From assembly GCF_004010195.1 (NCBI RefSeq), contig NC_057752.1, positions 11,976,012-12,035,000 on the forward strand: a DNA stretch of 58,989 nt, in the 5' to 3' direction. Both the position numbers and the translations under genes were made by a program. The notes under the pieces are model-generated. The model was given only the letters and a program-made list of their open reading frames with translations, made no database searches and had not been told where the DNA came from. Shown here piece after piece: positions 1 to 58,989 of this stretch. How positions within the stretch are numbered: position 1 is the stretch's first letter; every line of letters starts with the position of its first letter. Origin of the DNA: Chiloscyllium plagiosum (Eukaryota).

Positions 1-640
1 CAATCCCTGTATTGACTGCTGTTGGCATGCTTGAATTACATTAAGCAGCCTCCTAACGTTATTGGAGGATCTGCGACCCTTTATTAAGCCCGTCTGATCC
101 TCTTTAATAATAGAAGGTAACACAGCCTGAACGTGAGAGCCTTAGAGAGGATCTTAAAGTCCACATTTAAGAGCAAGATGGGCCTGTATGAAGCACAGCC
201 TTCCGGATCCTTCCCTTTTTTAAAGGATAAGCGAAATATTGGCCTCTCTCAGAGATAGTGGGAGACAATCATGACTGTATGAATCATTAAACATATTCAG
301 CATCGGGCCTGACAGTATACTTATAAATTCCTTATAGAATTCACTGGGAAGTCCATCAAGACCGTGCACCTTTCCATTCTGAAGCTGCCTCACAGCGTCC
401 TGCACTTCTTGCTCTGATAATGGGGCATTGAGAAAGAACTGTTGTTCGGGAGTCACACCCGGGAGCTTCAGATCTCTAAAAAAGGATTCCATTTTGGCCT
501 GCCCCTCCTCACAATTCTCAGACGGATATAATTTAGAGTAGAATCTCTGGAACGCCACATTAATCTTTTTAGAATCACATGTTAGGTTCCCAGACCCTTC
601 CCTAATCGCTGTAATGGTTTGTGGGGCAGTTCTCTTTCTG

Positions 641-740
641 AGATGGAAATGTGTTGCTGGAAAAGCGCAGCAGGTCAGGCAGCATCTAGGGAACAGGAGA
701 ATCGACGTTTCGGGCATTAGCCCTTCTTCAGGAATGAGGG
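641..740 (-). mobile_element. 100-bp PLE terminal-repeat insertion (family A) with hammerhead motif
   Basis: Perfect 13-bp TSD AGTTCTCTTTCTG at 628-640 and 741-753. Same sequence family as the repeat that ends the GIY-YIG element at 4333-5094. Confidence 0.88.
704..731 (-). ncRNA. Minimal type I hammerhead ribozyme motif (family A, intact core)
   Basis: CUGAAGA-A-GGGC-UAAU-GCCC-GAAA-CG-UC: both conserved boxes, a 4-bp helix II and a GUC cleavage triplet. Confidence 0.8.
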
Positions 741-2513
741 AGTTCTCTTTCTGGCAAGGTATGGTAAGTATTTGCCTGGCTTGTCACCATGCTCGTATAA
801 CCTTTGCTTTGCAAAAGCCAGCTCCTTCTTTGCCGTCTGCGTGAGCACGGAATTTAGTGCAGACCGCAGTGCCATAACCCTCTGTAGTTTGACCAACGAG
901 GGTCTGTCAAAATAGGCCTTCTCGGCTGCCTTCAACCGTTCTTCAAGGAGACGTTGCTGCTCACCCTTCTGCCGCTTCCTACTTGTGGAATATGAAATAA
1001 CTAACCCTCTGGCATAAGCTTTGGCAGTTTCCCAGAGAACAGATGAGCTATCAACCGAGTCTATGTTGATGTCTAGGAAAGCCCGAAATTCCCAAGAGAA
1101 ATACTCCACAAACGTACTGTCCATGAGAATAAAGGGGTCCATTCGCCAGTACCTTGAATCCACTGTAACATCCTTAATCTTAACCATGAGGTACACTGGA
1201 GCATGATCAGAGATGGCAATATTACCAATCGTACAGGATGCCACCAGATCCAGGGTTACCGCAGGGGTCAGAAATAAATCAATCCTCGTGTGACATCTAT
1301 GCTGATTGGAGAAAAACATGAAATCCCTACCTGTAGGGTGGAGACACCTTCAGACGTCCACCAATCCCAATTCCCCACACAAACCCAATAACTGTTTAGT
1401 TTGTGCAGAGGGTATCGAGGGACCTTTAGGCAACCTGTCTACTGTGGCGTCCATGAGGCAGTTAAAATCTCCCCCTATAATGATGTGCCGAGACTTGAGA
1501 CTTATCAGTTTAGAAAAAGCATCTACCAAGAATTTAAGAGGATGAGCTGGGGGACAACAAACATTTAAAATACCATATTCTTCCCTATTTATCAAGGCTT
1601 GAAGAATTACAAACCTCCCGTATGTGTCTTTAACATAGTCCAACAATTTAAATGAGACATTTTTCCTAACCAATATAGCCACTCCCCTACTTCTGGTATT
1701 AAATGATGAAAAATAAACTCGGTCAAAGCCATTCTGCTGTAATTTCAGATGCTCCTTGTCATCCAAATGTGTCTCCTGTAACAAAGCAATATCCACCTTC
1801 TCCTTTCTAAGGCTCAAGAGTACCTTCTTCCTCTTAATTGGTGAGTGACTTCCCTTGATATTCCAGGTACACCATTTAATCAAATCATTAGCCATAATCT
1901 TCTGCAATTACATTTAAATTCCAGAGAGGAGGAACCCGAACCACAAATTGCTGAGCCTTAGTGTCACATGGTCCACCAAATATAAAAACTACATAAACTA
2001 AAACCACTACATTTAACAATCATACAAAATTATTAAAAATAAAAAACAACAAAAACCAGAAAACAAACCAACATATAAAGTGCCAATAGCACTGAGTAGG
2101 GGAACTCACCCCCTGCCCGGAGGGGGCAACTACCCATCCCGAACTGCCCATAAATAGGCATCTAACCAGCTCAACCACCTTCACTTCTCCCAGCTAGAGC
2201 CGCATCACAAGCACAAAGTAAAAAGAATAAACACCCCATAGAATATCAATATGAATAAAATAAAAACATTCTTTCTTTTATGAATAAAAGGGGGAATATA
2301 TACCCCATCCATCCTTTGCTATGTCCTAACTTAGAAATTTAAAATGTACATCTTAACCACCGCCAGACATAGTTTGAACCAAATTATTATCAATGGACGA
2401 ATAAAAAAAAGGGGAAAAAAAACAAAGCTCCAACCAGATTTCCTCCATTTCTTTTACAGAATGATAAACGCATACCCAAGCAACGATATTTATACGTACT
2501 ACAATTGTTTAAA

Positions 2514-3315
2514 TTAGGTTAGTTTGTCCACAAAGTCTCTTGCCTTCTCCGATGTGTCAAAGAGATGCATGGATCTATCTAAGGTGATCCGAAGCACTGT
2601 CGGATATCTCAGGGAGTACTGAATCCCAAGCTCCTTCAGTCTTCTCTTAACACCATTGTACGATTTTCGTTTCTGGATCACCGCCGCTGAAAAGTCCTGA
2701 AAAAACATGATCTTAGACCCCTCGTAAATTAGGGCCTTTGGTTCCTTCCCCTGGAGTCTGGAAGCCTTCATGACTCTCTCCTTATCCCGGTAATGATGGA
2801 ACCGCACCAGGAAAGGACGAGGGCGTTGACCCAGACCCGACCTCCGTGCTGTGACCCGGTGAGCCCTATCTATCTTCAATCCTCTCATGTCAGTCTCCAA
2901 GTCAAGGAATTTCGGAAGCCAATCTTCAACAAATTCCGCAGGCCGCTTACCTTCCTTACCCTCGGGCAAACCGATGATCCGAATGCTTTTTCTCCTGCCC
3001 CTGTTTTCAAGATCATCCACTTGGTCACGCAAATTTCAGGGCTTGGATCTCTTCCTTGAATGAACTGGCATCAGCTTCCACCACTGTGATCCTGTACTCT
3101 ACCTCATCCGTCCTCTTCTCCAGGTCTCCCAGCTGCTGCTCATGCTTCTGCAGCATGAGAGAGACTGGAGCCAGCTTTTCTTCAATCTGTTTCCCCAGCA
3201 TCTCGCAAGATTTCGAGAGCTGGTTCACCAGGTCCTGGAAAGTAATCAGCTCTGAGGCTGCTGCAGGCTGAGCTGCAGGCCCGGCCTCGGATGCTCCTCC
3301 TCCCTTTTTAGGCAT
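2514..3315 (-). pseudogene. L1 ORF1 (coiled coil + RRM/CTD), one frameshift near 3030
   Basis: DDLENRGRRKSIRIIGLPEG, IDRAHRV, RPRPFLVRFHHY, IMFFQDFS and YSLRYP are typical L1 ORF1p motifs. Confidence 0.9.
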
Positions 3316-3480
3316 TTCTGGACAGCTGAAAATACAGGTTAGTCAATTTTTAAATGTTTTTTGGGGCTCCACAATCTTTCCAACGCCCCAAGAAATCCTG
3401 ATGACCTGGGTTGGGTGGGTTAAAGGACCGTCCTGTTCCTGCTGCGATGCAAAGCTCTGCAGTGTGATCTTCTTAGATCG

Positions 3481-3490
3481 CCGCCATCTT
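3481..3490 (-). promoter_or_regulatory. YY1-type motif at the L1 5' end (internal promoter)
   Basis: AAGATGGCGG lies 8 nt from the element start. Confidence 0.6.
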
Positions 3491-3510
3491 AGATCCCCAG
3501 AAAGATATTT

Positions 3511-3828
3511 TTAGATTAGATTCCCTACAGTGCAGAAACAGGCCCTTCGGCCCAACAAATCCACACCGGCCCTGCGAACAGTAACCCACCCAGATCCATT
3601 CCCCTATTCCCTACTAATGCACCTATCATTATGGGCAATTTAGCATGGCCAATTCACCCGACCTGCACATCTTTGGACTGTGGGAGGAAACCGGAGCACC
3701 CGCAGAAAACCCACACAGACACTGGGAGAATGTGCAAACTCCACACAGACAGTTGCTCAAGGCTGGAATCGAACCTGGGTCCCTGGCGCTGTGAGGCAGC
3801 AATGCTAACCACTGATCCACCATGCCGC
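3511..3828 (-). mobile_element. HE1-type tRNA-derived SINE
   Basis: A-box/B-box head (TGGATCAGTGG ... GGTTCGATTCC), core TGTGTGGAGTTTGCACATTCTCCC, CR1-like tail ending in (AATCT)n. Confidence 0.9.
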
Positions 3829-4332
3829 TGGGGATTTCAGTTAGGACAGTGAGGTTCTAGAACATGATTAATATTAGGTACGGGCATAAAGGTGCATAAA
3901 TCCCCAAGGCCTGATGAGATTTATCCCAGGTTGCTATGGGAGGCAAGGGAGGAGATTGCTGGAGATATTTAATACTTTGCTGGCCACAGGTGAAGTGCTG
4001 AATGACTGGAGGATAGCTAATGTGGTTCCTTCGTTCAAGAAGGGCAGCAGGGATAGGCCAGGTAATCACAGATCAGTTAGTCTGATGTCAGTGGGAGAGA
4101 AATTAGTGGAAAAAGATTCTGTCGGACAGGTTTAATTAATTTGAAAGGCAGGGATTGATCAGGGATAGTCAGCACACATTTGTTGAAGAGAGATCCTGGC
4201 TGACAAATGTAATCCAGTTTTTTGAAAAGGTGACTACATAGTGATGACAGTAGTGCAGTTGATGTGGTTTACATGGAATTCTGAAGGCCTTTGACAAGGT
4301 CCCACATTGAAGGCTGATCCAAAATTCTGGAT

Positions 4333-5094
4333 TAGAGTGGTGCTGGTAAAGCACAGCAGTTCAGGCAGCATCTGAGGAGCAGGAAAATCGACGTTTCGGG
4401 CAAAAGCCCTTCACCAGGAATAGAGGCAGAGTGCCTGAAGGGTGGAGAGATAAATGAGAGGAGGGTGGGGGTGGGGAGAAAGTAGCATAGAGTACAATAG
4501 GTGAATGGGGGTGGGGATGGAGGTGATAGGTCAGAGAGGAGGATGGAGTGGATAGGTGGGAAGGAAGATAGGCCGGTAGGACAGGTCATGGGGACAGTGC
4601 TGAGCTGGAAGTTTGGAACTGGTGCGAGGTAGGGGAAGGGGAAATGAGGAAACTGGTGAAGTCCACATTGATGCCCTGGGGTTGAAGTGTTCTGAGGTGA
4701 AAGATGAGGCATTCTTCCTCCAGGCGTCGGTGGTGAGGGAGCGGCGGTGGAGGCCCAGGACCTCCATGTCCTCGGCTGAGTGGGAGGGGGAGTTGAAATG
4801 TTGGGCCACAGGGCGGTGTCCCAGAGATATTCCCTAAAGCGCTCTGCGAGGAGGCGTCCAATCTCCCCAATGTAGAGGAGACCGCATTGGGAGCAACGGA
4901 TACAATAAATGATATTAGTGGATGTGCAGGTAAAACTTTGATGGATGTGGAAGACTCCTTTGGAGCCTTGGAAGGAGGTGAGGGAGGAGGTGTGGGCACA
5001 GGTTTTACAGTTCCTGCGGTGGCAGGGGAAGGTGCCAGGATGGGAGGGTAGGTTGTTGTGGGGGGACGTGGACCTGACCAGGTAGTCACGGAGA
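4333..5094 (-). mobile_element. Penelope-like element, 5'-truncated: GIY-YIG endonuclease end + terminal repeat
   Basis: Minus-strand frames give IIYCIRCSQCGLLYIGE, VAQHFNSPSH and LIFHLRTLQPQGIN. A hammerhead-like motif at 4390-4417 has a mutated CUGGUGA box. Confidence 0.92.
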
Positions 5095-5099
5095 ATTCA

Positions 5100-5200
5100 A
5101 TGTTCATCTCTAGAAGGATTTGAACCCATGCCCTTAGGGAATTGAGCTCAGCCTCTTGATTACTAGCCCAGCTACATTAGCACAGTGCCACCACCGTTTT
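5100..5200 (-). mobile_element. tRNA-derived SINE head fragment
   Basis: The reverse strand reads GGTGGCACTGTGCTAATG...GGGTTCAAATCC (A/B boxes separated by a long spacer). Confidence 0.55.
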
Positions 5201-6307
5201 TACCAGGCTGATCCAAAAGGTTAGAGTTCATTGCATCAAAGGCAAGTTGGCAAGCTGGATCTAAAATTGGTTTGCAAATAGGAGGCAAAAGGGTGACTGT
5301 GGAGGGTTACTTTCATGATTGGAGACCTGTGAACTGCAGCATGCCACAGAGATCAGTCCTAGGACCCTTGTTGGTTGTTATGTATGTTAACAACTTGGAT
5401 GTAAGTGTGGCAGGTATAATTAGGTTTGCCGATGTCAAACATTGGCCATGTTGTTGGCAGTGAGAAGGATGGTCTCGGATTACAGTCTGATATTGATCAG
5501 CTGGTAAATTGGGCAGAATGATGGCAGGTGGAATTTAATCCTGGTAAGAGAGAGGTGATGCATTTTGGGGGGTTAATAATGGAAGGATACACACTGACTG
5601 GTAGGTCCCCAGGGAGTACTCAGGAACAAAGACGCTTTGGTGTACAAGTCCATAGATCCCCGAAGGTGTCAGCAGAGGTAGACAGGGTGGTGAAGACAGC
5701 ATAGAAGATACCTGCCTTCATTAGTTGGGGATAGATTAAAGGAGCAAGGAAGACTTTTTGCAAATTTATAAAACATTGATTAGGCCACATTTGGAATACG
5801 GCGTGCAGTTCTGGTCACTACACTATCGGAAGAATGTGATCACACTCGACAGGGAGCAGAGGAGAGTCTCCAGCATGTTGTGTGGGATGAACAGCCTCAG
5901 TTATGAGGGGAGACTGGATTGGCTGGGCTCGTTTTCCCTGGAGCGGAGGGGGAAATCTCATTGAGGCACAGACCAGGGTAGATAGTGATAATCTTCTCCC
6001 CATGGTAGATGTGTCTAAGACCAGAGGACATGAGTTTAAGGTGAGGAGAAAGTGGTTTAGGAGCCAGAGGCATTTCTTTTCCATCTAGAGGATGGTTGAA
6101 ATATGGAACGCACTGCCTGAGAGGGTGGGGGAGGTGGGTATTCTCGCAACATTTAAGAAGCATCTGGAGAAGCACTTACAATGCCAAGGCATAGTCAGCT
6201 ATGAATCAAGTACAGACAAATGGGATTAGTGTAGTGTGGTGTTTGTTGGTCACCCAAGACATGGTGGGGTGAAGGGCCTATTTCTATGACTAATTAGGTG
6301 GGCTTGT

Positions 6308-8760
6308 TTCATTCATTCATGGGATGTGGACATCACTGGCTGCGCAAACATTTATTGTTCCTCCCTAGTTGCTCTTGAGGTGGTGGCACCTTCTTAAATA
6401 GGTGCAGCTACATCCACAGCACTTGAGGTGGCAATTCCAGGACTTTAACCCAGCAATAGTTAAGCAGCAGTGATATATTTCCAAGTCATGATGGTTGAGT
6501 GGTTTGAAGAGGAACACGTTAGTGGTGGTGTTCCCACGTATCATATGCCTTTGTCCTTTAGATTGCAGTGTTTGTGGATTTGGAAAGTTCTATACAACAA
6601 TTCTTTGTGAATTTCTTGTCAATGATACTGCTGCTACTGTGCGTCGGTGGTAGAGGGATTTTGAAGGTAAGTTGCAAATCAAGTGTAGTGATTTAACCTG
6701 AGTCGTGTTGAATTCTTGAGTGTTGTTGGAGCTGCACTCATCTGGGCTAGTGGAAAGTGTTCCATTACACTCCTCACCTGTGGCTAATAGATGATGGACT
6801 GGCTTTGCAGAGACAGGAAGCGAGTTACTTGCCATGGAAAGAGCTCTCACAGCTACAATATTTACATGGCTGGTTCAGTTCAGTTTCCAGTCAATGGTGA
6901 TTGCCAGGATGTTGACAGTGGGGGAATCTAGCCATTTTAATGCCATTGAACATCTGTTGTTGGATATAGACATTAACGGGCACTGGTGTGGTGTGAATGT
7001 TACTTGCTATTTATCAGCCAAGCTGGAGTATCCTCCTTATCCTGTTGTAGATGGATACAGACTGCTTCAGTACAGGAGGGCTTACGAATGGTGCTGAACT
7101 GTGTCATACTTTGGTAAGAAGTTAAGAAAGAATGTTGTCAAGTGGAGGCAGAAAGTCTGCCAGGCGATATAGATAGACTGATCGAGTGGATAAAAGAATC
7201 TGACAGGTGGAATATAACATGGGATAAATGTGAACTTGTCCTCTTTAGCAGGAAGAATAGAAACGCAGTACATTATTGAAATGTAGAACTGTGAGGTTAT
7301 AGGGATATGAGCATGCTGGTCGATGAATCATAACAAGCTGGTTTGCAGGTACAGCAAGTAATGAGGAAGGCAAATTAAATATTAGTGTTTACTGGAAGGG
7401 GAACAGAACATAAAAGTAAGCAGGTCTTACTGCAACTGTCCAGTCCACACCTCTAGTATAGTTTTGATCAGTTTATTTGACAAAAGAATAGATATGTGCT
7501 CAAAACTACTCAGAGAAGGTTTACTCAATTCATTCCTGGGATGAAGAAAGGTTGAATAGATCGGGACTGTATCCGTTGGAATTTAGAAGAACGAGGGATG
7601 ATCTTATTGAAACATATGATCCTGAGGGGACTTGGCAGGATGGATTCTGAGAAAGGATGCTCCCCCTTGCAGGAGAAACTAGGGGGCACAGATTAAGAAT
7701 GAGGTCTCACTTTAAAGACAAAATTACCTTTGTCAGTCAAGGGAATTCTCTTCCCCAGAACACAGCGGAGGTTAGATTACTAAATTTAATCAAGTCCTAG
7801 TTAGCTAGATTTTTGGCAGACAAGCAAGTTAAGGGTTGTAGTGACAGACATGGGAGTTAAGACCATCGAGTGGCCAACTCGGGTTCCTAAGTCCGCTTAT
7901 TTTATATTCAATCAATCATCAGTGAACATCCCCATTCTGACTTTATGATGGAGAGAAGGTCATTGACGAAGCAACTGAAGATGGTTGAGCAGATACTTTC
8001 CCGAGGAACTCCTGCATAAATGTTCTGGAGCTGGAACCATCCTTTATGCAAGGTAGGACTCCAACCAATGCAGGTGATTCCCATTGATTCCATTTTTGCT
8101 CGGGCTCCTTGACGCCACACTCATTCAATGCAGCCTTGATGTCAAGGGCCGTCACTGACACTTCACCTTTGGGAGTTCAGCTAATTGGCCATGTACAAAT
8201 CAAGGCTGTAATGAGGTCAGGAGGTGAGTGGCCCTGGCAGAATCCAAACTGAGTATCAGTGAGCAGGTTATTGCTGAGCAGGTGCCACTTGATAGCACTG
8301 TCAATGACCCCTTCCATCACTTTGCTAATGATTGAAAGTTTGATACAGCATTTGATAGGGCATTTGTCCTGCTTTTTATGGATAGGACATACCTGGGCAA
8401 TTTTCCACATCGTCGGGTAGATACCAGTGTTGCAGCTATACTGGAACAGCTTGGCTAGCGATGTGGCGAGTTTTGGTCCACAAGTCTTCATTACTTCTTT
8501 CTGAATGGTGTCCATAGCCTCTGTACTATCCAGTGCTTTCAGCCATTTCTTGATATCACATGGGTTGAATTAAATTGGCTGAAGACTGGGCATCTGTGAT
8601 GTTAATGTTTCAGCCTTGGCACTGACGTGCTGGGCTCTCCCATCATTGAGGGTGGGGATAATTGTGGAGGCTTCTGTTCCAGTGAGTCATTTAATTCATG
8701 ACGGGATGTGGCAAGACTGCAGAGTTTTGATCTGATGTAGTGTCGCCAAGTTGGGTAAAG
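6308..8760 (-). mobile_element. Older L2/CR1-group LINE (RT + 3' tail), split by a CR1
   Basis: LAKLFQYSCNTGIYPTMWKIAQVCPIHKKQ, QFGFCQGHS and ALDIKAA motifs; (GAAT)n tail at ~6310. Confidence 0.8.
7105..7905 (+). mobile_element. Decayed CR1 3' fragment
   Basis: Degenerate CR1 RT C-terminus and 3' UTR, similar to other copies in the window. Confidence 0.75.
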
Positions 8761-8799
8761 TAGTTGTGGATTAGAAGACAGGACGTTAGAATTTGGTGT

Positions 8800-9630
8800 A
8801 TGTAAAATGCTAGGGGAAGGGGAAGCATTGCATGGTCCCTTTAAAAGATTGTGTTTTTTTTTGGTGCTTAGAGGTTTAACATGGGTGTCTGTGAAAAACA
8901 GCTTGAACGTTTGCAGGTGTACAAAGAGCACCCAAATTGATACATTTGTATCAAAAGGCTGTCCACTTAGCAGACCAAGCAGCATTTTCACCAAGACAAC
9001 AGGCTTTTGAATTTAACCAATCAATTTAAACCAGGCCCTTACATACCAAAAAACCCATGAAATTTAAATCTGATGGTTTCGACAACCTAGGACCAATCCA
9101 ACTATAAAAATAATGGTATGTCACCAAGGGTATAAAAGAAGGGGGCAACTGGAAAAAATTAGCAGAGCTAACTGCTATCCGCTAGAGATAACAGCTCTCA
9201 GCTCTTAAAGAAAGCATCATCTATTTACAGCAGTACAAACGACGGAGAAGGCACAGAACATTCTGGAAGACGTAACCTGGCTGTAATTTCGAGAGACTAA
9301 ATTCTATTGTGTTTTTATATACAAGTAGGATCTGTATTTATTGGAACAGCATACCATTAGAATCATGTGTTTTTTCAGGAATAGTTAGTAGTTAGAAGGG
9401 ATTTATTCTGTTTGTTAATAGTTCAGTTAATTTGTTCACTGTTAGAGTTAGGTAAATAAATTGTTACTTGTTGATTTCAAAGTCAGTGTCAGGGATTTAT
9501 TTTATTTAACCACTAGAAGTTGCTAAAGTGCAAGTTACACCATTTTTCACAATTCTTCTACAGATTATAGGGCAAGGTATTCCTTTGTGGGTGTTTCAGT
9601 TTTAGTTCTGAGAGGGGAACCAAGCTCAGG
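8800..9630 (+). mobile_element. Possible solo-LTR-like repeat
   Basis: CCAAT boxes, TATAAAA at ~9131 and AATAAA at ~9455 occur in LTR order. No convincing TSD was found. Confidence 0.3.
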
Positions 9631-9659
9631 AAATTTAAAGGGCAAGTGAACAAATCAAT

Positions 9660-10130
9660 AGGAAACTTGCAAATTACGTGGGAGGACAGAAATCTAACAT
9701 GGGCATTCTTCAAGGCACAGGCATGTCAGGTACAGAGGCTCTTACAATCTCACATTAGCTGAGACAGACAGGACATGTCATCAGGACGCCCAACTTGAGA
9801 CTTCCCAAACAGGTGTACTACTCACAGCTGAGCCAGGGAACCCATTCAGACAAGAGCCAAGTGAAATGTGTCAAGAATAATCCTAAAGCCTCCATGAAAT
9901 TCTGTTCTATTAAAGATAGCACAGAGAAAGCACATGCCTAATCATGACCAAAATGGCTCCTCATTAAAAAAGGCCTTCCAATCAATTAGAGGAGCCACTG
10001 AGAAAGATTGTCAAGACAGCCAGGAAGAGGAGGCTCAAGCAGCTTTCTTTCAACCATCACTATCACCTCTAACAGCAGCTGCTCTCACTGTGGGAGAGAC
10101 TATCGGGGATCATAACCACCTGTGAATACA
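9660..10130 (+). mobile_element. RTE-clade LINE 3' remnant
   Basis: The translation LQITWEDR...LRQTGHVIRTPNLRLPKQVYYSQLSQG resembles the RTE C-terminal LRWxGHVxRMxxxRLPKQxxYxEL motif. Confidence 0.7.
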
Positions 10131-10278
10131 AAGCCAACACTCCCAGCCAATTCAAGACAGAATCAAGCTCAACATGAGGATGCTGCCTGTGTTGCTAAAC
10201 AAATGCCATAGAGCTCAGAAAGGCCAATCTCACCCCCTACCCCAAACATGAGAGATAGATTCAAGAATATAGACTTAC

Positions 10279-10372
10279 CAGGTTTACACATTGGGCAGCA
10301 GATGTCCAGATGTTCATACTCCTTTTCACCACACTGACGGTGATGGCTGGTGCACAATACACAACTTGCAAC
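10279..10372 (-). CDS. TNF receptor superfamily gene (CD40/HVEM-like), CRD1 exon
   Basis: cag|...|gtaagt flanks; 94 nt, phase 0 to phase 1. Encodes VASCVLCTSHHRQCGEKEYEHLDICCPMCKP(G), the CxxxEYxxxxxCCxxCxPG TNFR signature. Confidence 0.88.
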
Positions 10373-12427
10373 CTGTACAGGTTAACAAAGAGCAACTGAT
10401 GAGCATTTCAGTCAGATATTCATGCTAAAATTACAAGTGCAGCATGATCACACAGGGGATGACATTATGGACTTGATGCTGACCTTGCAGTCTGGGGTTA
10501 CGCTCATACAAACAGTGCTCAGTGAGAAGATCCCATAATATGCCACTCCCCACAACCATTACTGTCCCACCCAGTCTAATCCCACACTCCCCACGTCTTT
10601 TAATATCCCACCCACCCTCCACTTTGTTCACAAGAACCTGTTGTAGCGACTCCCAATTCTCTCTTTGGGAGTCGCTACATCTGAACCCCATTTGCTGACA
10701 TGGTGATCTTACATGAGACAGGAAGCACAGATTGTGATGTATGCAACTGATGTTTCTTTTATTTTCAAAAAAACACAATATTCAATTATAACATAAACAC
10801 AGAATATAAGAACAGGAGTAGGCAATTCAGCCCAGTGATCATAGCTGAGAATTGAGCTCAATACCCAAATCCCTCCTTCCTCCCATACTCCTTGATTCCT
10901 TTAACCACAAAAGCTGTACTTACCTCCTCCTTGAAAACACAATATTTTGGCTTCAACCATTTTCTGTGGCAGTGAATTCCACAGGCTCACCACTCTCAAG
11001 GGTGAAGAAATTTCTCCTTATCTCATTCCAAGAACATAGAACCATACAGCACAGTACAGGCCCTTCGGACCTTGACGTTGCACCAACCTGTGATACCGAT
11101 CTGAAGCCCATCTATTCGACAATATTCCATTATCATCCATATGTTTATCCAATGACCATTTAAATGCCCTTAAAGTTGGCGAGTCTGCTACTGTTGCAGG
11201 CAGTGCGTTCCACGCCCCTACTACTCTCTGAGTAAAGAACCTACCTCTGACATCTGTCCTATATCTATCACCCCTCAATTTAAAGCTATGTCCCCTCGTG
11301 CTAGCCATCACCATCCGAGGAAAATGGCTCTCACTGTCCACCCTATCTAATCCCCTGATCATCTTGTATGTCTCTATTAAGTCACCTCTTACAAAAACAG
11401 CCTCAAGTCTCTCAGCCTTTCCTTATCTGACCTTCCCTCCATACCAGGCAACATCCTGTAAGTCTCCTCTGCACCCTTTCCAAAGCTTCCACATCCTTCC
11501 TATAATGCGGCTACCAGACTGTACGCAATACACCAAGTGAGGCTACACCAGAGTTTTGTACAGCTGCAACACGACCTCACGGCTCCAAAACCCAATCCCT
11601 CTACCAATAAAAGCTAACACACCGTAAGCCTTCTTAACACTACGATCAACCTGGGTAGCAACTTTCAGGGATCTATGCACATGGACACAGACCTCTCTGC
11701 TCATTCCACACTACCAAGAAACTTACCATTAGCCCAGTACTCTGCATTCCTGTTACTCCTTCTAAAGTGTATCACCTCACACTTTTCCACACCCTCCATT
11801 TGCCACCTCACAGCCCAGCTCTGCAGCTTATCTATGTCTCTCTGTAACCTGAAACATCCTTCAGCACTATCCACAACTCCACTGACCTTAGTGTCATCCG
11901 CAAATTTACTAACTCATCCTTCTGCGCCCTCATCCAGGTCATTTATAAAAATGACAAACAGCAGTGGCCCCAAAACAGATCCTTGTGTGACACCACTCGT
12001 AACATTTCCCATCAACCACCACCCTCTGTCTTCTTTCAGCTAGCCAATTTATGATCCAAACCGCTAAATCACCCTCAATCCCATGCCTCCGCATTTTCTG
12101 CAATAGCCTACCATGGGGAACCTTATCAAATGCCTTACTGATATCCAAATACACCACATCAACCACTTTACCCTCATCCACCTGTTTGGTCACCTTCTCA
12201 AAGAACTCAATAAGGTTTGTGAGGCATGACCTGCCCTTCACAAAACCATGTTGACCATCCCTAGGTTTACCTCTAGTCCTTCAACTATGAATCCTAGTTC
12301 TGCGCTTTCCCACTGTCAGGGACATTCTTCCTGCATCTAACCTGTCTAGTCCTGTTAGAATTCTAGGAGACTCCCCCCTTATTCTTCTAAACTCCAGTGA
12401 ATACAATCCTAACCGACTCAATCTCTC

Positions 12428-12955
12428 TGTTGTCCCTTTACCCCCAAAGTCGAAGCAAAATGCTCAGAGACACAGTATAGTTTTATCTCTTTCATCTTTA
12501 TCCTGGGCCCTGGAGGGAGAGAGAACGATTGCCCATGTGCGCAGGGACATGGGTTCCTGGTCTTCTCTGGAACAGCAGTGTCTTAATGAACTATATAGTC
12601 ATTTTACAGGGAGGAGCATCCAGATAAGGCAACATACATATTGATTGTGTGACCATTACAGTCAGCGAGCATCAATAGTAAAGATTAAGCCATCTGCTGT
12701 TACACAATGAATGGTCTTAACCTTAACTGGCTTCACATAATGAATACTTTTCACCTTGTTAAACTGACCTTACATACTGAATACTTCCAATATTGTTAAA
12801 TGGCTTTACATTATGAATGCTTTTCCACCTTGTTAACCCATCATCCTTGCCTCCAGCACCCCATTGTTAACTGCAAGCAAGGTCTGAGTCATGCTCAGCT
12901 GAACCTCTTGTTTCTCAAAACTTAACACTTTACCTACCTGCTTGTACCCTATACA
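12428..12955. mobile_element. Solo LTR (528 bp)
   Basis: TGT...ACA termini with 5-bp TSD CTCTC (12423-12427, 12956-12960), interrupting a CR1. Confidence 0.78.
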
Positions 12956-15487
12956 CTCTCATATCTCCTCATACACCAGTCGTACCGTCCCAAAAGTCAA
13001 CTCAGTAAACCTTCACTGTACTCCCTCGACAGCAAGAACATCCTCAGATAAGGAGGCCAAAGCTGCACACAATATTCCAGCTATGTCCTCACCAATAGCC
13101 TGTATAATTGCAGTAAGGCATCCTTTTCCTGTTCTCAAATCCACTCCCTATTAAAGGTCAACATACAGTTTGCCTTCTTTACTGCCTGCTGCACCTGCAC
13201 ACTTACTTCCAGTGACATCCTGCTGTAGGAAAGATATTATTAAATTGGAGAGGGGTCACAAAGGATTTACCAGGATGTTGCCGGTAACAGAGAGTTTGAG
13301 TTATAAGAGGCTGGATAGGCTCAGACCTTTTTCAATGAAGCATAGGAGGTTGAGGGATGAGCTTATAGAGGTTTATAAAATCATGAAGGGCATAGATAAG
13401 GTGAATAGCAAGGATTGTTTACCTAGGGTATAGGAGTTTAATACGAGGGGGTATATATTTAAGGTGAGAAGAGAACATTTTAAAAAAGGACATGAGGGGT
13501 AACTAGAGTGGTTTGTGTGTGGACTGAACTGCCAGAGGAAGTGTCGAATGCAGGTACAGTTACATTTAAAAGACATTTGGACAGGTCCATGAATAGAAAA
13601 GGTTTGGAGTGGTATGGTTCAAACCAAGCAAATGGGAATAGTTTAGTTTTGGAACATTGTTGGCGTGGACTAGTTGGTCTGAAGGATCTGTTTCCAGGCT
13701 GTATGACACTACGACTCTATGACTGCTGCACAAGGACTCCCAGGTCTCATTGAGCATTCCCCTCTCTCAATTTACAGCCATTCAAATAACAATTTGCCTT
13801 TCTATCTTTGTTACCAAAGTGGATAACCTCATATTTATCCATATTACACTGCATCTACCATGCATTTGCCCACTTACTTAGCCTGTCCAAGTCACAATGC
13901 AACACCTTTGCATCCTCCTCATAGCTCACTCTTTCACTCAGTTTTGTGCCATCAAATTTTGAGATATTTCATTTAGTTCCCTCACCTAATCATTAACATA
14001 TATTGGGAGGAGCTGGGGTCCTAGTACCGATCCCTGCAACACTCCACTGGTCACTGCCTGCCATTTAGAAAAAAAAAGACTATTTATTCTTACACTTTTT
14101 TTCCCCTCCGTCTGCTAACCAATTTTCTATCCATCTTAATACAACAACCCTAATCTCATGCACTTCAATTTTACACATTAATTGCTTATGTGGGACTTCC
14201 TTGACAGTCTTCTGAAAGACCAAATAAACAACATCCACTGACTCTCCCAATCAACTCTGCTAGTTATATCCTTGAAGAATTCCAGTAGGTTTGTCAAACA
14301 GAATTTGCTTTTTATAAATCCATGCTGACCGCATCGGATTCTACCACTAAGTGCTCCAACATAAAATCCTTGATAATGAACTCTAGCACCTTTATCACTA
14401 CTGCCGTCAGGCTCACGGGTCAATAATTCTGTTTTCTCTCAACCCCTCTTTTATATTAACTACCCTCCAAACTGTAGGAACTGTCCCATCAATTTCTCCA
14501 ACACCATTTCTCTAGTATTACAAATTTGCTCCAGTTCCCTCCTCTCACTAAACCCAGTATTCCCCATCATATCCTCCTTTGTGAAGGCAGAAGCAAATTA
14601 TAGAACATAGAACAGTACAGCCACAGTACAGGCCCTGCAGCCCTCAATGTTGTGCCAGTCTTTTATCCTACTCCAAGATCAGACTAACCTACATACCCTT
14701 CATTGTACTATCATCCTTGTGCCTATCCAAGAACCACTTAAATATCCCTAATGTACCTGACTCTATTACCAACACTGGCAGTGCATTCCACACACCCACC
14801 ACTCTGTGTATAAAGAACCTCCCTCTGACATCTCCCCCAAACCTTCCTCCAATCACCTTAAAATTATGCCCCCTCGTGATAGACATTTCCACCCTGTGAA
14901 AAAAAAGTCTCTGGCCATCCACTCTATCTATGCCTCTCATTATCTTACGCACCTCTATCAAGTTGCCTCTCATCCTTCTTTGCTCCAACGAGAATAGGTT
15001 GAGGGAGCTAGGGCTTTCTTCATAAGACAAGCCCTTCAGTCCAGGCAGCATCCCAGTAAATCTCCTCTGCACTCTTCCGCATCCTTCCAATAATGAGGTG
15101 ACCAGAATTGGACACAATATTCCAAGTGTGATCTAACCAGGGCTCTACAGAACTGCAGCATAACCTCGTGGTTCGTAAATTCAATCCCCCTGCTAATGAA
15201 AGCCAACACACCATACGCCTTAACTCTGGATGGCAACTTTGAGGGATCAATGGACCTAGACCCCAAGATCCCTCTGTTCCTCCACATTGCCAAGAATCCT
15301 ACCCTTAACCCTGTATTCTGCAATCTATTTCAACCTTGCAAAGTGAATCAATCCACACTTTTCCAGGTTGAACTCCATCTGCCATTTCTCAGCCCAGTTC
15401 TGAATCCTGTCAACGTCCCATTGCAAACTACAACAGCCCTCCACCGACCTTTGTCATCGGCAAACTTACTTACATAAGTGGCACAAT

Positions 15488-15737
15488 GAGTGGCACAATG
15501 GTTAGCACTGCTGCCTCACAGCGCCAGAGACCTGGGTTCAGTTCCCACCTCAGGTGACTGACTGTGTGGAGTTTGCACATTCTCCCCGTGTCTGCGTGGG
15601 TTTCCTCCGGGTGCTCCGGTTTCCTCCAACAGTCCAAAAATGTGCAGGTTAGGTGAATTGGCCATGCTAAAGCGGGTCGGTGTGGACTTGTTGGGCCGAA
15701 GGGCCTGTTTCCACACTGTAAGTAATCTAATCTAATC
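15488..15737 (+). mobile_element. HE1-type SINE, internally deleted
   Basis: tRNA-like head, V-type core and TAATCTAATCTAATC tail. Confidence 0.9.
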
Positions 15738-16100
15738 AACCCACCCTTCCACTTCCTCATCCAAGTCATCTATAAAAATCACAAAGAGCAGAGGTCCCAG
15801 AACAGACCCCTGCGGAACACCACTGGTCACCGAGCTCCAGGCTGAATACTTTCCATCTAGCACCACCCTCAGTCTTCTATGGACCAGCAATTCTGTATCC
15901 ATACAGCCAGATTTCCCTGTATCCCATGCTTCCTTACTTTCTGAATGAGCCTACCATGGGGAACCTTATGAAAAGCCTTGTTAAAATCCATATAAACCAC
16001 ATTCACTGTTCATCCTTCGTCAACGTGTTTTGTCACATCGTCAAAGAAATCAACAAGGCTTGTGAGGCATGACCTGCCCCTCACAAAGCTATGCGGACTA

Positions 16101-16441
16101 TTTAGGGTGTAGGTTTGCTCGCTGAGCTGTAGGTTTGATATCCAGATGTTTCATTATCTGGCTAGGTAACATCATCAGTGGCGACCTCCAAGTGAACCGA
16201 AGCTGTTGTCTCCTGCTTTCTATTTATATATCTTTCTCCTGGATGGGGTTCCTGGGGTTTGTGGTGATGTCATTTCCTGTTTGTTTTCTGAGGGGTTGAC
16301 AGATGGTATCTAGATCTATGTGCTTGTTTATGGCATTGTGGTTGGAGTGCCATGCCAGAGAATTCCTAGAGGCCTGGCACTCCAACCACAATGCCTACAC
16401 CCTAAACCCTACACCCTGAGCTACAAACCTTCACAAACCTT
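16101..16441 (-). mobile_element. PLE fragment (family D) with hammerhead motif
   Basis: 13-bp imperfect TSD (16088-16100, 16442-16454), an REFLEAWHS endonuclease-end motif, and an internal inversion. The minus-strand motif is CCA-CUGAUGA-UGUUAU-...-AUAAU-GAAA-CAUC-UGG-type at 16142-16181. Confidence 0.75.
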
Positions 16442-17204
16442 GCTATATGGACTACCTCGAATCAAGCTATGCTTTTCCAAGTAATCATAAATCCTGTCCC
16501 TCAGAATCCTCTCCAAAACTTTGCTCACCACTGGCGTAAGGCTGACAGGTCTGTAATTCCCAGGATTATCCCTATTCCCTTTCTCGAACAAGGGAATAAC
16601 AACATTTGCCACCCTCCAACCATCTGGCACTGCTCCTCCATTTCTTTGTTCCTCATTATAAATTCCCCCATTTCTGAACGTGTGGGACCTAAATTACTTT
16701 TCAACAATTTGTTTCTCTTTACATATCTCTCAAACTTTTACACTCAGTTTTTAAATTTTCAGCAAGCTTACTTTCAATCTATTTTCCCCTTCTTGATCAA
16801 TCCCTTGGTCCTCCTTTGCTAACTTCAGAAATGTTCTCAAGCCTCAAGTCTATTGTTTTTTCATGCCAACTTGGATGCCTCTTTTATGCATCTAAAACTA
16901 TCTCTAATTTCACTCGTAAGCCACGGTTTGGCCACTGACTTCTTGCACCAGTCAGGAATAAACAATTTTTGCTGTTCACCCATTTGCTCTTTGAATGTAT
17001 GCCATTTGCCCATTCACGGTCATTCTGTTCAGTAACATTTCACAGTCCATCAAAGCCAACTCACGCCTCATACGATCCTAGTTTCCCTTAAAGATTCAGG
17101 GCCCTAATCTCAGAATCAACTACCTCACTCTACATCTTGATGAAGAATCTGATCATATCATGGTCGCTCACACATTATCATTATTCCTTTCTCATTACAT
17201 GGAG

Positions 17205-17830
17205 GAGCCAGTGTTGGACTGGGGTGGACAAAGTTTAAAAAAAAAAAAAAATCACAACACCAGGTTATAGTCCAACAGATTTATTTGGAAGTACTAACTT
17301 TCAGAGTGCTGCTCCTTCATCAGGTAACTGTGGAGCAGGTCCATAAGACAATTTATAGCAAAAGATTACAGCGTCATGCAACGAAATGATATATCAAACA
17401 AACCTAGATTGTTATTAAGTCTTTCATTTTTTAGAATGGGTTGTCGGTTCATTAATATGTAAAACCCAGAACTTCTTTTAAGTCACATTCTCAAGATAAC
17501 TTAAGATTTTATTTAAAAAAAGGTGACATCTCAGCTCAGACAGTGCATTGAATTCCACTTTGGAAATAGAACCAGTCTGACTCAAGATCAGGATACAGAC
17601 AGATCCTAACCTACACCTTTAATGCATTGTCTGAGCTGAGATGTCACTTTTATTAAATAAAACCTTAAGTTACCTTGAGAATGTGACTTATGCAACCCAT
17701 TCAAAAAGACGAAAGACTTAACAGCAATCTAGGTTTGTTCAATATATCATTTCAGTTGCATACAAATTCTGTGTTTTATGGTCCTGCTCCACAGCTACCT
17801 GATGAAGGAGCAGCACTCCAAAAGCTGTTT
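17205..17830. mobile_element. PLE family C fold-back element with a hammerhead motif in each arm
   Basis: Arms ~17295-17550 and ~17620-17826 are reverse complements. Each carries CTGATGAAGGAGCAGCACTC(T/C)(G/A)AAAG. Confidence 0.8.
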
Positions 17831-18637
17831 TCTAGTTGGTTCTTCAATGTATTGGTCTACAGTATCGTGACTAATTTGATTCACCCAATCTACATGAAGA
17901 TAAAGTCACCCATAATAAAAATGCTCCTTTGCTACATCATCTCTGATTTCCTGTTTAATGCCATTCCCAACATCACCACTGCAGTTTGGCTAATTTTGTT
18001 TTGGCCTTTGGTATTTCTCAATGCTACCTACACAGCTCCTACATTGTCAGAGGTAATATTTTTCGTCAATATTGTGTTTACATCCTCTATAACAAGTAAT
18101 GCAACTCCACCACCTTTTCCTTTTTGTCTGCCCTGCCTAAATAATGAATACTTCTGGATGTTCAGTTCCCATCCTTGATCATCCTACAGTCATGTCTCCA
18201 TAATCTCAACTATATCATACCCATTTACAGCTATTTGCATGACTAATTCATCCACTTTGTTTTGAATGTTCCATGCACTGGAAATGAGCCCAAGCTTCCC
18301 ATACAGAGGAGGAGCACATGACAATTTCAAACTCTACTGCCTTGAGTTACTTTTAAGATTAAATCTTTTGGAAGACACTTCACATTAAATAATATTGATT
18401 TCCCAGGGCCCTTCTTTCCTGTTCATTGTTACTACAAAGCACAACCCTTAGAAACTATAAACCAGAAAAAGACCTTACAAATAATAAGAGATAAAGGTCA
18501 TAAATAATTGATCTGACTTTACCTACTACTTACCAATCAAATTATGAAAATTATTTTAAAAAACGTAAACAATAAAACTCATCTCCAGCTTCAAGAGCGT
18601 GAAGAATAGATTTCACACAAAATCACGTAGCACATAC

Positions 18638-19075
18638 ATAGAGTCACAGAGATGTACAGCACGGAAACAGACCCTTCCATCTAACCCATCCATGCCAACC
18701 AGATATCCCAACCCAATCTAGTCCCACCTGCCAGCACCCGGCCCATATACCTCCAAACCCTTTCCTATTCATATACCCATACAGATGCCTTTTAAATGTT
18801 GCAATTGTACCAGCCTCCACCACTTCCTCTGGCAGCTCATTCCATACACGTATCACCCTCTGTGTGAAAAAGTTGCCCCTTAGGTCTCTTTTATATCTTT
18901 CCCCTCTCACCCAAAACCTATGCCTGACCCCAGGGACTCCCCGACTGCAGGGAAAAGACTTTGCCTATTTACCCTTTCCATGCCCCTCATAATTTTGTAA
19001 ACCTCTATAAGGTCACCCCTCAACCTCCGTCGCTCCAGGGAAAACAGCCCCAGCCTGTTCAGCCTCTCCCTATAC
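18638..19075 (-). mobile_element. Young CR1 3' end
   Basis: RERLNRLGLFSLERRRLRGDLIEVYKIM; FFTQRVIRVWNELP. Confidence 0.93.
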
Positions 19076-19162
19076 ATAAATGAAAAATTAAAATGTTTTG
19101 TGTTGAGGCTATAAATGGACATTAGTAGTATGAATCCATACAGACTAAAAAAAAACTTTAGT

Positions 19163-19399
19163 AGAAAGTGAGGACTGCAGAAGCTGGAGATCATAATCGA
19201 GAGTGTGGTGCTTAAAAAAAAGCACAGCATGTCAGGAGGCATCCGAGGTTTCGGGCAAAAGTCCTTCATTACGAATGAGGCTTGTGGGCTGGGGCTTATA
19301 AAGAAATGGGAGGCGGCTGGGGGGGGATGGAGCTGGGAAAGCAATAGGATGGGGGAGAAGGTGGAGCGGAGAGATAGGAAAGGCAATGCACAGGTCAAG
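19163..19399 (-). mobile_element. PLE family A terminal fragment
   Basis: Starts AGAAAGTGAGGACTGCAG; imperfect TSD A9CTT(T/A)(A/G)GT at 19147-19162 and 19400-19415. Confidence 0.8.
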
Positions 19400-19539
19400 A
19401 AAAAAAAACTTAGGTCAGACTTTAAAATAACAAGAGTCTTTTTTCGCCTGTCAATCTAGTTTAGAAGTACTGAATCGGTTTGAACTGGATAGAAGATTCA
19501 CTATTCCTATAGCAGTTCCAAGTCCTGCCAGAACTTTTT

Positions 19540-20000
19540 AAATGGTTACGAGAAAAACGGATTTTCTTTTCGGCTTTCTTCCGCTCCGATCCAGATCAGG
19601 TCAGAATTAGCTCTCAGCTAAAAGGCAGCGATCTATGGGATCGATCCTGAAGTGAAAGTCTGTCAAACTTCACAGAAAGAATACTGAATAGCAAGAAAAA
19701 AAAACTACAAACCGTGATACTGAGAATCCACGAAACGAACATTTTTCTCACTGTTCTCCGCGCCTATCTTTTCAAAACCGGAAGAAGTTACAAGAGCGGA
19801 ATCACAATTGTTCTGAAAAAAGTGCCCACAGCGAACTTAGTCACCTTTCAAGGCACTTAAAGAGAAACGGATGTGAAAACTGAATAATAGTTGCCCAATT
19901 TTTAAACAAAAAAAAATCAAACTATAAAAACATCCCATTCAATCGCTTGAAGTCTGCCCCACGTGATTTAAAGCGATGTAAGACGTCGAGCCTTCTGCAC
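19540..20000 (-). promoter_or_regulatory. CpG-retaining probable promoter/first-exon region of the TNFRSF gene
   Basis: Non-repetitive and locally CpG-rich. ETS-type CCGGAAG at 19778-19784, IRF/PRDM1-type GAAGTGAAAGT at 19649-19659, CACGTG at ~19960. Confidence 0.55.
19713..19742 (-). CDS. Probable first coding exon of the TNFRSF gene (signal peptide start)
   Basis: AAAATG...ACG|gtttgt. MFVSWILSIT joins in phase 0 to VASCVLCTS..., giving a signal-peptide-like N-terminus. Confidence 0.6.
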
Positions 20001-20044
20001 AGGGTTCCTAGCCTCTGGAGTGCTTTTGTAGCCAACGTCAGAAC

Positions 20045-21310
20045 AAATGACTGAAAACAACAAATGCTGGTGATCATAGTGGGTCAGGCAGCATCCATGG
20101 GGAGACAGCAAACTAATGTTTCTAATCTAGATGACTCTTCATCAGAGCTGATGTGTGGAGGGGATAGCATTTATGCAATGGAGTGGGGGAGGGCAGTACT
20201 GGTGGAGAAAGGATGTTCATAGTTCAGATTAAGTGATCAGAATGGGAGAACAATGGTGTGTCTAAGTGCCAGACTGGGAAGGACAGACAGTCCCGCTGGA
20301 GTAGGGGAAGGGGAGAGAACTCATGGTGACAGACAATGTAACAAGTAAAGCTAAAAGAAATGGGTTCACAATGTGAAGGTATTGAACTCACCAAGTCCAG
20401 AAGGTTGTAAAGTGCCTAGTTTGAAGCGCTGTAGCATGCTGAGGACAGAGAAGCGTATATGCAAGCAGGACCCTGTGTTAAAACGATCTGTTACAGGAAG
20501 GTCAAGGTCACACTGCACACAGAGCATGAGATGTTCTGCAAAGTGTCACCCAATCTATGTTTGATTTCTCCAATGTACAGTCGGCCACATTGGGTGTAGC
20601 AAATATGATAGGGAGAAAGTGAGGACTGGAGATGTGTTGCTGGAAAAGCGCAGCAGGTCAGGCAGCATCCAGGGAACAGGAGAATCGACGTTTCGGGCAT
20701 AAGCCCTCCTGAAGAAGGGCTTATGCCCGAAACGTCGATTCTCCTGTTCCCTGGATGCTGCCTGACCTGCTGCGCTTTTCCAGCAACACATCTCCGGCTC
20801 TGATCTCCAGCATCTGCAGACCTCACTTTCTCCAGAAAGTGAGGACTGCAGATGCTGGAGATCAGAGTCGAGACTGTGGTGCTGGAAAAGCACAGCAGGT
20901 CAGGCAGCCTCCAAAGAGCAGGAGAATTGATGTTTCAGGCAGAAGCCCTTCATAAGGAGTGGTGAAGGGGTTCCTGACAAAGGGCTTCTGCCTGAAACTT
21001 GACTCTACTGCTCCTTGGATGCTGCCTGACTTGCTGTGCATTTCCAGTACCACACACTCGGCAGCAAATACAATTACACAAGATTGGATGAAATGCTGCT
21101 CCACCTGGAAAGACTGTTTCGGCCCTTGGATGGTGAGCAGGGAGGACGTGAAAGGGCAGGTATTGCACCTTCTGCGGTTACATGGGAAGGTGCCATGGGA
21201 AAGGATGGTGGTGTTGGTGGTCGAGGAATGGACTAGTGTATCCCAGAGGGAATGATCCCTGCGAAATATGGACAGGAGAGTGAGGGGGGAAGATGTGTTT
21301 AGTGCTGGCA
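20045..21310 (-). mobile_element. PLE (family B) GIY-YIG end + terminal repeat, hosting two nested family-A fold-backs (20611-21060)
   Basis: TFPCNRRRCNTCPF and CGRLYIGE motifs; degenerate hammerhead at ~20115-20150; nested TSDs. Confidence 0.85.
20709..20736 (+). ncRNA. Minimal hammerhead ribozyme motif (family A, intact core)
   Basis: CUGAAGA-A-GGGC-UUAU-GCCC-GAAA-CG-UC. Confidence 0.8.
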
Positions 21311-21859
21311 GAATGCCATGTATTTTTATGGCGAGTTCCGTTGAACTACTGGTTAATGGTAAGGTGCAGTTAATGGTAACCCCATGGAAATTGATAGTGG
21401 GAGATTCAATGTTGGTAACATCACTGATGATTAGATTGTGATGGTCATTGCCTGGCACTTGTATGACATGAATGCTGCTTGCTCACAAAAAAAAAGAGAC
21501 AAATATAAAAGGAGACTCTGAGGTTAATTTCTGTGACAGATTGTCCTAGAAATATGGGAATAAAGATACCTGTTAAGGGACAGGCATTCAAAACAAGGGA
21601 GAATCCCTTAAATACAGGACAGCCTGGGTCCCACTGATAGGCTGCCAAATTCCTTCCCACAAGTTTGAAGTTACACTTTGAGACTGAAAATGCTGGAACT
21701 TCATTGAGTGTGTTTCTTACAGTTCTTCATGACAGAAACATTGTTCAGCATTGATGTACATCCACATGACAATTAGTTCTTAGCTCTTATAAATACTTTC
21801 TTTTTAAAAAATCTCCATCCCAATATAACTGTTCCAATCATTAATTTTCTTTTCAATAG

Positions 21860-22330
21860 TAAGGACGATTAACGATTGAGCAATTGAACACCTTAAGAGT
21901 CTTTGGTAGTTTATTTTCTTTTCTCAGAAAAAACATTGTTCACAGTAACACTAGTGATCGGATGTTGTGCCTCTGTTATTTAGATTTGTCATTCAACGTT
22001 CTCAGTGTTGAGGTGAGTTGGCACACTGCACAGATGACATTGTGCCTGTTGCTCCTTGTGATGCTGGAGATCTGCTTGATGTTCCTAATGTTGTGCTCCT
22101 TAGTGTTGATGTTCCTTGCTGGTGAAGCTATTGATGTTATTTCACTGGTTAGTCATGTTGTTGCTGGTGAGGATGACCTTTACTGCTTTTCCAGTTCAGG
22201 TGTAAATCGAATATGAACTCTGTTCTTTCTCACTTGATTATCTGGTTCAGTGTCAATGTTGTATGAGCTTTTTATGAATAAATCCTGTATATGCACAGTT
22301 TGTCCTTTCAGCAACTCAGGCTGTATTTGA
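21860..22330 (-). mobile_element. Gypsy-like integrase C-terminal remnant
   Basis: The reverse translation QPELLKGQTVHIQD...SYNIDTEPDNQVRKNRVHIR resembles the LPELxxGxxVxIxD...SYxV...RRNRxHL tail of Gypsy integrases. Confidence 0.5.
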
Positions 22331-23619
22331 CATACGTGTTAACCTCAAGATGATGAACTGGGGGAAACAAAAACAAGGGATTCTTGGCTGGAGGAGCAGT
22401 GGGTGTTGCTGACAAGGCTGTAGGAGCAGGCAACACCCACCTCTGTTAGCAGAACATCCCCACTCCAAATATCCAGCTGTTAAAATCAGAGAACTCTATA
22501 GAGAGAAAAATTTTGGCCAGTGCTGCTGCTGTATCTCATGGCAGAGTGTCTGTGCATAGGCATTGTGCTGTCTCCAGACTGTGTATGTGCAAACGCTCTG
22601 AGCAGTTTCTTCATTCACTGTAGGAGATAAATGGATTTCAAAGAAGCCCATTCCCAGGAGATGGGACATCAATTTGAATTGGAGAGGTGTGTTCATTGCA
22701 GAGTTTTCAGTAGGTTACTAAGGATGTATAGGGGTCACTGGAGAGCAGTTCAAAAGGCAGGGACTGACAAGACAATGAATTGCAAAGAGAGAGAGATAGT
22801 AGATTCTGTTAGAAGTGTAGGTAACAATGGTTTACAACAATTTCCAATAGCAGTTGGATGCTCCTTCTGTCAGAACTCAGGCCAAGTTCTACGAGTTATT
22901 AGGCAGCTAGGTGTTGAAGTCAGGGCTCAGTAAAAGTTTTGGAAGTTGTGGTGGGCTACTAGTAAATTAGTGAAGTTAAGAGTGGGTTTGAAAAGCCCAT
23001 AAGCAATATTTACCTAATGCAGCTGTGCAAGAATTGAGCTCAGGGAAAAGCACAAGAAAAGATCTATGCTTGTAGGTGAAAAGCTGGTGGGCCATGTCGA
23101 GTCTTCACTGAGTCTTCATCCTCCTTGGTCCACAACTTCCAGAATGGTCTGTGGCCATTGGGCAATGGGGTCATGAGCTAGACCCCATCATCCAATGGGG
23201 TCGTGCCAATACTCCACTGTGGCCATGCCAGGGAGGTATAAAGTGCACACTCAGGCAGTCAAGATGCCAGAAAGTCTGATTGGCACTTCTCCAATACACA
23301 ACCTTCAGGCTGTTTGTAACTGGTTCCCCCAAACATCTTTGACCTTGGTTTTCACTGTTCTCTGTCACTGATAGGTGCTGGCTGCAGTTTAATTTGGTTT
23401 GGCCAATTTTCTGTCAGGACAAACCTGAGTTCTCTCGCTCTAGGTCAATTTAGAATCTCAAATTTTGGGTCTGTTGCCAGGTGACCACAGATTCTCCTGT
23501 TGATCCCTTGAAGTGTCAAGTGAAAATAAGATCAGAGGTTCAGACCATGCACTCATGCAGACATGCATCAAGTCTCAGACAGATAGCCTAACTCCCTGAG
23601 TTACTGCATTGCCCATCAT

Positions 23620-26600
23620 ACATAGATAATAATCCCCTATACACTAGCTATCTTCTTTATGCATAGTAATAAGCTTAACAGTATTTTATACAAATAACTT
23701 AATACATAAACTAAGAATTTAGCCACTATTTATATATACTGGCTCACCTTCAAGCCTCTTTGGCAATTAGCAGCATGTGGTAGAGTAAAATTCATAACGT
23801 GTAACAATTTACATCATTCTATCACAACACAGTCTGGGTTCATTCATTTCTTGGCTTCTGCTGCAGGAGCCTAGAGTCCATAGTTAGCTATTCCCATTCA
23901 CCAGACCTATTTCCATAGCCGTCTAAATTCATCACTTTAAAATGTATAGCCAGCTCTCTTTTGAAACCTCCATCACTCCCCCAAGCAGCGCATTCCAAAT
24001 CCTAACAATTCTGAGTAAAAAGGTTTTTCCTCACCTGACTCCTAGCTCTCTTGCTGACAGTCTTGAAATTGTGACCCCTAGTTAGACATGCTAAATTGTC
24101 GAAATAGAATATCCTTCTTTACCCTGTCAAAATTGTTCATAATTTAGAAAACATCATTAAAACTTCACCTCTTAATCTTCTTTGCTCCAAGGAGAATAAC
24201 CCTAATTTCTCTATTGCTTTCCTTGTATATAAAATTCTTCATTCCTGGTATTGTTCTGGTAAATCTCCTTTGAAACTTATCCAGGGCTTTAACATCCTTC
24301 CTTAAATAAGGTGCCCAGAACTGAACACAATACTCCAAATGTGGTCTGACCAATGATTTTTAGAGGTGTAACATCACTTCTGAAGAAAGGTCACTGGACC
24401 TCAAAACATTAATTCCAATTTCTCTCCACAAATGCTGCTTGACCTACTGAGGTTTTCCAGCAATTTCTGGTTTTGTTTTGGATTTCTAGCCTCCTCAGTT
24501 CTTTGGTTTTTCTGCAGCATCACTTCCTTGCTTTTATACTCTATGTCTCTATTTATAAACCCAAGGATCCTATAAGCATTAACAACTGTTTTGACTTGCC
24601 AGCCCACCTTCAGAGAATCATGCATGTGAACCCCTCCTGTACTCCCCTCAAAGTTATATCAATGAGTCTGTATTGTCTCTATGTCTTTCTTCTACCAAAA
24701 TGCATTACCTGACATTTCTCCCAGTAATCCCCAAAAGTTTGTTTGAGTTCATCACTGATATCGACAAAGCTCTCACTTCTCTTCTGGATGTCTGTGCTCA
24801 ATTAGGCCTACCTTGCCTGGTGTGTGTGGCCTCATACAAAAGGTGTTTTGGATGTTACATGTAAAGGTCCCATGCTAGTAGTTGTGCAATGTTCTCCCTT
24901 TCCCTTGTATGCAATCCTGGTGATGTCTATGTTCAGTGTCCGAATCTCTGCAATACAAATTAGAATGCTGTTTGTCCGAAAACCACACAAGGCATGTTTA
25001 TTTGAATATACAGAGTCGGGGGTACACAATTATTTCTTTTGTCTGCTAACATCTATTCAGAGTGGTACATACGAGGCTTCCCTCTTTCTCAACAGCATAC
25101 AGAAGGTCCTGTTTGAATTTGAACCATGCTCACACTCAGGTAATGCTGGCATTTTCCAACTCGAAGACTTGTAACCCATTTTGAGTTTGTGTTATGATCA
25201 GGATCCCCAGGACCAGGGCCACAGTCTTTCCTGGGGTTCCCTTAAAATCATTGTTAAACCAGACCTTAGTCAATTGCTGTAATTGACAATTTGAAGTCTC
25301 TCTTCCTGCAGAGCAAATACTCTATCTGCTCAGGACCTGTTCTTGCTTAGCTTGCTTGAGGTTTGCCCTCAACTGTTTGATCATCCATTGGCCATAGATG
25401 CCGCACAGGGACCTATTCTGCTCCTTACTGTCATCATCTCTTTTTCCTCGGATGATCTTGTTGATGGTCCTGGTGTGCTCTCTAGCACAGTTACTATGTT
25501 GGTTGTCTGTGATTTTCTTTTATTTGCCCTCGGCATCTTGCTGACTGTTCAGATTAATTTTATCCAAGGGCTGTTTAACTTGCTTGCTTAAAATTCTGAA
25601 CTTATTGTCCAAATTAGTCACATCAAGAGTATTGACTGTGGACACTCCTGCTCTGTAAGCTGTTGCCAAATCATTCAAAATCTTATACAAATCCCGCTGG
25701 CCTGGGTCTGGCCTCCCCCCTTGTCAATCTCTGTTTCCATCCTAATAGCCAATGAGTCAAATACAAGTATAATTTCTGAAGTTGGGAAGGGCACCATTCT
25801 GGAAGCTGGGTTCAGGATTTATCTAACCCCGCTGGTACCAATTCACGGTGTACATTGTCGTCCAGGGGTTTTGCCTGTGTGTTTTAAAATCACCCTATTT
25901 TGTGGTGCTCAGGTAGTCCTCGGACAAACACATGCACTTTCTGGCTGCTTTTAGCCCTTTTTAAATTTTGTATCGGACATAGTTCCCCCTTCGACCTTCC
26001 TGGGGCATTGTTGCCCAATTTTACAGCCCTTTCTCTGGACCGGTAGCCAAACATACCATTTCAGTACATCTGTTTGTGGAGAACGCTACCTGTCACCCAT
26101 GGTGTCTATACTCAGGTGGTAATACTTTGACTCTCGTTTGTCTTTCTATACATAACCCGTTGGTTGTTACAGCCAAACATCACGGATTGTTGGGATGGAC
26201 CTACAAAGCACCATCCCCACATTTGCCTGCCTCCAATGGGACAAACCACTGAGAGCCGGGATATGTGTACTCTTGCCCAATTATTGCTTCTGACAATCAC
26301 ATCCTGGTATCCAGCCAATGATTAGACCAACAGACTGTATGTCATCAACCTGAAGAGGGGATCAAAGTGGCATCTATTGTTATGCTAATGTAATATCTGA
26401 CCAAGTTTAGATATCTCCCCACCCTTCTCCATCTGTGGAGATATTTTTCTAACTCTGTTTGGTTCTGGTCTGCATTCAGCTAAACTCCGTCCAAAATTTA
26501 CTTTTATTGAATTCTCTCAATTCCCCTCTTGTCAGTCAATTATGTTTGTGTCAGGCCCTCACTTCAAACTGGCAGGGTGGAAGTGGGTTGGTGCGATGCA

Positions 26601-26800
26601 AGCGTCAGAGGTCCAGATGATTAAAACTTAGATGATGGGATGAAAAATGGTCAAAAGACAAAATAGCCTTTAATTTGAGTAAGATGAAGATGAGACGAGA
26701 AATGGCCAAAGCATGAAGGTGGCTCAAAGATGATAATGATAATGATGGCTAGCTATCATAACATATGGTGCTGTAACCCTGGACAACTAGTCTTGACTGG
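23620..26800 (-). pseudogene. env-like remnant (interrupted by a CR1 at 23880-24715)
   Basis: From 25696: RDLYKILNDLATAYRAGVSTVNTLDVTNLDNKFRILSKQVKQPLD (basic site, fusion-peptide/heptad-like), then LCGIYGQWMIKQLRANLKQ. A hydrophobic IVAKFLVYVLSYLYKILLSLLLCIKK segment lies near 23700. Confidence 0.5.
23880..24715 (-). mobile_element. CR1 3' fragment containing a PLE family-B mini-insertion (24380-24512)
   Basis: RPHLEYCVQFWAP. The insertion starts at CTGAAGA and is flanked by TG(T/C)A(A/G)CATCACTTC at 24367-24380 and 24513-24526. Confidence 0.85.
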
Positions 26801-26879
26801 AAAATTTGGGTTTTTGACAATATTCCTCTATGACCATAATGGATTAGCTTGGCATCAGGGTTGCGGTGTAATAAGGGTA

Positions 26880-27100
26880 GGTGGATGTGTGTCTGCATTT
26901 CTGTGGGTGGGTGTATGTGCATGTGGGCGGATGTAATGGTGAGTGGGTGTGTGAGAGTGGTTGGGTCTGTGTCTGTATTTGTGGGACTGGGTAGATGTGT
27001 GTGCATGTGTGTGGGTGGGTATGTCAGCAGCTGTGTGAATAAGTGTGTGATTGGTATGTATGTTGGTGTGTGGGTATGTGAGTAGGTGGGTTTGTGTGTG
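26880..27100. repeat. Degenerate (GT)n/GTGG low-complexity tract
   Basis: TG-rich sequence; the overlapping Thr/His-rich ORFs are artefacts. Confidence 0.85.
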
Positions 27101-27629
27101 GGCAAGAATCAAGCCTCCTGCCTGGGTGGCAGGGCTCTAGATACCAGGGACTTGCTCCTCCAACAAGCCTTGGTTGGAATATTGGAATGACTGTGTTAGT
27201 AAAGGGGCTGTATCTGTCTCTGGGCCAGAGCGCCACACTGGACGCTTTCTTGGGCAGACTGTCTCTAACCATCCCTTTCACTTCAGGGCTGCTGCATGCT
27301 GAGGTCATGCCTTTGTTGGCTGGAAGTGGTGGGGCTAGCTGTGGTTCAGTTCCTGAGTGGCGAGGCCTCAGAAGTGACAGTGTCCATAGCTAGTCCAGGA
27401 TCCTGGCCTGGATCCGTAAGGCTTGTCCTTGATCAGGACTTGGATTAGGATCCACTTGCCCCAGTTCCAATAGAAGTCCACGAACGTGCTATACATTTAC
27501 AAGAGAGAGGCAACACACGTATGGCCACCCTCCTGTCCTGAATCGAGTGGCACTATGCACCGACTGGAGTTGGTTATCCAAGGCCAATCAGTGATCTGTG
27601 GCACTAGGATATTGTTAAATTTAAGTAGT

Positions 27630-27806
27630 ATTCTGACTTAGAGGCATTCAGTCATAATCCCACAAATGGTAGCTTCGCACTATTGGCTCCTCAGCCAAGC
27701 ACATATACCAAATGTTTGAACCTGCAGTTCCTGTCATACTGAGCAGGATTACTATTGCAACAACGTATCATCAGGGTAAAACTAACCTGTCTCATGATGG
27801 TTTAAC
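27630..27806 (-). pseudogene. 28S rRNA fragment (3' domain including the sarcin-ricin loop), non-functional
   Basis: The reverse strand contains GAGACAGGTTAGTTTTACCCT, AGTATGACAGGAAC (canonical AGTACGAGAGGAAC) and GGGATTATGACTGAATGCCTCTAAGTCAGAAT, with several CpG-type transitions. Confidence 0.92.
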
Positions 27807-27809
27807 TTT

Positions 27810-28548
27810 GTAATTCTTTCTCATTCTTGGTATATCTATTCTCCAGCTTGTTCTTCCATTTCCTCCCAGTCTATCTTTTTATCACCATCCCCATCTGATT
27901 CTGTTGTCCCAAATGCGCACATCATTCCCATTTGCATGGAAGGTTGCCACTTTTTCAATCTCGTGCTGGAGTGTTCAAAGCACGGGCTCTATTTTCTTTG
28001 CCTGCTCTGTAGGTTTCTGCATTTCTCAGTGAGCTCATCCATAGCTTTTTTGGGCTGTACCCTGATCACTGACCGTGTGTTGCGCCTTCTGGTGTACTCC
28101 ATCACACTGGGTCTGAAACTGTTCCAAGTGTACTGCCCACCTGGTTCTTCTGCTCTGCTGCTTTGACTCTTAATTTCTCCACTTTCTGCTATATTTCTTC
28201 CACTCCCTGACTTAGCTTCACCACCTCCCGTTCTCTGTCTCTCAGCTGCTCCACACAGCTGGTTATTACTATCCTGATGAAGCGCTTTTGCCCGAAACAT
28301 CAATTTTCCTGCTCCTCGGATGCTGCCTGACTTGCTGTGCTTTTCTAGCACCACACTCTCGACCTTTATCACGATAGTTTGTTAAGTTTTAAAGCACTCT
28401 TACTTTCAGCTTTCCATGCCACCTTCCTGCATTTCTGTCCCACAGGTCCCAGACCTAATATTTGCTCACTGCAATGGTTGACTCACTTGGGCCACTTCTT
28501 ATTTAGGTATTTCCTTAGTATCTCTTCCCACTCTGGGCACTGTGCCAT
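27810..28548 (-). pseudogene. gag-like N-terminal remnant, interrupted by a PLE mini-insertion (28273-28365)
   Basis: MAQCPEWEEILRKYLNKKWPK*, then ITSCVEQLRDRER and coiled-coil-like segments. It lies downstream of the LTR-like repeat. The assignment is by resemblance only. Confidence 0.45.
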
Positions 28549-29478
28549 TCCTCGTATTAGTTCCTTTTAATTTACTGCTCTCTTTGTTGTGGGTCCCTTA
28601 ACTTATATTTGCTACTTTTTTTCACTTCTCTGTGACTCTGAGTTCCTGACATTTTCACTATTTCTTACCTAGTGGGTCTCTGACCCTACTTTAGCTTCTC
28701 TGTATCCGCGTAGGTCCTCTGACTCTGTATTCAGCTTCCTTGACGCAGATTTCCTTGAGTCCCCAACCCTATAATAGTCTATGGCTGTTTGTCGTCCTCA
28801 CATTACAAGCATTTGGTTTACGGCCCAATCACTGGTTGGAAGCCTCCATCCTCTTTTACCCACTTGAATCCTGTCACATGGGGTAGCTGCCCTTTTAAAT
28901 CAGGCTCAGGCTGGAGGTCGGAGAGTTCAAGGTTAGTGGGGTTTGACATTGGAAGTTATACAAATAATTCTAATTGAAGAGCACACAGGAACATGTTGTC
29001 TGTGCTTTGGACATATCGACCAGTTTATGTCAAAACATATTATCCAAGTGCTCATCAGTGAAACAGATAAAGGGATACAGAATTCGATTTGTGGTTCAAC
29101 TCAATTTTAATAATGAAATATTCTTTATTGAAAACACCATGTGTGCATTTCCCAAATTCTCACAATATTTACTCTGTATCTAGCTCTATCTGTCTGAGAA
29201 ATCATGTTACCTGCAACAATCTACATATTTGAGCTGGGCCATTGGAACCTCCTCCCTCTCTGACATACAGCTGGCTGTCTTTCATAAAGTGGGTCAGGAC
29301 AGATCTTGTCTCTCTCGCTGGTCAGAACTCCGCTGCTGGACCAGGTTCCTCCTCCTTAGCCTGCACCTTCCAGAATGTTCTGCGGCCGTTGGCCAATGGG
29401 ATCATGAGCTAGGTTCAAAGTATCCAATGGGGTCACGCCAATACTCCACTGTGGCCATGAAGAGGTGTAAAGTGCATA

Positions 29479-29651
29479 GCAGAAAGTGAGGACTGCAGAT
29501 GCTGGAGACCAGAGCTGAAAATGTGTTGCTGGAAAAGCACAGCAGGTCAGGCAGCATCCAAGGAGCAGGAGAATTGACATTTCGGGCATAAGCTGAAGAA
29601 GGGCTTATGCCCGAAACGTCGATTCTTCGGTACCTTGGATGCTGCCTGACC
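29479..29651. mobile_element. PLE family A fold-back mini-element
   Basis: Perfect 13-bp TSD TGTAAAGTGCATA (29466-29478, 29652-29664); intact hammerhead core at 29593-29620 (+). Confidence 0.88.
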
Positions 29652-29919
29652 TGTAAAGTGCATACTCAAGTAGTCAAAATGCCAGAACGTCTGATCAACA
29701 CTTCTCCAATACACAACCCTCGGGCTGGTTGGAACTGGTTCCCCCAAACCTTTCTGACCTCTTTGACCTTGATTTCCGCTGTTCTCTGTAGTCAATAGCT
29801 GCTGACTACTGTTTAATTCAATTTGGCCAATTTTCTGTCAGGCCTGAGTTCTCCAGCTGTGTGTCAATTTAGAATCTCCAATTTTAGATCGGTAGTCATC
29901 TGACTAGTGACCTTCCAGA

Positions 29920-30170
29920 TATAGCAGGAGCTTGTGAATTGTCAAAAGTTGCTTGTGTCACCTGCTGCAACCCAGAAGAGTCTTAGGCTGCAAACAAAGG
30001 TCCACACAGAACTGCTGACAGTCTCAGCAAGTCCCATTACTACCCTTACTAACAGGAGATGACAAAGCACTGTGACAGACTCCTTGAAGAAATGATACTG
30101 CTCCTCACTGAGGTCCAAGAAGGAAGTAATGCTTGAACAGCCTGTTCTCTTGCATAATGCTTCCCTCATC
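29920..30170 (-). mobile_element. PIF/Harbinger transposase remnant
   Basis: SFLDLSEEQ...FKESVTVLCHLL...VAAGDTSNF resembles the HARBI1-like N-terminal region. Confidence 0.6.
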
Positions 30171-30177
30171 CACTAAT

Positions 30178-31430
30178 TCATAGAGTCATAGAGGTGTACA
30201 GCATGGAAACAGACCCTTCGGTCCAACCCGTCCATGCCGACCAGATATCCCAACCCAATTTAGTCCCACCTGCCAGCACCCGGCCCATATCCTTCCAAAC
30301 CTCATATACCCATCCAAATGCCTCTTAAATGTTGCAAATGTACCAGCCTCCACCACATCCTCAGGCAGCTCTTTCCGATAGGAAGACCAGAATTGCACGC
30401 AATATTCCAACAGTGGCCTAACCAATGTCCTGTACAGCTGCAACATGACCTCCCAACTCCTGTACTCAATACTCTGACCAATAAAGGAAAGCATACCAAA
30501 TGCCGCCTTCACAATCCTATCTACCTGCGACTCCACTTTCAAGGAGCTATGAACCTGCACTCCAAGGTCTCTTTGTTCAGCAACACTCCCTAGGACCTTC
30601 CCATTAAGTGTATAAGTCNNNNNNNNNNNNNNNNNNNNNNNNNNNNNNNNNNNNNNNNNNNNNNNNNNNNNNNNNNNNNNNNNNNNNNNNNNNNNNNNNN
30701 NNNNNNNNNNNNNNNNNNNNNNNNNNNNNNNNNNNNNNNNNNNNNNNNNNNNNNNNNNNNNNNNNNNNNNNNNNNNNNNNNNNNNNNNNNNNNNNNNNNN
30801 NNNNNNNNNNNNNNNNNNNNNNNNNNNNNNNNNNNNNNNNNNNNNNNNNNNNNNNNNNNNNNNNNNNNNNNNNNNNNNNNNNNNNNNNNNNNNNNNNNNN
30901 NNNNNNNNNNNNNNNNNNNNNNNNNNNNNNNNNNNNNNNNNNNNNNNNNNNNNNNNNNNNNNNNNNNNNNNNNNNNNNNNNNNNNNNNNNNNNNNNNNNN
31001 NNNNNNNNNNNNNNNNNNNNNNNNNNNNNNNNNNNNNNNNNNNNNNNNNNNNNNNNNNNNNNNNNNNNNNNNNNNNNNNNNNNNNNNNNNNNNNNNNNNN
31101 NNNNNNNNNNNNNNNNNNNNNNNNNNNNNNNNNNNNNNNNNNNNNNNNNNNNNNNNNNNNNNNNNNNNNNNNNNNNNNNNNNNNNNNNNNNNNNNNCTCC
31201 TCTGTAATCTGGACATTTTGCAAGATGTCACCATCTATTTCCCTACAGTCTATATCTTCCATATCCTTTTCCACAGTAAATACTGATGCAAAATATTCAT
31301 TTAGTATCTCCCCCATTTTCTGTGACTCCACACAAAGGCCGCCTTGCTGATCTTTGAGGGGCCCTATTCTCTCCTTCGTTACCCTTTTGTCCTTAATATA
31401 TTTGTAAAAACCCTTTGGATTCTCCTTAAT
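30178..31430 (-). mobile_element. Young CR1 spanning an assembly gap (N 30619-31196)
   Basis: IKENPKGFYKYIKDKR and RPLLEYCVQFW lie on either side of the gap. Confidence 0.9.
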
Positions 31431-31667
31431 TCTAAATTCCTTCCCTCTTTTACTCTGCCTCCTTCTACATGCTGGTCCCCATCCCCTCCTCCTGGTTACT
31501 GTCCCTTCTCTCTCCCCATGTTTCCTGGAGCAGGGATTCACTGGTTGCATTGTTGGCCTCCATTCCTAAGGAGCTGGGATGCACTGCTGGTGTCAGTATT
31601 CTAGAGCTGGGGTGTGCTTGTGTCATTGCTGCTCCCATTTTCTTGGAGATGCGATACGCCGGTTTTC

Positions 31668-31976
31668 GATTACATTAGATTAGATTACAGTGTGGAAACA
31701 GGCCCTTCGGCCCAACAAGTCCACACCGACCCGCCGAAGTGCAACCCACCCATACCCCTACATTTACCCCTTATCTAACACTACGGGACAATTTAGCATG
31801 GCCAATTCACCTGACCCTGCACATCTTTGGACTGTGGGAGGAAACCGGAGCACCCGGAGGAAACCCACGCAGACACGGGGAGAACGTGCAAACTCCACAC
31901 AGCCAGTCGCCTGAGGCGGGAATTGAACCCGGGTCTCTGGCGCTGTGAGGCAGCAGTGCTAACCACCGTGCCGCCC
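31668..31976 (-). mobile_element. HE1-type SINE, full length, young
   Basis: GGGCGGCACGGTGGTTAGCACTGC head, GGGTTCAATTCC B box, CpGs retained, (AATCT)n tail. Confidence 0.93.
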
Positions 31977-32554
31977 ATTTCTGGAGCTGAGATGGGCAAG
32001 TTGCACTGCTGCTCTGCAAGAGACCATTTATTTCCTTTTTGCATTGTAAACCAGAATGGAAGTCAGACCACAGTGCACCTGAAATACGAGAGAGGTTTGC
32101 AACTTGGAAAACCAAATGGTGCATATTTTTAGCTGTGGAAGACAAAGTTGCTCTTGGAGCAATGAAACTGATATATTGTGTCAAATCAGGAGTTTTTGAG
32201 TTAAGGGAAGGCTGCCTGATGACAGCCCCGTGTTTGGTTGAGCTGCAGTTTTGTTTTTACCAGATCGATGCACCGAGATCTCCAGCGCCTGCGAATAGAA
32301 TGTATCTCTCCCCATTTCTCCCAATGTGAGCGAAAAGGCAGGAAAAACCATGGAAGATCAAAAACAGTTCTAACAACCCAAGACCTAGGTCCATCTGATC
32401 AGGGTGTCATCACTGCTGAAATCAAAAGGAACTGAGACAATTTAACCTATCTTTGAAATCTGGACTTTTGATCTTTAGCATTTTGTTCCCGGTTTATATT
32501 TTACCAACCATATTTATGTAAAGCAGTGTCTCTCGTCTGTTTTATTTGTGAAAG

Positions 32555-32740
32555 GTAAAGTCATCATACTCCTACCAGACCATAGGGCTGCTCGCTCACT
32601 GCAGAGACACATGACCGGTATTGGTTTAACCTGAGGGTCACTTTGCCTCAGGTGAGGGGAGAGGCTGAGATGATGGTAACCTCAGCTGGTGTGGGAAATG
32701 AACCTGTGCTGTTGGCACCTCTCTGCATCGCAAACCCAGT
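32555..32740 (-). mobile_element. Second tRNA-derived SINE family (same as 56575-56806)
   Basis: Shares the GCAGCCCTATGG(T/A)CTGGTA tail and CAGCTGAGG/CTCAGGTTAAA core with 56575-56806. Confidence 0.7.
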
Positions 32741-33169
32741 GAAGTGAGAGTGTGCTTGTTTTTGTAGTTTGAAGAGGCACAGTTGAAATTGTAAGCTAGT
32801 AGATTAGTAATACAAAACTGCACAGCCATTCTGAAGTTCTGCACATACTGACTGGTGTGCCAAAGCATTGACTTGCAGTTTTGGAAGTCACTGTCATGCA
32901 CTAAAAAGAAAATTAGAGGAAGTATTAGCAGTCAGTCAAGTAAATTGATCATCTTGGTGGTTTAATTGGGATTTTATACATTTTGTGATGACTAGTGGTA
33001 CAGTGGGGTTCAATTACCAGCATACTTTTCATTTATAAAATCACAACACCTTCCAGCATCCTACAGCTATGAGGTGCTGGTTGGATTGCTGCTGACAGTC
33101 TCCCAGAGCTGGGGTGTGCTAGTTGCATTGCCGTTCTCCCTCCCTCACTCCAGATAACTCAGCACAGAC

Positions 33170-33420
33170 CAAAGAGTGCACCTCGGACCTCACTTTGGGT
33201 TCAGATGTAATTTCAAGGTCTCACCCAAGAGATTTGAGCACCTAATTTGGTCTGGTACTTATAGCAGCATTGAGGAAGTGCGGCAGTGGCAGAGATGCTA
33301 CCTCACAGATACTACACCTTCCCTCTCAGACAGTGTAAAAACCATTCTGTGCCATGCTGTGAAGAGGTACAGTAAGTTATCCCTGGTGAGTTGGTTATGA
33401 TTTTTCCCTCAACCATTTTA
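33170..33420 (+). mobile_element. Degenerate Deu-domain SINE (SacSINE1/AmnSINE-like)
   Basis: TTGAGCAC...TGAGGAAGTGC...CCCTCTCAG...GTAAAA...GAAGAG...CCCTCAACCA spacing matches the Deu core as recalled. Confidence 0.55.
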
Positions 33421-33429
33421 AATCCTATT

Positions 33430-33780
33430 TTAAAAATCTTGAGAAACTCAGCAGGTCTGGCTGCATCTGTGGAAAGAAAACAGTGTTAGCGCCGAGTCCA
33501 GTGAGCCTTCTTCAGGGCTGATAGTAGCAAGGAAAAGATGGCATGTATGCTGATGACAGGTGATGAGGGGGAAAAAGGAGTAAGCAGACAGGTGTAGATG
33601 CGAGCCCAGAGGGAGACAAAGAATGTTAGACAGACAACGGCATAGACAATAGTAAGGAAAGGAGAAAAGCTGATAATCAGAAGTGCAGGAAATGGGTCGG
33701 ACACTCCTAAGGACCGTTTCAACAACAGTGGCAGGGAATCTTCAGTTGAAGTAAAAGGTGGACATTTCTGAGGTTTCCTG
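33430..33780 (-). mobile_element. PLE family B terminal fragment
   Basis: GAAACTCAGCAGGTCTGG...GAGTCCAGTGAGCCTTCTTCAG (degenerate hammerhead on the minus strand). Confidence 0.7.
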
Positions 33781-34319
33781 TGGAAGAATAAATTGTTTAG
33801 GAAGCCAGTATGAAGCTTAATGATTAAAATTTAGTAAAATGAAGGATAAAGTGGCTTAAGGATTAACATTTATTATTATTAACAACATAGGTGTTTTAGT
33901 TAAAAGCAGTAACCAGTACAAAAACAAACAACTTTTTGGTCATAATCCATGAATCTTAGCAAGTACTGGCCTTTTGGCCAGAATTCCTGGGAAAGAACAG
34001 ACAGCCTCCGTGACCTGAACTAGCTGTGAACAGTACGAGCTATAAAACTGCAGTTTTCATTCATTCCCTACCAGTTTGGCTCATTATCGTAACTCGGTTT
34101 GCTACTAAAATGAAGAAGTCACGTAAAGACTATCCATGATTACGTTATAAAAATACTATTTTGAATAACTTGGAGATGCTACGTATATATGTACAGAATC
34201 TCTACCCTTGCATGCAAGAATAAAAACAAAAGACTGGCTTTAGACAAAGATATCATTTGTTGGAGTCTTGTTTCAGGTCAGTAAAACTTCGACACCCCCT
34301 GGCATCATCATAAAAGATT

Positions 34320-35390
34320 GACAAGCAGAGAATGGACTGGAGTTCTTACAGGAAGCAGGGTGTGAGGACGTATAGTCCAGGTAACTGTGGGAATCAGCGA
34401 GTTTGTAATAGATATCAATGGCTAGCATATTTCCCAGAAATGGAAACAGATGTCGAGGAAGGGAGGAGTCAGAGATGGACCGGGTTAAGATGAAAGCTGG
34501 GTGGAAACTGGAAGCAAAATTGATAATTTTTTCCAGTTCAAAGATATAAAAGAGACCTACAGGGCAACTTTTTCCACACAGAGGGTGGTACATGTATGGA
34601 ATGAGCTGCCAGGGGAAGTGGTGGAGGCTGGTACAATTACAACATTTAAGAGGCATTTGGATAGGTATATTAATAGGAGGGGTTTGGAGGGATATGGGCC
34701 AGGTGCTGGCTGGTGGAACAGATTGTGTTGGGATATCTGGTCGGTGTGGACGGGTTGGACCAAAGGGTCTGTTTCCATGCTGTACATCTCTATGACTCTG
34801 AGATGAGGGGGGAATCCTCACTGCTGAGGTCATCAACATACTGGAGAAAAGAGCTGTGGGTGGGGTCAGAGTAGGACTGGAACAGGAATGTTCCACATAT
34901 CCCACAAAGAGACAGGCATAACTGGGGCACATGCGAGTAGCCACGGCCAACCCTTTAACCTGAAGAAAGTGAGAGGAATTAAAGAAGTTGTTCAAACTGG
35001 GGACAAACGTGACGAGGCGGAGGAGGGTGGGGACAGTTCAAGCCTTCTTTCCAGGAAGAAACAGACAGCTCTAAGACCATTTTGATGGGGGATGGATATG
35101 TCGAGGGTTTGTAAATCCATGGTAAAGAGGAGATGGCTAGAGCCTGCAAATTGGAAATTTTGAAACTGAGTGTCAGAAGGGACTAGACAAAGGTAGGAAG
35201 AAATAAAGTTCCTTGGGGTAGGAACAGGCAGAAACAATAGACTGCCCAGGCAGACCTATCTCAAAGTCTACAAACAGAAAGGAGAGTGGGTTGTAAGGGG
35301 TTGGTGAACTATGAGCTTGGGGGCTGGTTGGTGGAGGATTGAGATTCCCCAGGTCAGTGTACGGTTGTTTGATGATGGCCCTGTAACATG
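34320..35390 (-). mobile_element. PLE reverse-transcriptase remnant, interrupted by a CR1 3' end (+, ~34540-34800)
   Basis: FLQVKGLAVATRMCPSYACLFVGYVE and DIYYKLADSHSYLDYTSSHP are PLE RT motifs. Confidence 0.85.
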
Positions 35391-35444
35391 CCTTGGGGTA
35401 TCTTACTACAGTAAAGCTGACAGTCAATGCTTTTAAAATCACAT

Positions 35445-35450
35445 TTTATT
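35445..35450 (-). terminator. Probable SPRYD4 polyadenylation signal
   Basis: AATAAA on the minus strand ~530 nt after the stop codon, at the end of the unique sequence. Confidence 0.6.
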
Positions 35451-35981
35451 AAATTCTTAGAATACAGATAGAATAGAATACTTAATTATAACTTCATGCA
35501 ACACTGTTGATCATTTACTTCTTCAGTCTTGACTTTTTTTTTTTTTAAAATGCAGACCTCTACACCTCAATTGAGCACATCCCCTTAGTTACATCTTGGC
35601 ATTTTAAGAGCTGGTGATGCAATTATCCAATGTGGAAAGAGTTGCACAAAGCCAGAACCAGAACCAGCCCATAGAGATTTAAGTCCTCTCATTGTTAACA
35701 AGGACCAAAGTCTGTTTTTCTTTGTAAAATTCTCTTCCACACTAAAGAGAGGTTACATGTGTATCCTCAGGAAATTACATGGATCTCAATAATAGCAGCA
35801 TTTGTATATTGCTCATAGCTGGATAAAACATGGACACAGTTTTTTAGACAGTACATCAAGAGGTCAAAAGGATAACTCTTGTTCAAAAAGATGAATTATT
35901 GTAGCCAATTCCTGAAAAATTACACAGCGAACAGAATGAAGTCCAGATAGAAAGCACCTTCACTGGAAGGCAGGAGGGAAT

Positions 35982-36520
35982 TCAGATGCCTTGCAGAATG
36001 GCCATGCCTGAATGTGTCAAGAGCTCTCCATCCCATAGCGCAAAGGCTGGAACTAGTGGCATCTTGAAATCAGCTGTTATTGTGCTAACAACCGCCGCTT
36101 TCTCAACATCTATTAAACTAAGCTCCTTGTCGTCACAGTCCAGAAGAAAGCCCACTCGATCAGGCTTTCCAAAGAAGTCAACCGGTACCATCTCACTGGA
36201 AGACATGGAGTACCACTTCCTCTGGAGATAGGCATAAACCCAGGAGCAATCATTGGCACCAATACATTCTTCTCGTGACATGTTTGCCTCTGCCACCCCA
36301 ATTCGGAACTCTTGAGATCGTTTCACTGTTACTTCCCAGTAATGTCTCCCAGTTGAAAGAGTCACATCAGCCAAGACCACAGCCCACTCTCTGAAGCGCT
36401 CAGGGTTTTTTGGCACTTTACTTGGGTCAATGCCAATCATACGGTAGATAACTCCAGTCTCTTTTTTGAAAAGGTCTAAGCAACTGTGAGCGGTCTTCTC
36501 ATCCAATTTGAAATTTAAGT
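35982..36520 (-). CDS. SPRYD4: SPRY domain-containing protein 4, coding exon 2
   Basis: Polypyrimidine tract + tag acceptor at 36521, phase 1. FKLDEKTAHS, ERFREWAVVLAD, GRHYWEVTVKRSQ and PAFALWDGELLTHSG match SPRYD4. Confidence 0.96.
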
Positions 36521-37839
36521 CTATAAATGAAAAAAGAAATGCTACACACTGCTCCCCAAAGTACATTGCTTGAGACACATTCCCAGTTAGCCAGTGGTAA
36601 GCAATTCCTTTTAAGCACACAGATTTGTTACCAAATGTCTTCTCAGCTTCAATTATGAACATTTGAGGCTCAGTGTGGGATGGGTGAGATAGAGACTGCA
36701 GGTTGAGGGATAGTCAGATGGTTACGCTGGGAGTGGGAATCAGAAGAAGTGGCCTAAGGTGAGGAATGAAATGATAGGTGTATAGGGGTGAGCAAGAAGA
36801 CTGTTAGGGTGTTGAGAAGATGGGTCACAGAGTGAGGAGTTGTGAACAGGCTCAGGGAAGGAGAAAAAGGTCAGAATCAAAGGATTTTAGCTTGGTGGAT
36901 GTGAAACAGAGATACAAAGCTTCAGGTGAGGAGGGACGAAAAGGAGAATGGGCTCGACATGTGTCCAGCATTTCTCTCAGAGCTGCAGCAGTGTGGCGAT
37001 TGAAATTCAATCTAGGGGGTAGGGTAGCAAAGAGGAAAACGAGGGGATCTTGTTGTGGATAGATAGTGAGAGATTGTTTCCATTAAAATCCTGTCAGGTG
37101 GATGGAGAAGTTTCCATGGCCATTACTTAGAGAGCAAGGAACAATGTCCTGTTCATTATTGCTCAATTGGCATCAATAAAACAAACTTCAATTAATGTCA
37201 ACTGTTAATTTATCTACAAATGCTGTTCGACAAGTGTTTTCTATTCCTATTTTCCCCCCCAAAAAAATGAGCTTGCTGTTGTTATGGGATCTTGTTGTAT
37301 ACCCATTTCTAACATTACAATGGTGACATTTCAAAGAGTGCAAGATGTACATAAAGAACAGGAACTCAGCTGATCAGGGAGACAATTTTAGTGAGAATAC
37401 TGAGGTCTGGCACTACTGCAGCAGCCACTTCTTAGCTGGAACCAGGTGGAAGGCCAGAGCCAATCTGCAGCCCTGCACAAAGGGCAGAATCTTCCAAGGG
37501 TGAATTAAAACTGACTCCCCACTCCACTAGTGACGCCCAGTCACATGCCCATGCAATCTTGCCAGAGCCATTTGCCTCCAGAAGTGCATTAACACATCCT
37601 ACTGGACCAAGGAATTAGTCCACAGTTGTTCAGCTGGCAGTCCCAGTGGGAGAGGCAGGTGCCATTGCAGCAGACAGGAAGAAGCGAGGGTATCTTTAGA
37701 TAGCGATACAGATGTTGAAAAAAAAGTTTAAAATGATTTATGGTGGGGGATTTGCTGCATTGACAGGCCAGTTTGCTGTTGCAGCTGTAGTTCTGCAACA
37801 GAAGTGGTAACAGATTGGGGCGTAAATAAAATCAGAAGC

Positions 37840-38050
37840 AAAAATGGAGTGTGCTGAAAAAGCTCAGCAGGTCTAGCAGCACCTGTGCAGAGAAATCAAA
37901 GTTAAATGTTTTGGGTCTGGTGACCCTTTCTCAGAACTGGGAACTGAAGTTATGAGGAAGGGTCACCAGATCAGACCTGAAACATTAACTCTAATTCTTC
38001 TTCACAGATGCTGTCAGATCTGCTGAGCTTTTCCAGCAATTTCAATTTTT
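37840..38050. mobile_element. PLE family B fold-back in the SPRYD4 intron
   Basis: AAAAGCTCAGCAG...GTGACCCTTTCTCAGAACT is followed by its reverse complement; degenerate hammerheads. Confidence 0.8.
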
Positions 38051-38118
38051 GCAGGAGTGTAAGTAAAAGAGGCATTGCTGAGAGGCTGTCTCCAAGAACT
38101 TGTTAGTCTTTGCCTGCA

Positions 38119-38473
38119 AGGAGAAAGTGAGGACTGCAGATGCTGGAGATCAGAGTTGAAAAGGTGTTGCTGGAAAAGCGCAGCAGGTCCAGCAGCATCC
38201 AAGGAGCAGGAGAATCGACGTTTCAGGCATGAGCCCTTCTTCAGGAATGAGGAAAGTGTCCAGCAGGCTAAGATAAAAAGGTAGGGAGGAGGGACTTGGG
38301 TGAAGGGACGTTAGAAATCTATCACATTTCCAACACCCAAGTCTCTCCTCCCTACCTTTTTATCTTAGCCTGCTGGACACTTTCCTCATTCCTGAAGAAG
38401 GGCTCATGCCCAAAATGTCAATTCTCCTGCTCCTTGGATGCTGCCTGACCTGCGCTTTTCCAGCAACACATTC
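38119..38473. mobile_element. PLE family A fold-back in the SPRYD4 intron
   Basis: ~150-bp inverted arms; TSD AG(T/A)CTTTGCCTGCA at 38105-38118 and 38474-38487; hammerhead core at 38217-38244 on the minus strand. Confidence 0.88.
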
Positions 38474-38902
38474 AGACTTTGCCTGCAGCCTAGATTCATT
38501 TGCAGCTAGTAACATTCTGGTAGTATCTCCAAAGAAACTGGCACCAATTGGCTACGCATTACTGTTAGACTATTTCAATCATCTCTGGTCTGTGGTCTCT
38601 TTTTCAAAATTCTACCTATTCATAACCTGATGATTGCCACTAACCACACCCTCACTAATCTTACTCTCCCAGTGATTCCACGATGCTTAACAACCGCCGC
38701 TGTTCCCCTCAGTCTCAACATTAACGACAAACCCCACCAAAGCTAGTTCCATTCCTTCAACCCTGCCCCACAGCCCCACTTCCCCCATTATCACATGCCC
38801 GAGACCCTCATTATACACCTCTCTCCCCCAGCAACACCCTGATGTGGTCAACCTTCTCATGTTCGGGGCTTCTCGCACGTGAAAGGCCAATAAACATCTT
38901 AC

Positions 38903-38999
38903 AGCGTTTGGGAAAATCCAGGACACACAGTTGCCTCCTCGCCGCCCCAAGCAACAACCGATAACCAGTTCCTCGCAAAGTCCTCCAGCCCGCCGCCAT
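38903..38999 (-). CDS. SPRYD4: SPRYD4 coding exon 1 (Arg-rich, mitochondrial-presequence-like)
   Basis: AAGATGGCGGCG start; MAAGWRTLRGTGYRLLLGAARRQLCVLDFPKR + T|gtaag. Phase 1 is compatible with exon 2, giving 211 aa in total. Confidence 0.9.
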
Positions 39000-39130
39000 C
39001 TTTAACCCAGATACGGTCCGTCTCAACGTCATGACGTTGCCTCGCGGGCAATGCGTGATTTCATCAGCGGCTCCGTCGAAGTCTGTGCTGGGTCCCTCTG
39101 GTGGTTAATTGTATGTTGGAGAACCGACGG
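39000..39130 (-). promoter_or_regulatory. SPRYD4 CpG-rich promoter
   Basis: CpG-dense; perfect 16-bp palindrome CAACGTCATGACGTTG at 39024-39039. Confidence 0.7.
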
Positions 39131-39239
39131 TTTCCTCTTTCAGAAGCAAATAGAAATTACTGGAGAAACTCAGCAGGTCAGGCAACATCTGTCGCGTGAG
39201 AGAGATACTGTTAACATTCCGTGTCTGATATAATTCCTA

Positions 39240-39945
39240 TAGAGTCACAGATGTACAACATGGAAACAGACCCTTCAGTCCAACCCGTCCATGCTGACCC
39301 AGATATCCCAACCTTATCTAGTCCCACCAGCCAGCACCCGGCCCATATCCCTCCAAACCCTTCCTATTCATATACCCATCCAAATGCCTTTTTAATGTTG
39401 CAAGTGTACCAGCCTCCACCACTTCCTCTGGCAGCTCATTCCATACACGTACCACCCTCTGTGTGAAAAAGTTGCCCCTTTCCTCTCTCACCCTAAACTT
39501 ATGCCCTCTAGTTCTGGACTCCCCCACCCCAGGGAAAAGACTTTGTCTGTTTACCCTATCCATGCCCCTCATAATTTTGTAAACCTCTATAAGCCTCCAA
39601 CACTCCAGGGAAAACAGCCCCAGCCTGTTCAGCCTCTCCCTGTAGCTCAAATCCTCCAACCCTGGCAACATCCTTGTCAATCTTTTCTGAACCCTTTCAA
39701 GTTTAACAACATCCTTCCAAGAGGAAGGAGACTAGAATTGCACACAATACTCCAACAGTGGCCTAACTAATATCCTGTAAGCCATAACATGACTTCCCAA
39801 CTCCTCTACTTAATAGTCTGACCAATAAAGGAAAGCATACCAAACGCCTCCTTCACTATCCTATCTACCTGTGACTCCACTTTCAAGGGGCTATGAACCT
39901 TCACTCCAAGGTCTCTTTGTTCAGCAACACTCCCCAGGACCTTAG
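39240..39945 (-). mobile_element. Young CR1 3' fragment
   Basis: TRMLPGLEDLSYRERLNRLGLFSLE; CR1 tail. Confidence 0.92.
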
Positions 39946-40099
39946 ATTCACACTAAGCAACACCTCCATTCCGGTTAGATTCACACATGTATTGGGACAT
40001 AATTTTTAACCGTTTCACCACACCACTACACTTCCAATTTTGATGTCATCTGAAAACTTACTATACCTCCTATACTCCCATCCTCTTCAGATGGATCTG

Positions 40100-40955
40100 A
40101 TATGCTAAGGGTTGAGCAAACATGGTGTATGAGTTGAGGGCACAACTTAAAACATGGGGGTACAATGTCATTGCTGTCACAGAGACATGGCTGAGAGAGG
40201 GCACTGAGCTCAATATTCCAGGATACAGGGCTTTCAGGTGAGACAGGGAAGGGGGTAAAAGAGGAGGTGTTGCAAATTTGACCAGGGAATCTATTACAAC
40301 AGTAAGGGAGGGATAACATCTTGGAAAGTTCCTCAAGTGAAACCATATAGGAGAGATTAAAAACCAAAGGAGAACAATCACATTGCTGGAAGTGTTTTAT
40401 AGTACCCCTAACAGTCCAAAAAATATAGAAGAACAGATATATAGGCAAATTCCAGGGAAATGTAAAAGTATTAGGGTAGTCATAGTACCCACCTTTCCCA
40501 ACATTAACTATGAATGCTGTGAAAGATTTAGAGGGAGCAGAATTTTTAAAATGCATTCAGGATAGCTTTTTAAGCCAGTATTTAGAACATCCCACAAGAG
40601 AGGGGGCTGTCCTGGACTTAATTTTTGGCAACAAAGCTGGGAAAGTGGTTGAAGTATCATTGGGAGAGTAGACAATGATTGTAACTCAGTTAGGTTCAAC
40701 ATTGTTGTTGGAAAAGGTCAATGATGGACCTGAAGTCAAAGTTCTCAACTAGGAGAAGGCTGATTTTAATAAGATCAGATATAACTTGGCTAGAGTGGAC
40801 TGGGAGCAGATACTTTGAGGTAAATCTATGTCCAAACAATAGGAAGCAGTCAAGAGGGAAATATGGAGAGTACGGGGCTAATACATACTAATAAAGAAGG
40901 TTTGGACCATCATCCTGAATATCAAGGGATGTGCAGGATTGGATAAAGAGAAGGC
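40100..40955 (+). mobile_element. Decayed CR1 endonuclease region
   Basis: IAVTETWL, VFYSTPNS and FPNINY-type APE motifs. Confidence 0.75.
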
Positions 40956-40959
40956 TGAA

Positions 40960-43900
40960 TAGGAAATAGGTACAGGAGTAGGCCATTTGGCCCTTCGAGC
41001 CTGCATCACCATTCAATACGATCATGGCTGATCATGCAATCTCAGTGTCCCACTCCTGCCTTTTCTCATACCCCTTAATCCCTTTAGCCATGTCCAGCTC
41101 CCTCTTGAATATATCTAATGAACTGGCCCCAACAACTTCCTGTGGGAGAGAATTCCACAGGTTTGCAACTTTCTGAGTGAAGAGATTCTTCCACATCTCA
41201 GTCCTGAATGGCTTACCCCTTTTTCTTACACTGTGACCCCTTGTTCTTGATTTCCCCAACATCGGGAACATTCATCCTGCATCTAGCCTGTCCTGTCCCA
41301 TCAGGATTTTATGTTTCTATGAGATTCCCTCCTCATTCTTCTAAATTCCAGCGAATACAAGCCCACTCGACCCAGTCCTTCCTCATATGTCAGTCCTGCC
41401 ATCCTGGGAATCAGTCTGGTGAACTTTCGCTGGACTCCCTCAATAGCAAGAATGTCCTTTCTCCGATTAGGAGACCAAAACTGCACACAGTACTCACAGT
41501 GTGGTCTCACCCAGGCAAGGTATAAATGCAACAAGACATCCTTACTCCTGTATCCTAATCCTCTTGTCATGAAGGAGAGCATGCCGTTAGCGTTCCTCAC
41601 TGCCTGCTGCACCTGCACACCAACCTTCAGCGACTGTTCCACCATGACATCCAGGTCTTGTTGCACCTCACCTTTTCCTAAACTGTCACCGTTCAGATAA
41701 TAATCTGCCTTCCTGTTTTTGTGACCAAAATGGATAACCTCACATTTATCCACATTATATTGCATTTGTCACGTATTTGCCCACTCAGCCAGTCTGTCCA
41801 AGTCACCCTGCAGCCTCTTAGCATTCTCTTCACAGCACACACTGCTACCCAGCTTAGCATCATCTGCAAATCTGGAGCTATGGCATTCAGTTCCTTCGCC
41901 CAAATCATTAATGTGTATTGTGAACAGCTAAGAACAGAACCCTGCGGCACCCCACTCATCACTCCCTACCACTCTGAAAAGGACTGGTTTATTCCAACTT
42001 TCTGCTTCCTGTCTGCCAACCACTTCTCTATCCATGTCAATACACCTCCAACACCATGAGCTTTTATTTTCCTTACTAATCTCTTGTGTGGAACCTTGTC
42101 AAAAGCCTTTTGAAAGTCCAGATACACAACATCTACTGATTCACCCTTGTACACTCTACTGGTCACATCCTCAAAAATTCCAGAAGATTAGTCAAGTATG
42201 ATTTCCCTTTAGTGAATCCATGCTGACTTGGACTGATCCTGTCACCGCTTTCCAAATGCTCAATTTTTACATCCTTAATGATTGACTTCAGCATTTTCCC
42301 CACCAGCAATGTCAGGCTGATTGGTCTATAATTCCCCATTTTCTCTCTCCCTCCTTTTTTAAAAGATTGGAGTTACACTAGTTACCCTCCAGTCCATTGG
42401 AACTCTTCCAAAGTCTATAGAATGTTGGAAAATGATCACTTCTGTATCTGCTATTTCTAGGGCTACTTCCTTAAATACTCTGGGATGGATAGCATCAGGC
42501 CCTGGGGACTTATTTGGCTTTACTCCCATCAATTCCCCCAATACCATTTCCTGACTAATAAAGATTTCCTCAGTTTCCCCCTTCATGCTTGACCCTCTGT
42601 CCCCCTCGCATTTCCTGAGGGTTATTGTGTCCTCCTTAGTGAAGGCAGATCCAAAGTATTTGTTCAACTGGCCTGCCATCTCTGATGTCCATTATGAATT
42701 CACCTGATTCTAACTGCAAGGGACCTACATTTGTCTTCACCAGTCTTTTTCTCTTCACATATCTATAAAAGCTTTTGCAGTCAGTTTTTTCAAGGTTTGC
42801 ACAAGCTTACTTTCATGTTCTATTTTCCCTTTCTGAATTATCCTCCTCTGCTGAATTTTAAATTTCTCCCAGTCCTCAAGTTTGCTGCTTTTTCTGACCA
42901 ATTTATATGCCTCCTTTTTGGCTTTAATACTGTTCCTGATTTGCTTTGTTAGCCATGGTTGTGCCACCTTCTCTGTCTTACTCTTATCCCAGATAGGGAT
43001 ATACAATTGTTAAGTTCATCCATATGTTTTTTTAAATGTTTGCCATTGCCTTTCCACTATCAACTCCTTAAGTATCCTTCACCAGTCTACTCTAGCCAAT
43101 GCATGCCTCATAACATCAAAGTTACCTTCCTCTAAGTTCAGGACCATAGTTTCAGATTTAATTGTGTCACTCTCCGTCTTAACAAAGAATTCTACCATAT
43201 TGTGGTCACTCTTCCCCAAAGGATCTCGCACCACAATGTTGCTAATTAATCCTCTCGTTGCATAATAACAGTCTAGGAAGGCTTGCTCTCTAGTTGGTTC
43301 CTCAACATATTGGTTGAGAAAATCATCCCTCATACATTCCAGGAAATCCTCCTCCATCACATTACTACCAATTTGGTTAATCTAATCAATATGTAGATTG
43401 AAGTCACCCATAATGACCGCTGTACCCTTACTGCATGCATCTCTAATTTCCTGTTTAATACAGTCCCCAACATCACAACGACTGTTTGGTGGTATGTAGG
43501 CAACTCCTGCTAATGTCTTTTTCCCTTTGGTGTTCCACAGCTCCACCCATACTGATTCCACATTGTCCAGGCTAATTTCCTCCTTAACCAGCAACACTAC
43601 CCCACCTACCTTCCCTTTCTGTCTGGCTTTCCTGAAAATTGAATAACCCTGGATGCTGAGTTCCCATCCTTGGTCACCCTGGAACCAGGTCTCTGTCATC
43701 CCAATTACATCATACCCGTTAATAGCTGTTTGCACAGTCAATTCATCCACATTATTACAAATTAGCACTGCTGTGTCACAACGCCAGGGATCCATGTTCA
43801 ATTCCAGCCTCAGGTGACTGTCTGTGTGGAGTTTGCACATTCTTCCTGTGTCTGCATGTGTTTCCTCTGGGTGCTCCAGTTTCCTCCAACAGTCCAAAGA

Positions 43901-44460
43901 CGTGCTGGTTCGGTAGATTGGGTGTGCAAAATTGCCCATAGTGCCCAGGGATGTGTAGGTTAGGTGGATTAGCCATGGGAAATGCAGGGTTCTTGGGATA
44001 GGCTAGGTGAGATATTCTTCGGAGAATCAGTTGTTGGGCCGAATGACCTGTTTCCACGCTGTTGGGATTGTATGATTCTGTGGAATGCTTCTTGCATTGA
44101 GATACACAGCATTCAGGCTCATTTTTGTTTTGACATTTAATGCCCTTTTAGAATCGTTGTGAAATGTGCCTTTTGTGGTTTTTCTCTTTGGTTTCTCTGT
44201 CTTCCACTTTCACTTTTCCCCTTCCTGTCCTTTTGTTTCTGTCCCTACTTTACTTCCCTCCAACATCCTGCATTGGTTCCCATCCCCCTGCCATATTAGT
44301 TTAAACCCTCCCCAACATCACTAGCAAACACTCTCCTAGGACATAGCACCTGGACAAAACTGGAACCAGACCATCCAGTTTGTACTGGTCCCACCTCCCC
44401 CAGAATCTGTTCCAATGTCCCAGGAATTTGAATCCCTCTCTCTTACACCATCGTTCAATA
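40960..44460 (-). mobile_element. Near full-length decayed CR1 (end of ORF1 esterase, EN, RT, 3' UTR) with an HE1 SINE inserted at ~43761-44080 (+)
   Basis: WCKREGFKFLGHW...YKLDGL (SGNH-type ORF1), [33 protein letters not shown] and EYCVQFW occur in order. Confidence 0.92.
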
Positions 44461-45090
44461 GGCTGTTTTCCCTGGGGCATTGGAGGCTGAGGGGTGAGGA
44501 AATCATACCTTACAAATTTGCTATAGTTCTTTGATGAAGTGACCAGGAAGATTGATGAGGGCAGGGCAGTAGACATATTCTATATGGATTTCAGTAAGGC
44601 CTTTGATAAAGTTCCACATGGTCGGCTGTTCTGAAAGGTGAGATTGCATGGAATCCAGGGGGAGCTGTCAAATTAAATACACAATTGGCTTGAGGGAAGG
44701 AAGCAGAGTGTATAAGTGGAAGGATGCTTGTCAGATTGGAGGCCTATGACTAGTAGTGTACGTCAGGGGTTGGTGCTGGGCCCATTGCTGTTTGTTATCT
44801 ATATCAACGATTTGGATGAGAACATGCAAGGCATGATTAGTAAGTTTGCAGATGACACCAAAATAGGCAGTATCGTGGACAGTGAGGAAGGTTAGTCAGC
44901 ATGGTGAAGGGCAGGTCGTGCCTCACAAACCTTATTGAATTCTTTGAGAAGGTGACTAAGGAAGTAGACGAGGGTAAAGCGGTAGATGCGGTGTATATGG
45001 ATTTTAGTAAGGCGTTTGATAAGGTTCCCCATGGTAGGCTACTGCAAAAAATACGGAGGTATGGCATTGAGGGTGAGTTGGAGGTTTGGA
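44460..45090 (+). mobile_element. CR1 RT fragments
   Basis: Two overlapping pieces with GRSCLTNLIEFFE and AFDKVPH. Confidence 0.85.
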
Positions 45091-45091
45091 T

Positions 45092-46440
45092 GCCTGAGTG
45101 AGTGTGCCTGAGTGCATGTGTCTGAGTGCCTGTGCCTGAGTGCGTGTGTCTGAGTGCGTGTGTCTGAGTGAGTGTGTCTGAGTGAGTGTGCCTGAGTGAG
45201 TGTGCCTGAGTGCGTGTGTGTATTTGTGTACAAGTGCCTGAGTGCGTGTGCCTGAGTGCGTGTGCCTGAGTGAGTGTGTCTGAGTGCGTGTGTCTGAGTG
45301 AGTGTGTCTGAGTGAGTGTGCCTGAGTGAGTGTGCCTGAGTGCGTGTGTGTATTTGTGTGCAAGTGCCTGAGTGCGTGTGCCTGAGTGCGTGTGCCTGAG
45401 TGAGTGTGTCTGAGTGTGTGTGCCTGAGTGCGTGTGTGTATTTGTGTGCAAGTGCCTGAGTGCGTGTGTCTGAGTGCCTGTGTCTGAGTGCGTGTGTCTG
45501 AGTGAGTGTGCCTGAGTGCGTGTGTCTGAGTGAGTGTGTGTATTTGTGTGCAAGTGCCTGAGTGCGTGTGCCTGAGTGAGTGTGCCTGAGTGAGTGTGCC
45601 TGAGTGCGTGTGTCTGAGTGAGTGTGCCTGAGTGCGTGTGCCTGAGTGCGTTGCCTGAGTGCGTGTGCCTGAGTGCGTGTGCCTGAGTGAGTGTGCCTGA
45701 GTGAGTGTATCTGAGTGAGTGTGCCTGAATGAGTGTGCCTGAGTGCGTGTGCCTGAGTGAGTGTGCCTGAGTGCGAGTGCCTGAGTGCGTGTGTCTGAGT
45801 GAGTGTGCCTGAGTGAGTGTATCTGAGTGAGTGTGCCTGAGTGAGTGTGCCTGAGTGCGTGTGCCTGAGTGAGTGTGCCTGAGTGCGTGTGTCTGAGTGA
45901 GTGTGCCTGAGTNNNNNNNNNNNNNNNNNNNNNNNNNNNNNNNNNNNNNNNNNNNNNNNNNNNNNNNNNNNNNNNNNNNNNNNNNNNNNNNNNNNNNNNN
46001 NNNNNNNNNNNNNNNNNNNNNNNNNNNNNNNNNNNNNNNNNNNNNNNNNNNNNNNNNNNNNNNNNNNNNNNNNNNNNNNNNNNNNNNNNNNNNNNNNNNN
46101 NNNNNNNNNNNNNNNNNNNNNNNNNNNNNNNNNNNNNNNNNNNNNNNNNNNNNNNNNNNNNNNNNNNNNNNNNNNNNNNNNNNNNNNNNNNNNNNNNNNN
46201 NNNNNNNNNNNNNNNNNNNNNNAGTGTATCTGGTGAGTGTGCCTGAGTGAGTGTGCCTGAGTGCGTGTGCCTGAGTGAGTGTGCCTGAGTGCGTGTGTCT
46301 GAGTGAGTGTGCCTGAGTGAGTGTGCCTGAGTGCGTGTGTCTGAGTGTGTGTGCCTGAATGCGTGTGTGTAATTGTGTGCAAGTGCCTGAGTGCGTGTGT
46401 CTGAGTGCATGTATGTGTGTGTGCGTGCGAGTGTCTGAGT
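45092..46440. repeat. 14-bp minisatellite YCTGAGTGMGTGTG with interspersed 18-bp spacers; gap N 45913-46222
   Basis: Directly visible tandem array. Confidence 0.97.
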
Positions 46441-47509
46441 CCACGTGTGTGTGTGTGAGAGAGTGTGTGCCTGATTGAGTGTATGCACATGTATAGGTCA
46501 ATGTGTGACATAGGGCCTATTACCAGCCTTCCTTCATTGTGACTAGGTCAAAATTTACCCTCTCTAGGGCAGTTAGCAATGGGCAAGAAATGCTGGCCTC
46601 ACCAGTGACATGCACATCTCAGGAAAGAAGGAGTGAAACCCTAATGGCCATGGAGATTTGCTCCGTGAGGTGCTGAGTCTCTCTCTCTCTCCCTGTCTGT
46701 ACAATCTATAACCTGTAGCTGCCTCAGATTATCACCTTGGCTTCACATTAAAGCCCAGGCTCTCTCCCAGTCTCCCACTCCCTGCAGACTGTTAAAGTCT
46801 CTGTGCTAACAGACAGGACCCGCAGGCAGAATTCGAGCTAACACCGGCCTGTTTGAAGCATTTGATGCTGAACCCAAGAAGGGTATGACACGAAATGTAG
46901 GCCCTGACCCCACCCACCCTCAGCCGAGACTCAGGGCACTCTGCTGGTGTTTGAGCTTGGTCATCAACGCATACACTGTTGGGTCTTTGGTGTTCAGGAA
47001 GAGTCACACAGCCATGAATTCCTCCCCCCACCCCTCGTTCAAAGTGACATTTTGCTTCCCATGTGGCAAGATCCCAATACTCAGCTTCTCTTGAAACGAC
47101 AATGTCTCCATCCCATGATCCTTCAGCGAAAGAGGTCAAGGTGTCTGAAGAGTGAAGCAGATTACTACTTTCCATTCATTCCGTGGAGGCATTTGTTGCC
47201 TCTCCCTCCTTGCCATTTCAATGGGAGTGTCGTGCTTGTCCAACTTCTGAGGGCAGTTAATGTTGAACCACTTTGGCTGTGGGGGTGGAGTCACGTGGAG
47301 GTCAGACTAGCTCAGGCTAAAAGCTGTAGGAGGTGGAGTAGGCCATTGCGTCTGCTCCGCCAGTCAATGAGATCATGGCTGGTTTGACCATCCTCAGCTC
47401 CGCTCTCCTGCCTTTTGCTTATAACCATAAGTAGAGGCACTCATTCTCTTCCGTCACTCGGCTGATGTGGAATCCCTCCTGATTTTCCCACATGCCATTG
47501 GCATCTAGG

Positions 47510-50135
47510 GGAAGAATGGGAGTAATAGGGGCAGGAGAAGGCCATTCAGCCCCTCGAACCTGCCCCCACCATTCAACAAGACCGTGGTGAATCTGCCCCT
47601 AGGCCTCAACGCCTCTTCACTGCCAGCTCCTGATAGCCCTCAACTCCCCAGCTTTTCACACATCCATCTCCCTCCCTCCTCTTTAAATACTTTCTGTGAT
47701 CGAGCCTCCACAACTCTCTGGGGTGGGGGCAGTGTTAGAGAATTCCAGACATTCCCTGGAAGAAGAAATTCCTTCACCTCTCAGTTTTAACCCCTATTCT
47801 GTAACTGCTCCCCCAGTTCGAGATTCCCCCATGAGGGGAAACATCTCAATATCTTCCCTGTTACCCCCCCTCAGAATTGTGTCTGTTTTATTAAGATCAC
47901 CCTCATTCCTCTAAACTCTAATGAATAAAGGCCTAACCTCTTTAGCTGTTGTTGATCAGTCAATGCCTCCAGCCCAGGAATCGGCTGAGTGAACCTGTTT
48001 GGAACTGCCTCAATACCAGTCCATCCTTTCTGAAATACAGGGACAGAAGTCTAGGTGTGGCCTCACCAACACCCTTACTGTCCTAACAAGACCTCCCTGT
48101 TTTTTTAAAAACTCGAGCCACTCTCACGCAGAATTCCATTCCCCTTCTTATTGCTGGCCCCATGGTAATGTTTTGTGTTTCATGCTCAGGAACACCCGGA
48201 TCCCTCTGCACTGTCCTTTATTCTGGACTCTCTCTCTCTCCATTTAAATCACAGTCTGCCTTTTAATTCTTTTTAAAGTGTGTGAGCTCATACATGAAAC
48301 TCCATCTGCCATGTTTGTGTCCACTCAGGTACAGTTCAGGTCCCTGAAAGTGGAGTCCCAGGTAGACAGGGCAGTGAAGAAGGCTTTTAGCACACTGGCC
48401 TTCATCAGTCAGGGCACTGAGTATAGAAATTGGGAAGTTATGTTGCAGTTGTACGGGAAGTTGGTGAAGCCTCACTTGGAGTATTGTGTTCAGTTTTGGT
48501 CACCTTGCTATAGGAAGGATGTTCTTAAACTGGAAAGAGTGCAGAAGAAAGTTACAAGGATGTTGCCAGGACTTAATGATCTGAGTTATAGGGAGAGGTT
48601 GGACAAGCTAGGGCCTTTTGCTTTAGAGTGTAGGAGACTGAGGGGGGACCTTATGGAAGTGTATAAGATCATGAGAGCATGGATAGGGTGAATGCACTCA
48701 GTCTTTTCCCCAGCATTGGGAATCGAGGACTAGAGGACATCAGTTTAAGGTTAGAGGGGATAGAATAAAAGGGAACCTGAGGGGCAATGTTTTTACACGG
48801 TGGGTAGTACGCATATGAAATGAGTGGAAGTGTTTGAGGCAGGCACATTAATGCCATTTAAAAGGCATTTGGACAAATACATGGATAGGAAAGGTTTAGA
48901 AGAATATGGGCCAAGTGCAGGGAAATGGGGTTGGCATGGATGGATATTTTGGTTGACATGGACCAGTTTGGGCCTGTTTCCGTCCTGCAGGACTCTGAGG
49001 TTTATAGAGGTTTATAAAATCATGAGGGGCATGGATAGGGTGAATAGCCCATGTCTTTTCCCAGGGTGGGGAGCCCAAAACTAGAGGGCATAGGTTTAAG
49101 GTGAGAGGAGAAAGATTTAAAAGGGACCAAAGGGACAACTTTTTCACACAGAGGGTGGTGTATGTGTGGAATGAGCTGCCAGAGGAAGTGGTGGAGGCTG
49201 GTACAGTTTCAACATTTAAAAGGCATCTGGATGGGTATATGAATAGGAAGGGTTTGGAGGGATATGGGCCAAATGCTGGCAGGTGGGACTAGATTAATTT
49301 AGGATATCTGGTTGGCATGGACAAGTTGGACCGAAGGGTCTGTTTCCATGCTGTACATCTCTATGACTCTATGACTAAGAGAGGCCTTTGGCAAATATCG
49401 AAGGCTCAAAACAGCAGAATCCCGAGAAGGGTGTAGAATATGCAAGGGGAAACTTAAAAACGAAATCAGGAGAGCAAAAAGGGGGCATTAAAGAATATTG
49501 CCAAGTAGGATAAAGAAGAATCCAGTTACTTTACAGGTCCATTAAGAATAAAAGGAAAAATAGGGAAAGAGTAGAGCCCATAAAGGACCTCAGTGGTAAT
49601 TTATGCATGGGGGCATGGTTCTAAATTAACATTTTGTGCTGGTGTTCACAAGTGAGAGGGATGGTGTGGGTATAGAAATCAGGGAGAAGTGATGTAAAAC
49701 TCTTAAAGATGTTAACATAGAGAGGAGGTTCTAAGTGGTCTGACAAGCTTAAAGGTAGATAATCTCCAGGGCTGGGTGAAATGTATGCGAGGTCATTGAG
49801 TGAGGCAAGGGAGGAAATAGCAAGGGTCTGGTAATAATTTTTAATTCCTCTCTTGCCATAGGAGAAATGCTACAGCACAGGACAACAGCCAATGTGGTAC
49901 TGTTGTTCAAGAAGGGAGCAAGGGATAAACCAGGAAACTACAGGCCAGCCAGCCAGCCTGGTGGTGGGGAAATTGTTGGTAGCAATTCTGAGGGGCAGAA
50001 TTTATCTGCATTTGGAGAGACTGGGATTAATCAAGAATAGTAAGTATGTATTTGAAGGGAAGGTCATGTCTGACAAACTTGGTTGAATTTTTCAAAGAGG
50101 TAACCAGCTGTGTAGATGAGGGCAATGCATTTGAT
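47510..50135. mobile_element. CR1 fragments (minus ~47510-48320; plus ~48325-50135)
   Basis: KPHLEYCVQFW, FFTQRVV and CR1 tails. Confidence 0.88.
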
Positions 50136-50261
50136 ATAAGAGAAGAGGAAGAAGACCTCTTCTTCAGTTGAAGACAAAGATTCTGCCTCCATACTTCAAT
50201 CTGTTATGGTTTGTATACTTTTCTGAATTCAACTAATTTAATTAGTCTTATTTAACTTTTT

Positions 50262-50447
50262 AAAAATGCCAAAGAACTGTGGATGCTGGCAATCAGAAAC
50301 AAAAACAGAAATTGCTGGAAAAACTCACGTCTGGCAATCAGTTATAATCAGTTCTGAAGAAGAGTCACTGGACCTGAAATGTTAACTCTGCTTGCTTTTT
50401 ACAGATGCCTAATCTGCTGAGTTTTTCCAGCAATTTCTGTTTTTGTA
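50262..50447. mobile_element. PLE family B fold-back with hammerhead motif at 50350-50387 (+)
   Basis: AGUU-CUGAAGA-A-GAGUC-ACUG-GACCU-GAAA-UGUU-AACU; the outer arms AAAAACAGAAATTGCTGGAAAAACTCA are inverted. Confidence 0.8.
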
Positions 50448-50559
50448 TCTTGTCTGAATTATTGCTTCTTAGCAAGCATAATAAACCATCTGATATTCTT
50501 TATGAATGGTCAACTGCCAATATGAGGTAATTATGGTCCCAGATCCCAAAATCCAGTGG

Positions 50560-50577
50560 TGGCGTCAGAAGTGGGAT
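50560..50577 (+). promoter_or_regulatory. tRNA-Leu primer-binding site of a decayed LTR element
   Basis: TGGCGTCAGAAGTGGGAT matches 17/18 of the complement of the tRNA-Leu(CAA) 3' end (TGGTGTCAGAAGTGGGAT). AATAAA lies at ~50479 upstream. Confidence 0.7.
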
Positions 50578-51097
50578 TCACACGAGTCAAGGTTATAATC
50601 AAGGTATTAAATTTGAGAAGCAACAGTCCGAGATGACAGTTAAACATCATATGTGGTCCTTAATTGAAACCAGAAGTTACAATGACATTGGTACATGCTA
50701 GGGAATGGTGGACCTGAGTATTTGACTTTAACAAGTGGAGCAGCAGGGCTTACTGGGGTACTAGGGGAATGCAATAGAGATTATGAGTCTACTTTTGATA
50801 AATTCTCCAAGGCGTTTTGGAAGTTTGAAACCTATTTAAAAACAGCCCAGAATAAGCCAGTCGATGGCACCTGTATGTGCCTTACAGCTGAATAAAACAT
50901 ACAAGGAGACAAGGTGAAAGACAAAGTGACAGCTTTTGCTCAGTTGTTTGAAGTTACGACGCCTCCAAAGGCTAAAGTAGCAGCCATTTGAGGACACAGA
51001 AATGTGAACCACCTAAAAAACCTGTGTGAAGAATAGGTAAAATAGGTAATCAAACGTGCTGTTTCCACTGTATTAGGCTGGGTCAGCACACCCACAA

Positions 51098-51580
51098 CAT
51101 TTAAAAGGCATTTGGACAAATCCATGGATAGGAAATGTTTAGAAGGATATGCGCCAAGTGCAGGGAAATGGGGTTAGCGTGGATGGACATTTTTGTCGGC
51201 ATGGACCAGTTTGGGCCTGTTTCCATCCTGCAGGACTCTGAGGTTTATAGAGGTTTATGAAATCATGAGGGGCATGGATAGGGTGAATACCCCAGGTCTT
51301 TTTCCCGGGTTGGGAGCCCAAAACTAGAGGCATAGGCTTGAGCTGAGAGGAGAAAGATTTAAAAGGGACCTAAGGGGCAACATTTTCACTCAGAAGGTGG
51401 TGCGTGTGTGGAATGAGCTGCCAGAGGAAGTGGTGGAGGCTGGTACAATTACAGCATTTAAGATGCATCTGGATGGGTATATGAATAGGAAGGGTTTGGA
51501 GGGATATGGGCCGGGTGCTGGCACATGGGACTAGATTAATTTAGGATATCTGGTCGACATGGACAAATTGGACTGACGGC
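51098..51580 (+). mobile_element. Chimeric double CR1 3' end (copy of 48855-49335)
   Basis: Same internal junction CCTGCAGGACTCTGAGGTTTATAGAGG as at ~48985-49010. Confidence 0.85.
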
Positions 51581-52634
51581 TGTACTAAACTGGATGAGGA
51601 GAGCCTATGTAATATTGGCAGTCGACCATTCATAAGGAATATCAGGGAACACACAAACACATACTCCTGAACCAGTCACACAGAGTGCAGGCAGCTAAGG
51701 CTATGAGGATCAAAGAGAGCCTCAGCAGACCACTGCAGTAGCAACCCAGAATCCCAGGCTAACAAGCCAAAGTCCAGTCTGACCCTTACCTGCCTCCCAG
51801 GGGAGATGGTGTCCTCTCTCCAATATGATGGTTGTGGGACACTGGCAGTCCATATTGTTGATAGTGGAAGCTGTCACCACTAATGCTAGTTGACTCTGCC
51901 TGCTCTGCCACCATTTCAGTGAAATGTAGGAAGTGAAAGGAAACAGTAAGTGAGACTAATTGACTGCTTTCTCCTGGAGGTAGTTGTGTCCTTGCTTATG
52001 AACATTTTAAGAGAGTTAGATAATCTAGGCTCCACATGAAACAACAGTATGAAGTTGGGTTGATATGTGTGCACACATAACATCCACCCCTCATCCCCAA
52101 CATTTGATAGGATCACCTGAAAGTCGAGAATGTACGACATGATGTTGGGAGATTGGTGTAAATGTGTAGAAGTGATTGTTACATCTGGAGTTACTAACAT
52201 GAGGGAATATATGGTCAAATTACATTGAAAAATGAGTCTTGGACATTATGCCTACTTGACAAAATGTTTATTGTGGCCCAAAGAGCAAGAAACCAGATTT
52301 AAATAATCAAGGCATAACACAATGCACGGAGAAATTCATGTTAAGACAATCAAAATGATCTGGTGAGCGGGAAGAACAATTAAAGCAATAGAAATGTTGA
52401 GTTATAACAAGTGAAGAATAAGTGCCATTCAACATGATCATGGCTGATCATCCAGCTCAGTACCCTGTTCCTGCTTTCACTTCATACCCTTTGATCGAAC
52501 ATGGTCAACTTTGACAGGATGGAAAAGGACTGGATTCCTCTCCTTTTCACCCATGTTTTATTTGCAAGCTGATCGCTTGGATAGTAAGTGCCAGTTTTTA
52601 TAGTTCTCTGCTAATTTTCACCAGTTTAATAAGG

Positions 52635-55600
52635 TTCATAGCTCCTTGAAAGTGGAGTCACAGGTAGATGGGATAGTTAAGAAGGCGTTTGGTGTGCTTT
52701 CTTTTATTGGTCAGAGTATTGAGTAGAGGAGTTGGGAGGTCATGTTGCAGCTGTACAGGATATTGGTTAGGCCACTTTTGGAATATTGTGTGCAATTCTA
52801 GTCTACTTCCTATAGGAAGGATGTTGTTAAACTTGAAAGGGTTCAGAAAAGATTTACAAGGATGTTGCCAGGGTTGGAGGATTTGAGCTACAGGGGAATG
52901 AGCTGCCAGAGGATGTGGTGGAGGCTGGTACAATTGCAACATTTAAGAGGCATTTGGATGGGTATATGAATAGGACGGGTTTGGAGGGATATGGGCCGGG
53001 TGCTGGCAGGTGGGACTAGATTGGGTTGGGATATCTGGTCGGCATGGTCGGCTTGGACCGAAGGGTCTGTTTCCATGCTGTACATCTCTATGACTTGTAA
53101 ACATCCGGCCAAAACATGATGAATAGCACCACCTAGAGGAAAGCTATGAAGTGCAAAGGTGAACTTTTTCTCCCCCCAGAAATTGAAGTGAACATTTTGC
53201 AACACAAAATAAAAACTGAAAGTTCTAGAAGCGTGCAACACATTAATCCTGTTATGTAGGTTTATATAGAATATTCAACAAAGAAATAGGCTATTCAGTT
53301 CAGCTTGTGGTCCAAACAAGCCTCCTGTCACCTCTCTTCATCTAATCCCATTGGTATTCCTTTCTTCTTCATGTGTTTTGTTTCCCCTTAAGTGCATCCA
53401 TGCTCAGGAAAAAAGGTTGATCGAGGGCATTTGGATTCCCAGGACGCATCTAGTAAGGGGTCACATAAAAGATTACTGCAAATGGTAGGAGCTCACAGTA
53501 TTGGGGGTAATGTATTAACATGCATTGGGGATTGGTTAACATTAAAGAAAGAGAGTCAAGATGAATGGGTCTTTTTCTGGTTGAAATGTGTGGTGCTGTA
53601 AAAGCACAGCAGGTCAGGCAGCATCCGAAGAGCAGGAGAGTCGACATTTTGAGCATAAGCTCTTCATCAGGAATGTAGGGCGGCCCAAGAGGGCTGAGAG
53701 ATAAATGGAAGCGAGGTGGGCCTGGGGGGAAGGTAGCTGAGAATGCAATAGGTAGATGAAGGTGGGGGGTGATGGTGATAGGTGAAAGAGCTGGGTGGAG
53801 CAGATAGATGGGAAAGAAGATGGACAGGTAGGACAGTTCAAGATGGCGGTGCTGAGTCGCGAGGGTTGAATCTGGGATAAGGTGGCGGGAGGTGAGATAA
53901 GGATTGATTTCTCCAGTATCTGCAGTCCTCACTTTCTCCTCCTTTTCAGGTTGGAAAGACGCAACTAATGAAGTGCCGCAAGGAACAGTCCAAGGCCTCA
54001 ATTATTTGCTATCTCTGTTAATGATTTGGAGGATAGGACAGAGAGTAATGTATCATTGCTGACGATACTAAAGTAGGTGGGAGAGAGGGCATGTTGTGAT
54101 GAGGTCATGAGGAATCTGCAAGAGGATATAGATAGGTTGAGTGAGTAGGTAGAACCTAGAAGATGGAGTTCAATGTAACAAAGTGTGAGGTCATGCACTT
54201 TGGTGGAAGAATCAAAAGGCAAATTATTAAAATGGAGAGAGACTCCAAAAATGTGCAGCATGGAAGGATCTAAGTATTCTCGTGTATGAAACACAAAAAG
54301 CTAGCATGCAGGTGCAGCGAGTAATCAAGAAGACAAAGGTTGTAATAGAGAGAGGGATCGAGAGGGCTGGAGGGTAAAATAGAGAAGTCTTGTTCCAACC
54401 ACACAGGATTTTGATGAGGCTACACCTGCAGTACTGTGTACAGTTTTGGTCCTCATATTTAAGAAAGGATGTCCTGACATCCTTAAAATATTTAAAGAGG
54501 AGGGAGATAGATTTTTGAAATATTGAGGAGTTGGAGGCTGTGATAGGCTACTACAAAACATTACTGAAAATAAGAGCAGGAGGAGGCCAGTCAGCGCTTC
54601 AAGCCTGCTCCGCCATTCAACATGATCATGTCTGATCATCCAACTCGGTACCCTGTTCCTCTTTCTCCCCATACCCTTTGATCCTTTAGCCCGAAGAATT
54701 TTATCTAACTCTTCCTTGAAAACATTCTGGCCTCAACTGTTTTCCATTGCAGAGAATTACACAGACTCACTGCTGTCTGGGTGAAGAAACTTCTCCTCAT
54801 CTCAGTTCCTAAATGACCTCCCCCATATCTGTAAGACTGTGGCTCCTTGTTCTGGACTCCCTGGTCATCGAGAATATTCTTTGCATCCTCACTGTCCACT
54901 GGAGTCGTGCCAGATGATTGGAGAGTGGCAAATGTTATTCCCTTGTTCAAGAAAGGCAATAGGGATAATCCTGGGAATTACAGACCAATCAGTTTTTCAT
55001 CAGTGGTGAGCAAAGTATTGGAGAGGATTCTGAGGGACAGGATTTATGATTACTTGGAAAACCATAGTTTGATTAGAGATAGTCAGCAATGATAGTCATT
55101 GAAGGGCAGGTCATGCTTCACAAGCCTTATTGAATTCTTCAAGGATGTGACAAAACACATTGATGAAGGTAAAACATTGGATATGGTGTATATACGGATT
55201 TTAGTAAGGTGTTTGATAAGGTTCCCCATGGTCGGCTCATTCAGAAAGTAAGGAGACATGGGATACAGGGAAATCTGCCTGTCTGGATGCAGAATTGGCT
55301 GGTCCATAGAAGACATAGGATGGTGGGAGATGGAAAGTCATTGATGAAGGTAAAACATTGGATGTGGTGTATATACGGATTTTAGTAAGGTGTTTGATAA
55401 GGTTCCTTATCAAACGGCTCATTCAGAAAGTAAGGAGACATGGGATACAGGGAAATCTGCCTGTCTGGATGCAGAATTGGCTGGTCCATAGAAGACATAG
55501 GATGGTGGGAGATGGAAAGTATTTAGCTTGGAGCTTGGTGACCAGTGGTGTTCCACAGGGATCAGTTCTGGGACCTCTGCTCTTTGTGGTTTTTATAAAT

Positions 55601-56215
55601 GATTTGAATGAGGAAGTGGAAGGTTGGTTAGTAAATTTGCCAATGCCACAAAGGTTAGTGGAGTTGTGGATAGTGTGGAGGGCTGTTGTAGGTTGCAATT
55701 GGGCATTGACAGGATGCAGAGCTGGGCTGAGAAGTGGCAGATGGAGTTCAACCCAGAAAAGTGTGAAGTGATTCATTTTGCAAGGTCGAATTTGAATGCA
55801 GATTACAGGGTTAAAGACAGGATTCTTGGCAGTGTGAAGGAATGTTGGGATCCTAGGGTCCATGTCCATAGATCCCTCAAAGTTGCCACCCAAGTTGATA
55901 AGGTTGTTAAGAAGGCGGCTGGTGTGTTGGCTTTCATTAGCGGGGGATTGAGTTTAAGAGCCGCAAGGTTATGCTGCAGCTCTATAGAACCCTGGTTAGA
56001 CCACGCTTGGAATATTGTGTTCAGCTCTGGTTGCCTCATTATGGGAAGGATGTGGAAGCTTTAGAGAAGGTGCAGAGGAGATTTACCAGAATGCTGCCTG
56101 GACTGGAGGGCATGTCTTATGTAGAAACGTTGAGAGAGCTAGAGCTTTTCTCATTGGAGTGAAGAAGGATGAGAGATGACTTGATAGAGATGTACAAAAT
56201 GATGAGAGGCATGGA
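52635..56215. mobile_element. Cluster of CR1 fragments with a PLE family-A insertion (~53587-53940) and a 181-bp tandem duplication (55158-55520)
   Basis: CR1 RT motifs ([27 protein letters not shown]). The PLE is flanked by an imperfect C(T/C)TTTTC(T/A)GGTTG duplication. Confidence 0.88.
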
Positions 56216-56574
56216 TAACTATATAATATAGGTAGCTGCCTAACAAGGTCTGCCTCCTTATCCTGAACATCTGTTGATACAATCTATTTCTAGGGGCTGA
56301 TAGTTTACTCAAATCAATCAACCATTTGAATCTTTCTAGCCAATGGACAGGAGACAACTTAAGAGCAAAAGTTCAGCCTCTCAAGATGCCTTGCCATTCC
56401 ATAAGATCATGGCTGATCTGCCCCAGGCCTCACCTCCTCCTCCTCAACCAGACTGATTCCTGAGCTGCCTCCTTCAGATGAAAAGTGGTTCAAGACTGAA
56501 GGAGGCCTTTGCCTGAAGACAAGGATGTTGCATCCACCCCTTCAATCTCTTACAGGTCATATACCTTTCTGTCT

Positions 56575-56736
56575 GGGGGTCGGTTTAGCTCAGTTGGCTG
56601 GATGGCTAGTTTGCGAAGCAGTATGATGCCCACAGTGTGGGTTCAATCCCCCTACCAGCTGAGGACACCATGAAGGATTCTCCTTGTTAACCTCACCTGA
56701 GATGTGGTAGTCCTCAGGTTAAATCACTACCAGTTG

Positions 56737-56767
<31 letters not shown>

Positions 56768-56806
56768 GAGAGAGCAGCCCTATGGACTGGTAAGATTATG
56801 GCTACT
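56575..56806 (+). mobile_element. tRNA-derived SINE (second family); an inverted head copy lies at ~57420-57515
   Basis: TAGCTCAGTTGG A box, GGTTCAATCCC B box, flanking TTTCTG(T/A)CT duplication. Confidence 0.8.
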
Positions 56807-57149
56807 TGTCTTTTCTGACTAATGAAGAACTTAGCTTATCTCAATTGTTGCTTGAAAAACTGAATATTTCTTGCAGACGGTTGACTGCCCATATTAGGAA
56901 ACTGTGGTCCCTCTTTTCTCATGTGCAATTTGTTTTTGCCTTTGAGCGATCAACGGTCACTTCAGCAACTCTGTTTTATACACTATGAAAGCTCTTAAAA
57001 CTTGTTATATTCTTGGCTAAATATTATACTTGTACCATATCAATTTTTTTGGTCACGCTTTGCAGATAATCTGAAACATCCTGAATCCTCAGATTTTATA
57101 CTATACTTTACAACATTATAAGCCTCCTCTTTTAACTATAGGGAAGCTC

Positions 57150-57390
57150 AGTTGTTAGTGCCAGGGATCTGGGTTCTGTTCTAGCCTCAGATGATTAACT
57201 ATTCCGAGTTTGCACATTCTCCCCGTGTCTGAGTGGGTTTCTGCCAGGTGCCTTCCAGAGTCCAAAGGTGTGCAGATTAGGTGGACTGACCATGGGAAAT
57301 GCAGGGGTCAGGGGATAGGTTGGGATGCTTTTTGGAGAGTCGGTGTAGACTCGTTGGGCCAAGTGGATTCCTTGTAGAGATTCTATGATT
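57150..57390 (+). mobile_element. Degenerate HE1-type SINE
   Basis: GAGTTTGCACATTCTCCCCGTGTCTG core. Confidence 0.8.
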
Positions 57391-57611
57391 ATCCTCGGGT
57401 CAAGTCACCAGAAATGGGACCTTCACGGTGACTTCAGCCAAAATGGGAATTGAACCCATGCGGTTGGTGTCATTCTGCATTGCAAACCAGCTAACCATCC
57501 AACTGAGCTAATTGACAGCCACCCCCACTGCATTCAGACAAAGAGTCTTTAATGGTTTTCCATAATTATTCCTTGCACGGAACATGTTTGATTTTGTATG
57601 ACTATTATATT

Positions 57612-57929
57612 CTCTTGTAGAGGGGGGAAGTGAGCTTCTTCAAGGAAGGCATCCATGCAAGAGGATTCGCAGTAGGTTAAAATCTTCTAGGAGAAAGTGA
57701 GGACTGCAGATGCTGGAGATCAGAGCTGAAAATGTGTTGCTGGAAAAGCGCAGCAGGTCAGGCAGCATCCAAGGAGCAGGAGAATCGACATTTCGGGCAT
57801 GAGCCCTTCTTCAGGAATCATGCCCGAAACGTCGATTCTCCTGCTCCTTGGATGCTGCCTGACCTGCTGCGCTTTTCCAGCAACACATTTTCAGCTCTGA
57901 TCTCCAGCATCTGCAGTCCTCACATTCTC
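57612..57929. mobile_element. Young PLE family A fold-back (near-perfect ~120-bp arms)
   Basis: ~57690-57801 versus ~57818-57930 are reverse complements; TSD CTATTATATT at 57602-57611 and 57930-57939. Confidence 0.9.
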
Positions 57930-58287
57930 CTATTATATTATTTGTTCCACTTTCTCATTGATTGACTAGGCCAGCATTTATAGTCCATCCCTGACTGTCC
58001 TGCAGAAGATGGCGGCAGGCTGACTTCTTGAACTGCTGCAAGGTGGTGTCGGGGGTACCAACAGTGCTGTTAGAGAGGAAGTTCCAGGATTTTGAGTCAG
58101 CAGCGCTGAAGGAAAAGCAATATATTTCCAAGATTTCAGTAAGGCATTTGATAAGGTTCCCCACGGCAGGCTCATTCAGAAAGTTAGGAGGGATGGGGAT
58201 ACAGGGAAATCTGGCTGTCTGAATACAGAATTGGCTGGCTGAAAGAAGACAGCGAATGGTAGTGGATGGAACATATACTGCCTGGAG

Positions 58288-58989
58288 GTCATAGAGTCAT
58301 AGAGATGTACAGCATGGAAACAGACCCTTCGGTCCAACCCGTCCATGCCGGCCAGATATCCCAACCCAATCTAGTCCCACCTGCCAGCACCCGGCCCATA
58401 TCCCTCCAAACCCTTCCTATTCATATACCCATTCAGATGCCTCTTAAATGTTGCAATTATACCAGCCTCCACCACATCCACTGGCGGCTCATTCAATACA
58501 CGTACCACCCTCTGTGTGAAAAGGTTGTCCCTTAGGTCTCTTTTATATCTTCCCCTCTCACCTTAAACCCTCTAGTTCTGGACTCCCCGACCCCAGGGAA
58601 AAGACTTTGCCTATTTATCCTATCCATGCCCCTCATAATTTTGTAAAAATCTATAAGGTCAGCCCTCATCCTCCGACGCTCCAGGGAAAACAGCCCCAGC
58701 CTGTTCAGCCTCTCCCTGTAGCTCAAATCCTCCAACCCTGGCAACATCCTTGTAAATCTTTTCTGAATCCTTTCAAGTTTCACAACATCTTTCCGATAGG
58801 AAGAAGACCAAAATTGCACGCAATATTCCAACAGTGGCCTAACTAATGTCCTGTACAGCCACAACATGACCTCCCAACTCCTGTACTCAATACTCTGACC
58901 AATAAAGGAAAGCATACCAAACGCCTTCTTCACTATCCTATCTACCTGCGACTCCACTTTCAAGGAGCTATGAACCTGCACTCCAAGGT
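58288..58989 (-). mobile_element. Young CR1 3' end, continuing beyond the window
   Basis: Open 149-aa RT C-terminus (58532-58981) and (CTATGACT)n tail. Confidence 0.94.

Follow-up and report, generated by a model that had tools for sequence, protein, structure and literature searches.

Hammerhead motifs and Penelope-like copies in the window

The window, a 58,989-nucleotide stretch of Chiloscyllium plagiosum DNA, contains many copies of four repeat families (A to D) that carry a minimal hammerhead motif, in which a CUGANGA box, helix II and a GAAA box are joined to a short helix I and a short helix III. The copies are listed below, with positions inside an element counted from the C of CUGA.

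637–739, minus: family A solo copy, from −8 to about +95; intact motif at 704–731.
4289–5114, minus: family A long copy with a 3' region, a broken CxxxxCxxC linker and a GIY-YIG remnant at 4655–5114 (tblastn E 2e-27 to RT/GIY-YIG protein P0010); decayed motif (CUGGUGA) at 4390–4417.
16097–16365, minus: family D copy (probably Poseidon-type, without a Zn-finger linker) with the end of the endonuclease frame and TATAAAT at about −50.
16145–16178, minus: family D motif, helix I CCA/UGG, 7-bp helix II.
16349–16450, plus: second arm of the family D insertion, inverted and internally deleted, with an AC-rich tail at its end.
17199–17535, minus: family C copy; motif at 17295–17323, helix I UAC/GUA.
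17635–17826, plus: second family C copy, inverted, with an end near the cut site.
19169–19326, minus: internally deleted, decayed family A copy.
20054–20610, minus: B-related copy; motif at 20115–20145, helix II GAGUC-AUCUA-GAUUA; GIY-YIG remnant at 20387–20610.
20626–20832: family A head-to-head pair; minus arm 20626–20710 with the short 3' end, plus arm 20707–20832 with the long 3' end and a motif at 20709–20736.
20834–21053: second family A head-to-head pair, decayed.
24369–24506, plus: family B copy, core decayed.
28272–28357, plus: solo family A copy with its start at −2 and a broken helix II.
29481–29653: family A head-to-head pair with target-site duplication GTAAAGTGCATA; in the plus arm, which runs from CUGA, the 5' strand of helix I is missing.
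33438–33667, minus: family B long copy, core decayed, with TATA-like CATACA(T) upstream.
37827–38051: family B head-to-head pair, both arms from −5/−4.
38121–38472: family A head-to-head pair whose longer arms start at −63 and −80, with a target-site duplication of 13 bp; motif at 38217–38244 on the minus strand.
50269–50470: family B pair; plus arm with motif 50350–50387, helix I AGUU/AACU, A.C mismatch in helix II.
53583–53903, minus: family A copy from the subfamily whose helix II is GAGC/GCUC; A in place of G12.
57614–57929: family A head-to-head pair, minus arm starting at −4 (57818), with motif 57787–57814, and continuing beyond the tail for 83 bases of element body.
57820–57929, plus: the other arm of that pair, starting at +14.

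An earlier, sequence-only reading of this DNA had listed nine places and proposed that the motif recurs more than 12 times. Each of the nine carries the motif or a decayed form of it, but several strands, helices and cores needed correction. The motifs given as 17292–17326 and 16142–16181 are both on the minus strand, as is the one at 53643–53670, the core of which is broken by the G12-to-A change. At 50350–50387, helix II (GAGUC/GACCU) pairs incompletely because of an A.C mismatch. The count of more than 12 is reached only if decayed copies are included. Both boxes intact, one extra base and the family helix II were found together at 10 places, with the four closing pairs in seven of these, and the strict descriptor described below matched 6.

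Abundance of the motif

The strict descriptor also demands 2 bp of helix I and permits 0–1 extra base and 0–4 bases from GAAA to UH. Its 6 matches in the window compare with a mean of 0.12 and a maximum of 1 over 100 dinucleotide shuffles, and overall 32 hits were obtained vs. 0.6 in shuffles. The extra base after the CUGANGA box, correctly noticed before, is present in 30 of the 32 strict hits, and exactly two bases separate GAAA from UH in 31. Family profiles gave 27 hits in the window, 21 of them covering the core (13 A, 6 B, 1 C, 1 D). In sampled DNA, core-covering copies occur at 222 per Mb, extrapolating to ~0.8 million, and strict hits at 51 per Mb, or about 180,000 with a descriptor looser than that of Cervera and de la Pena. 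The expectation that this genome holds very many such motifs is thus borne out. Penelope end pieces make up 33,545 of 685,480 sampled bases (~5 in 100), and the genome is therefore a large record of Penelope insertion. An Rfam search of the window, at both thresholds, matched no hammerhead family. Rfam returned only hairpin look-alikes, placed on the palindromes.

Family relationships and coding links

Judged by their coding links, families A to D are all 3' ends (pLTRs) of Penelope-like retrotransposons, with the motif inherited. GIY-YIG coding remnants could be tied to each of them by tblastn to PF01541-bearing proteins or close relatives: to A in the window (4797–5096) and at loci L001–L012, to B at L113, L051 and window 20387–20610, to C at L098 and L090, and to D at L074, L078, L079, L048 and L054. 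Pfam alone gave no match for the broken GIY-YIG pieces, nor any GIY-YIG match in 140 of the 214 six-frame window pieces. Those window pieces matched only RT and endonuclease fragments of LINE type and a PRY-SPRY exon. An RT link was seen for family A, where RT remnants lie collinear upstream in L004, L009, L011 and L012 (RVT_1 E 4.6e-6). The L004 piece matches proteins with both RT and GIY-YIG, the best being a 91% identical Chiloscyllium punctatum protein. The family A RT piece has 161 longer homologues, most with RVT_1 and PF26215; solved structures searched with it gave no match. No full-length element was found, as five candidate stretches with long open frames each contained N assembly gaps. 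L048 holds an incomplete tandem, in which two pLTR ends enclose the beginning of the body. Descriptor, profiles and coding link together support the identification of the motifs as minimal type I hammerheads in Penelope-like terminal repeats.

The families had been described as four unrelated ones. However, the DNA profiles of A and B each also detect the other family (E as low as 1.1e-8 for the B profile on A copies and 8e-8 for the A profile on B copies), the two share a block, GATGCTGCC.GACCTGCTG..TTTTCCAGCA, behind the ribozyme motif, and all four trace to Penelope-like coding DNA. By these matches A and B are sister families, and there are therefore three lineages rather than four unrelated families. 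The CX2-5CxxC linker is CHRRNCKTC in A, CHGNHCKTC or CHGYHCKTC in C and a remnant, CNTC, in B (L113); a Zn-finger linker before the endonuclease is absent in D. With clade names taken from linker motifs rather than an RT tree, A, B and C probably belong to the Neptune or Nematis clade, which this motif does not separate, and D to the Penelope/Poseidon clade.

Helix structure and decay of the core

Between subfamilies, helix pairs change on both sides and the boxes stay. Compensatory changes were counted from pair tallies, without a tree-aware statistic. For GAGC/GCUC in family A helix II, 5 copies have both changes, 4 and 3 have one and 77 have neither (Fisher p 1.5e-4). The proposed compensatory variant is thus a true double change of a subfamily. 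In family B, a helix II pair is G-C in 8 copies, A-U in 9, A.C in 5 and G.U in 1, and family D helix I comes in three subfamilies, CCA/UGG, GCA/UGC and UCA/UGA. The short palindrome reported for helix III was found as ACGU in A and D and as AGCU in C (14 of 19 motifs), but the C copy in the window has AGUU. Departures from it are mostly CpG decay (CA, TG), dominant in the old family B (CG in 2 of 15). GUC/GUU had been named as the place to map RNA ends; by sequence, family C would instead cut after CUA. The last pair of helix I in family A, between A−4 and U+31, is present in 33 of 34 copies.

In inserted copies, non-CpG changes affect the core (27 of 831) as often as the downstream block (44 of 1376). 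Selection on inserted copies was rejected, since core bases are lost as fast as neighbouring bases; these copies decay neutrally. The motifs are putative ribozymes: in inserted copies the core is not conserved above its neighbours, and more than half of these copies adjoin their own reverse complement. When two strands of an A motif were folded together, helix II was retained and the helix III regions paired across the strands, but the active fold did not result, and no weight is placed on this.

Most copies begin at helix I

Among 87 core-reaching family A copies, 56 stop within −9 to +5 of CUGA. Stops elsewhere in family A number 44 (rate ratio 9.3, p 6.5e-26). This bin was picked after the first sample was seen; in a hold-out set it took 6 of 7 (p 3e-4). 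The rate ratio is 7.2 in B and 10.7 in C, and family D showed no pile-up (1 of 10). The edge is sharp and one-sided, with 33 of the 56 peak ends at −5 to −2 and four at −9 to −6. The cut-site bin held 4 stops, a hazard of 0.004 vs. a background of 0.007, and thus no excess. The pile-up is no weaker in solo copies than in pairs (ratio 10.1 vs. 8.0). Run X19 has 96 reads that pass from the element into unlike flanks at L072:5596, which is −4, and X2 and X15 contigs do so at L072:5595. A missing-subfamily artefact was rejected: the upstream flanks of 21 peak solos are unrelated (best local score 23) and the read flanks are diverse. A splice acceptor was rejected for family A, which has no AG at −4 and no common upstream exon; this does not extend to B, because B has CAG at −5 to −3.

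The pile-up likely marks the start of the element's RNA. In 6 of 8 A reference copies and 2 of 4 of B, the A of the initiator consensus, YYANWYY, falls at −4. A TTTATC- or CTTATC-like motif, a poor TATA box, lies at −34 to −37 in 7 of 8 A references, ~30 bases above the peak. Family C has no YYANWYY at the peak, and its TATAAA predicts a start at about −8, yet 5 of 11 peak ends are at −2. Run X19 (poly-A single-cell, 2 in 100 sampled) showed no site where many molecules begin or end, neither −4 nor the cut site.

Alternatively, the −4 edge could be made after transcription, by a polymerase stall or a 5'-3' exonuclease stop at the base of a ribozyme that is folded or protein-bound. The peak in A, B and C does coincide with the last helix I pair, family C fits the helix edge (−2/−3) better than TATA spacing, and cutting by the anole ribozyme requires the element's protein (PMC11167929). 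However, a polymerase would open helix I from its 3' strand before reaching −4, which would leave little structure to stall on, and neither the sharp one-sided edge nor the correctly spaced initiator-like and TATA-like motifs of A and B are what this explanation predicts. We consider it unlikely, while giving it real weight.

Head-to-head pairs have unequal 3' ends

Head-to-head pairs account for 64 of 120 family A copies. One long and one short 3' end were found in 30 of 31 pairs (p 1.5e-8), the family A ends being at +84–92 and +123–125, with read ends at both sites. Each family has two 3' ends ~35 bases apart, and solo copies use both (31 short, 25 long). Most units have 90–130 bases per arm, starting at the hammerhead motif. 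Inspection by eye showed target-site duplications at 12 of 18 pairs. For family D, a seemingly fixed inverted unit proved to be an artefact, as the query contained the window's own inversion. The pair rule and the 5'-end pile-up, both of which bear on mechanism, had been missed by the sequence-only reading and go beyond it.

Self-propagation of the short units as non-autonomous, retrozyme- or MITE-like elements, with release through ribozyme cutting followed by reinsertion, would suit their huge number and the target-site duplications around pairs, and a preprint describes Penelope-pLTR tandem retrozymes in vertebrates, including one cartilaginous fish (bioRxiv 10.64898/2026.07.22.740005). We regard this as improbable: ends show no excess at +28, the terminus expected of cut RNA, pair centres vary from copy to copy, short copies lack the upstream TATA-like motif, the window has no tandem head-to-tail array of the motif, and only 8 same-strand neighbour pairs lie within 1 kb among 192 copies. 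Marginally less credible still is self-priming on an antisense template, with the peak as a by-product of junction hairpins, as proposed for rotifer elements in PMC3846280. Pair arms are indeed more alike than other copies (0.91 vs. 0.85), and some junctions overlap by 1–4 bases, but solos pile up as strongly as pairs, and the arms end at two different fixed 3' sites, both also used by solos; two priming events therefore fit better than one fold-back. Chance matches, or unrelated repeats converged on the fold, would agree with the lack of an Rfam hammerhead and with a core that inserted copies preserve no better than its flank, but are hardly credible against the excess over shuffles, the two-sided helix changes with boxes kept and the Penelope-like coding DNA behind all families.

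A proposed mechanism

We think it fairly probable that the motifs belong to 5'-truncated end fragments from three Penelope-like lineages, most of them produced by RT starting inside uncut RNA and copying to its first base. A pLTR promoter would initiate the element's RNA at the A in position −4, and the element's RT would start inside this uncut RNA and copy back to its first base. Both nicked target strands would prime, each at a different start site, giving an inverted pair, and priming in the downstream pLTR of a tandem element would give longer pieces. The ribozyme would be selected in master elements only and be inert in most inserted copies, and may act as a dimer or with the element's protein. 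On this reading, the insertions record a template that had escaped ribozyme cutting and has a fixed terminal base, with the arms of a pair starting at different sites.

A bolder form can be offered tentatively. The RNA of these shark Neptune-type elements may begin at the first base of helix I, so that the start site sets the helix's 4-bp length and places the hammerhead at the capped tip; the cut would remove the cap and thereby silence the element instead of releasing it, and one protein dimer would prime both strands at two start sites of one uncut RNA, as hundreds of thousands of pairs would record. If true, the Penelope hammerhead would gain a role as a self-limiting switch, and the formation of head-to-head repeats would be settled. 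Both that role and the origin of the inverted repeats are treated as open questions in PMC8557442, PMC3846280 and PMC7761336, and both become testable by 5' mapping and the existing in vitro system.

Comparison with known systems

Minimal hammerheads (min-HHR) in the pLTRs of metazoan Penelope-like elements, including Xena, Poseidon and Neptune elements of fishes, have been published (Cervera and de la Pena 2014, PMC4209133), as have those of amphibians and reptiles; what is useful here is scale and statistics. The families share with min-HHR the type I core, the extra base between 9 and 10.1, G10.1-C11.1, palindromic 15.2–16.2, a short helix I, several covarying families per genome, and motifs mostly single, in truncated copies, with opposite-strand pairs. 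The features that had seemed striking (extra base, short helix I, palindromic helix III, compensatory pairs) are thus published hallmarks. Unlike min-HHR, family D closes helix II with G.U. The abundance found here with the looser descriptor, 51 strict hits per Mb or about 180,000 by extrapolation, exceeds their 4,000 in coelacanth and 9,000 in Xenopus. That paper does not report where copies begin, which is given here, and its text and searchable supplement name no shark. Another paper lists Penelope for whale shark. In the papers searched, neither these families nor the pile-up had been described.

Non-LTR retrozymes (Cervera and de la Pena 2020 via PMC7761336; Li et al. 2026 preprint) also have type I hammerheads from Penelope pLTRs, with one cartilaginous fish among the hosts. 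They are head-to-tail arrays, whereas the window copies are dispersed solos or head-to-head pairs, and membership was rejected, as the window has no such array. According to the accessible parts of Arkhipova et al. 2013 (PMC3846280) and Craig et al. 2021 (PMC8557442), endonuclease-bearing Penelope-like insertions share 5' truncation, an adjacent inverted copy, target-site duplication, a 30–40-base tail at one end only and, in Neptune and Nematis, the CX2-5CxxC linker, and rotifer Pen2a has TATA and initiator-like motifs in its pLTR. Here, arms are mostly 90–130 bases and start at the ribozyme, a pile-up that those parts do not give.

The green anole Poseidon element PAc is also similar: in vitro, it starts at two positions within an RNA that has not been cut, and both strands of the target are extended (Frangieh et al. 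2024, PMC11167929). Common to PAc and the shark families are a 'tail' produced by the two internal start sites, extension of both strands, an uncut template and the lack of RNA ends at the cut site. PAc is one Poseidon element studied in vitro, whereas here the signature is read from genomic copies of families that are probably Neptune-type, and the one-long-one-short 3' rule and the 5' edge are added to it.

Hammerhead motifs in the window and the genome

The hammerhead motifs of the window are real and abundant, and of a kind already known. The search suggested by the sequence-only reading, run with a strict descriptor of the minimal type I form (CUGANGA, 0–1 extra base, a helix II of at least 3 bp, GAAA, 0–4 bases, UH, and a helix I of at least 2 bp), returned 6 matches in the window, against a mean of 0.12 and a maximum of 1 in 100 shuffles. 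At all nine places listed in that reading the motif is present, intact or decayed, although some strands and pairings needed correcting. Sixty stretches of the same genome (585,670 bases), chosen at round coordinates, gave 32 strict matches, one of which looks like a chance match, against a mean of 0.6 in 10 shuffles; 10 later stretches (99,810 bases) added 3. Using profiles built from natural copies, we counted the copies that cover the core: 21 in the window and 152 (139 + 13) in the 70 stretches. At 361 such copies per Mb against 222 in the stretches, the window lies close to the norm of the genome. Extrapolation to 3.56 Gb gives ~180,000 strict and ~790,000 core-covering copies, from stretches that are non-random, lie on large contigs only and have long copies hidden by gaps.

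Other features of the window are as follows.

35985–36713, minus: open frame with PRY (E 2.6e-7) and SPRY (E 1.1e-15) domains (Pfam)
27611–27764, minus: isolated 28S rRNA fragment, 154 bases, 121 bits (Rfam)
34303–35442, minus: disrupted remnant of a Penelope-type RT, split by another repeat; part of it shares ~70% identity with protein P0001
20889–21266, minus: GIY-YIG remnant directly upstream of, and partly overlapping, a decayed family A pair (20834–21053)
45091–46412: 14-base tandem repeat across an assembly gap
1353–1907, 43385–44002, 11942–12280 and 55158–55768: LINE-type endonuclease/RT fragments; one contains a tandem duplication of 182 bases

The PRY-SPRY frame likely represents the final exon of a gene of the TRIM or butyrophilin type, and many window repeats may lie in or beside that gene. 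The RT remnant and the family B end (33438–33667) are not collinear, and 20054–21266 is a nest of three Penelope insertions.

Motif anatomy and element families

The conserved boxes are identical across families A–D, while the helices differ on both strands. Helix II of family A carries a G-C to A-U double change (p = 1.5e-4), as does that of B; helix I in the D group occurs as CCA/UGG, GCA/UGC and UCA/UGA, and helix III is ACGU or AGCU depending on the family. In 30 of 39 family A copies, helix I is AUUC/GAUU and contains a U.U. A young A subfamily, 98–99% alike (L020:4900–5174, L032:9558–9832, L069:1331–1568 and L133), has the full 4-bp AUUC/GAAU and a fifth possible helix II pair; it is the best candidate for activity.

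Family A follows a CxxxxCxxC linker and GIY-YIG frame at window 4797–5096 (minus) and at 11 other loci, and extends upstream as far as the RT in four loci. The RT piece at one locus (L004) has 161 longer homologues, many with GIY-YIG; the best, a Chiloscyllium punctatum protein, is 91% identical, which supports calling the families shark ones. That the four are unrelated did not hold. Family B is best placed as a sister of A: the two profiles match each other's copies, and upstream of long B copies lies the remnant of an endonuclease resembling that of A (L113, E 1e-42 to the RT/GIY-YIG protein P0010; L051, E 5e-9). Family C follows another linker-bearing endonuclease, 27–30% identical to that of A (L098, L090), and D and two relatives follow a linker-less one (L074, L078, L079, L048, L054). 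Since the linker marks Neptune and Nematis in the accessible part of Craig et al. (PMC8557442), its absence classes D as putatively Poseidon-type.

Where copies begin

Positions are counted from the C of CUGA. Alignment of 260 profile hits to 17 natural reference copies left 192 after removal of hits below 0.8 identity or a score of 70, or too near the end of a stretch; 38 of the 68 dropped were family B. Among A copies reaching +5, 56 of 87 end within −9 to +5, with the mode at −3/−4. In this bin, which was picked after the first sample was seen, the per-base stop rate exceeds that of other positions by a factor of 9.3 (p = 6.5e-26), and a hold-out set gave 6 of 7. The pile-up is present in solo, paired and young copies alike and is repeated in B and C. 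It is absent from D (1 of 10 copies in the bin), and stops are not enriched at the cut site (+28) among aligned copies. In the 2 in 100 examined of a public poly-A single-cell RNA read run (X19), 96 reads cross out of the element at −4 into flanks that differ from one another, depth drops from 289 to 79 across −4, and inversion joints recur there. As reads continue into flanks, the junctions recorded are genomic rather than RNA starts; in that part no accumulation of molecule starts or ends was seen at any position.

The element RNA probably starts at −4, and copies reaching the end of that RNA would stop there. In 6 of 8 A references the adenine at −4 fits the initiator consensus, YYANWYY, and in four of these no other match lies within 60 bases; among the B references, 2 of 4 show the fit. 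The TATA-like motifs upstream are TTTATC-like in A, TATAYA in B and TATAAA in C and D. Against an RNA start, the TATA is weak in A, family C fits poorly and D not at all, and no direct RNA start was seen in the X19 part examined. It is rather unlikely that the edge marks a polymerase stall or a protected edge instead.

Inverted pairs and decay of inserted copies

Head-to-head arrangement accounts for 64 of 120 A copies. A tail is found on one arm and not the other in 30 of 31 A pairs; in the exception (57614–57929) one arm runs 83 bases further, so its two ends differ too. Loose 3' ends in X19 fall at +123 (751 reads), +85 (147) and +90 (57), and 12 of 18 inspected pairs have an 11–15-base duplication. 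Along with an RNA start at −4, twin priming on one RNA would give such inverted pairs; internal start at two sites, extension of both strands, uncut RNA as template and cleavage only with protein have been described for the anole element (PMC11167929). At L056:7032–7234 a family C arm meets a family A arm head to head without a gap, which suggests either that one insertion is nested in the other or that priming took place on two separate RNAs.

Most inserted copies would be inert. The non-CpG core of inserted A copies has changed at 3.2%, equal to the downstream block, which suggests that selection acts in master elements and not in inserted copies. G12, within a CpG, is altered in 18 of 97 inserted A copies; all core bases are intact in 43 of 72, 25 of these with ACGU too. 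A transcript across a head-to-head A pair is predicted to form one long hairpin burying the motif. Two young A ends (97–98%) form a natural dimer at L048:2136–2656 (minus): they lie in direct tandem 324 bases apart, enclose the start of the element body and are preceded by an inverted short arm.

Comparison with known systems

The literature search, which covered papers and part of their supplements, turned up no description of either the pile-up or these shark families; a 2026 preprint (bioRxiv 10.64898/2026.07.22.740005), in its accessible part, describes hammerheads linked to Penelope elements in one cartilaginous fish. The value of the present data lies in the insertion statistics more than in the motif itself, the same features of which were published by Cervera and de la Pena, with low cleavage limited to dimers or elongated helix III (PMC4209133). 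The TATA and initiator pair noted for a rotifer pLTR, in the portion available of PMC3846280, is comparable to the A and B motifs here. Unlike the edge here, the start of the fly element, as given in the available portions of PMC2377424 and PMC4209133, is 46 bases ahead of an intron whose end lies at helix I.

Follow-up and report, generated by a model that had tools for sequence, protein, structure and literature searches.

Short Penelope-like insertions in Chiloscyllium plagiosum end preferentially at the 5′ edge of a predicted hammerhead ribozyme

The window analysed here (the whole 58,989-nt stretch of NC_057752.1) holds many small Penelope-like element (PLE) insertions, some simple and some folded back on themselves, and raises the question of why so many of them stop or turn at a predicted hammerhead. 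A profile scan of the window (E<0.01) recovers 24 PLE arms in 16 insertions, and the reversed-window control gives no arm below E 0.31. Arm positions are numbered with the C of CUGA as 0, with inner ends read by eye. The arms belong to three repeat lineages (A1, A2 and B); a hammerhead at 16178 represents another family and is excluded from the 24. As an earlier note on this DNA proposed for inserts of 90-350 bp, they are small (~93 to 355 bp) PLE insertions, several of them flanked by target-site duplications (TSDs).

The assignment to PLEs starts from the longest copy (4330..5095, minus strand, lineage A2), which holds an ORF end, a 3′ UTR, the hammerhead and a short outer end. Positions 4833-5093 encode a CX4CXXC linker and the GIY-YIG motif IYCIRCSQC..YIGE, 84% identical to P0001; a CX2-5CXXC linker is diagnostic for endonuclease-bearing PLEs. 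The Pfam GIY-YIG model scores P0002 at 23.4 bits, above the cut-off of 22.6, and P0001 at 21.7 bits, below it, and finds no match in the 87-aa piece encoded in the window. The linker and nuclease motif are found in lineage A2 only, A1 and B being linked to it via repeat homology. Pseudo-LTR features are also present (a hammerhead, an inverted 5′-truncated copy, a 30-40 bp tail at one end and a TSD). Judged by their linker, GIY-YIG and repeat features, the insertions are endonuclease-bearing PLEs of the Neptune/Nematis type. The search for long relatives returned 94, and an alignment covered 24 proteins; viral contigs gave no PLE relative. A 27-nt tail pattern has 0 matches in metagenome and viral contigs, and a degenerate 22-nt pattern has 12 metagenome, 5 prokaryote-genome and 0 viral matches, which we treat as chance because the profile hits at all 17 loci scarcely exceed the pattern.

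The ribozyme is exemplified by the motif at 38213..38248 (minus strand), in which the stem I 5′ strand (-4..-1) is followed by CUGAAGA, an extra A, a 4-bp stem II, GAAAC and GUC, with the predicted cut between 38217 and 38216. Its CUGANGA, extra base, stem II, GAAA, palindromic core, UH and short stem I make it a minimal type I hammerhead on the pattern given in the accessible part of PMC4209133, with self-cleavage a prediction. A hammerhead is among none of the 17 Rfam matches in the window at E≤1, so the identification rests on this minimal-hammerhead pattern. Stem II differs in sequence between lineages with its pairing retained. The monomer fold is weak, no better than shuffles in all seven hammerhead segments folded (z -0.74 to +1.19; hammerhead shape -5.7 versus minimum free energy -6.3 kcal/mol), and two copies cofold via the palindromic core at -16.7 kcal/mol.

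Three single-arm stubs start near CUGA, as the earlier note had it: an A1 stub at 641..740 (minus strand, +92 to -8; exact 13-bp TSD, 628-640/741-753), a lineage B stub at 24381..24517 (plus strand, beginning at CUGA, end +1 to -7) and an A2 stub at 28273..28365 (plus strand, -2 to +92). The first interrupts an L1-like reading frame, now a remnant, with the duplicated RKRT present in both halves. The end of the second is ambiguous, the target matching element positions -7..0 at 7/8 bases; its TSD is 9 bp and exact at 24372/24518, or 14 bp with two mismatches from 24367/24513. For the third, the pair 28263/28366 yields no TSD at the script's thresholds and matches at 8/10 positions by eye, leaving five of the six TSDs named earlier firm. 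The named hairpins do pivot in or beside the hammerhead: 20612..20833 (A1; pivot 20707, inner ends +7/-2), 29479..29651 (A1; pivot 29593, +10/0; exact 13-bp TSD, 29466/29652), 37832..38058 (B; pivot 37946, -5/-4) and 57612..57929 (A1; pivot 57818, -4/+12; exact 10-bp TSD, 57602/57930). An A2 fold-back at 20834..21060 (pivot 20965, -5/-3, with a 9-10 nt spacer) adjoins the first of these tail to tail. A lineage B fold-back at 50270..50450 (pivot 50345, ~+61/-7), a locus absent from the earlier note, gave no TSD when searched. The two lineage B fold-backs have their last 6-7 nt copied twice, a 7-nt end piece being re-copied with nearly the same stop base each time.

Two fold-backs pivot away from the hammerhead, namely the A1 insertion at 38119..38473 (~65-80 nt upstream of CUGA; 14-bp TSD with one mismatch, 38105/38474) and the A2 inverted insertion at 53584..53940, whose non-overlapping arms run from +88 to -235 and from +95 to +125 (14-bp TSD with two mismatches, 53573/53943). 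The remaining copies, all on the minus strand, are a single-arm A2 copy at 19159..19399 that extends to ~-128 (exact 12-bp TSD, 19147/19400), lineage B copies at 20060..20330 and 33440..33700 that continue beyond the hammerhead, the former well beyond it, and a lineage B arm at 39140..39229, whose end at ~+15 may be secondary given the CR1-type fragment beside it. Outer ends favour two places ~35-40 nt apart, +123..+125 and about +85..+95.

The inner ends are strongly clustered. Eleven of the 24 arms, drawn from three lineages, end at -8..0 and 15 end at -8..+15, four of them at +7..+15 within stem II; seven lie beyond -60, two at +61 and +95, and none between -9 and -60. Under whichever of the exponential and lognormal models tried was most favourable to the null, the scan statistic gives P≤0.0014 for a 24-nt window and P≤0.00015 for a 9-nt window, the latter holding likewise for nine of the 16 insertions. 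A smooth length decay is thereby ruled out in the window. Arms stop at the same place whether long or short (SD of the end 7 nt, SD of the length 20 nt). The breakpoint cluster proposed in the earlier note is thus real, but it sits at the 5′ edge of the ribozyme, ~30 nt past the cut site, and not across the ribozyme. The cut site itself was considered as the boundary and rejected, since none of the 24 arms ends there (+27/+28) and the corresponding depth bin of an RNA run (X21) loses only 6%. Inserts span the predicted cut, as had been noted, so the template RNA was uncut or rejoined, as is also reported in vitro for Anolis in the text available of PMC11167929.

The same step appears in public sequencing runs, of which we compared three: X21 (raw reads of a single RNA sample, skewed towards a few abundant transcripts), X1 (DNA contigs, with depth as summed contig word depth and some events uncounted) and X15 (another organism). 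Reads were aligned to the left arm of the A1 fold-back 38119..38473. Depth in X21 is flat near 940, falls to 488 at +4 and 147 at -8 and declines slowly thereafter, with loss rates per nt of 0.0004 (+79..+39), 0.081 (+7..-9) and 0.013 (-9..-41). The step and the slope beyond it are 0.086 and 0.012 in X1 contigs and 0.121 and 0.0035 in X15, and upstream depth relative to the core is 0.115, 0.124 and 0.061 (X21, X1 and X15, respectively). Upstream sequence in lineage A2 diverges at -5..-9; this lineage contributes 42 of 488 X21 reads and 2.7% of X1 depth at +4, a share so small that its divergence cannot make the step. An A1-like subfamily with different upstream sequence could account for part of it; loose-end letters at 38245-38252 are absent among the rows shown. 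In X1, 63,216 contigs align to the repeat, and short copies exceed long ones by ~7 to 1 in the depth data. Outer ends at 38119-38121 have dissimilar flanks (agreement 0.34-0.45 in most rows). Run X22 gave 0 reads aligned to the reference arm, and the table of sites where many molecules begin or end is empty for a poly(A) single-cell library, not built for showing starts. X21 also shows a sense-strand excess near the tail. We tried the AG at -24 as a splice site setting the A1 boundary and rejected it, the depth having no step there.

On balance, we think it probable, with moderate confidence, that inner ends pile up 0-8 bases before CUGA because the template RNA starts there and the reverse transcriptase runs off. 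The RNA most likely starts at about -4 to -8, an inferred rather than a mapped start. A Neptune-type protein would mostly load at the 5′-proximal tail motif of its own message and copy only the ~95-130 nt leader from two internal 'tail' sites. One primed strand would yield a simple stub, and two primed strands two cDNAs joined head to head, with end joining often trimming one end by 7-15 nt or re-copying it. The roughly one in eight arms that go further would come from RNA starting upstream, by tandem read-through or from the 3′ repeat in a full-length message. Because the stubs do not include the sequence downstream of the start sites, which the Anolis protein requires, we predict them to be dead on arrival. 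In the accessible text of Frangieh 2024 (PMC11167929), that protein nicks and extends both target strands, initiates inside the RNA at two 'tail' sites and favours uncleaved RNA. Its product length in vitro follows the RNA 5′ of the ribozyme: tiling 5′ truncations from -126 relative to the ORF start shortened the product, and ribozyme mutants left it unchanged.

The left arm of fold-back 57612..57929 extends to +202 and includes a likely ORF start, an ATG at +162 whose peptide MPSLKKL weakly resembles the N-terminus MPNLTKL of P0043 and P0022, which makes the stubs 5′ leader. A pyrimidine-A at -5/-4 occurs in all 11 arms retaining those positions, with -5 unpaired in stem I. TCAKTY is the initiator hexamer consensus; it is matched in five of the 11 arms against a background of 0.0014 per base, although the copies are related and amount to about three independent cases. 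The twice-copied ends of the two lineage B fold-backs, with nearly the same stop base each time, also speak for run-off. Several observations speak against the run-off reading. In D. virilis Penelope, helix I begins at the intron end, and the start (371) precedes that point by 120 nt (45 nt once spliced); a start at the first base of the hammerhead departs from this known arrangement. All three lineages have, upstream of the hammerhead, pyrimidine tracts that end in AG; these resemble splice acceptors and would imply an RNA start further upstream, and an extra cap-derived G is not evident at the junctions seen. In vitro support for run-off stems from a Poseidon element and not from Neptune. 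Between +32 and 0, ahead of the main step, X21 gradually loses about 43% of its depth; to account for this, run-off must invoke trimming or clipping by the aligner at private differences of the reference (38225 and 38231), and a stall inside the ribozyme would also explain this loss.

Such a stall had been suggested by the earlier note, with the ribozyme fold as the obstacle. The fold as such does not bear this out, with a 4-bp stem, z about 0 in 7/7 segments and most ends at or beyond the motif's first base, which the enzyme would already have unwound. Snap-back on stem II and a switch at the palindromic core were likewise rejected, no junction being centred at either. Adding protein help to the stall idea gives an unlikely competitor, in which the enzyme is halted on a longer RNA by a ribozyme that is dimeric or bound by protein, or by a telomerase-like template boundary immediately 5′ of the ribozyme. 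The losses that start at +31, the motif's 3′ edge, and finish at about -8, the arms ending in stem II, the dimer cofold and the acceptor-like sites suggesting longer RNAs all fit this reading, as does the protein-assisted Anolis ribozyme in the part of that report available. It is opposed by the weakness of the naked monomer, by a main step located at or past the motif's first base, by the lack of any pivot at +23..+29, the palindromic core, although a dimer should force a switch there, and by Anolis products that, in the same partial source, follow the RNA 5′ end beyond the ribozyme.

There is also a bolder reading, which we consider rather improbable: the hammerhead would be the message's first structure, with the start on base one of stem I, the ribozyme would clip only a capped 31-nt leader, and the edge would act as a telomerase-like template boundary with stop, re-annealing and re-copying of 6-7 bases. 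If true, tens of thousands of stubs would record RNA 5′ ends as a fossil map and preserve a trace of telomerase-like repeat addition by a retroelement.

A run-off mechanism is shared by the reading, improbable in our estimate, that a linear non-autonomous donor starting from ~-4, either SINE-like and leader-only or a small tandem of retrozyme type, is transcribed, mobilised in trans and gives many copies a common 5′ end. The excess of short copies, the lack of ORF sequence on the upstream side of every A1 copy in the window, reported PLE-derived non-autonomous retrozymes and a single head-to-tail joint of the leader unit elsewhere in the genome (X1; 38251 back to 38117) are in line with it, but the boundary is identical in three lineages, which include ORF-linked or long copies too, and the window contains no tandem array of the unit (0/7 tandem-repeat rows). 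The stubs, moreover, end at initiation sites, and the Anolis protein requires RNA downstream of these in the accessible text.

More improbable still is a boundary arising on DNA, through cuts by the GIY-YIG nuclease or host repair at ATT or GTT at -4..-1 or through deletion of palindrome centres after insertion. Trimming of palindrome centres fits the asymmetry of pivots in which one arm ends at -4..0 and its partner at +7..+12. The Anolis nuclease prefers 5′-ATT-3′ in the part of the source available, and ATT lies at -4..-2 in A1 and A2, but lineage B keeps the boundary without ATT there, simple stubs share the end place without a palindrome, and the TSDs found follow no ATT rule.

MITEs carry a fixed-length TSD set by a DDE transposase. 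A MITE-like fold-back element amplified as a unit, a class the earlier note entertained, matches the small size, inverted arms and high copy number of the X1 contigs but is barely credible, because the TSDs vary from 9 to 14 bp, all eight fold-back junctions in the window differ, so that neither a fixed internal junction nor the envisaged recurrence at independent loci is seen, and opposite-strand joints are low-depth, with none above single-locus depth among the joint rows shown in the public runs (1-3 contigs at depth 4.5-10, or 1-4 reads; X1 counts incomplete). Breakpoints were also sought in predicted proteins translating the repeat, and nothing was found.

The elements are thus ordinary PLE debris and no new mobile class, and head-to-head arms, tails and uncleaved templates are already published; for a breakpoint peak at the hammerhead we found no paper in the open-licence literature. 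The peak bears on two open questions, the role of the PLE hammerhead and why PLE copies land as inverted stubs. A position-fixed boundary at the ribozyme front, with nothing at the cut site, leaves fewer viable models, argues against cleaved RNA ends fixing the insert limits and ties the in vitro internal-initiation result to debris filling a vertebrate genome.

An experimental counterpart, in the accessible text of PMC11167929, is the Poseidon element of Anolis carolinensis (PAc), which has two internal starts matching the tail, extension of both strands, uncleaved RNA as the main template and no RNA ends at the cut site. PAc differs in belonging to another clade, in an ORF that starts inside the hammerhead, compared with the likely ATG at +162 here, and in that this text reports no peak of genomic 5′ ends. 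Metazoan PLE minimal hammerheads, in the part available of Cervera and De la Pena 2014 (PMC4209133), share the short helix I, extra base between 9 and 10.1, G-C at 10.1-11.1, palindromic core, mostly solo motifs and opposite-strand pairs 100-700 bp apart; the circular-template proposal made there predicts, in that text, nothing special at the motif's 5′ edge, and the data here lack any step at the cut site. Non-LTR retrozymes (bioRxiv 10.64898/2026.07.22.740005, available in part) are likewise small, non-coding, hammerhead-bearing and PLE-derived, with a cartilaginous fish example, but their definition requires head-to-tail tandems containing two or more complete ribozymes, an arrangement not found in the window, where copies are solo or head to head. 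Also close in structure are canonical Neptune/Nematis PLEs as described in the accessible parts of Craig et al. 2021 (PMC8557442) and Arkhipova et al. 2013 (PMC3846280): most insertions here lack any ORF, and those descriptions give no fixed 5′ hammerhead boundary, but both sets share heavy 5′ truncation with an adjacent inverted 5′-truncated copy head to head, a 30-40 bp tail at one end only, TSDs of ~8-14 bp, a pseudo-LTR hammerhead and a CX2-5CXXC linker before the C-terminal GIY-YIG.

The window is vertebrate DNA rich in repeats, and at 4330–5095 a repeat of Penelope-like element (PLE) type is joined to an open reading frame (ORF) with a CX4CXXC linker and a GIY-YIG motif; a linker of this kind is described in the accessible text of PMC8557442 as a mark of Neptune and Nematis elements. 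The nearest named protein match to the window PLE fragment is from the bamboo shark Chiloscyllium punctatum (84% over 87 aa). Pfam does not detect GIY-YIG in the 87-aa window piece and matches it in the protein relatives P0001 (just under the cut-off) and P0002. Using profiles made from arms in the window, an arm being one piece of a PLE copy, we retrieved 24 arms from the window at E<0.01; they belong to 16 insertions and fall into three lineages (A1, A2 and B). A reversed-window control gave nothing below E 0.31. The seed arms carried the hammerhead, yet a 30-nt arm consisting of tail alone was also caught, so the scan does not overlook short arms altogether. Counted on the sense strand from the C of CUGA as 0, the hammerhead extends from –4 to +31, with a predicted cut after +27. 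It receives no score from Rfam and is of the minimal type, as described in the available part of Cervera and De la Pena (PMC4209133).

The inner, hammerhead-side ends of the arms gather at the front of the ribozyme, which confirms in the window the breakpoint clustering proposed in an earlier note. Read by eye, 11 of the 24 inner ends lie at –8 to 0, four at +7 to +15, two at +61 and +95, and seven beyond –60 (two of these being lower bounds); none falls between –9 and –60 or at the predicted cut. Compared with simulated smooth decay, the clustering has P≤0.0014 in a 24-nt window and P≤0.00015 in a 9-nt window, the latter both per arm and per insertion (9/16). Long and short arms share the same stop, which makes the boundary one of position rather than of length. 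Six of the eight fold-backs (pairs of head-to-head arms) pivot at this boundary and two elsewhere. Of the six target-site duplications (TSDs) that the earlier note listed, five hold firmly and one is weak.

Public sequencing data from two organisms extend the clustering beyond the window. With one A1 arm (38085–38324) as reference and a likeness of 88%, we matched 2,275 raw reads in run X21, which is skewed by some abundant transcripts, 63,216 contigs in X1, where counts are incomplete, and 2,291 contigs in X15, from another organism; X22 gave no match to this arm at that likeness. Depth in X21 holds at 921–960 over +79 to +32 and then passes through successive 8-nt bins of 871, 736, 639, 527, 291, 145, 124, 112, 102 and 94, with single-place values of 488 at +4 versus 147 at –8. 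The shape is the same in X1 and X15, and depth upstream of the hammerhead is 6–12% of core depth in all three runs, compatible with the two of nine A1 arms in the window that run past the boundary. A single exponential describes the depth poorly, being off by up to 1.7-fold; the step-shaped depth is thus not the smooth decay that the earlier note had held would count against it. Lineage A2, whose sequence parts from that of A1 at –5 to –9, is the chief confounder, but its marker base accounts for just 42 of 488 reads in X21 and 2.7% of the depth in X1; an A1-like subfamily beyond those recognised may also confound the step. Outer, tail-side ends of the A1 arm matches pile up at +125 to +123, with unlike flanks.

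In the accessible portion of Frangieh et al. (PMC11167929), an Anolis element is shown to nick and extend both strands of its target, to begin copying at two sites within the RNA that bound the tail, and to use mainly uncleaved RNA as template; the size of its product tracks the RNA 5′ end when this is tiled from far upstream of the ribozyme. This behaviour explains why there are two outer ends, why arms lie head to head and why the cut site is intact. In all five A-type fold-back pairs that overlap at the stem II loop, both arms carry a common variant, as would be expected from a single RNA or a single active donor.

Several junctions have features of their own. Inverted arms at 53584–53940 meet without overlap at the second start site, a geometry known from L1 twin priming. 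One arm runs 77 nt past the usual outer end, over 57612–57688, and carries what is probably the start of the ORF; this points to a third copying start site further downstream. Two fold-backs of different lineages adjoin tail to tail at 20612–21060, as if one had inserted at the other's tail. In X1, position 38251 of the A1 arm is joined back to 38117, and 38150–38153 to 38119–38121, which points to leader dimers in head-to-tail order and to doubled tails at other places in the genome. Three of eight fold-back junctions (37935–37948, 50337–50353 and 20962–20970) hold a second copy of a 6–8 nt piece from the arm's own inner end, and in the two lineage B junctions both copies break off at almost the same position (–6, –7). 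Also present are a hammerhead motif on the minus strand that belongs to an additional, unrelated PLE-like family (16140–16190), decayed PLE ORF remnants at 21090–21330 and 34273–35037 (the latter RT-region-like and interrupted by a CR1-type fragment), a host exon with PRY and SPRY domains (35985–36620), a 154-nt 28S rRNA fragment (27611–27764, minus strand), a 182-bp tandem duplication within a LINE fragment (55158–55520) and a 14-bp satellite across an assembly gap (45091–46457).

As the cause of the fixed inner end we favour, with some reserve, run-off of the PLE enzyme at a putative RNA start at about –4 to –8. Three circumstantial observations speak for it: the pyrimidine-A at –5/–4 resembles the initiator consensus, a probable ATG at +162 would make the stubs 5′ leader, and some end pieces were copied a second time with almost the same stopping point. 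Against it stand the acceptor-like sites upstream of the hammerhead, the gradual 43% depth loss across the ribozyme and the D. virilis start at position 371, placed 45–120 nt upstream of the ribozyme at about 491 in the available text of PMC2377424 and PMC4209133. It is doubtful that a protein-assisted barrier at the hammerhead halts copying instead; a linear non-autonomous donor is improbable, and a boundary set by cutting at the DNA level somewhat more so. A stall at the ribozyme fold, which the earlier note had put forward as one possibility, is unlikely for naked RNA: shuffled sequences fold just as well, and depth drops on or beyond the first base of the hammerhead. The note's MITE-like class is scarcely credible, since the window copies lack a fixed junction; every junction is unique as far as seen, an outcome that the note had named as counting against it. 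Overall, the interpretation in the earlier note is borne out in part.

In each of the three lineages the hammerhead is preceded, at a distance of 2–24 nt, by a splice-acceptor-like pyrimidine tract ending in AG (at about 38268, 4435, 53693, 33517 and 20147), and in D. virilis an intron likewise ends upstream of the hammerhead. Our literature search found no paper with a peak at the hammerhead's 5′ edge, the genomic-coverage plot in Fig. S2 of Frangieh being outside its reach. Inverted truncated copies and tails are PLE-typical in the accessible parts of PMC8557442 and PMC3846280, and minimal hammerheads, solo and on opposite strands, were already known in 2014 (PMC4209133, available text). The window copies lack the tandem arrangement by which retrozymes are recognised in the accessible part of bioRxiv 10.64898/2026.07.22.740005. 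The clustering at the hammerhead genuinely refines what is known of how PLEs behave, and does not define a new element class.

Follow-up and report, generated by a model that had tools for sequence, protein, structure and literature searches.

A decayed shark provirus with an envelope remnant, no pol and an internal piece of 28S rRNA in the sense of the element

The DNA analysed here, a stretch of 58,989 nucleotides from Chiloscyllium plagiosum (hereafter the window), contains an old, dead provirus that is flanked by LTRs, lacks pol, bears an env remnant and includes a piece of 28S rRNA in its own sense. The repeat pair, the identity of env, the sense 28S piece and the lack of pol can be read directly from the locus. 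The parts of the provirus itself lie on the minus strand, and their order and strand match those of one provirus (LTR, leader, gag-like region, env, purine tract, LTR); we infer that a single integration event produced both sides of the element.

The upper LTR-like repeat (29346..29908, minus strand), a U3-like part interrupted by a SINE, pairs only with the lower repeat (23115..23489, minus strand), which starts with TG and is apparently truncated before R-U5. This was the sole pairing within the window, no third copy being present in the 59 kb. The initial annotation had placed the upper repeat at 29908-29345, which its pairing with the lower copy confirmed as 29346-29908, and a second repeat at 23489-23110, of which 23115-23489 pairs and R-U5 is apparently lacking. 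The two are alike as had been estimated, at 82% identity (297 of 362 aligned columns) rather than the 75-80% over some 380 bp first given, with a K2P distance of about 0.21 (0.207 and 0.210 in the two halves) and with differences in 56 of the 344 columns outside CpG. Past 29346 and 23115 no sequence common to both repeats was found (best local score 22-25, against 21-30 in controls). The stretch 29028..29345 on the minus strand, which the lower copy lacks, is probably the R-U5 of the upper LTR and contains a polyadenylation signal at 29129. A candidate CA end at 29028 and TGG at 29022, a candidate primer site, were also seen by eye; no tRNA gene occurs in the window. On the lower side, an AT-rich spacer that is purine-rich at its end (23490..23879, minus strand) did not match the C-terminal regions of the four env relatives compared with it; at 23510-23490 it includes a weak polypurine-tract candidate, by eye. 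No target-site duplication (TSD) of the whole element was found, in agreement with the initial annotation: the best exact word has 4 bp, a length reached by 75% of random pairs, and the lower LTR end is missing.

Four later insertions, for two of which no TSD was found, have entered the element. The younger insertion within the upper repeat (29477..29653), which we take to be a SINE, is 89-91% identical to its best other copies in the window and retains a 13-bp TSD, a length that no random pair reached in the control. A SINE piece within the gag-like region (28272..28363), at most 88% identical to other window copies, has no TSD that could be found, nor has the 3' piece of a LINE (23880..24720, minus strand, lower end by eye), presumably CR1-like, which matches many other window repeats at 69-85%. 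Repeat comparison within the window places a further SINE (24373..24511) inside this LINE piece, which interrupts env at about 24710 and coincides with the loss of its C-terminus.

Downstream of the upper LTR, the leader (28549..29027, minus strand) is defined by position alone and matched no Pfam family in three frames. It is followed by a gag-like N-terminal remnant (27807..28548, minus strand), with an ATG at 28548 and a coiled-coil-like reading broken by stops and frame changes, which we take to resemble the Gag of shark LTR elements. We infer from these features and from its position that it is gag; the gag-like remnant had been annotated at 28548-27810, and neither Pfam nor a word-based homologue search (none of 230 candidates) gave a match to it. 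On the other side of the 28S piece lies a block of 54% G+C (27105..27477, minus strand) with no other copy in the window, no Pfam family and no Atlas match (0.76), whose stop-free run of 120 codons was equalled in 122 of 2000 shuffles; it could be more gag, accessory or pol-end sequence, or a scrap of LINE. The claim that the 28S piece stands where gag breaks off is unproven: gag might continue in the roughly 370 nt after it, and pol would then have been lost elsewhere. A degenerate CA-rich tract (26870..27104, minus strand) follows, recognized by eye and under the Tandem Repeats Finder threshold; this is the DNA earlier described as GT-rich, which reads as CA-rich on the strand of the element.

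A scan of the 59 kb window with 4227 Rfam families gave a single match, LSU (RF02543), on the minus strand at 27764-27611 (121 bits, E 1.8e-28), which a second run extended up to about 27806. The conserved 28S core, in the sense of the element, therefore spans 27611..27806 (model positions about 2961-3161) and includes what we take to be the sarcin-ricin loop. A continuation through the next variable segment (27478..27610, minus strand) is probable: the base helix of this segment closes near 27485 in the model alignment, and 27612-27478 is predicted to fold as two long hairpins (z -2.4; 6 of 200 shuffles were as good). The 28S likeness thus probably spans about 330 nt, from 27806 to about 27478, the latter end being set partly by what we presume of vertebrate 28S. 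Of the fragment first annotated at 27806-27630, the sense and the 27806 end stand, and the likeness runs beyond 27630 in the Rfam match as well as in the probable continuation. The conserved final 100 nt or so of 28S are absent from the piece, and directly after it there is neither an A-rich nor a simple-repeat tail. At both candidate ends the best TSD word has 4 bp, as reached by 92-93% of random pairs, in a test of exact words in which an old TSD could have decayed past recognition. A SNORD29 match (E 3.2) was dismissed as chance. Three 28S patterns matched 14 times in viral, genome and metagenome contigs, where one of the 14 was true 28S, non-vertebrate-like and 74% identical over 129 nt, and not at all in plasmids and phages; three short motifs were absent from four of the five SINE28 supplement files.

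No pol was detected. Read in 12 frames, the gag, post-28S and env regions gave no Pfam family below E 0.2, and the leader and LINE piece gave none in six further readings; only about 0.7-1.6 kb separates the 28S piece from env, which leaves no room for pol. The earlier statement that pol and RT or IN motifs are lacking holds in these readings. A match near 26620 to a pol-end-like part of the env relative P0023 was rejected as a pol remnant (32 of 500 shuffles did as well), and may be the env N-terminus.

The env remnant proper (24706..25877, minus strand) is identified by homology and comprises the end of the surface subunit, the fusion-peptide region, a heptad repeat and a Cys-rich part, with stops and at least two frame changes; no membrane anchor was found in it. 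Upstream, a probable 5' part in the surface subunit (25878..26760, minus strand, start uncertain) showed sub-threshold local matches to relatives; a hydrophobic stretch lies near 26760-26650. The suggestion of an env-like remnant was confirmed, with 16 relatives at E<=0.001 (best 1.3e-26) and an hhalign probability of 99.7 (E 6e-27); 33 of 34 env relatives match the window, all at 25877-24706 and spread over three frames. The env family occurs in at least five shark genera. Relatives show a basic cleavage site together with long helices and, at the C-terminus, a hydrophobic one; the closest are short fragments of 40-55% identity. A word-based homologue search with the env read-through found none among 2904 candidates, no Pfam family, PF00523 included, matched the env readings of the window, a PDB sequence search with the env profile gave four rows, all coiled-coil only and at E>=0.1, and no DNA of env relatives was found in metagenome or viral contigs. 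For the window's own env Atlas offered no reading, and for the relative P0012 it gave Baculo_F (0.94), Baculo_F/Gypsy (0.94) and Fusion_gly (0.93). AlphaFold models of two relatives were poor (pLDDT 46, and 42 for P0019); with P0019, the only one used in the fold search, the top 10 Foldseek PDB rows were all RSV or hMPV F (E 0.02-0.06), the top three in BFVD were a torovirus spike, a nidovirus spike and paramyxovirus F, and foamy Env ranked 15th (E 0.34). Judged on these relatives, the env family looks weakly F-type, that is paramyxo/pneumovirus-like, which does not single out Loki, and a foamy-like or another lineage is possible.

The decay of the 28S piece can be set against that of the repeats. 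A count by eye found changes at 8 of the 87 strongly conserved model columns and decay of all three fully conserved CpGs; outside CpG about 5 of 81 have changed (95% interval 2-14%), where each LTR would be expected to show about 8% (binomial p 0.55). The piece thus appears to be about as decayed as the repeats, in a comparison of little power, and its point estimate of 6%, below the 8% per LTR, would allow a later insertion. Absolute dating was rejected for want of a usable rate: at the shark rate of 2.2e-10 per site per year assumed in PMC4422223, a K2P of 0.21 would correspond to about 480 My, which is too old, so that either the true rate exceeds this value or each repeat derives from an insertion of its own.

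How the 28S piece came to lie inside the provirus is best explained, tentatively and as the likeliest single origin, by capture before integration. On this reading the provirus would belong to an LTR-element family of sharks whose envelope is F-type, and its RNA would have been reverse-transcribed by the enzyme of a helper. The reverse transcriptase would have switched from the viral template to co-packaged 28S rRNA, copied about 330 nt of it and returned into gag, a non-homologous template switch of the kind named 'patch repair', and the remaining gag and pol would probably have been lost in the same or a neighbouring jump, so that capture would be coupled with pol loss. The product would then have integrated, with the 28S piece as a passenger without function, and later have decayed, received two SINEs and the LINE piece, and lost its lower LTR end. 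Several observations favour capture: the 28S piece lies in the orientation of the element, as capture requires and as a later insertion would produce half the time; it has no TSD or tail, while the younger SINE in the upper repeat retains its 13-bp TSD; its 3' terminus is missing; its decay matches that of the element; and such template switching has been described with 7SL and other host RNAs (PMC4997597), as has the capture of host mRNA in reptile ERVs (PMC4299795). Capture is weakened by the LINE piece in the same env, which also lacks a TSD and demonstrates that later insertion with deletion occurs here, by the block at 27105-27477, whose lack of identity means that the 28S piece may not mark the pol deletion, and by the passages of reviews on virion-enriched RNAs (PMC4997597 among them), which name Pol III RNAs and 5S and do not include 28S. 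Template switching, as proposed in the initial annotation, therefore stands as the likeliest single origin and is not separated from a later insertion.

Such a later insertion, by which a non-LTR enzyme (CR1, L1 or R2 read-through) copied 28S into the gag of an existing provirus, is almost as likely. It might have involved a 28S/LINE chimera, with the block of about 370 nt and the CA-rich tract as the LINE part, and pol would have been lost simultaneously or separately, by deletion or through a spliced RNA. The element did take four other later insertions, half of them without a TSD, the non-CpG divergence of the 28S piece may be below that of the LTRs, 109 LSU fragments lie scattered in the human genome, and 28S/LINE-1 chimeras are known in mammals (10.1101/2025.02.02.635956). 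Against this, the piece has no tail, TSD or 28S 3' end, the block after it matches no repeat in the window, its CpG decay is complete in the conserved columns, and no R2 sequence adjoins it. The R2 site, presumably, lies upstream of the piece by several hundred nt. The ends as seen, an internal 28S piece with neither tail nor TSD, are what would be predicted if a break in the provirus had been filled with rDNA, which is abundant, or with rRNA-derived cDNA while the viral sequence between the ends was deleted; this is nevertheless improbable, as the sense orientation would then be chance, the event must be about as old as the provirus, and repair fills are usually shorter than this piece. We give equally little credence to an origin of the repeats from two related elements or a recombinant, with the 28S piece merely near the seam and the gag and env sides never part of one pol-less genome. 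The 18% divergence of the LTRs is high, a TSD and the lower R-U5 are lacking, and the age at the published rate (PMC4422223) is implausible; yet the order and strand of the parts are those of one provirus, both repeat halves are equally diverged, the 59 kb hold no third copy, and env relatives that are fragments of 40-55% identity are to be expected of an old subfamily.

The term non-autonomous ERV, applied in the initial annotation, presupposes replication of the pol-less form, which nothing at the locus shows. That this form was itself a mobile, helper-dependent family is unlikely; such a family would derive from a so far undescribed lineage of shark retroviruses with F-type envelopes, and would have kept the highly structured 28S segment, with its presumed sarcin-ricin loop, through replication, perhaps as an aid to packaging, dimerisation or ribosome binding. 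Should it be so, the family would stand beside SINE28 as its equivalent among LTR elements and would preserve, as a dated fossil, the capture of rRNA by a retroviral reverse transcriptase, and several loci with common junctions would make it a new sort of rRNA-bearing mobile element. If capture is true, the germ line has here preserved a natural instance of a retroviral reverse transcriptase switching to large-subunit rRNA, which the literature passages on packaging and capture do not name as a template; if the piece instead arrived later and only once, the locus amounts to a common decayed provirus that has gained a further passenger.

Our literature searches found no report of a provirus containing an rRNA piece. 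Of the elements described so far, lokiretroviruses (Wang and Han 2021, PMC7947760) are likewise LTR-flanked and have an Env related to paramyxo/pneumovirus F, a relationship that appears weakly here, on relatives. They are defined by an RT that is sister to that of Retroviridae, together with a tether plus RNase H and a CGIN1-like integrase, whereas our element has no RT; their Gag has an N-terminal coiled coil, seen here by eye only. They were reported in none of six cartilaginous-fish genomes in the supplement rows, and it is in this class of fish that the present env family, F-type in looks, sits. Pol-less derivatives exist there too, in the gag-only BHIKHARI of zebrafish (10.1101/2024.03.25.586437), and the passages on both describe no rRNA piece such as the one found here. 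SINE28 (PMC4994717) and the 28S/LINE-1 chimeras (18 loci, median 269 nt, 83% sense to LINE) also place outside the rDNA array a piece of similar size that derives from the 3' part of 28S; SINE28 usually has tails (25 of 29 copies) and TSDs (24 of 29), both lacking in our piece, and in the chimeras LINE follows 28S, whereas none was identified downstream of it among window repeats and Pfam. The Cassandra and Ajax TRIMs (PMC10886601, PMC10946416) are non-autonomous LTR elements that likewise carry rRNA-derived sequence, in their case a 5S Pol III promoter in both LTRs; no such promoter was found in our LTRs among the 4227 Rfam families, the sole match being the internal LSU piece, of no apparent function. 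Retroviral capture of host RNA is already known, from 7SL and other host RNAs, patch repair included, in the passages of PMC4997597, and from the KIT-ligand and nectin3 mRNAs of CrocERV29 and CrocERV31 (PMC4299795). The latter are shown by 9 and 6 copies and our element by one locus, and the cargo there is mRNA or 7SL and here rRNA; in all of them, a host RNA lies in sense inside a provirus that has lost viral genes.

Both the element on the minus strand between ~23115 and 29908 and its 28S passenger are real; the element is of the env-bearing LTR type, old and dead. The paired LTR-like direct repeats proposed in the initial annotation were upheld, each repeat having the other as its sole partner in a BLAST search of 22000-31000 against the window. 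The upper (29346-29908) and lower (23115-23489) repeats, compared as two halves flanking a SINE (29477-29653), were identical in 297 of 362 columns, with a K2P divergence of 0.207 and 0.210 for the two halves; outside CpG, 56/344 columns differed. A 13-bp duplication at the edges of the SINE indicates that it is later than the upper repeat. The likeness ends at 29346/23115, with no resumption within 6 kb (scores of 22 and 25 vs 21-30 in controls). Because a polyA signal (29129) and, by eye, a candidate CA end (29028) lie beyond 29346, where the common sequence ends, the upper LTR is probably ~690 nt long without the SINE and the lower LTR has probably lost its R-U5, which would explain the absent TSD of the element.

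The absence of pol also held, since the element has no room for it and none of its 18 frame readings, which covered the leader, the gag, post-28S and env regions and the LINE piece, contained a pol domain. The gag call fared less well: the frame that opens with the ATG at 28548 has a coiled-coil-like character and the look of Gag of shark LTR elements, but its identity was backed by neither Pfam nor homologue search, both of which gave no match. Directly 3' of this reading, at ~27806, starts the 28S piece, confirmed as the sole Rfam match in the window and as lying in the element's sense; it probably runs to ~27478, ~100 nt before the 28S end. Of the suggestion that gag breaks off at this piece, the strongest argument of the initial annotation, the adjacency stood and the end of gag was not established, because the following 370 nt (27105-27477) match no known family in Pfam or Atlas.

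The env-like remnant was corroborated by its relatives. Queried with the frame 26419-24730 (X at its 23 stops), 1.84 billion representatives yielded 16 relatives, four with E below 1e-10, and a profile built from 14 of them retrieved 24 proteins; 33 of 34 relatives align with the window, solely within 25877-24706. The match stops at the start of a LINE piece (23880-24720), past which the C-terminal parts of four relatives found no match. All relatives with names (8 of 10 looked up, 22 of 24) are from sharks, and the env family is thus widespread in this group. The named proteins, annotated as uncharacterised, belong to Scyliorhinus, Mustelus, Chiloscyllium, Heterodontus or Pristiophorus.

No Pfam family exceeded the threshold in the env relatives. 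Three weak lines, all from relatives, are leads towards an F-type fusion protein: Atlas features (Baculo_F 0.94, Baculo_F/Gypsy 0.94 and Fusion_gly 0.93 clusters); a Foldseek search of PDB, in which the best 10 rows were RSV or hMPV F (E 0.02-0.06) and foamy Env ranked 15; and a search of BFVD, which returned torovirus and nidovirus spikes and paramyxovirus F. They are ranked as leads because the folded model is poor (pLDDT 42). Residues 1-95 of the relative P0023, which precede env in its gene model, look like the C-terminal end of an integrase, suggesting that pol-bearing relatives exist. The element's env would be Loki-like, whereas lokiretroviruses themselves are defined by RT and the element has no pol. 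The shark family looks F-type although lokiretroviruses are scored absent in 6/6 cartilaginous fish screened, according to the supplement of PMC7947760; a shark lokiretrovirus was not reported among the top-ranked literature matches, older subscription papers being outside this scope.

The window is repeat-rich animal DNA. On its minus strand lie a PRY/SPRY open frame of 243 codons (35982-36713; PRY E 2.6e-7, SPRY E 1.1e-15), probably a host exon, and an L1-like element (220-3035) extending past the window start, with an endonuclease (E 2.6e-15) and an ORF1-like frame whose Transposase_22 match (E 0.013) is below the cut-off. A 14-bp tandem array (45091-46412; 57.6 and ~10-13 copies) flanks an N gap (45913-46222), and a 182-bp tandem duplication (55158-55520, 96% identical) falls within a LINE piece. 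Another N gap (30619-31196) interrupts a LINE copy 700 nt past the upper repeat; the element itself is free of them. Frames at 4332-5096, 20491-21482 and 34273-35037, presumably pieces of Penelope-type (GIY-YIG) retroelements, adjoin SINE copies.

Three organisms, each represented by runs from two studies, contained sampled words of 24700-29950 at shares of 0.47-0.93, 0.35-0.36 and 0.25-0.27; the highest shares may come from the source sample itself. If they reflect divergence between orthologues, these shares would correspond to ~3% and 4%, which would make the element about five times as old as the splits among those organisms. An absolute date was dropped, the rate assumed in PMC4422223 giving an implausible 480 My for the repeats.

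By eye on the model alignment, 8/87 strongly conserved columns of the 28S piece differ, including three decayed CpGs and one difference adjoining a 3-nt gap. Its non-CpG differences (~5/81, 2-14%) vs the 8% expected at the element's age (p 0.55) are compatible with that age and equally with a somewhat younger one. Exact duplications were sought at seven pairs of insertion edges: the SINE nested in the LINE piece (24373-24511) has one of 7 bp, reached by 4% of random pairs, the SINE in the upper repeat has the 13 bp given above, and the remaining five pairs, among them the 28S piece with either of its candidate ends, gave 4 bp, the chance level.

We tentatively favour capture during reverse transcription, in which template switching onto co-packaged host RNA would have placed the 28S piece in the provirus. 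Such switching is established and extends to patches that a third template supplies at a non-homologous junction (PMC4997597). Capture predicts a sense, internal, tail-less, TSD-less and provirus-aged piece, which is what is seen. A later retrocopy by a non-LTR element is a nearly as likely origin: it can give the same ends, the LINE piece at the point of env loss also lacks a TSD, and 28S/LINE chimeras of similar size are described in 10.1101/2025.02.02.635956. A DNA-repair patch, predicted to leave the same ends as capture by template switching, appears improbable. Single integration is inferred from the sequence rather than demonstrated, because the end of the lower LTR is lost; two insertions are likewise a poor prospect, and that the hybrid formed a replicating family is rather doubtful.

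No 28S piece inside a provirus was reported among the top-ranked literature matches, a scope with older subscription papers outside it. A 28S-like sequence may be present in the Harvey sarcoma virus/VL30 leader, which the literature search did not support and which, if right, lowers the novelty. The 28S piece differs from SINE28 (PMC4994717) in lacking a tail and a TSD, and the element differs from Cassandra/Ajax (PMC10886601, PMC10946416) in having no 5S-derived promoter in its LTRs. By analogy, its way of working would resemble that of a defective retrovirus that captures host RNA.
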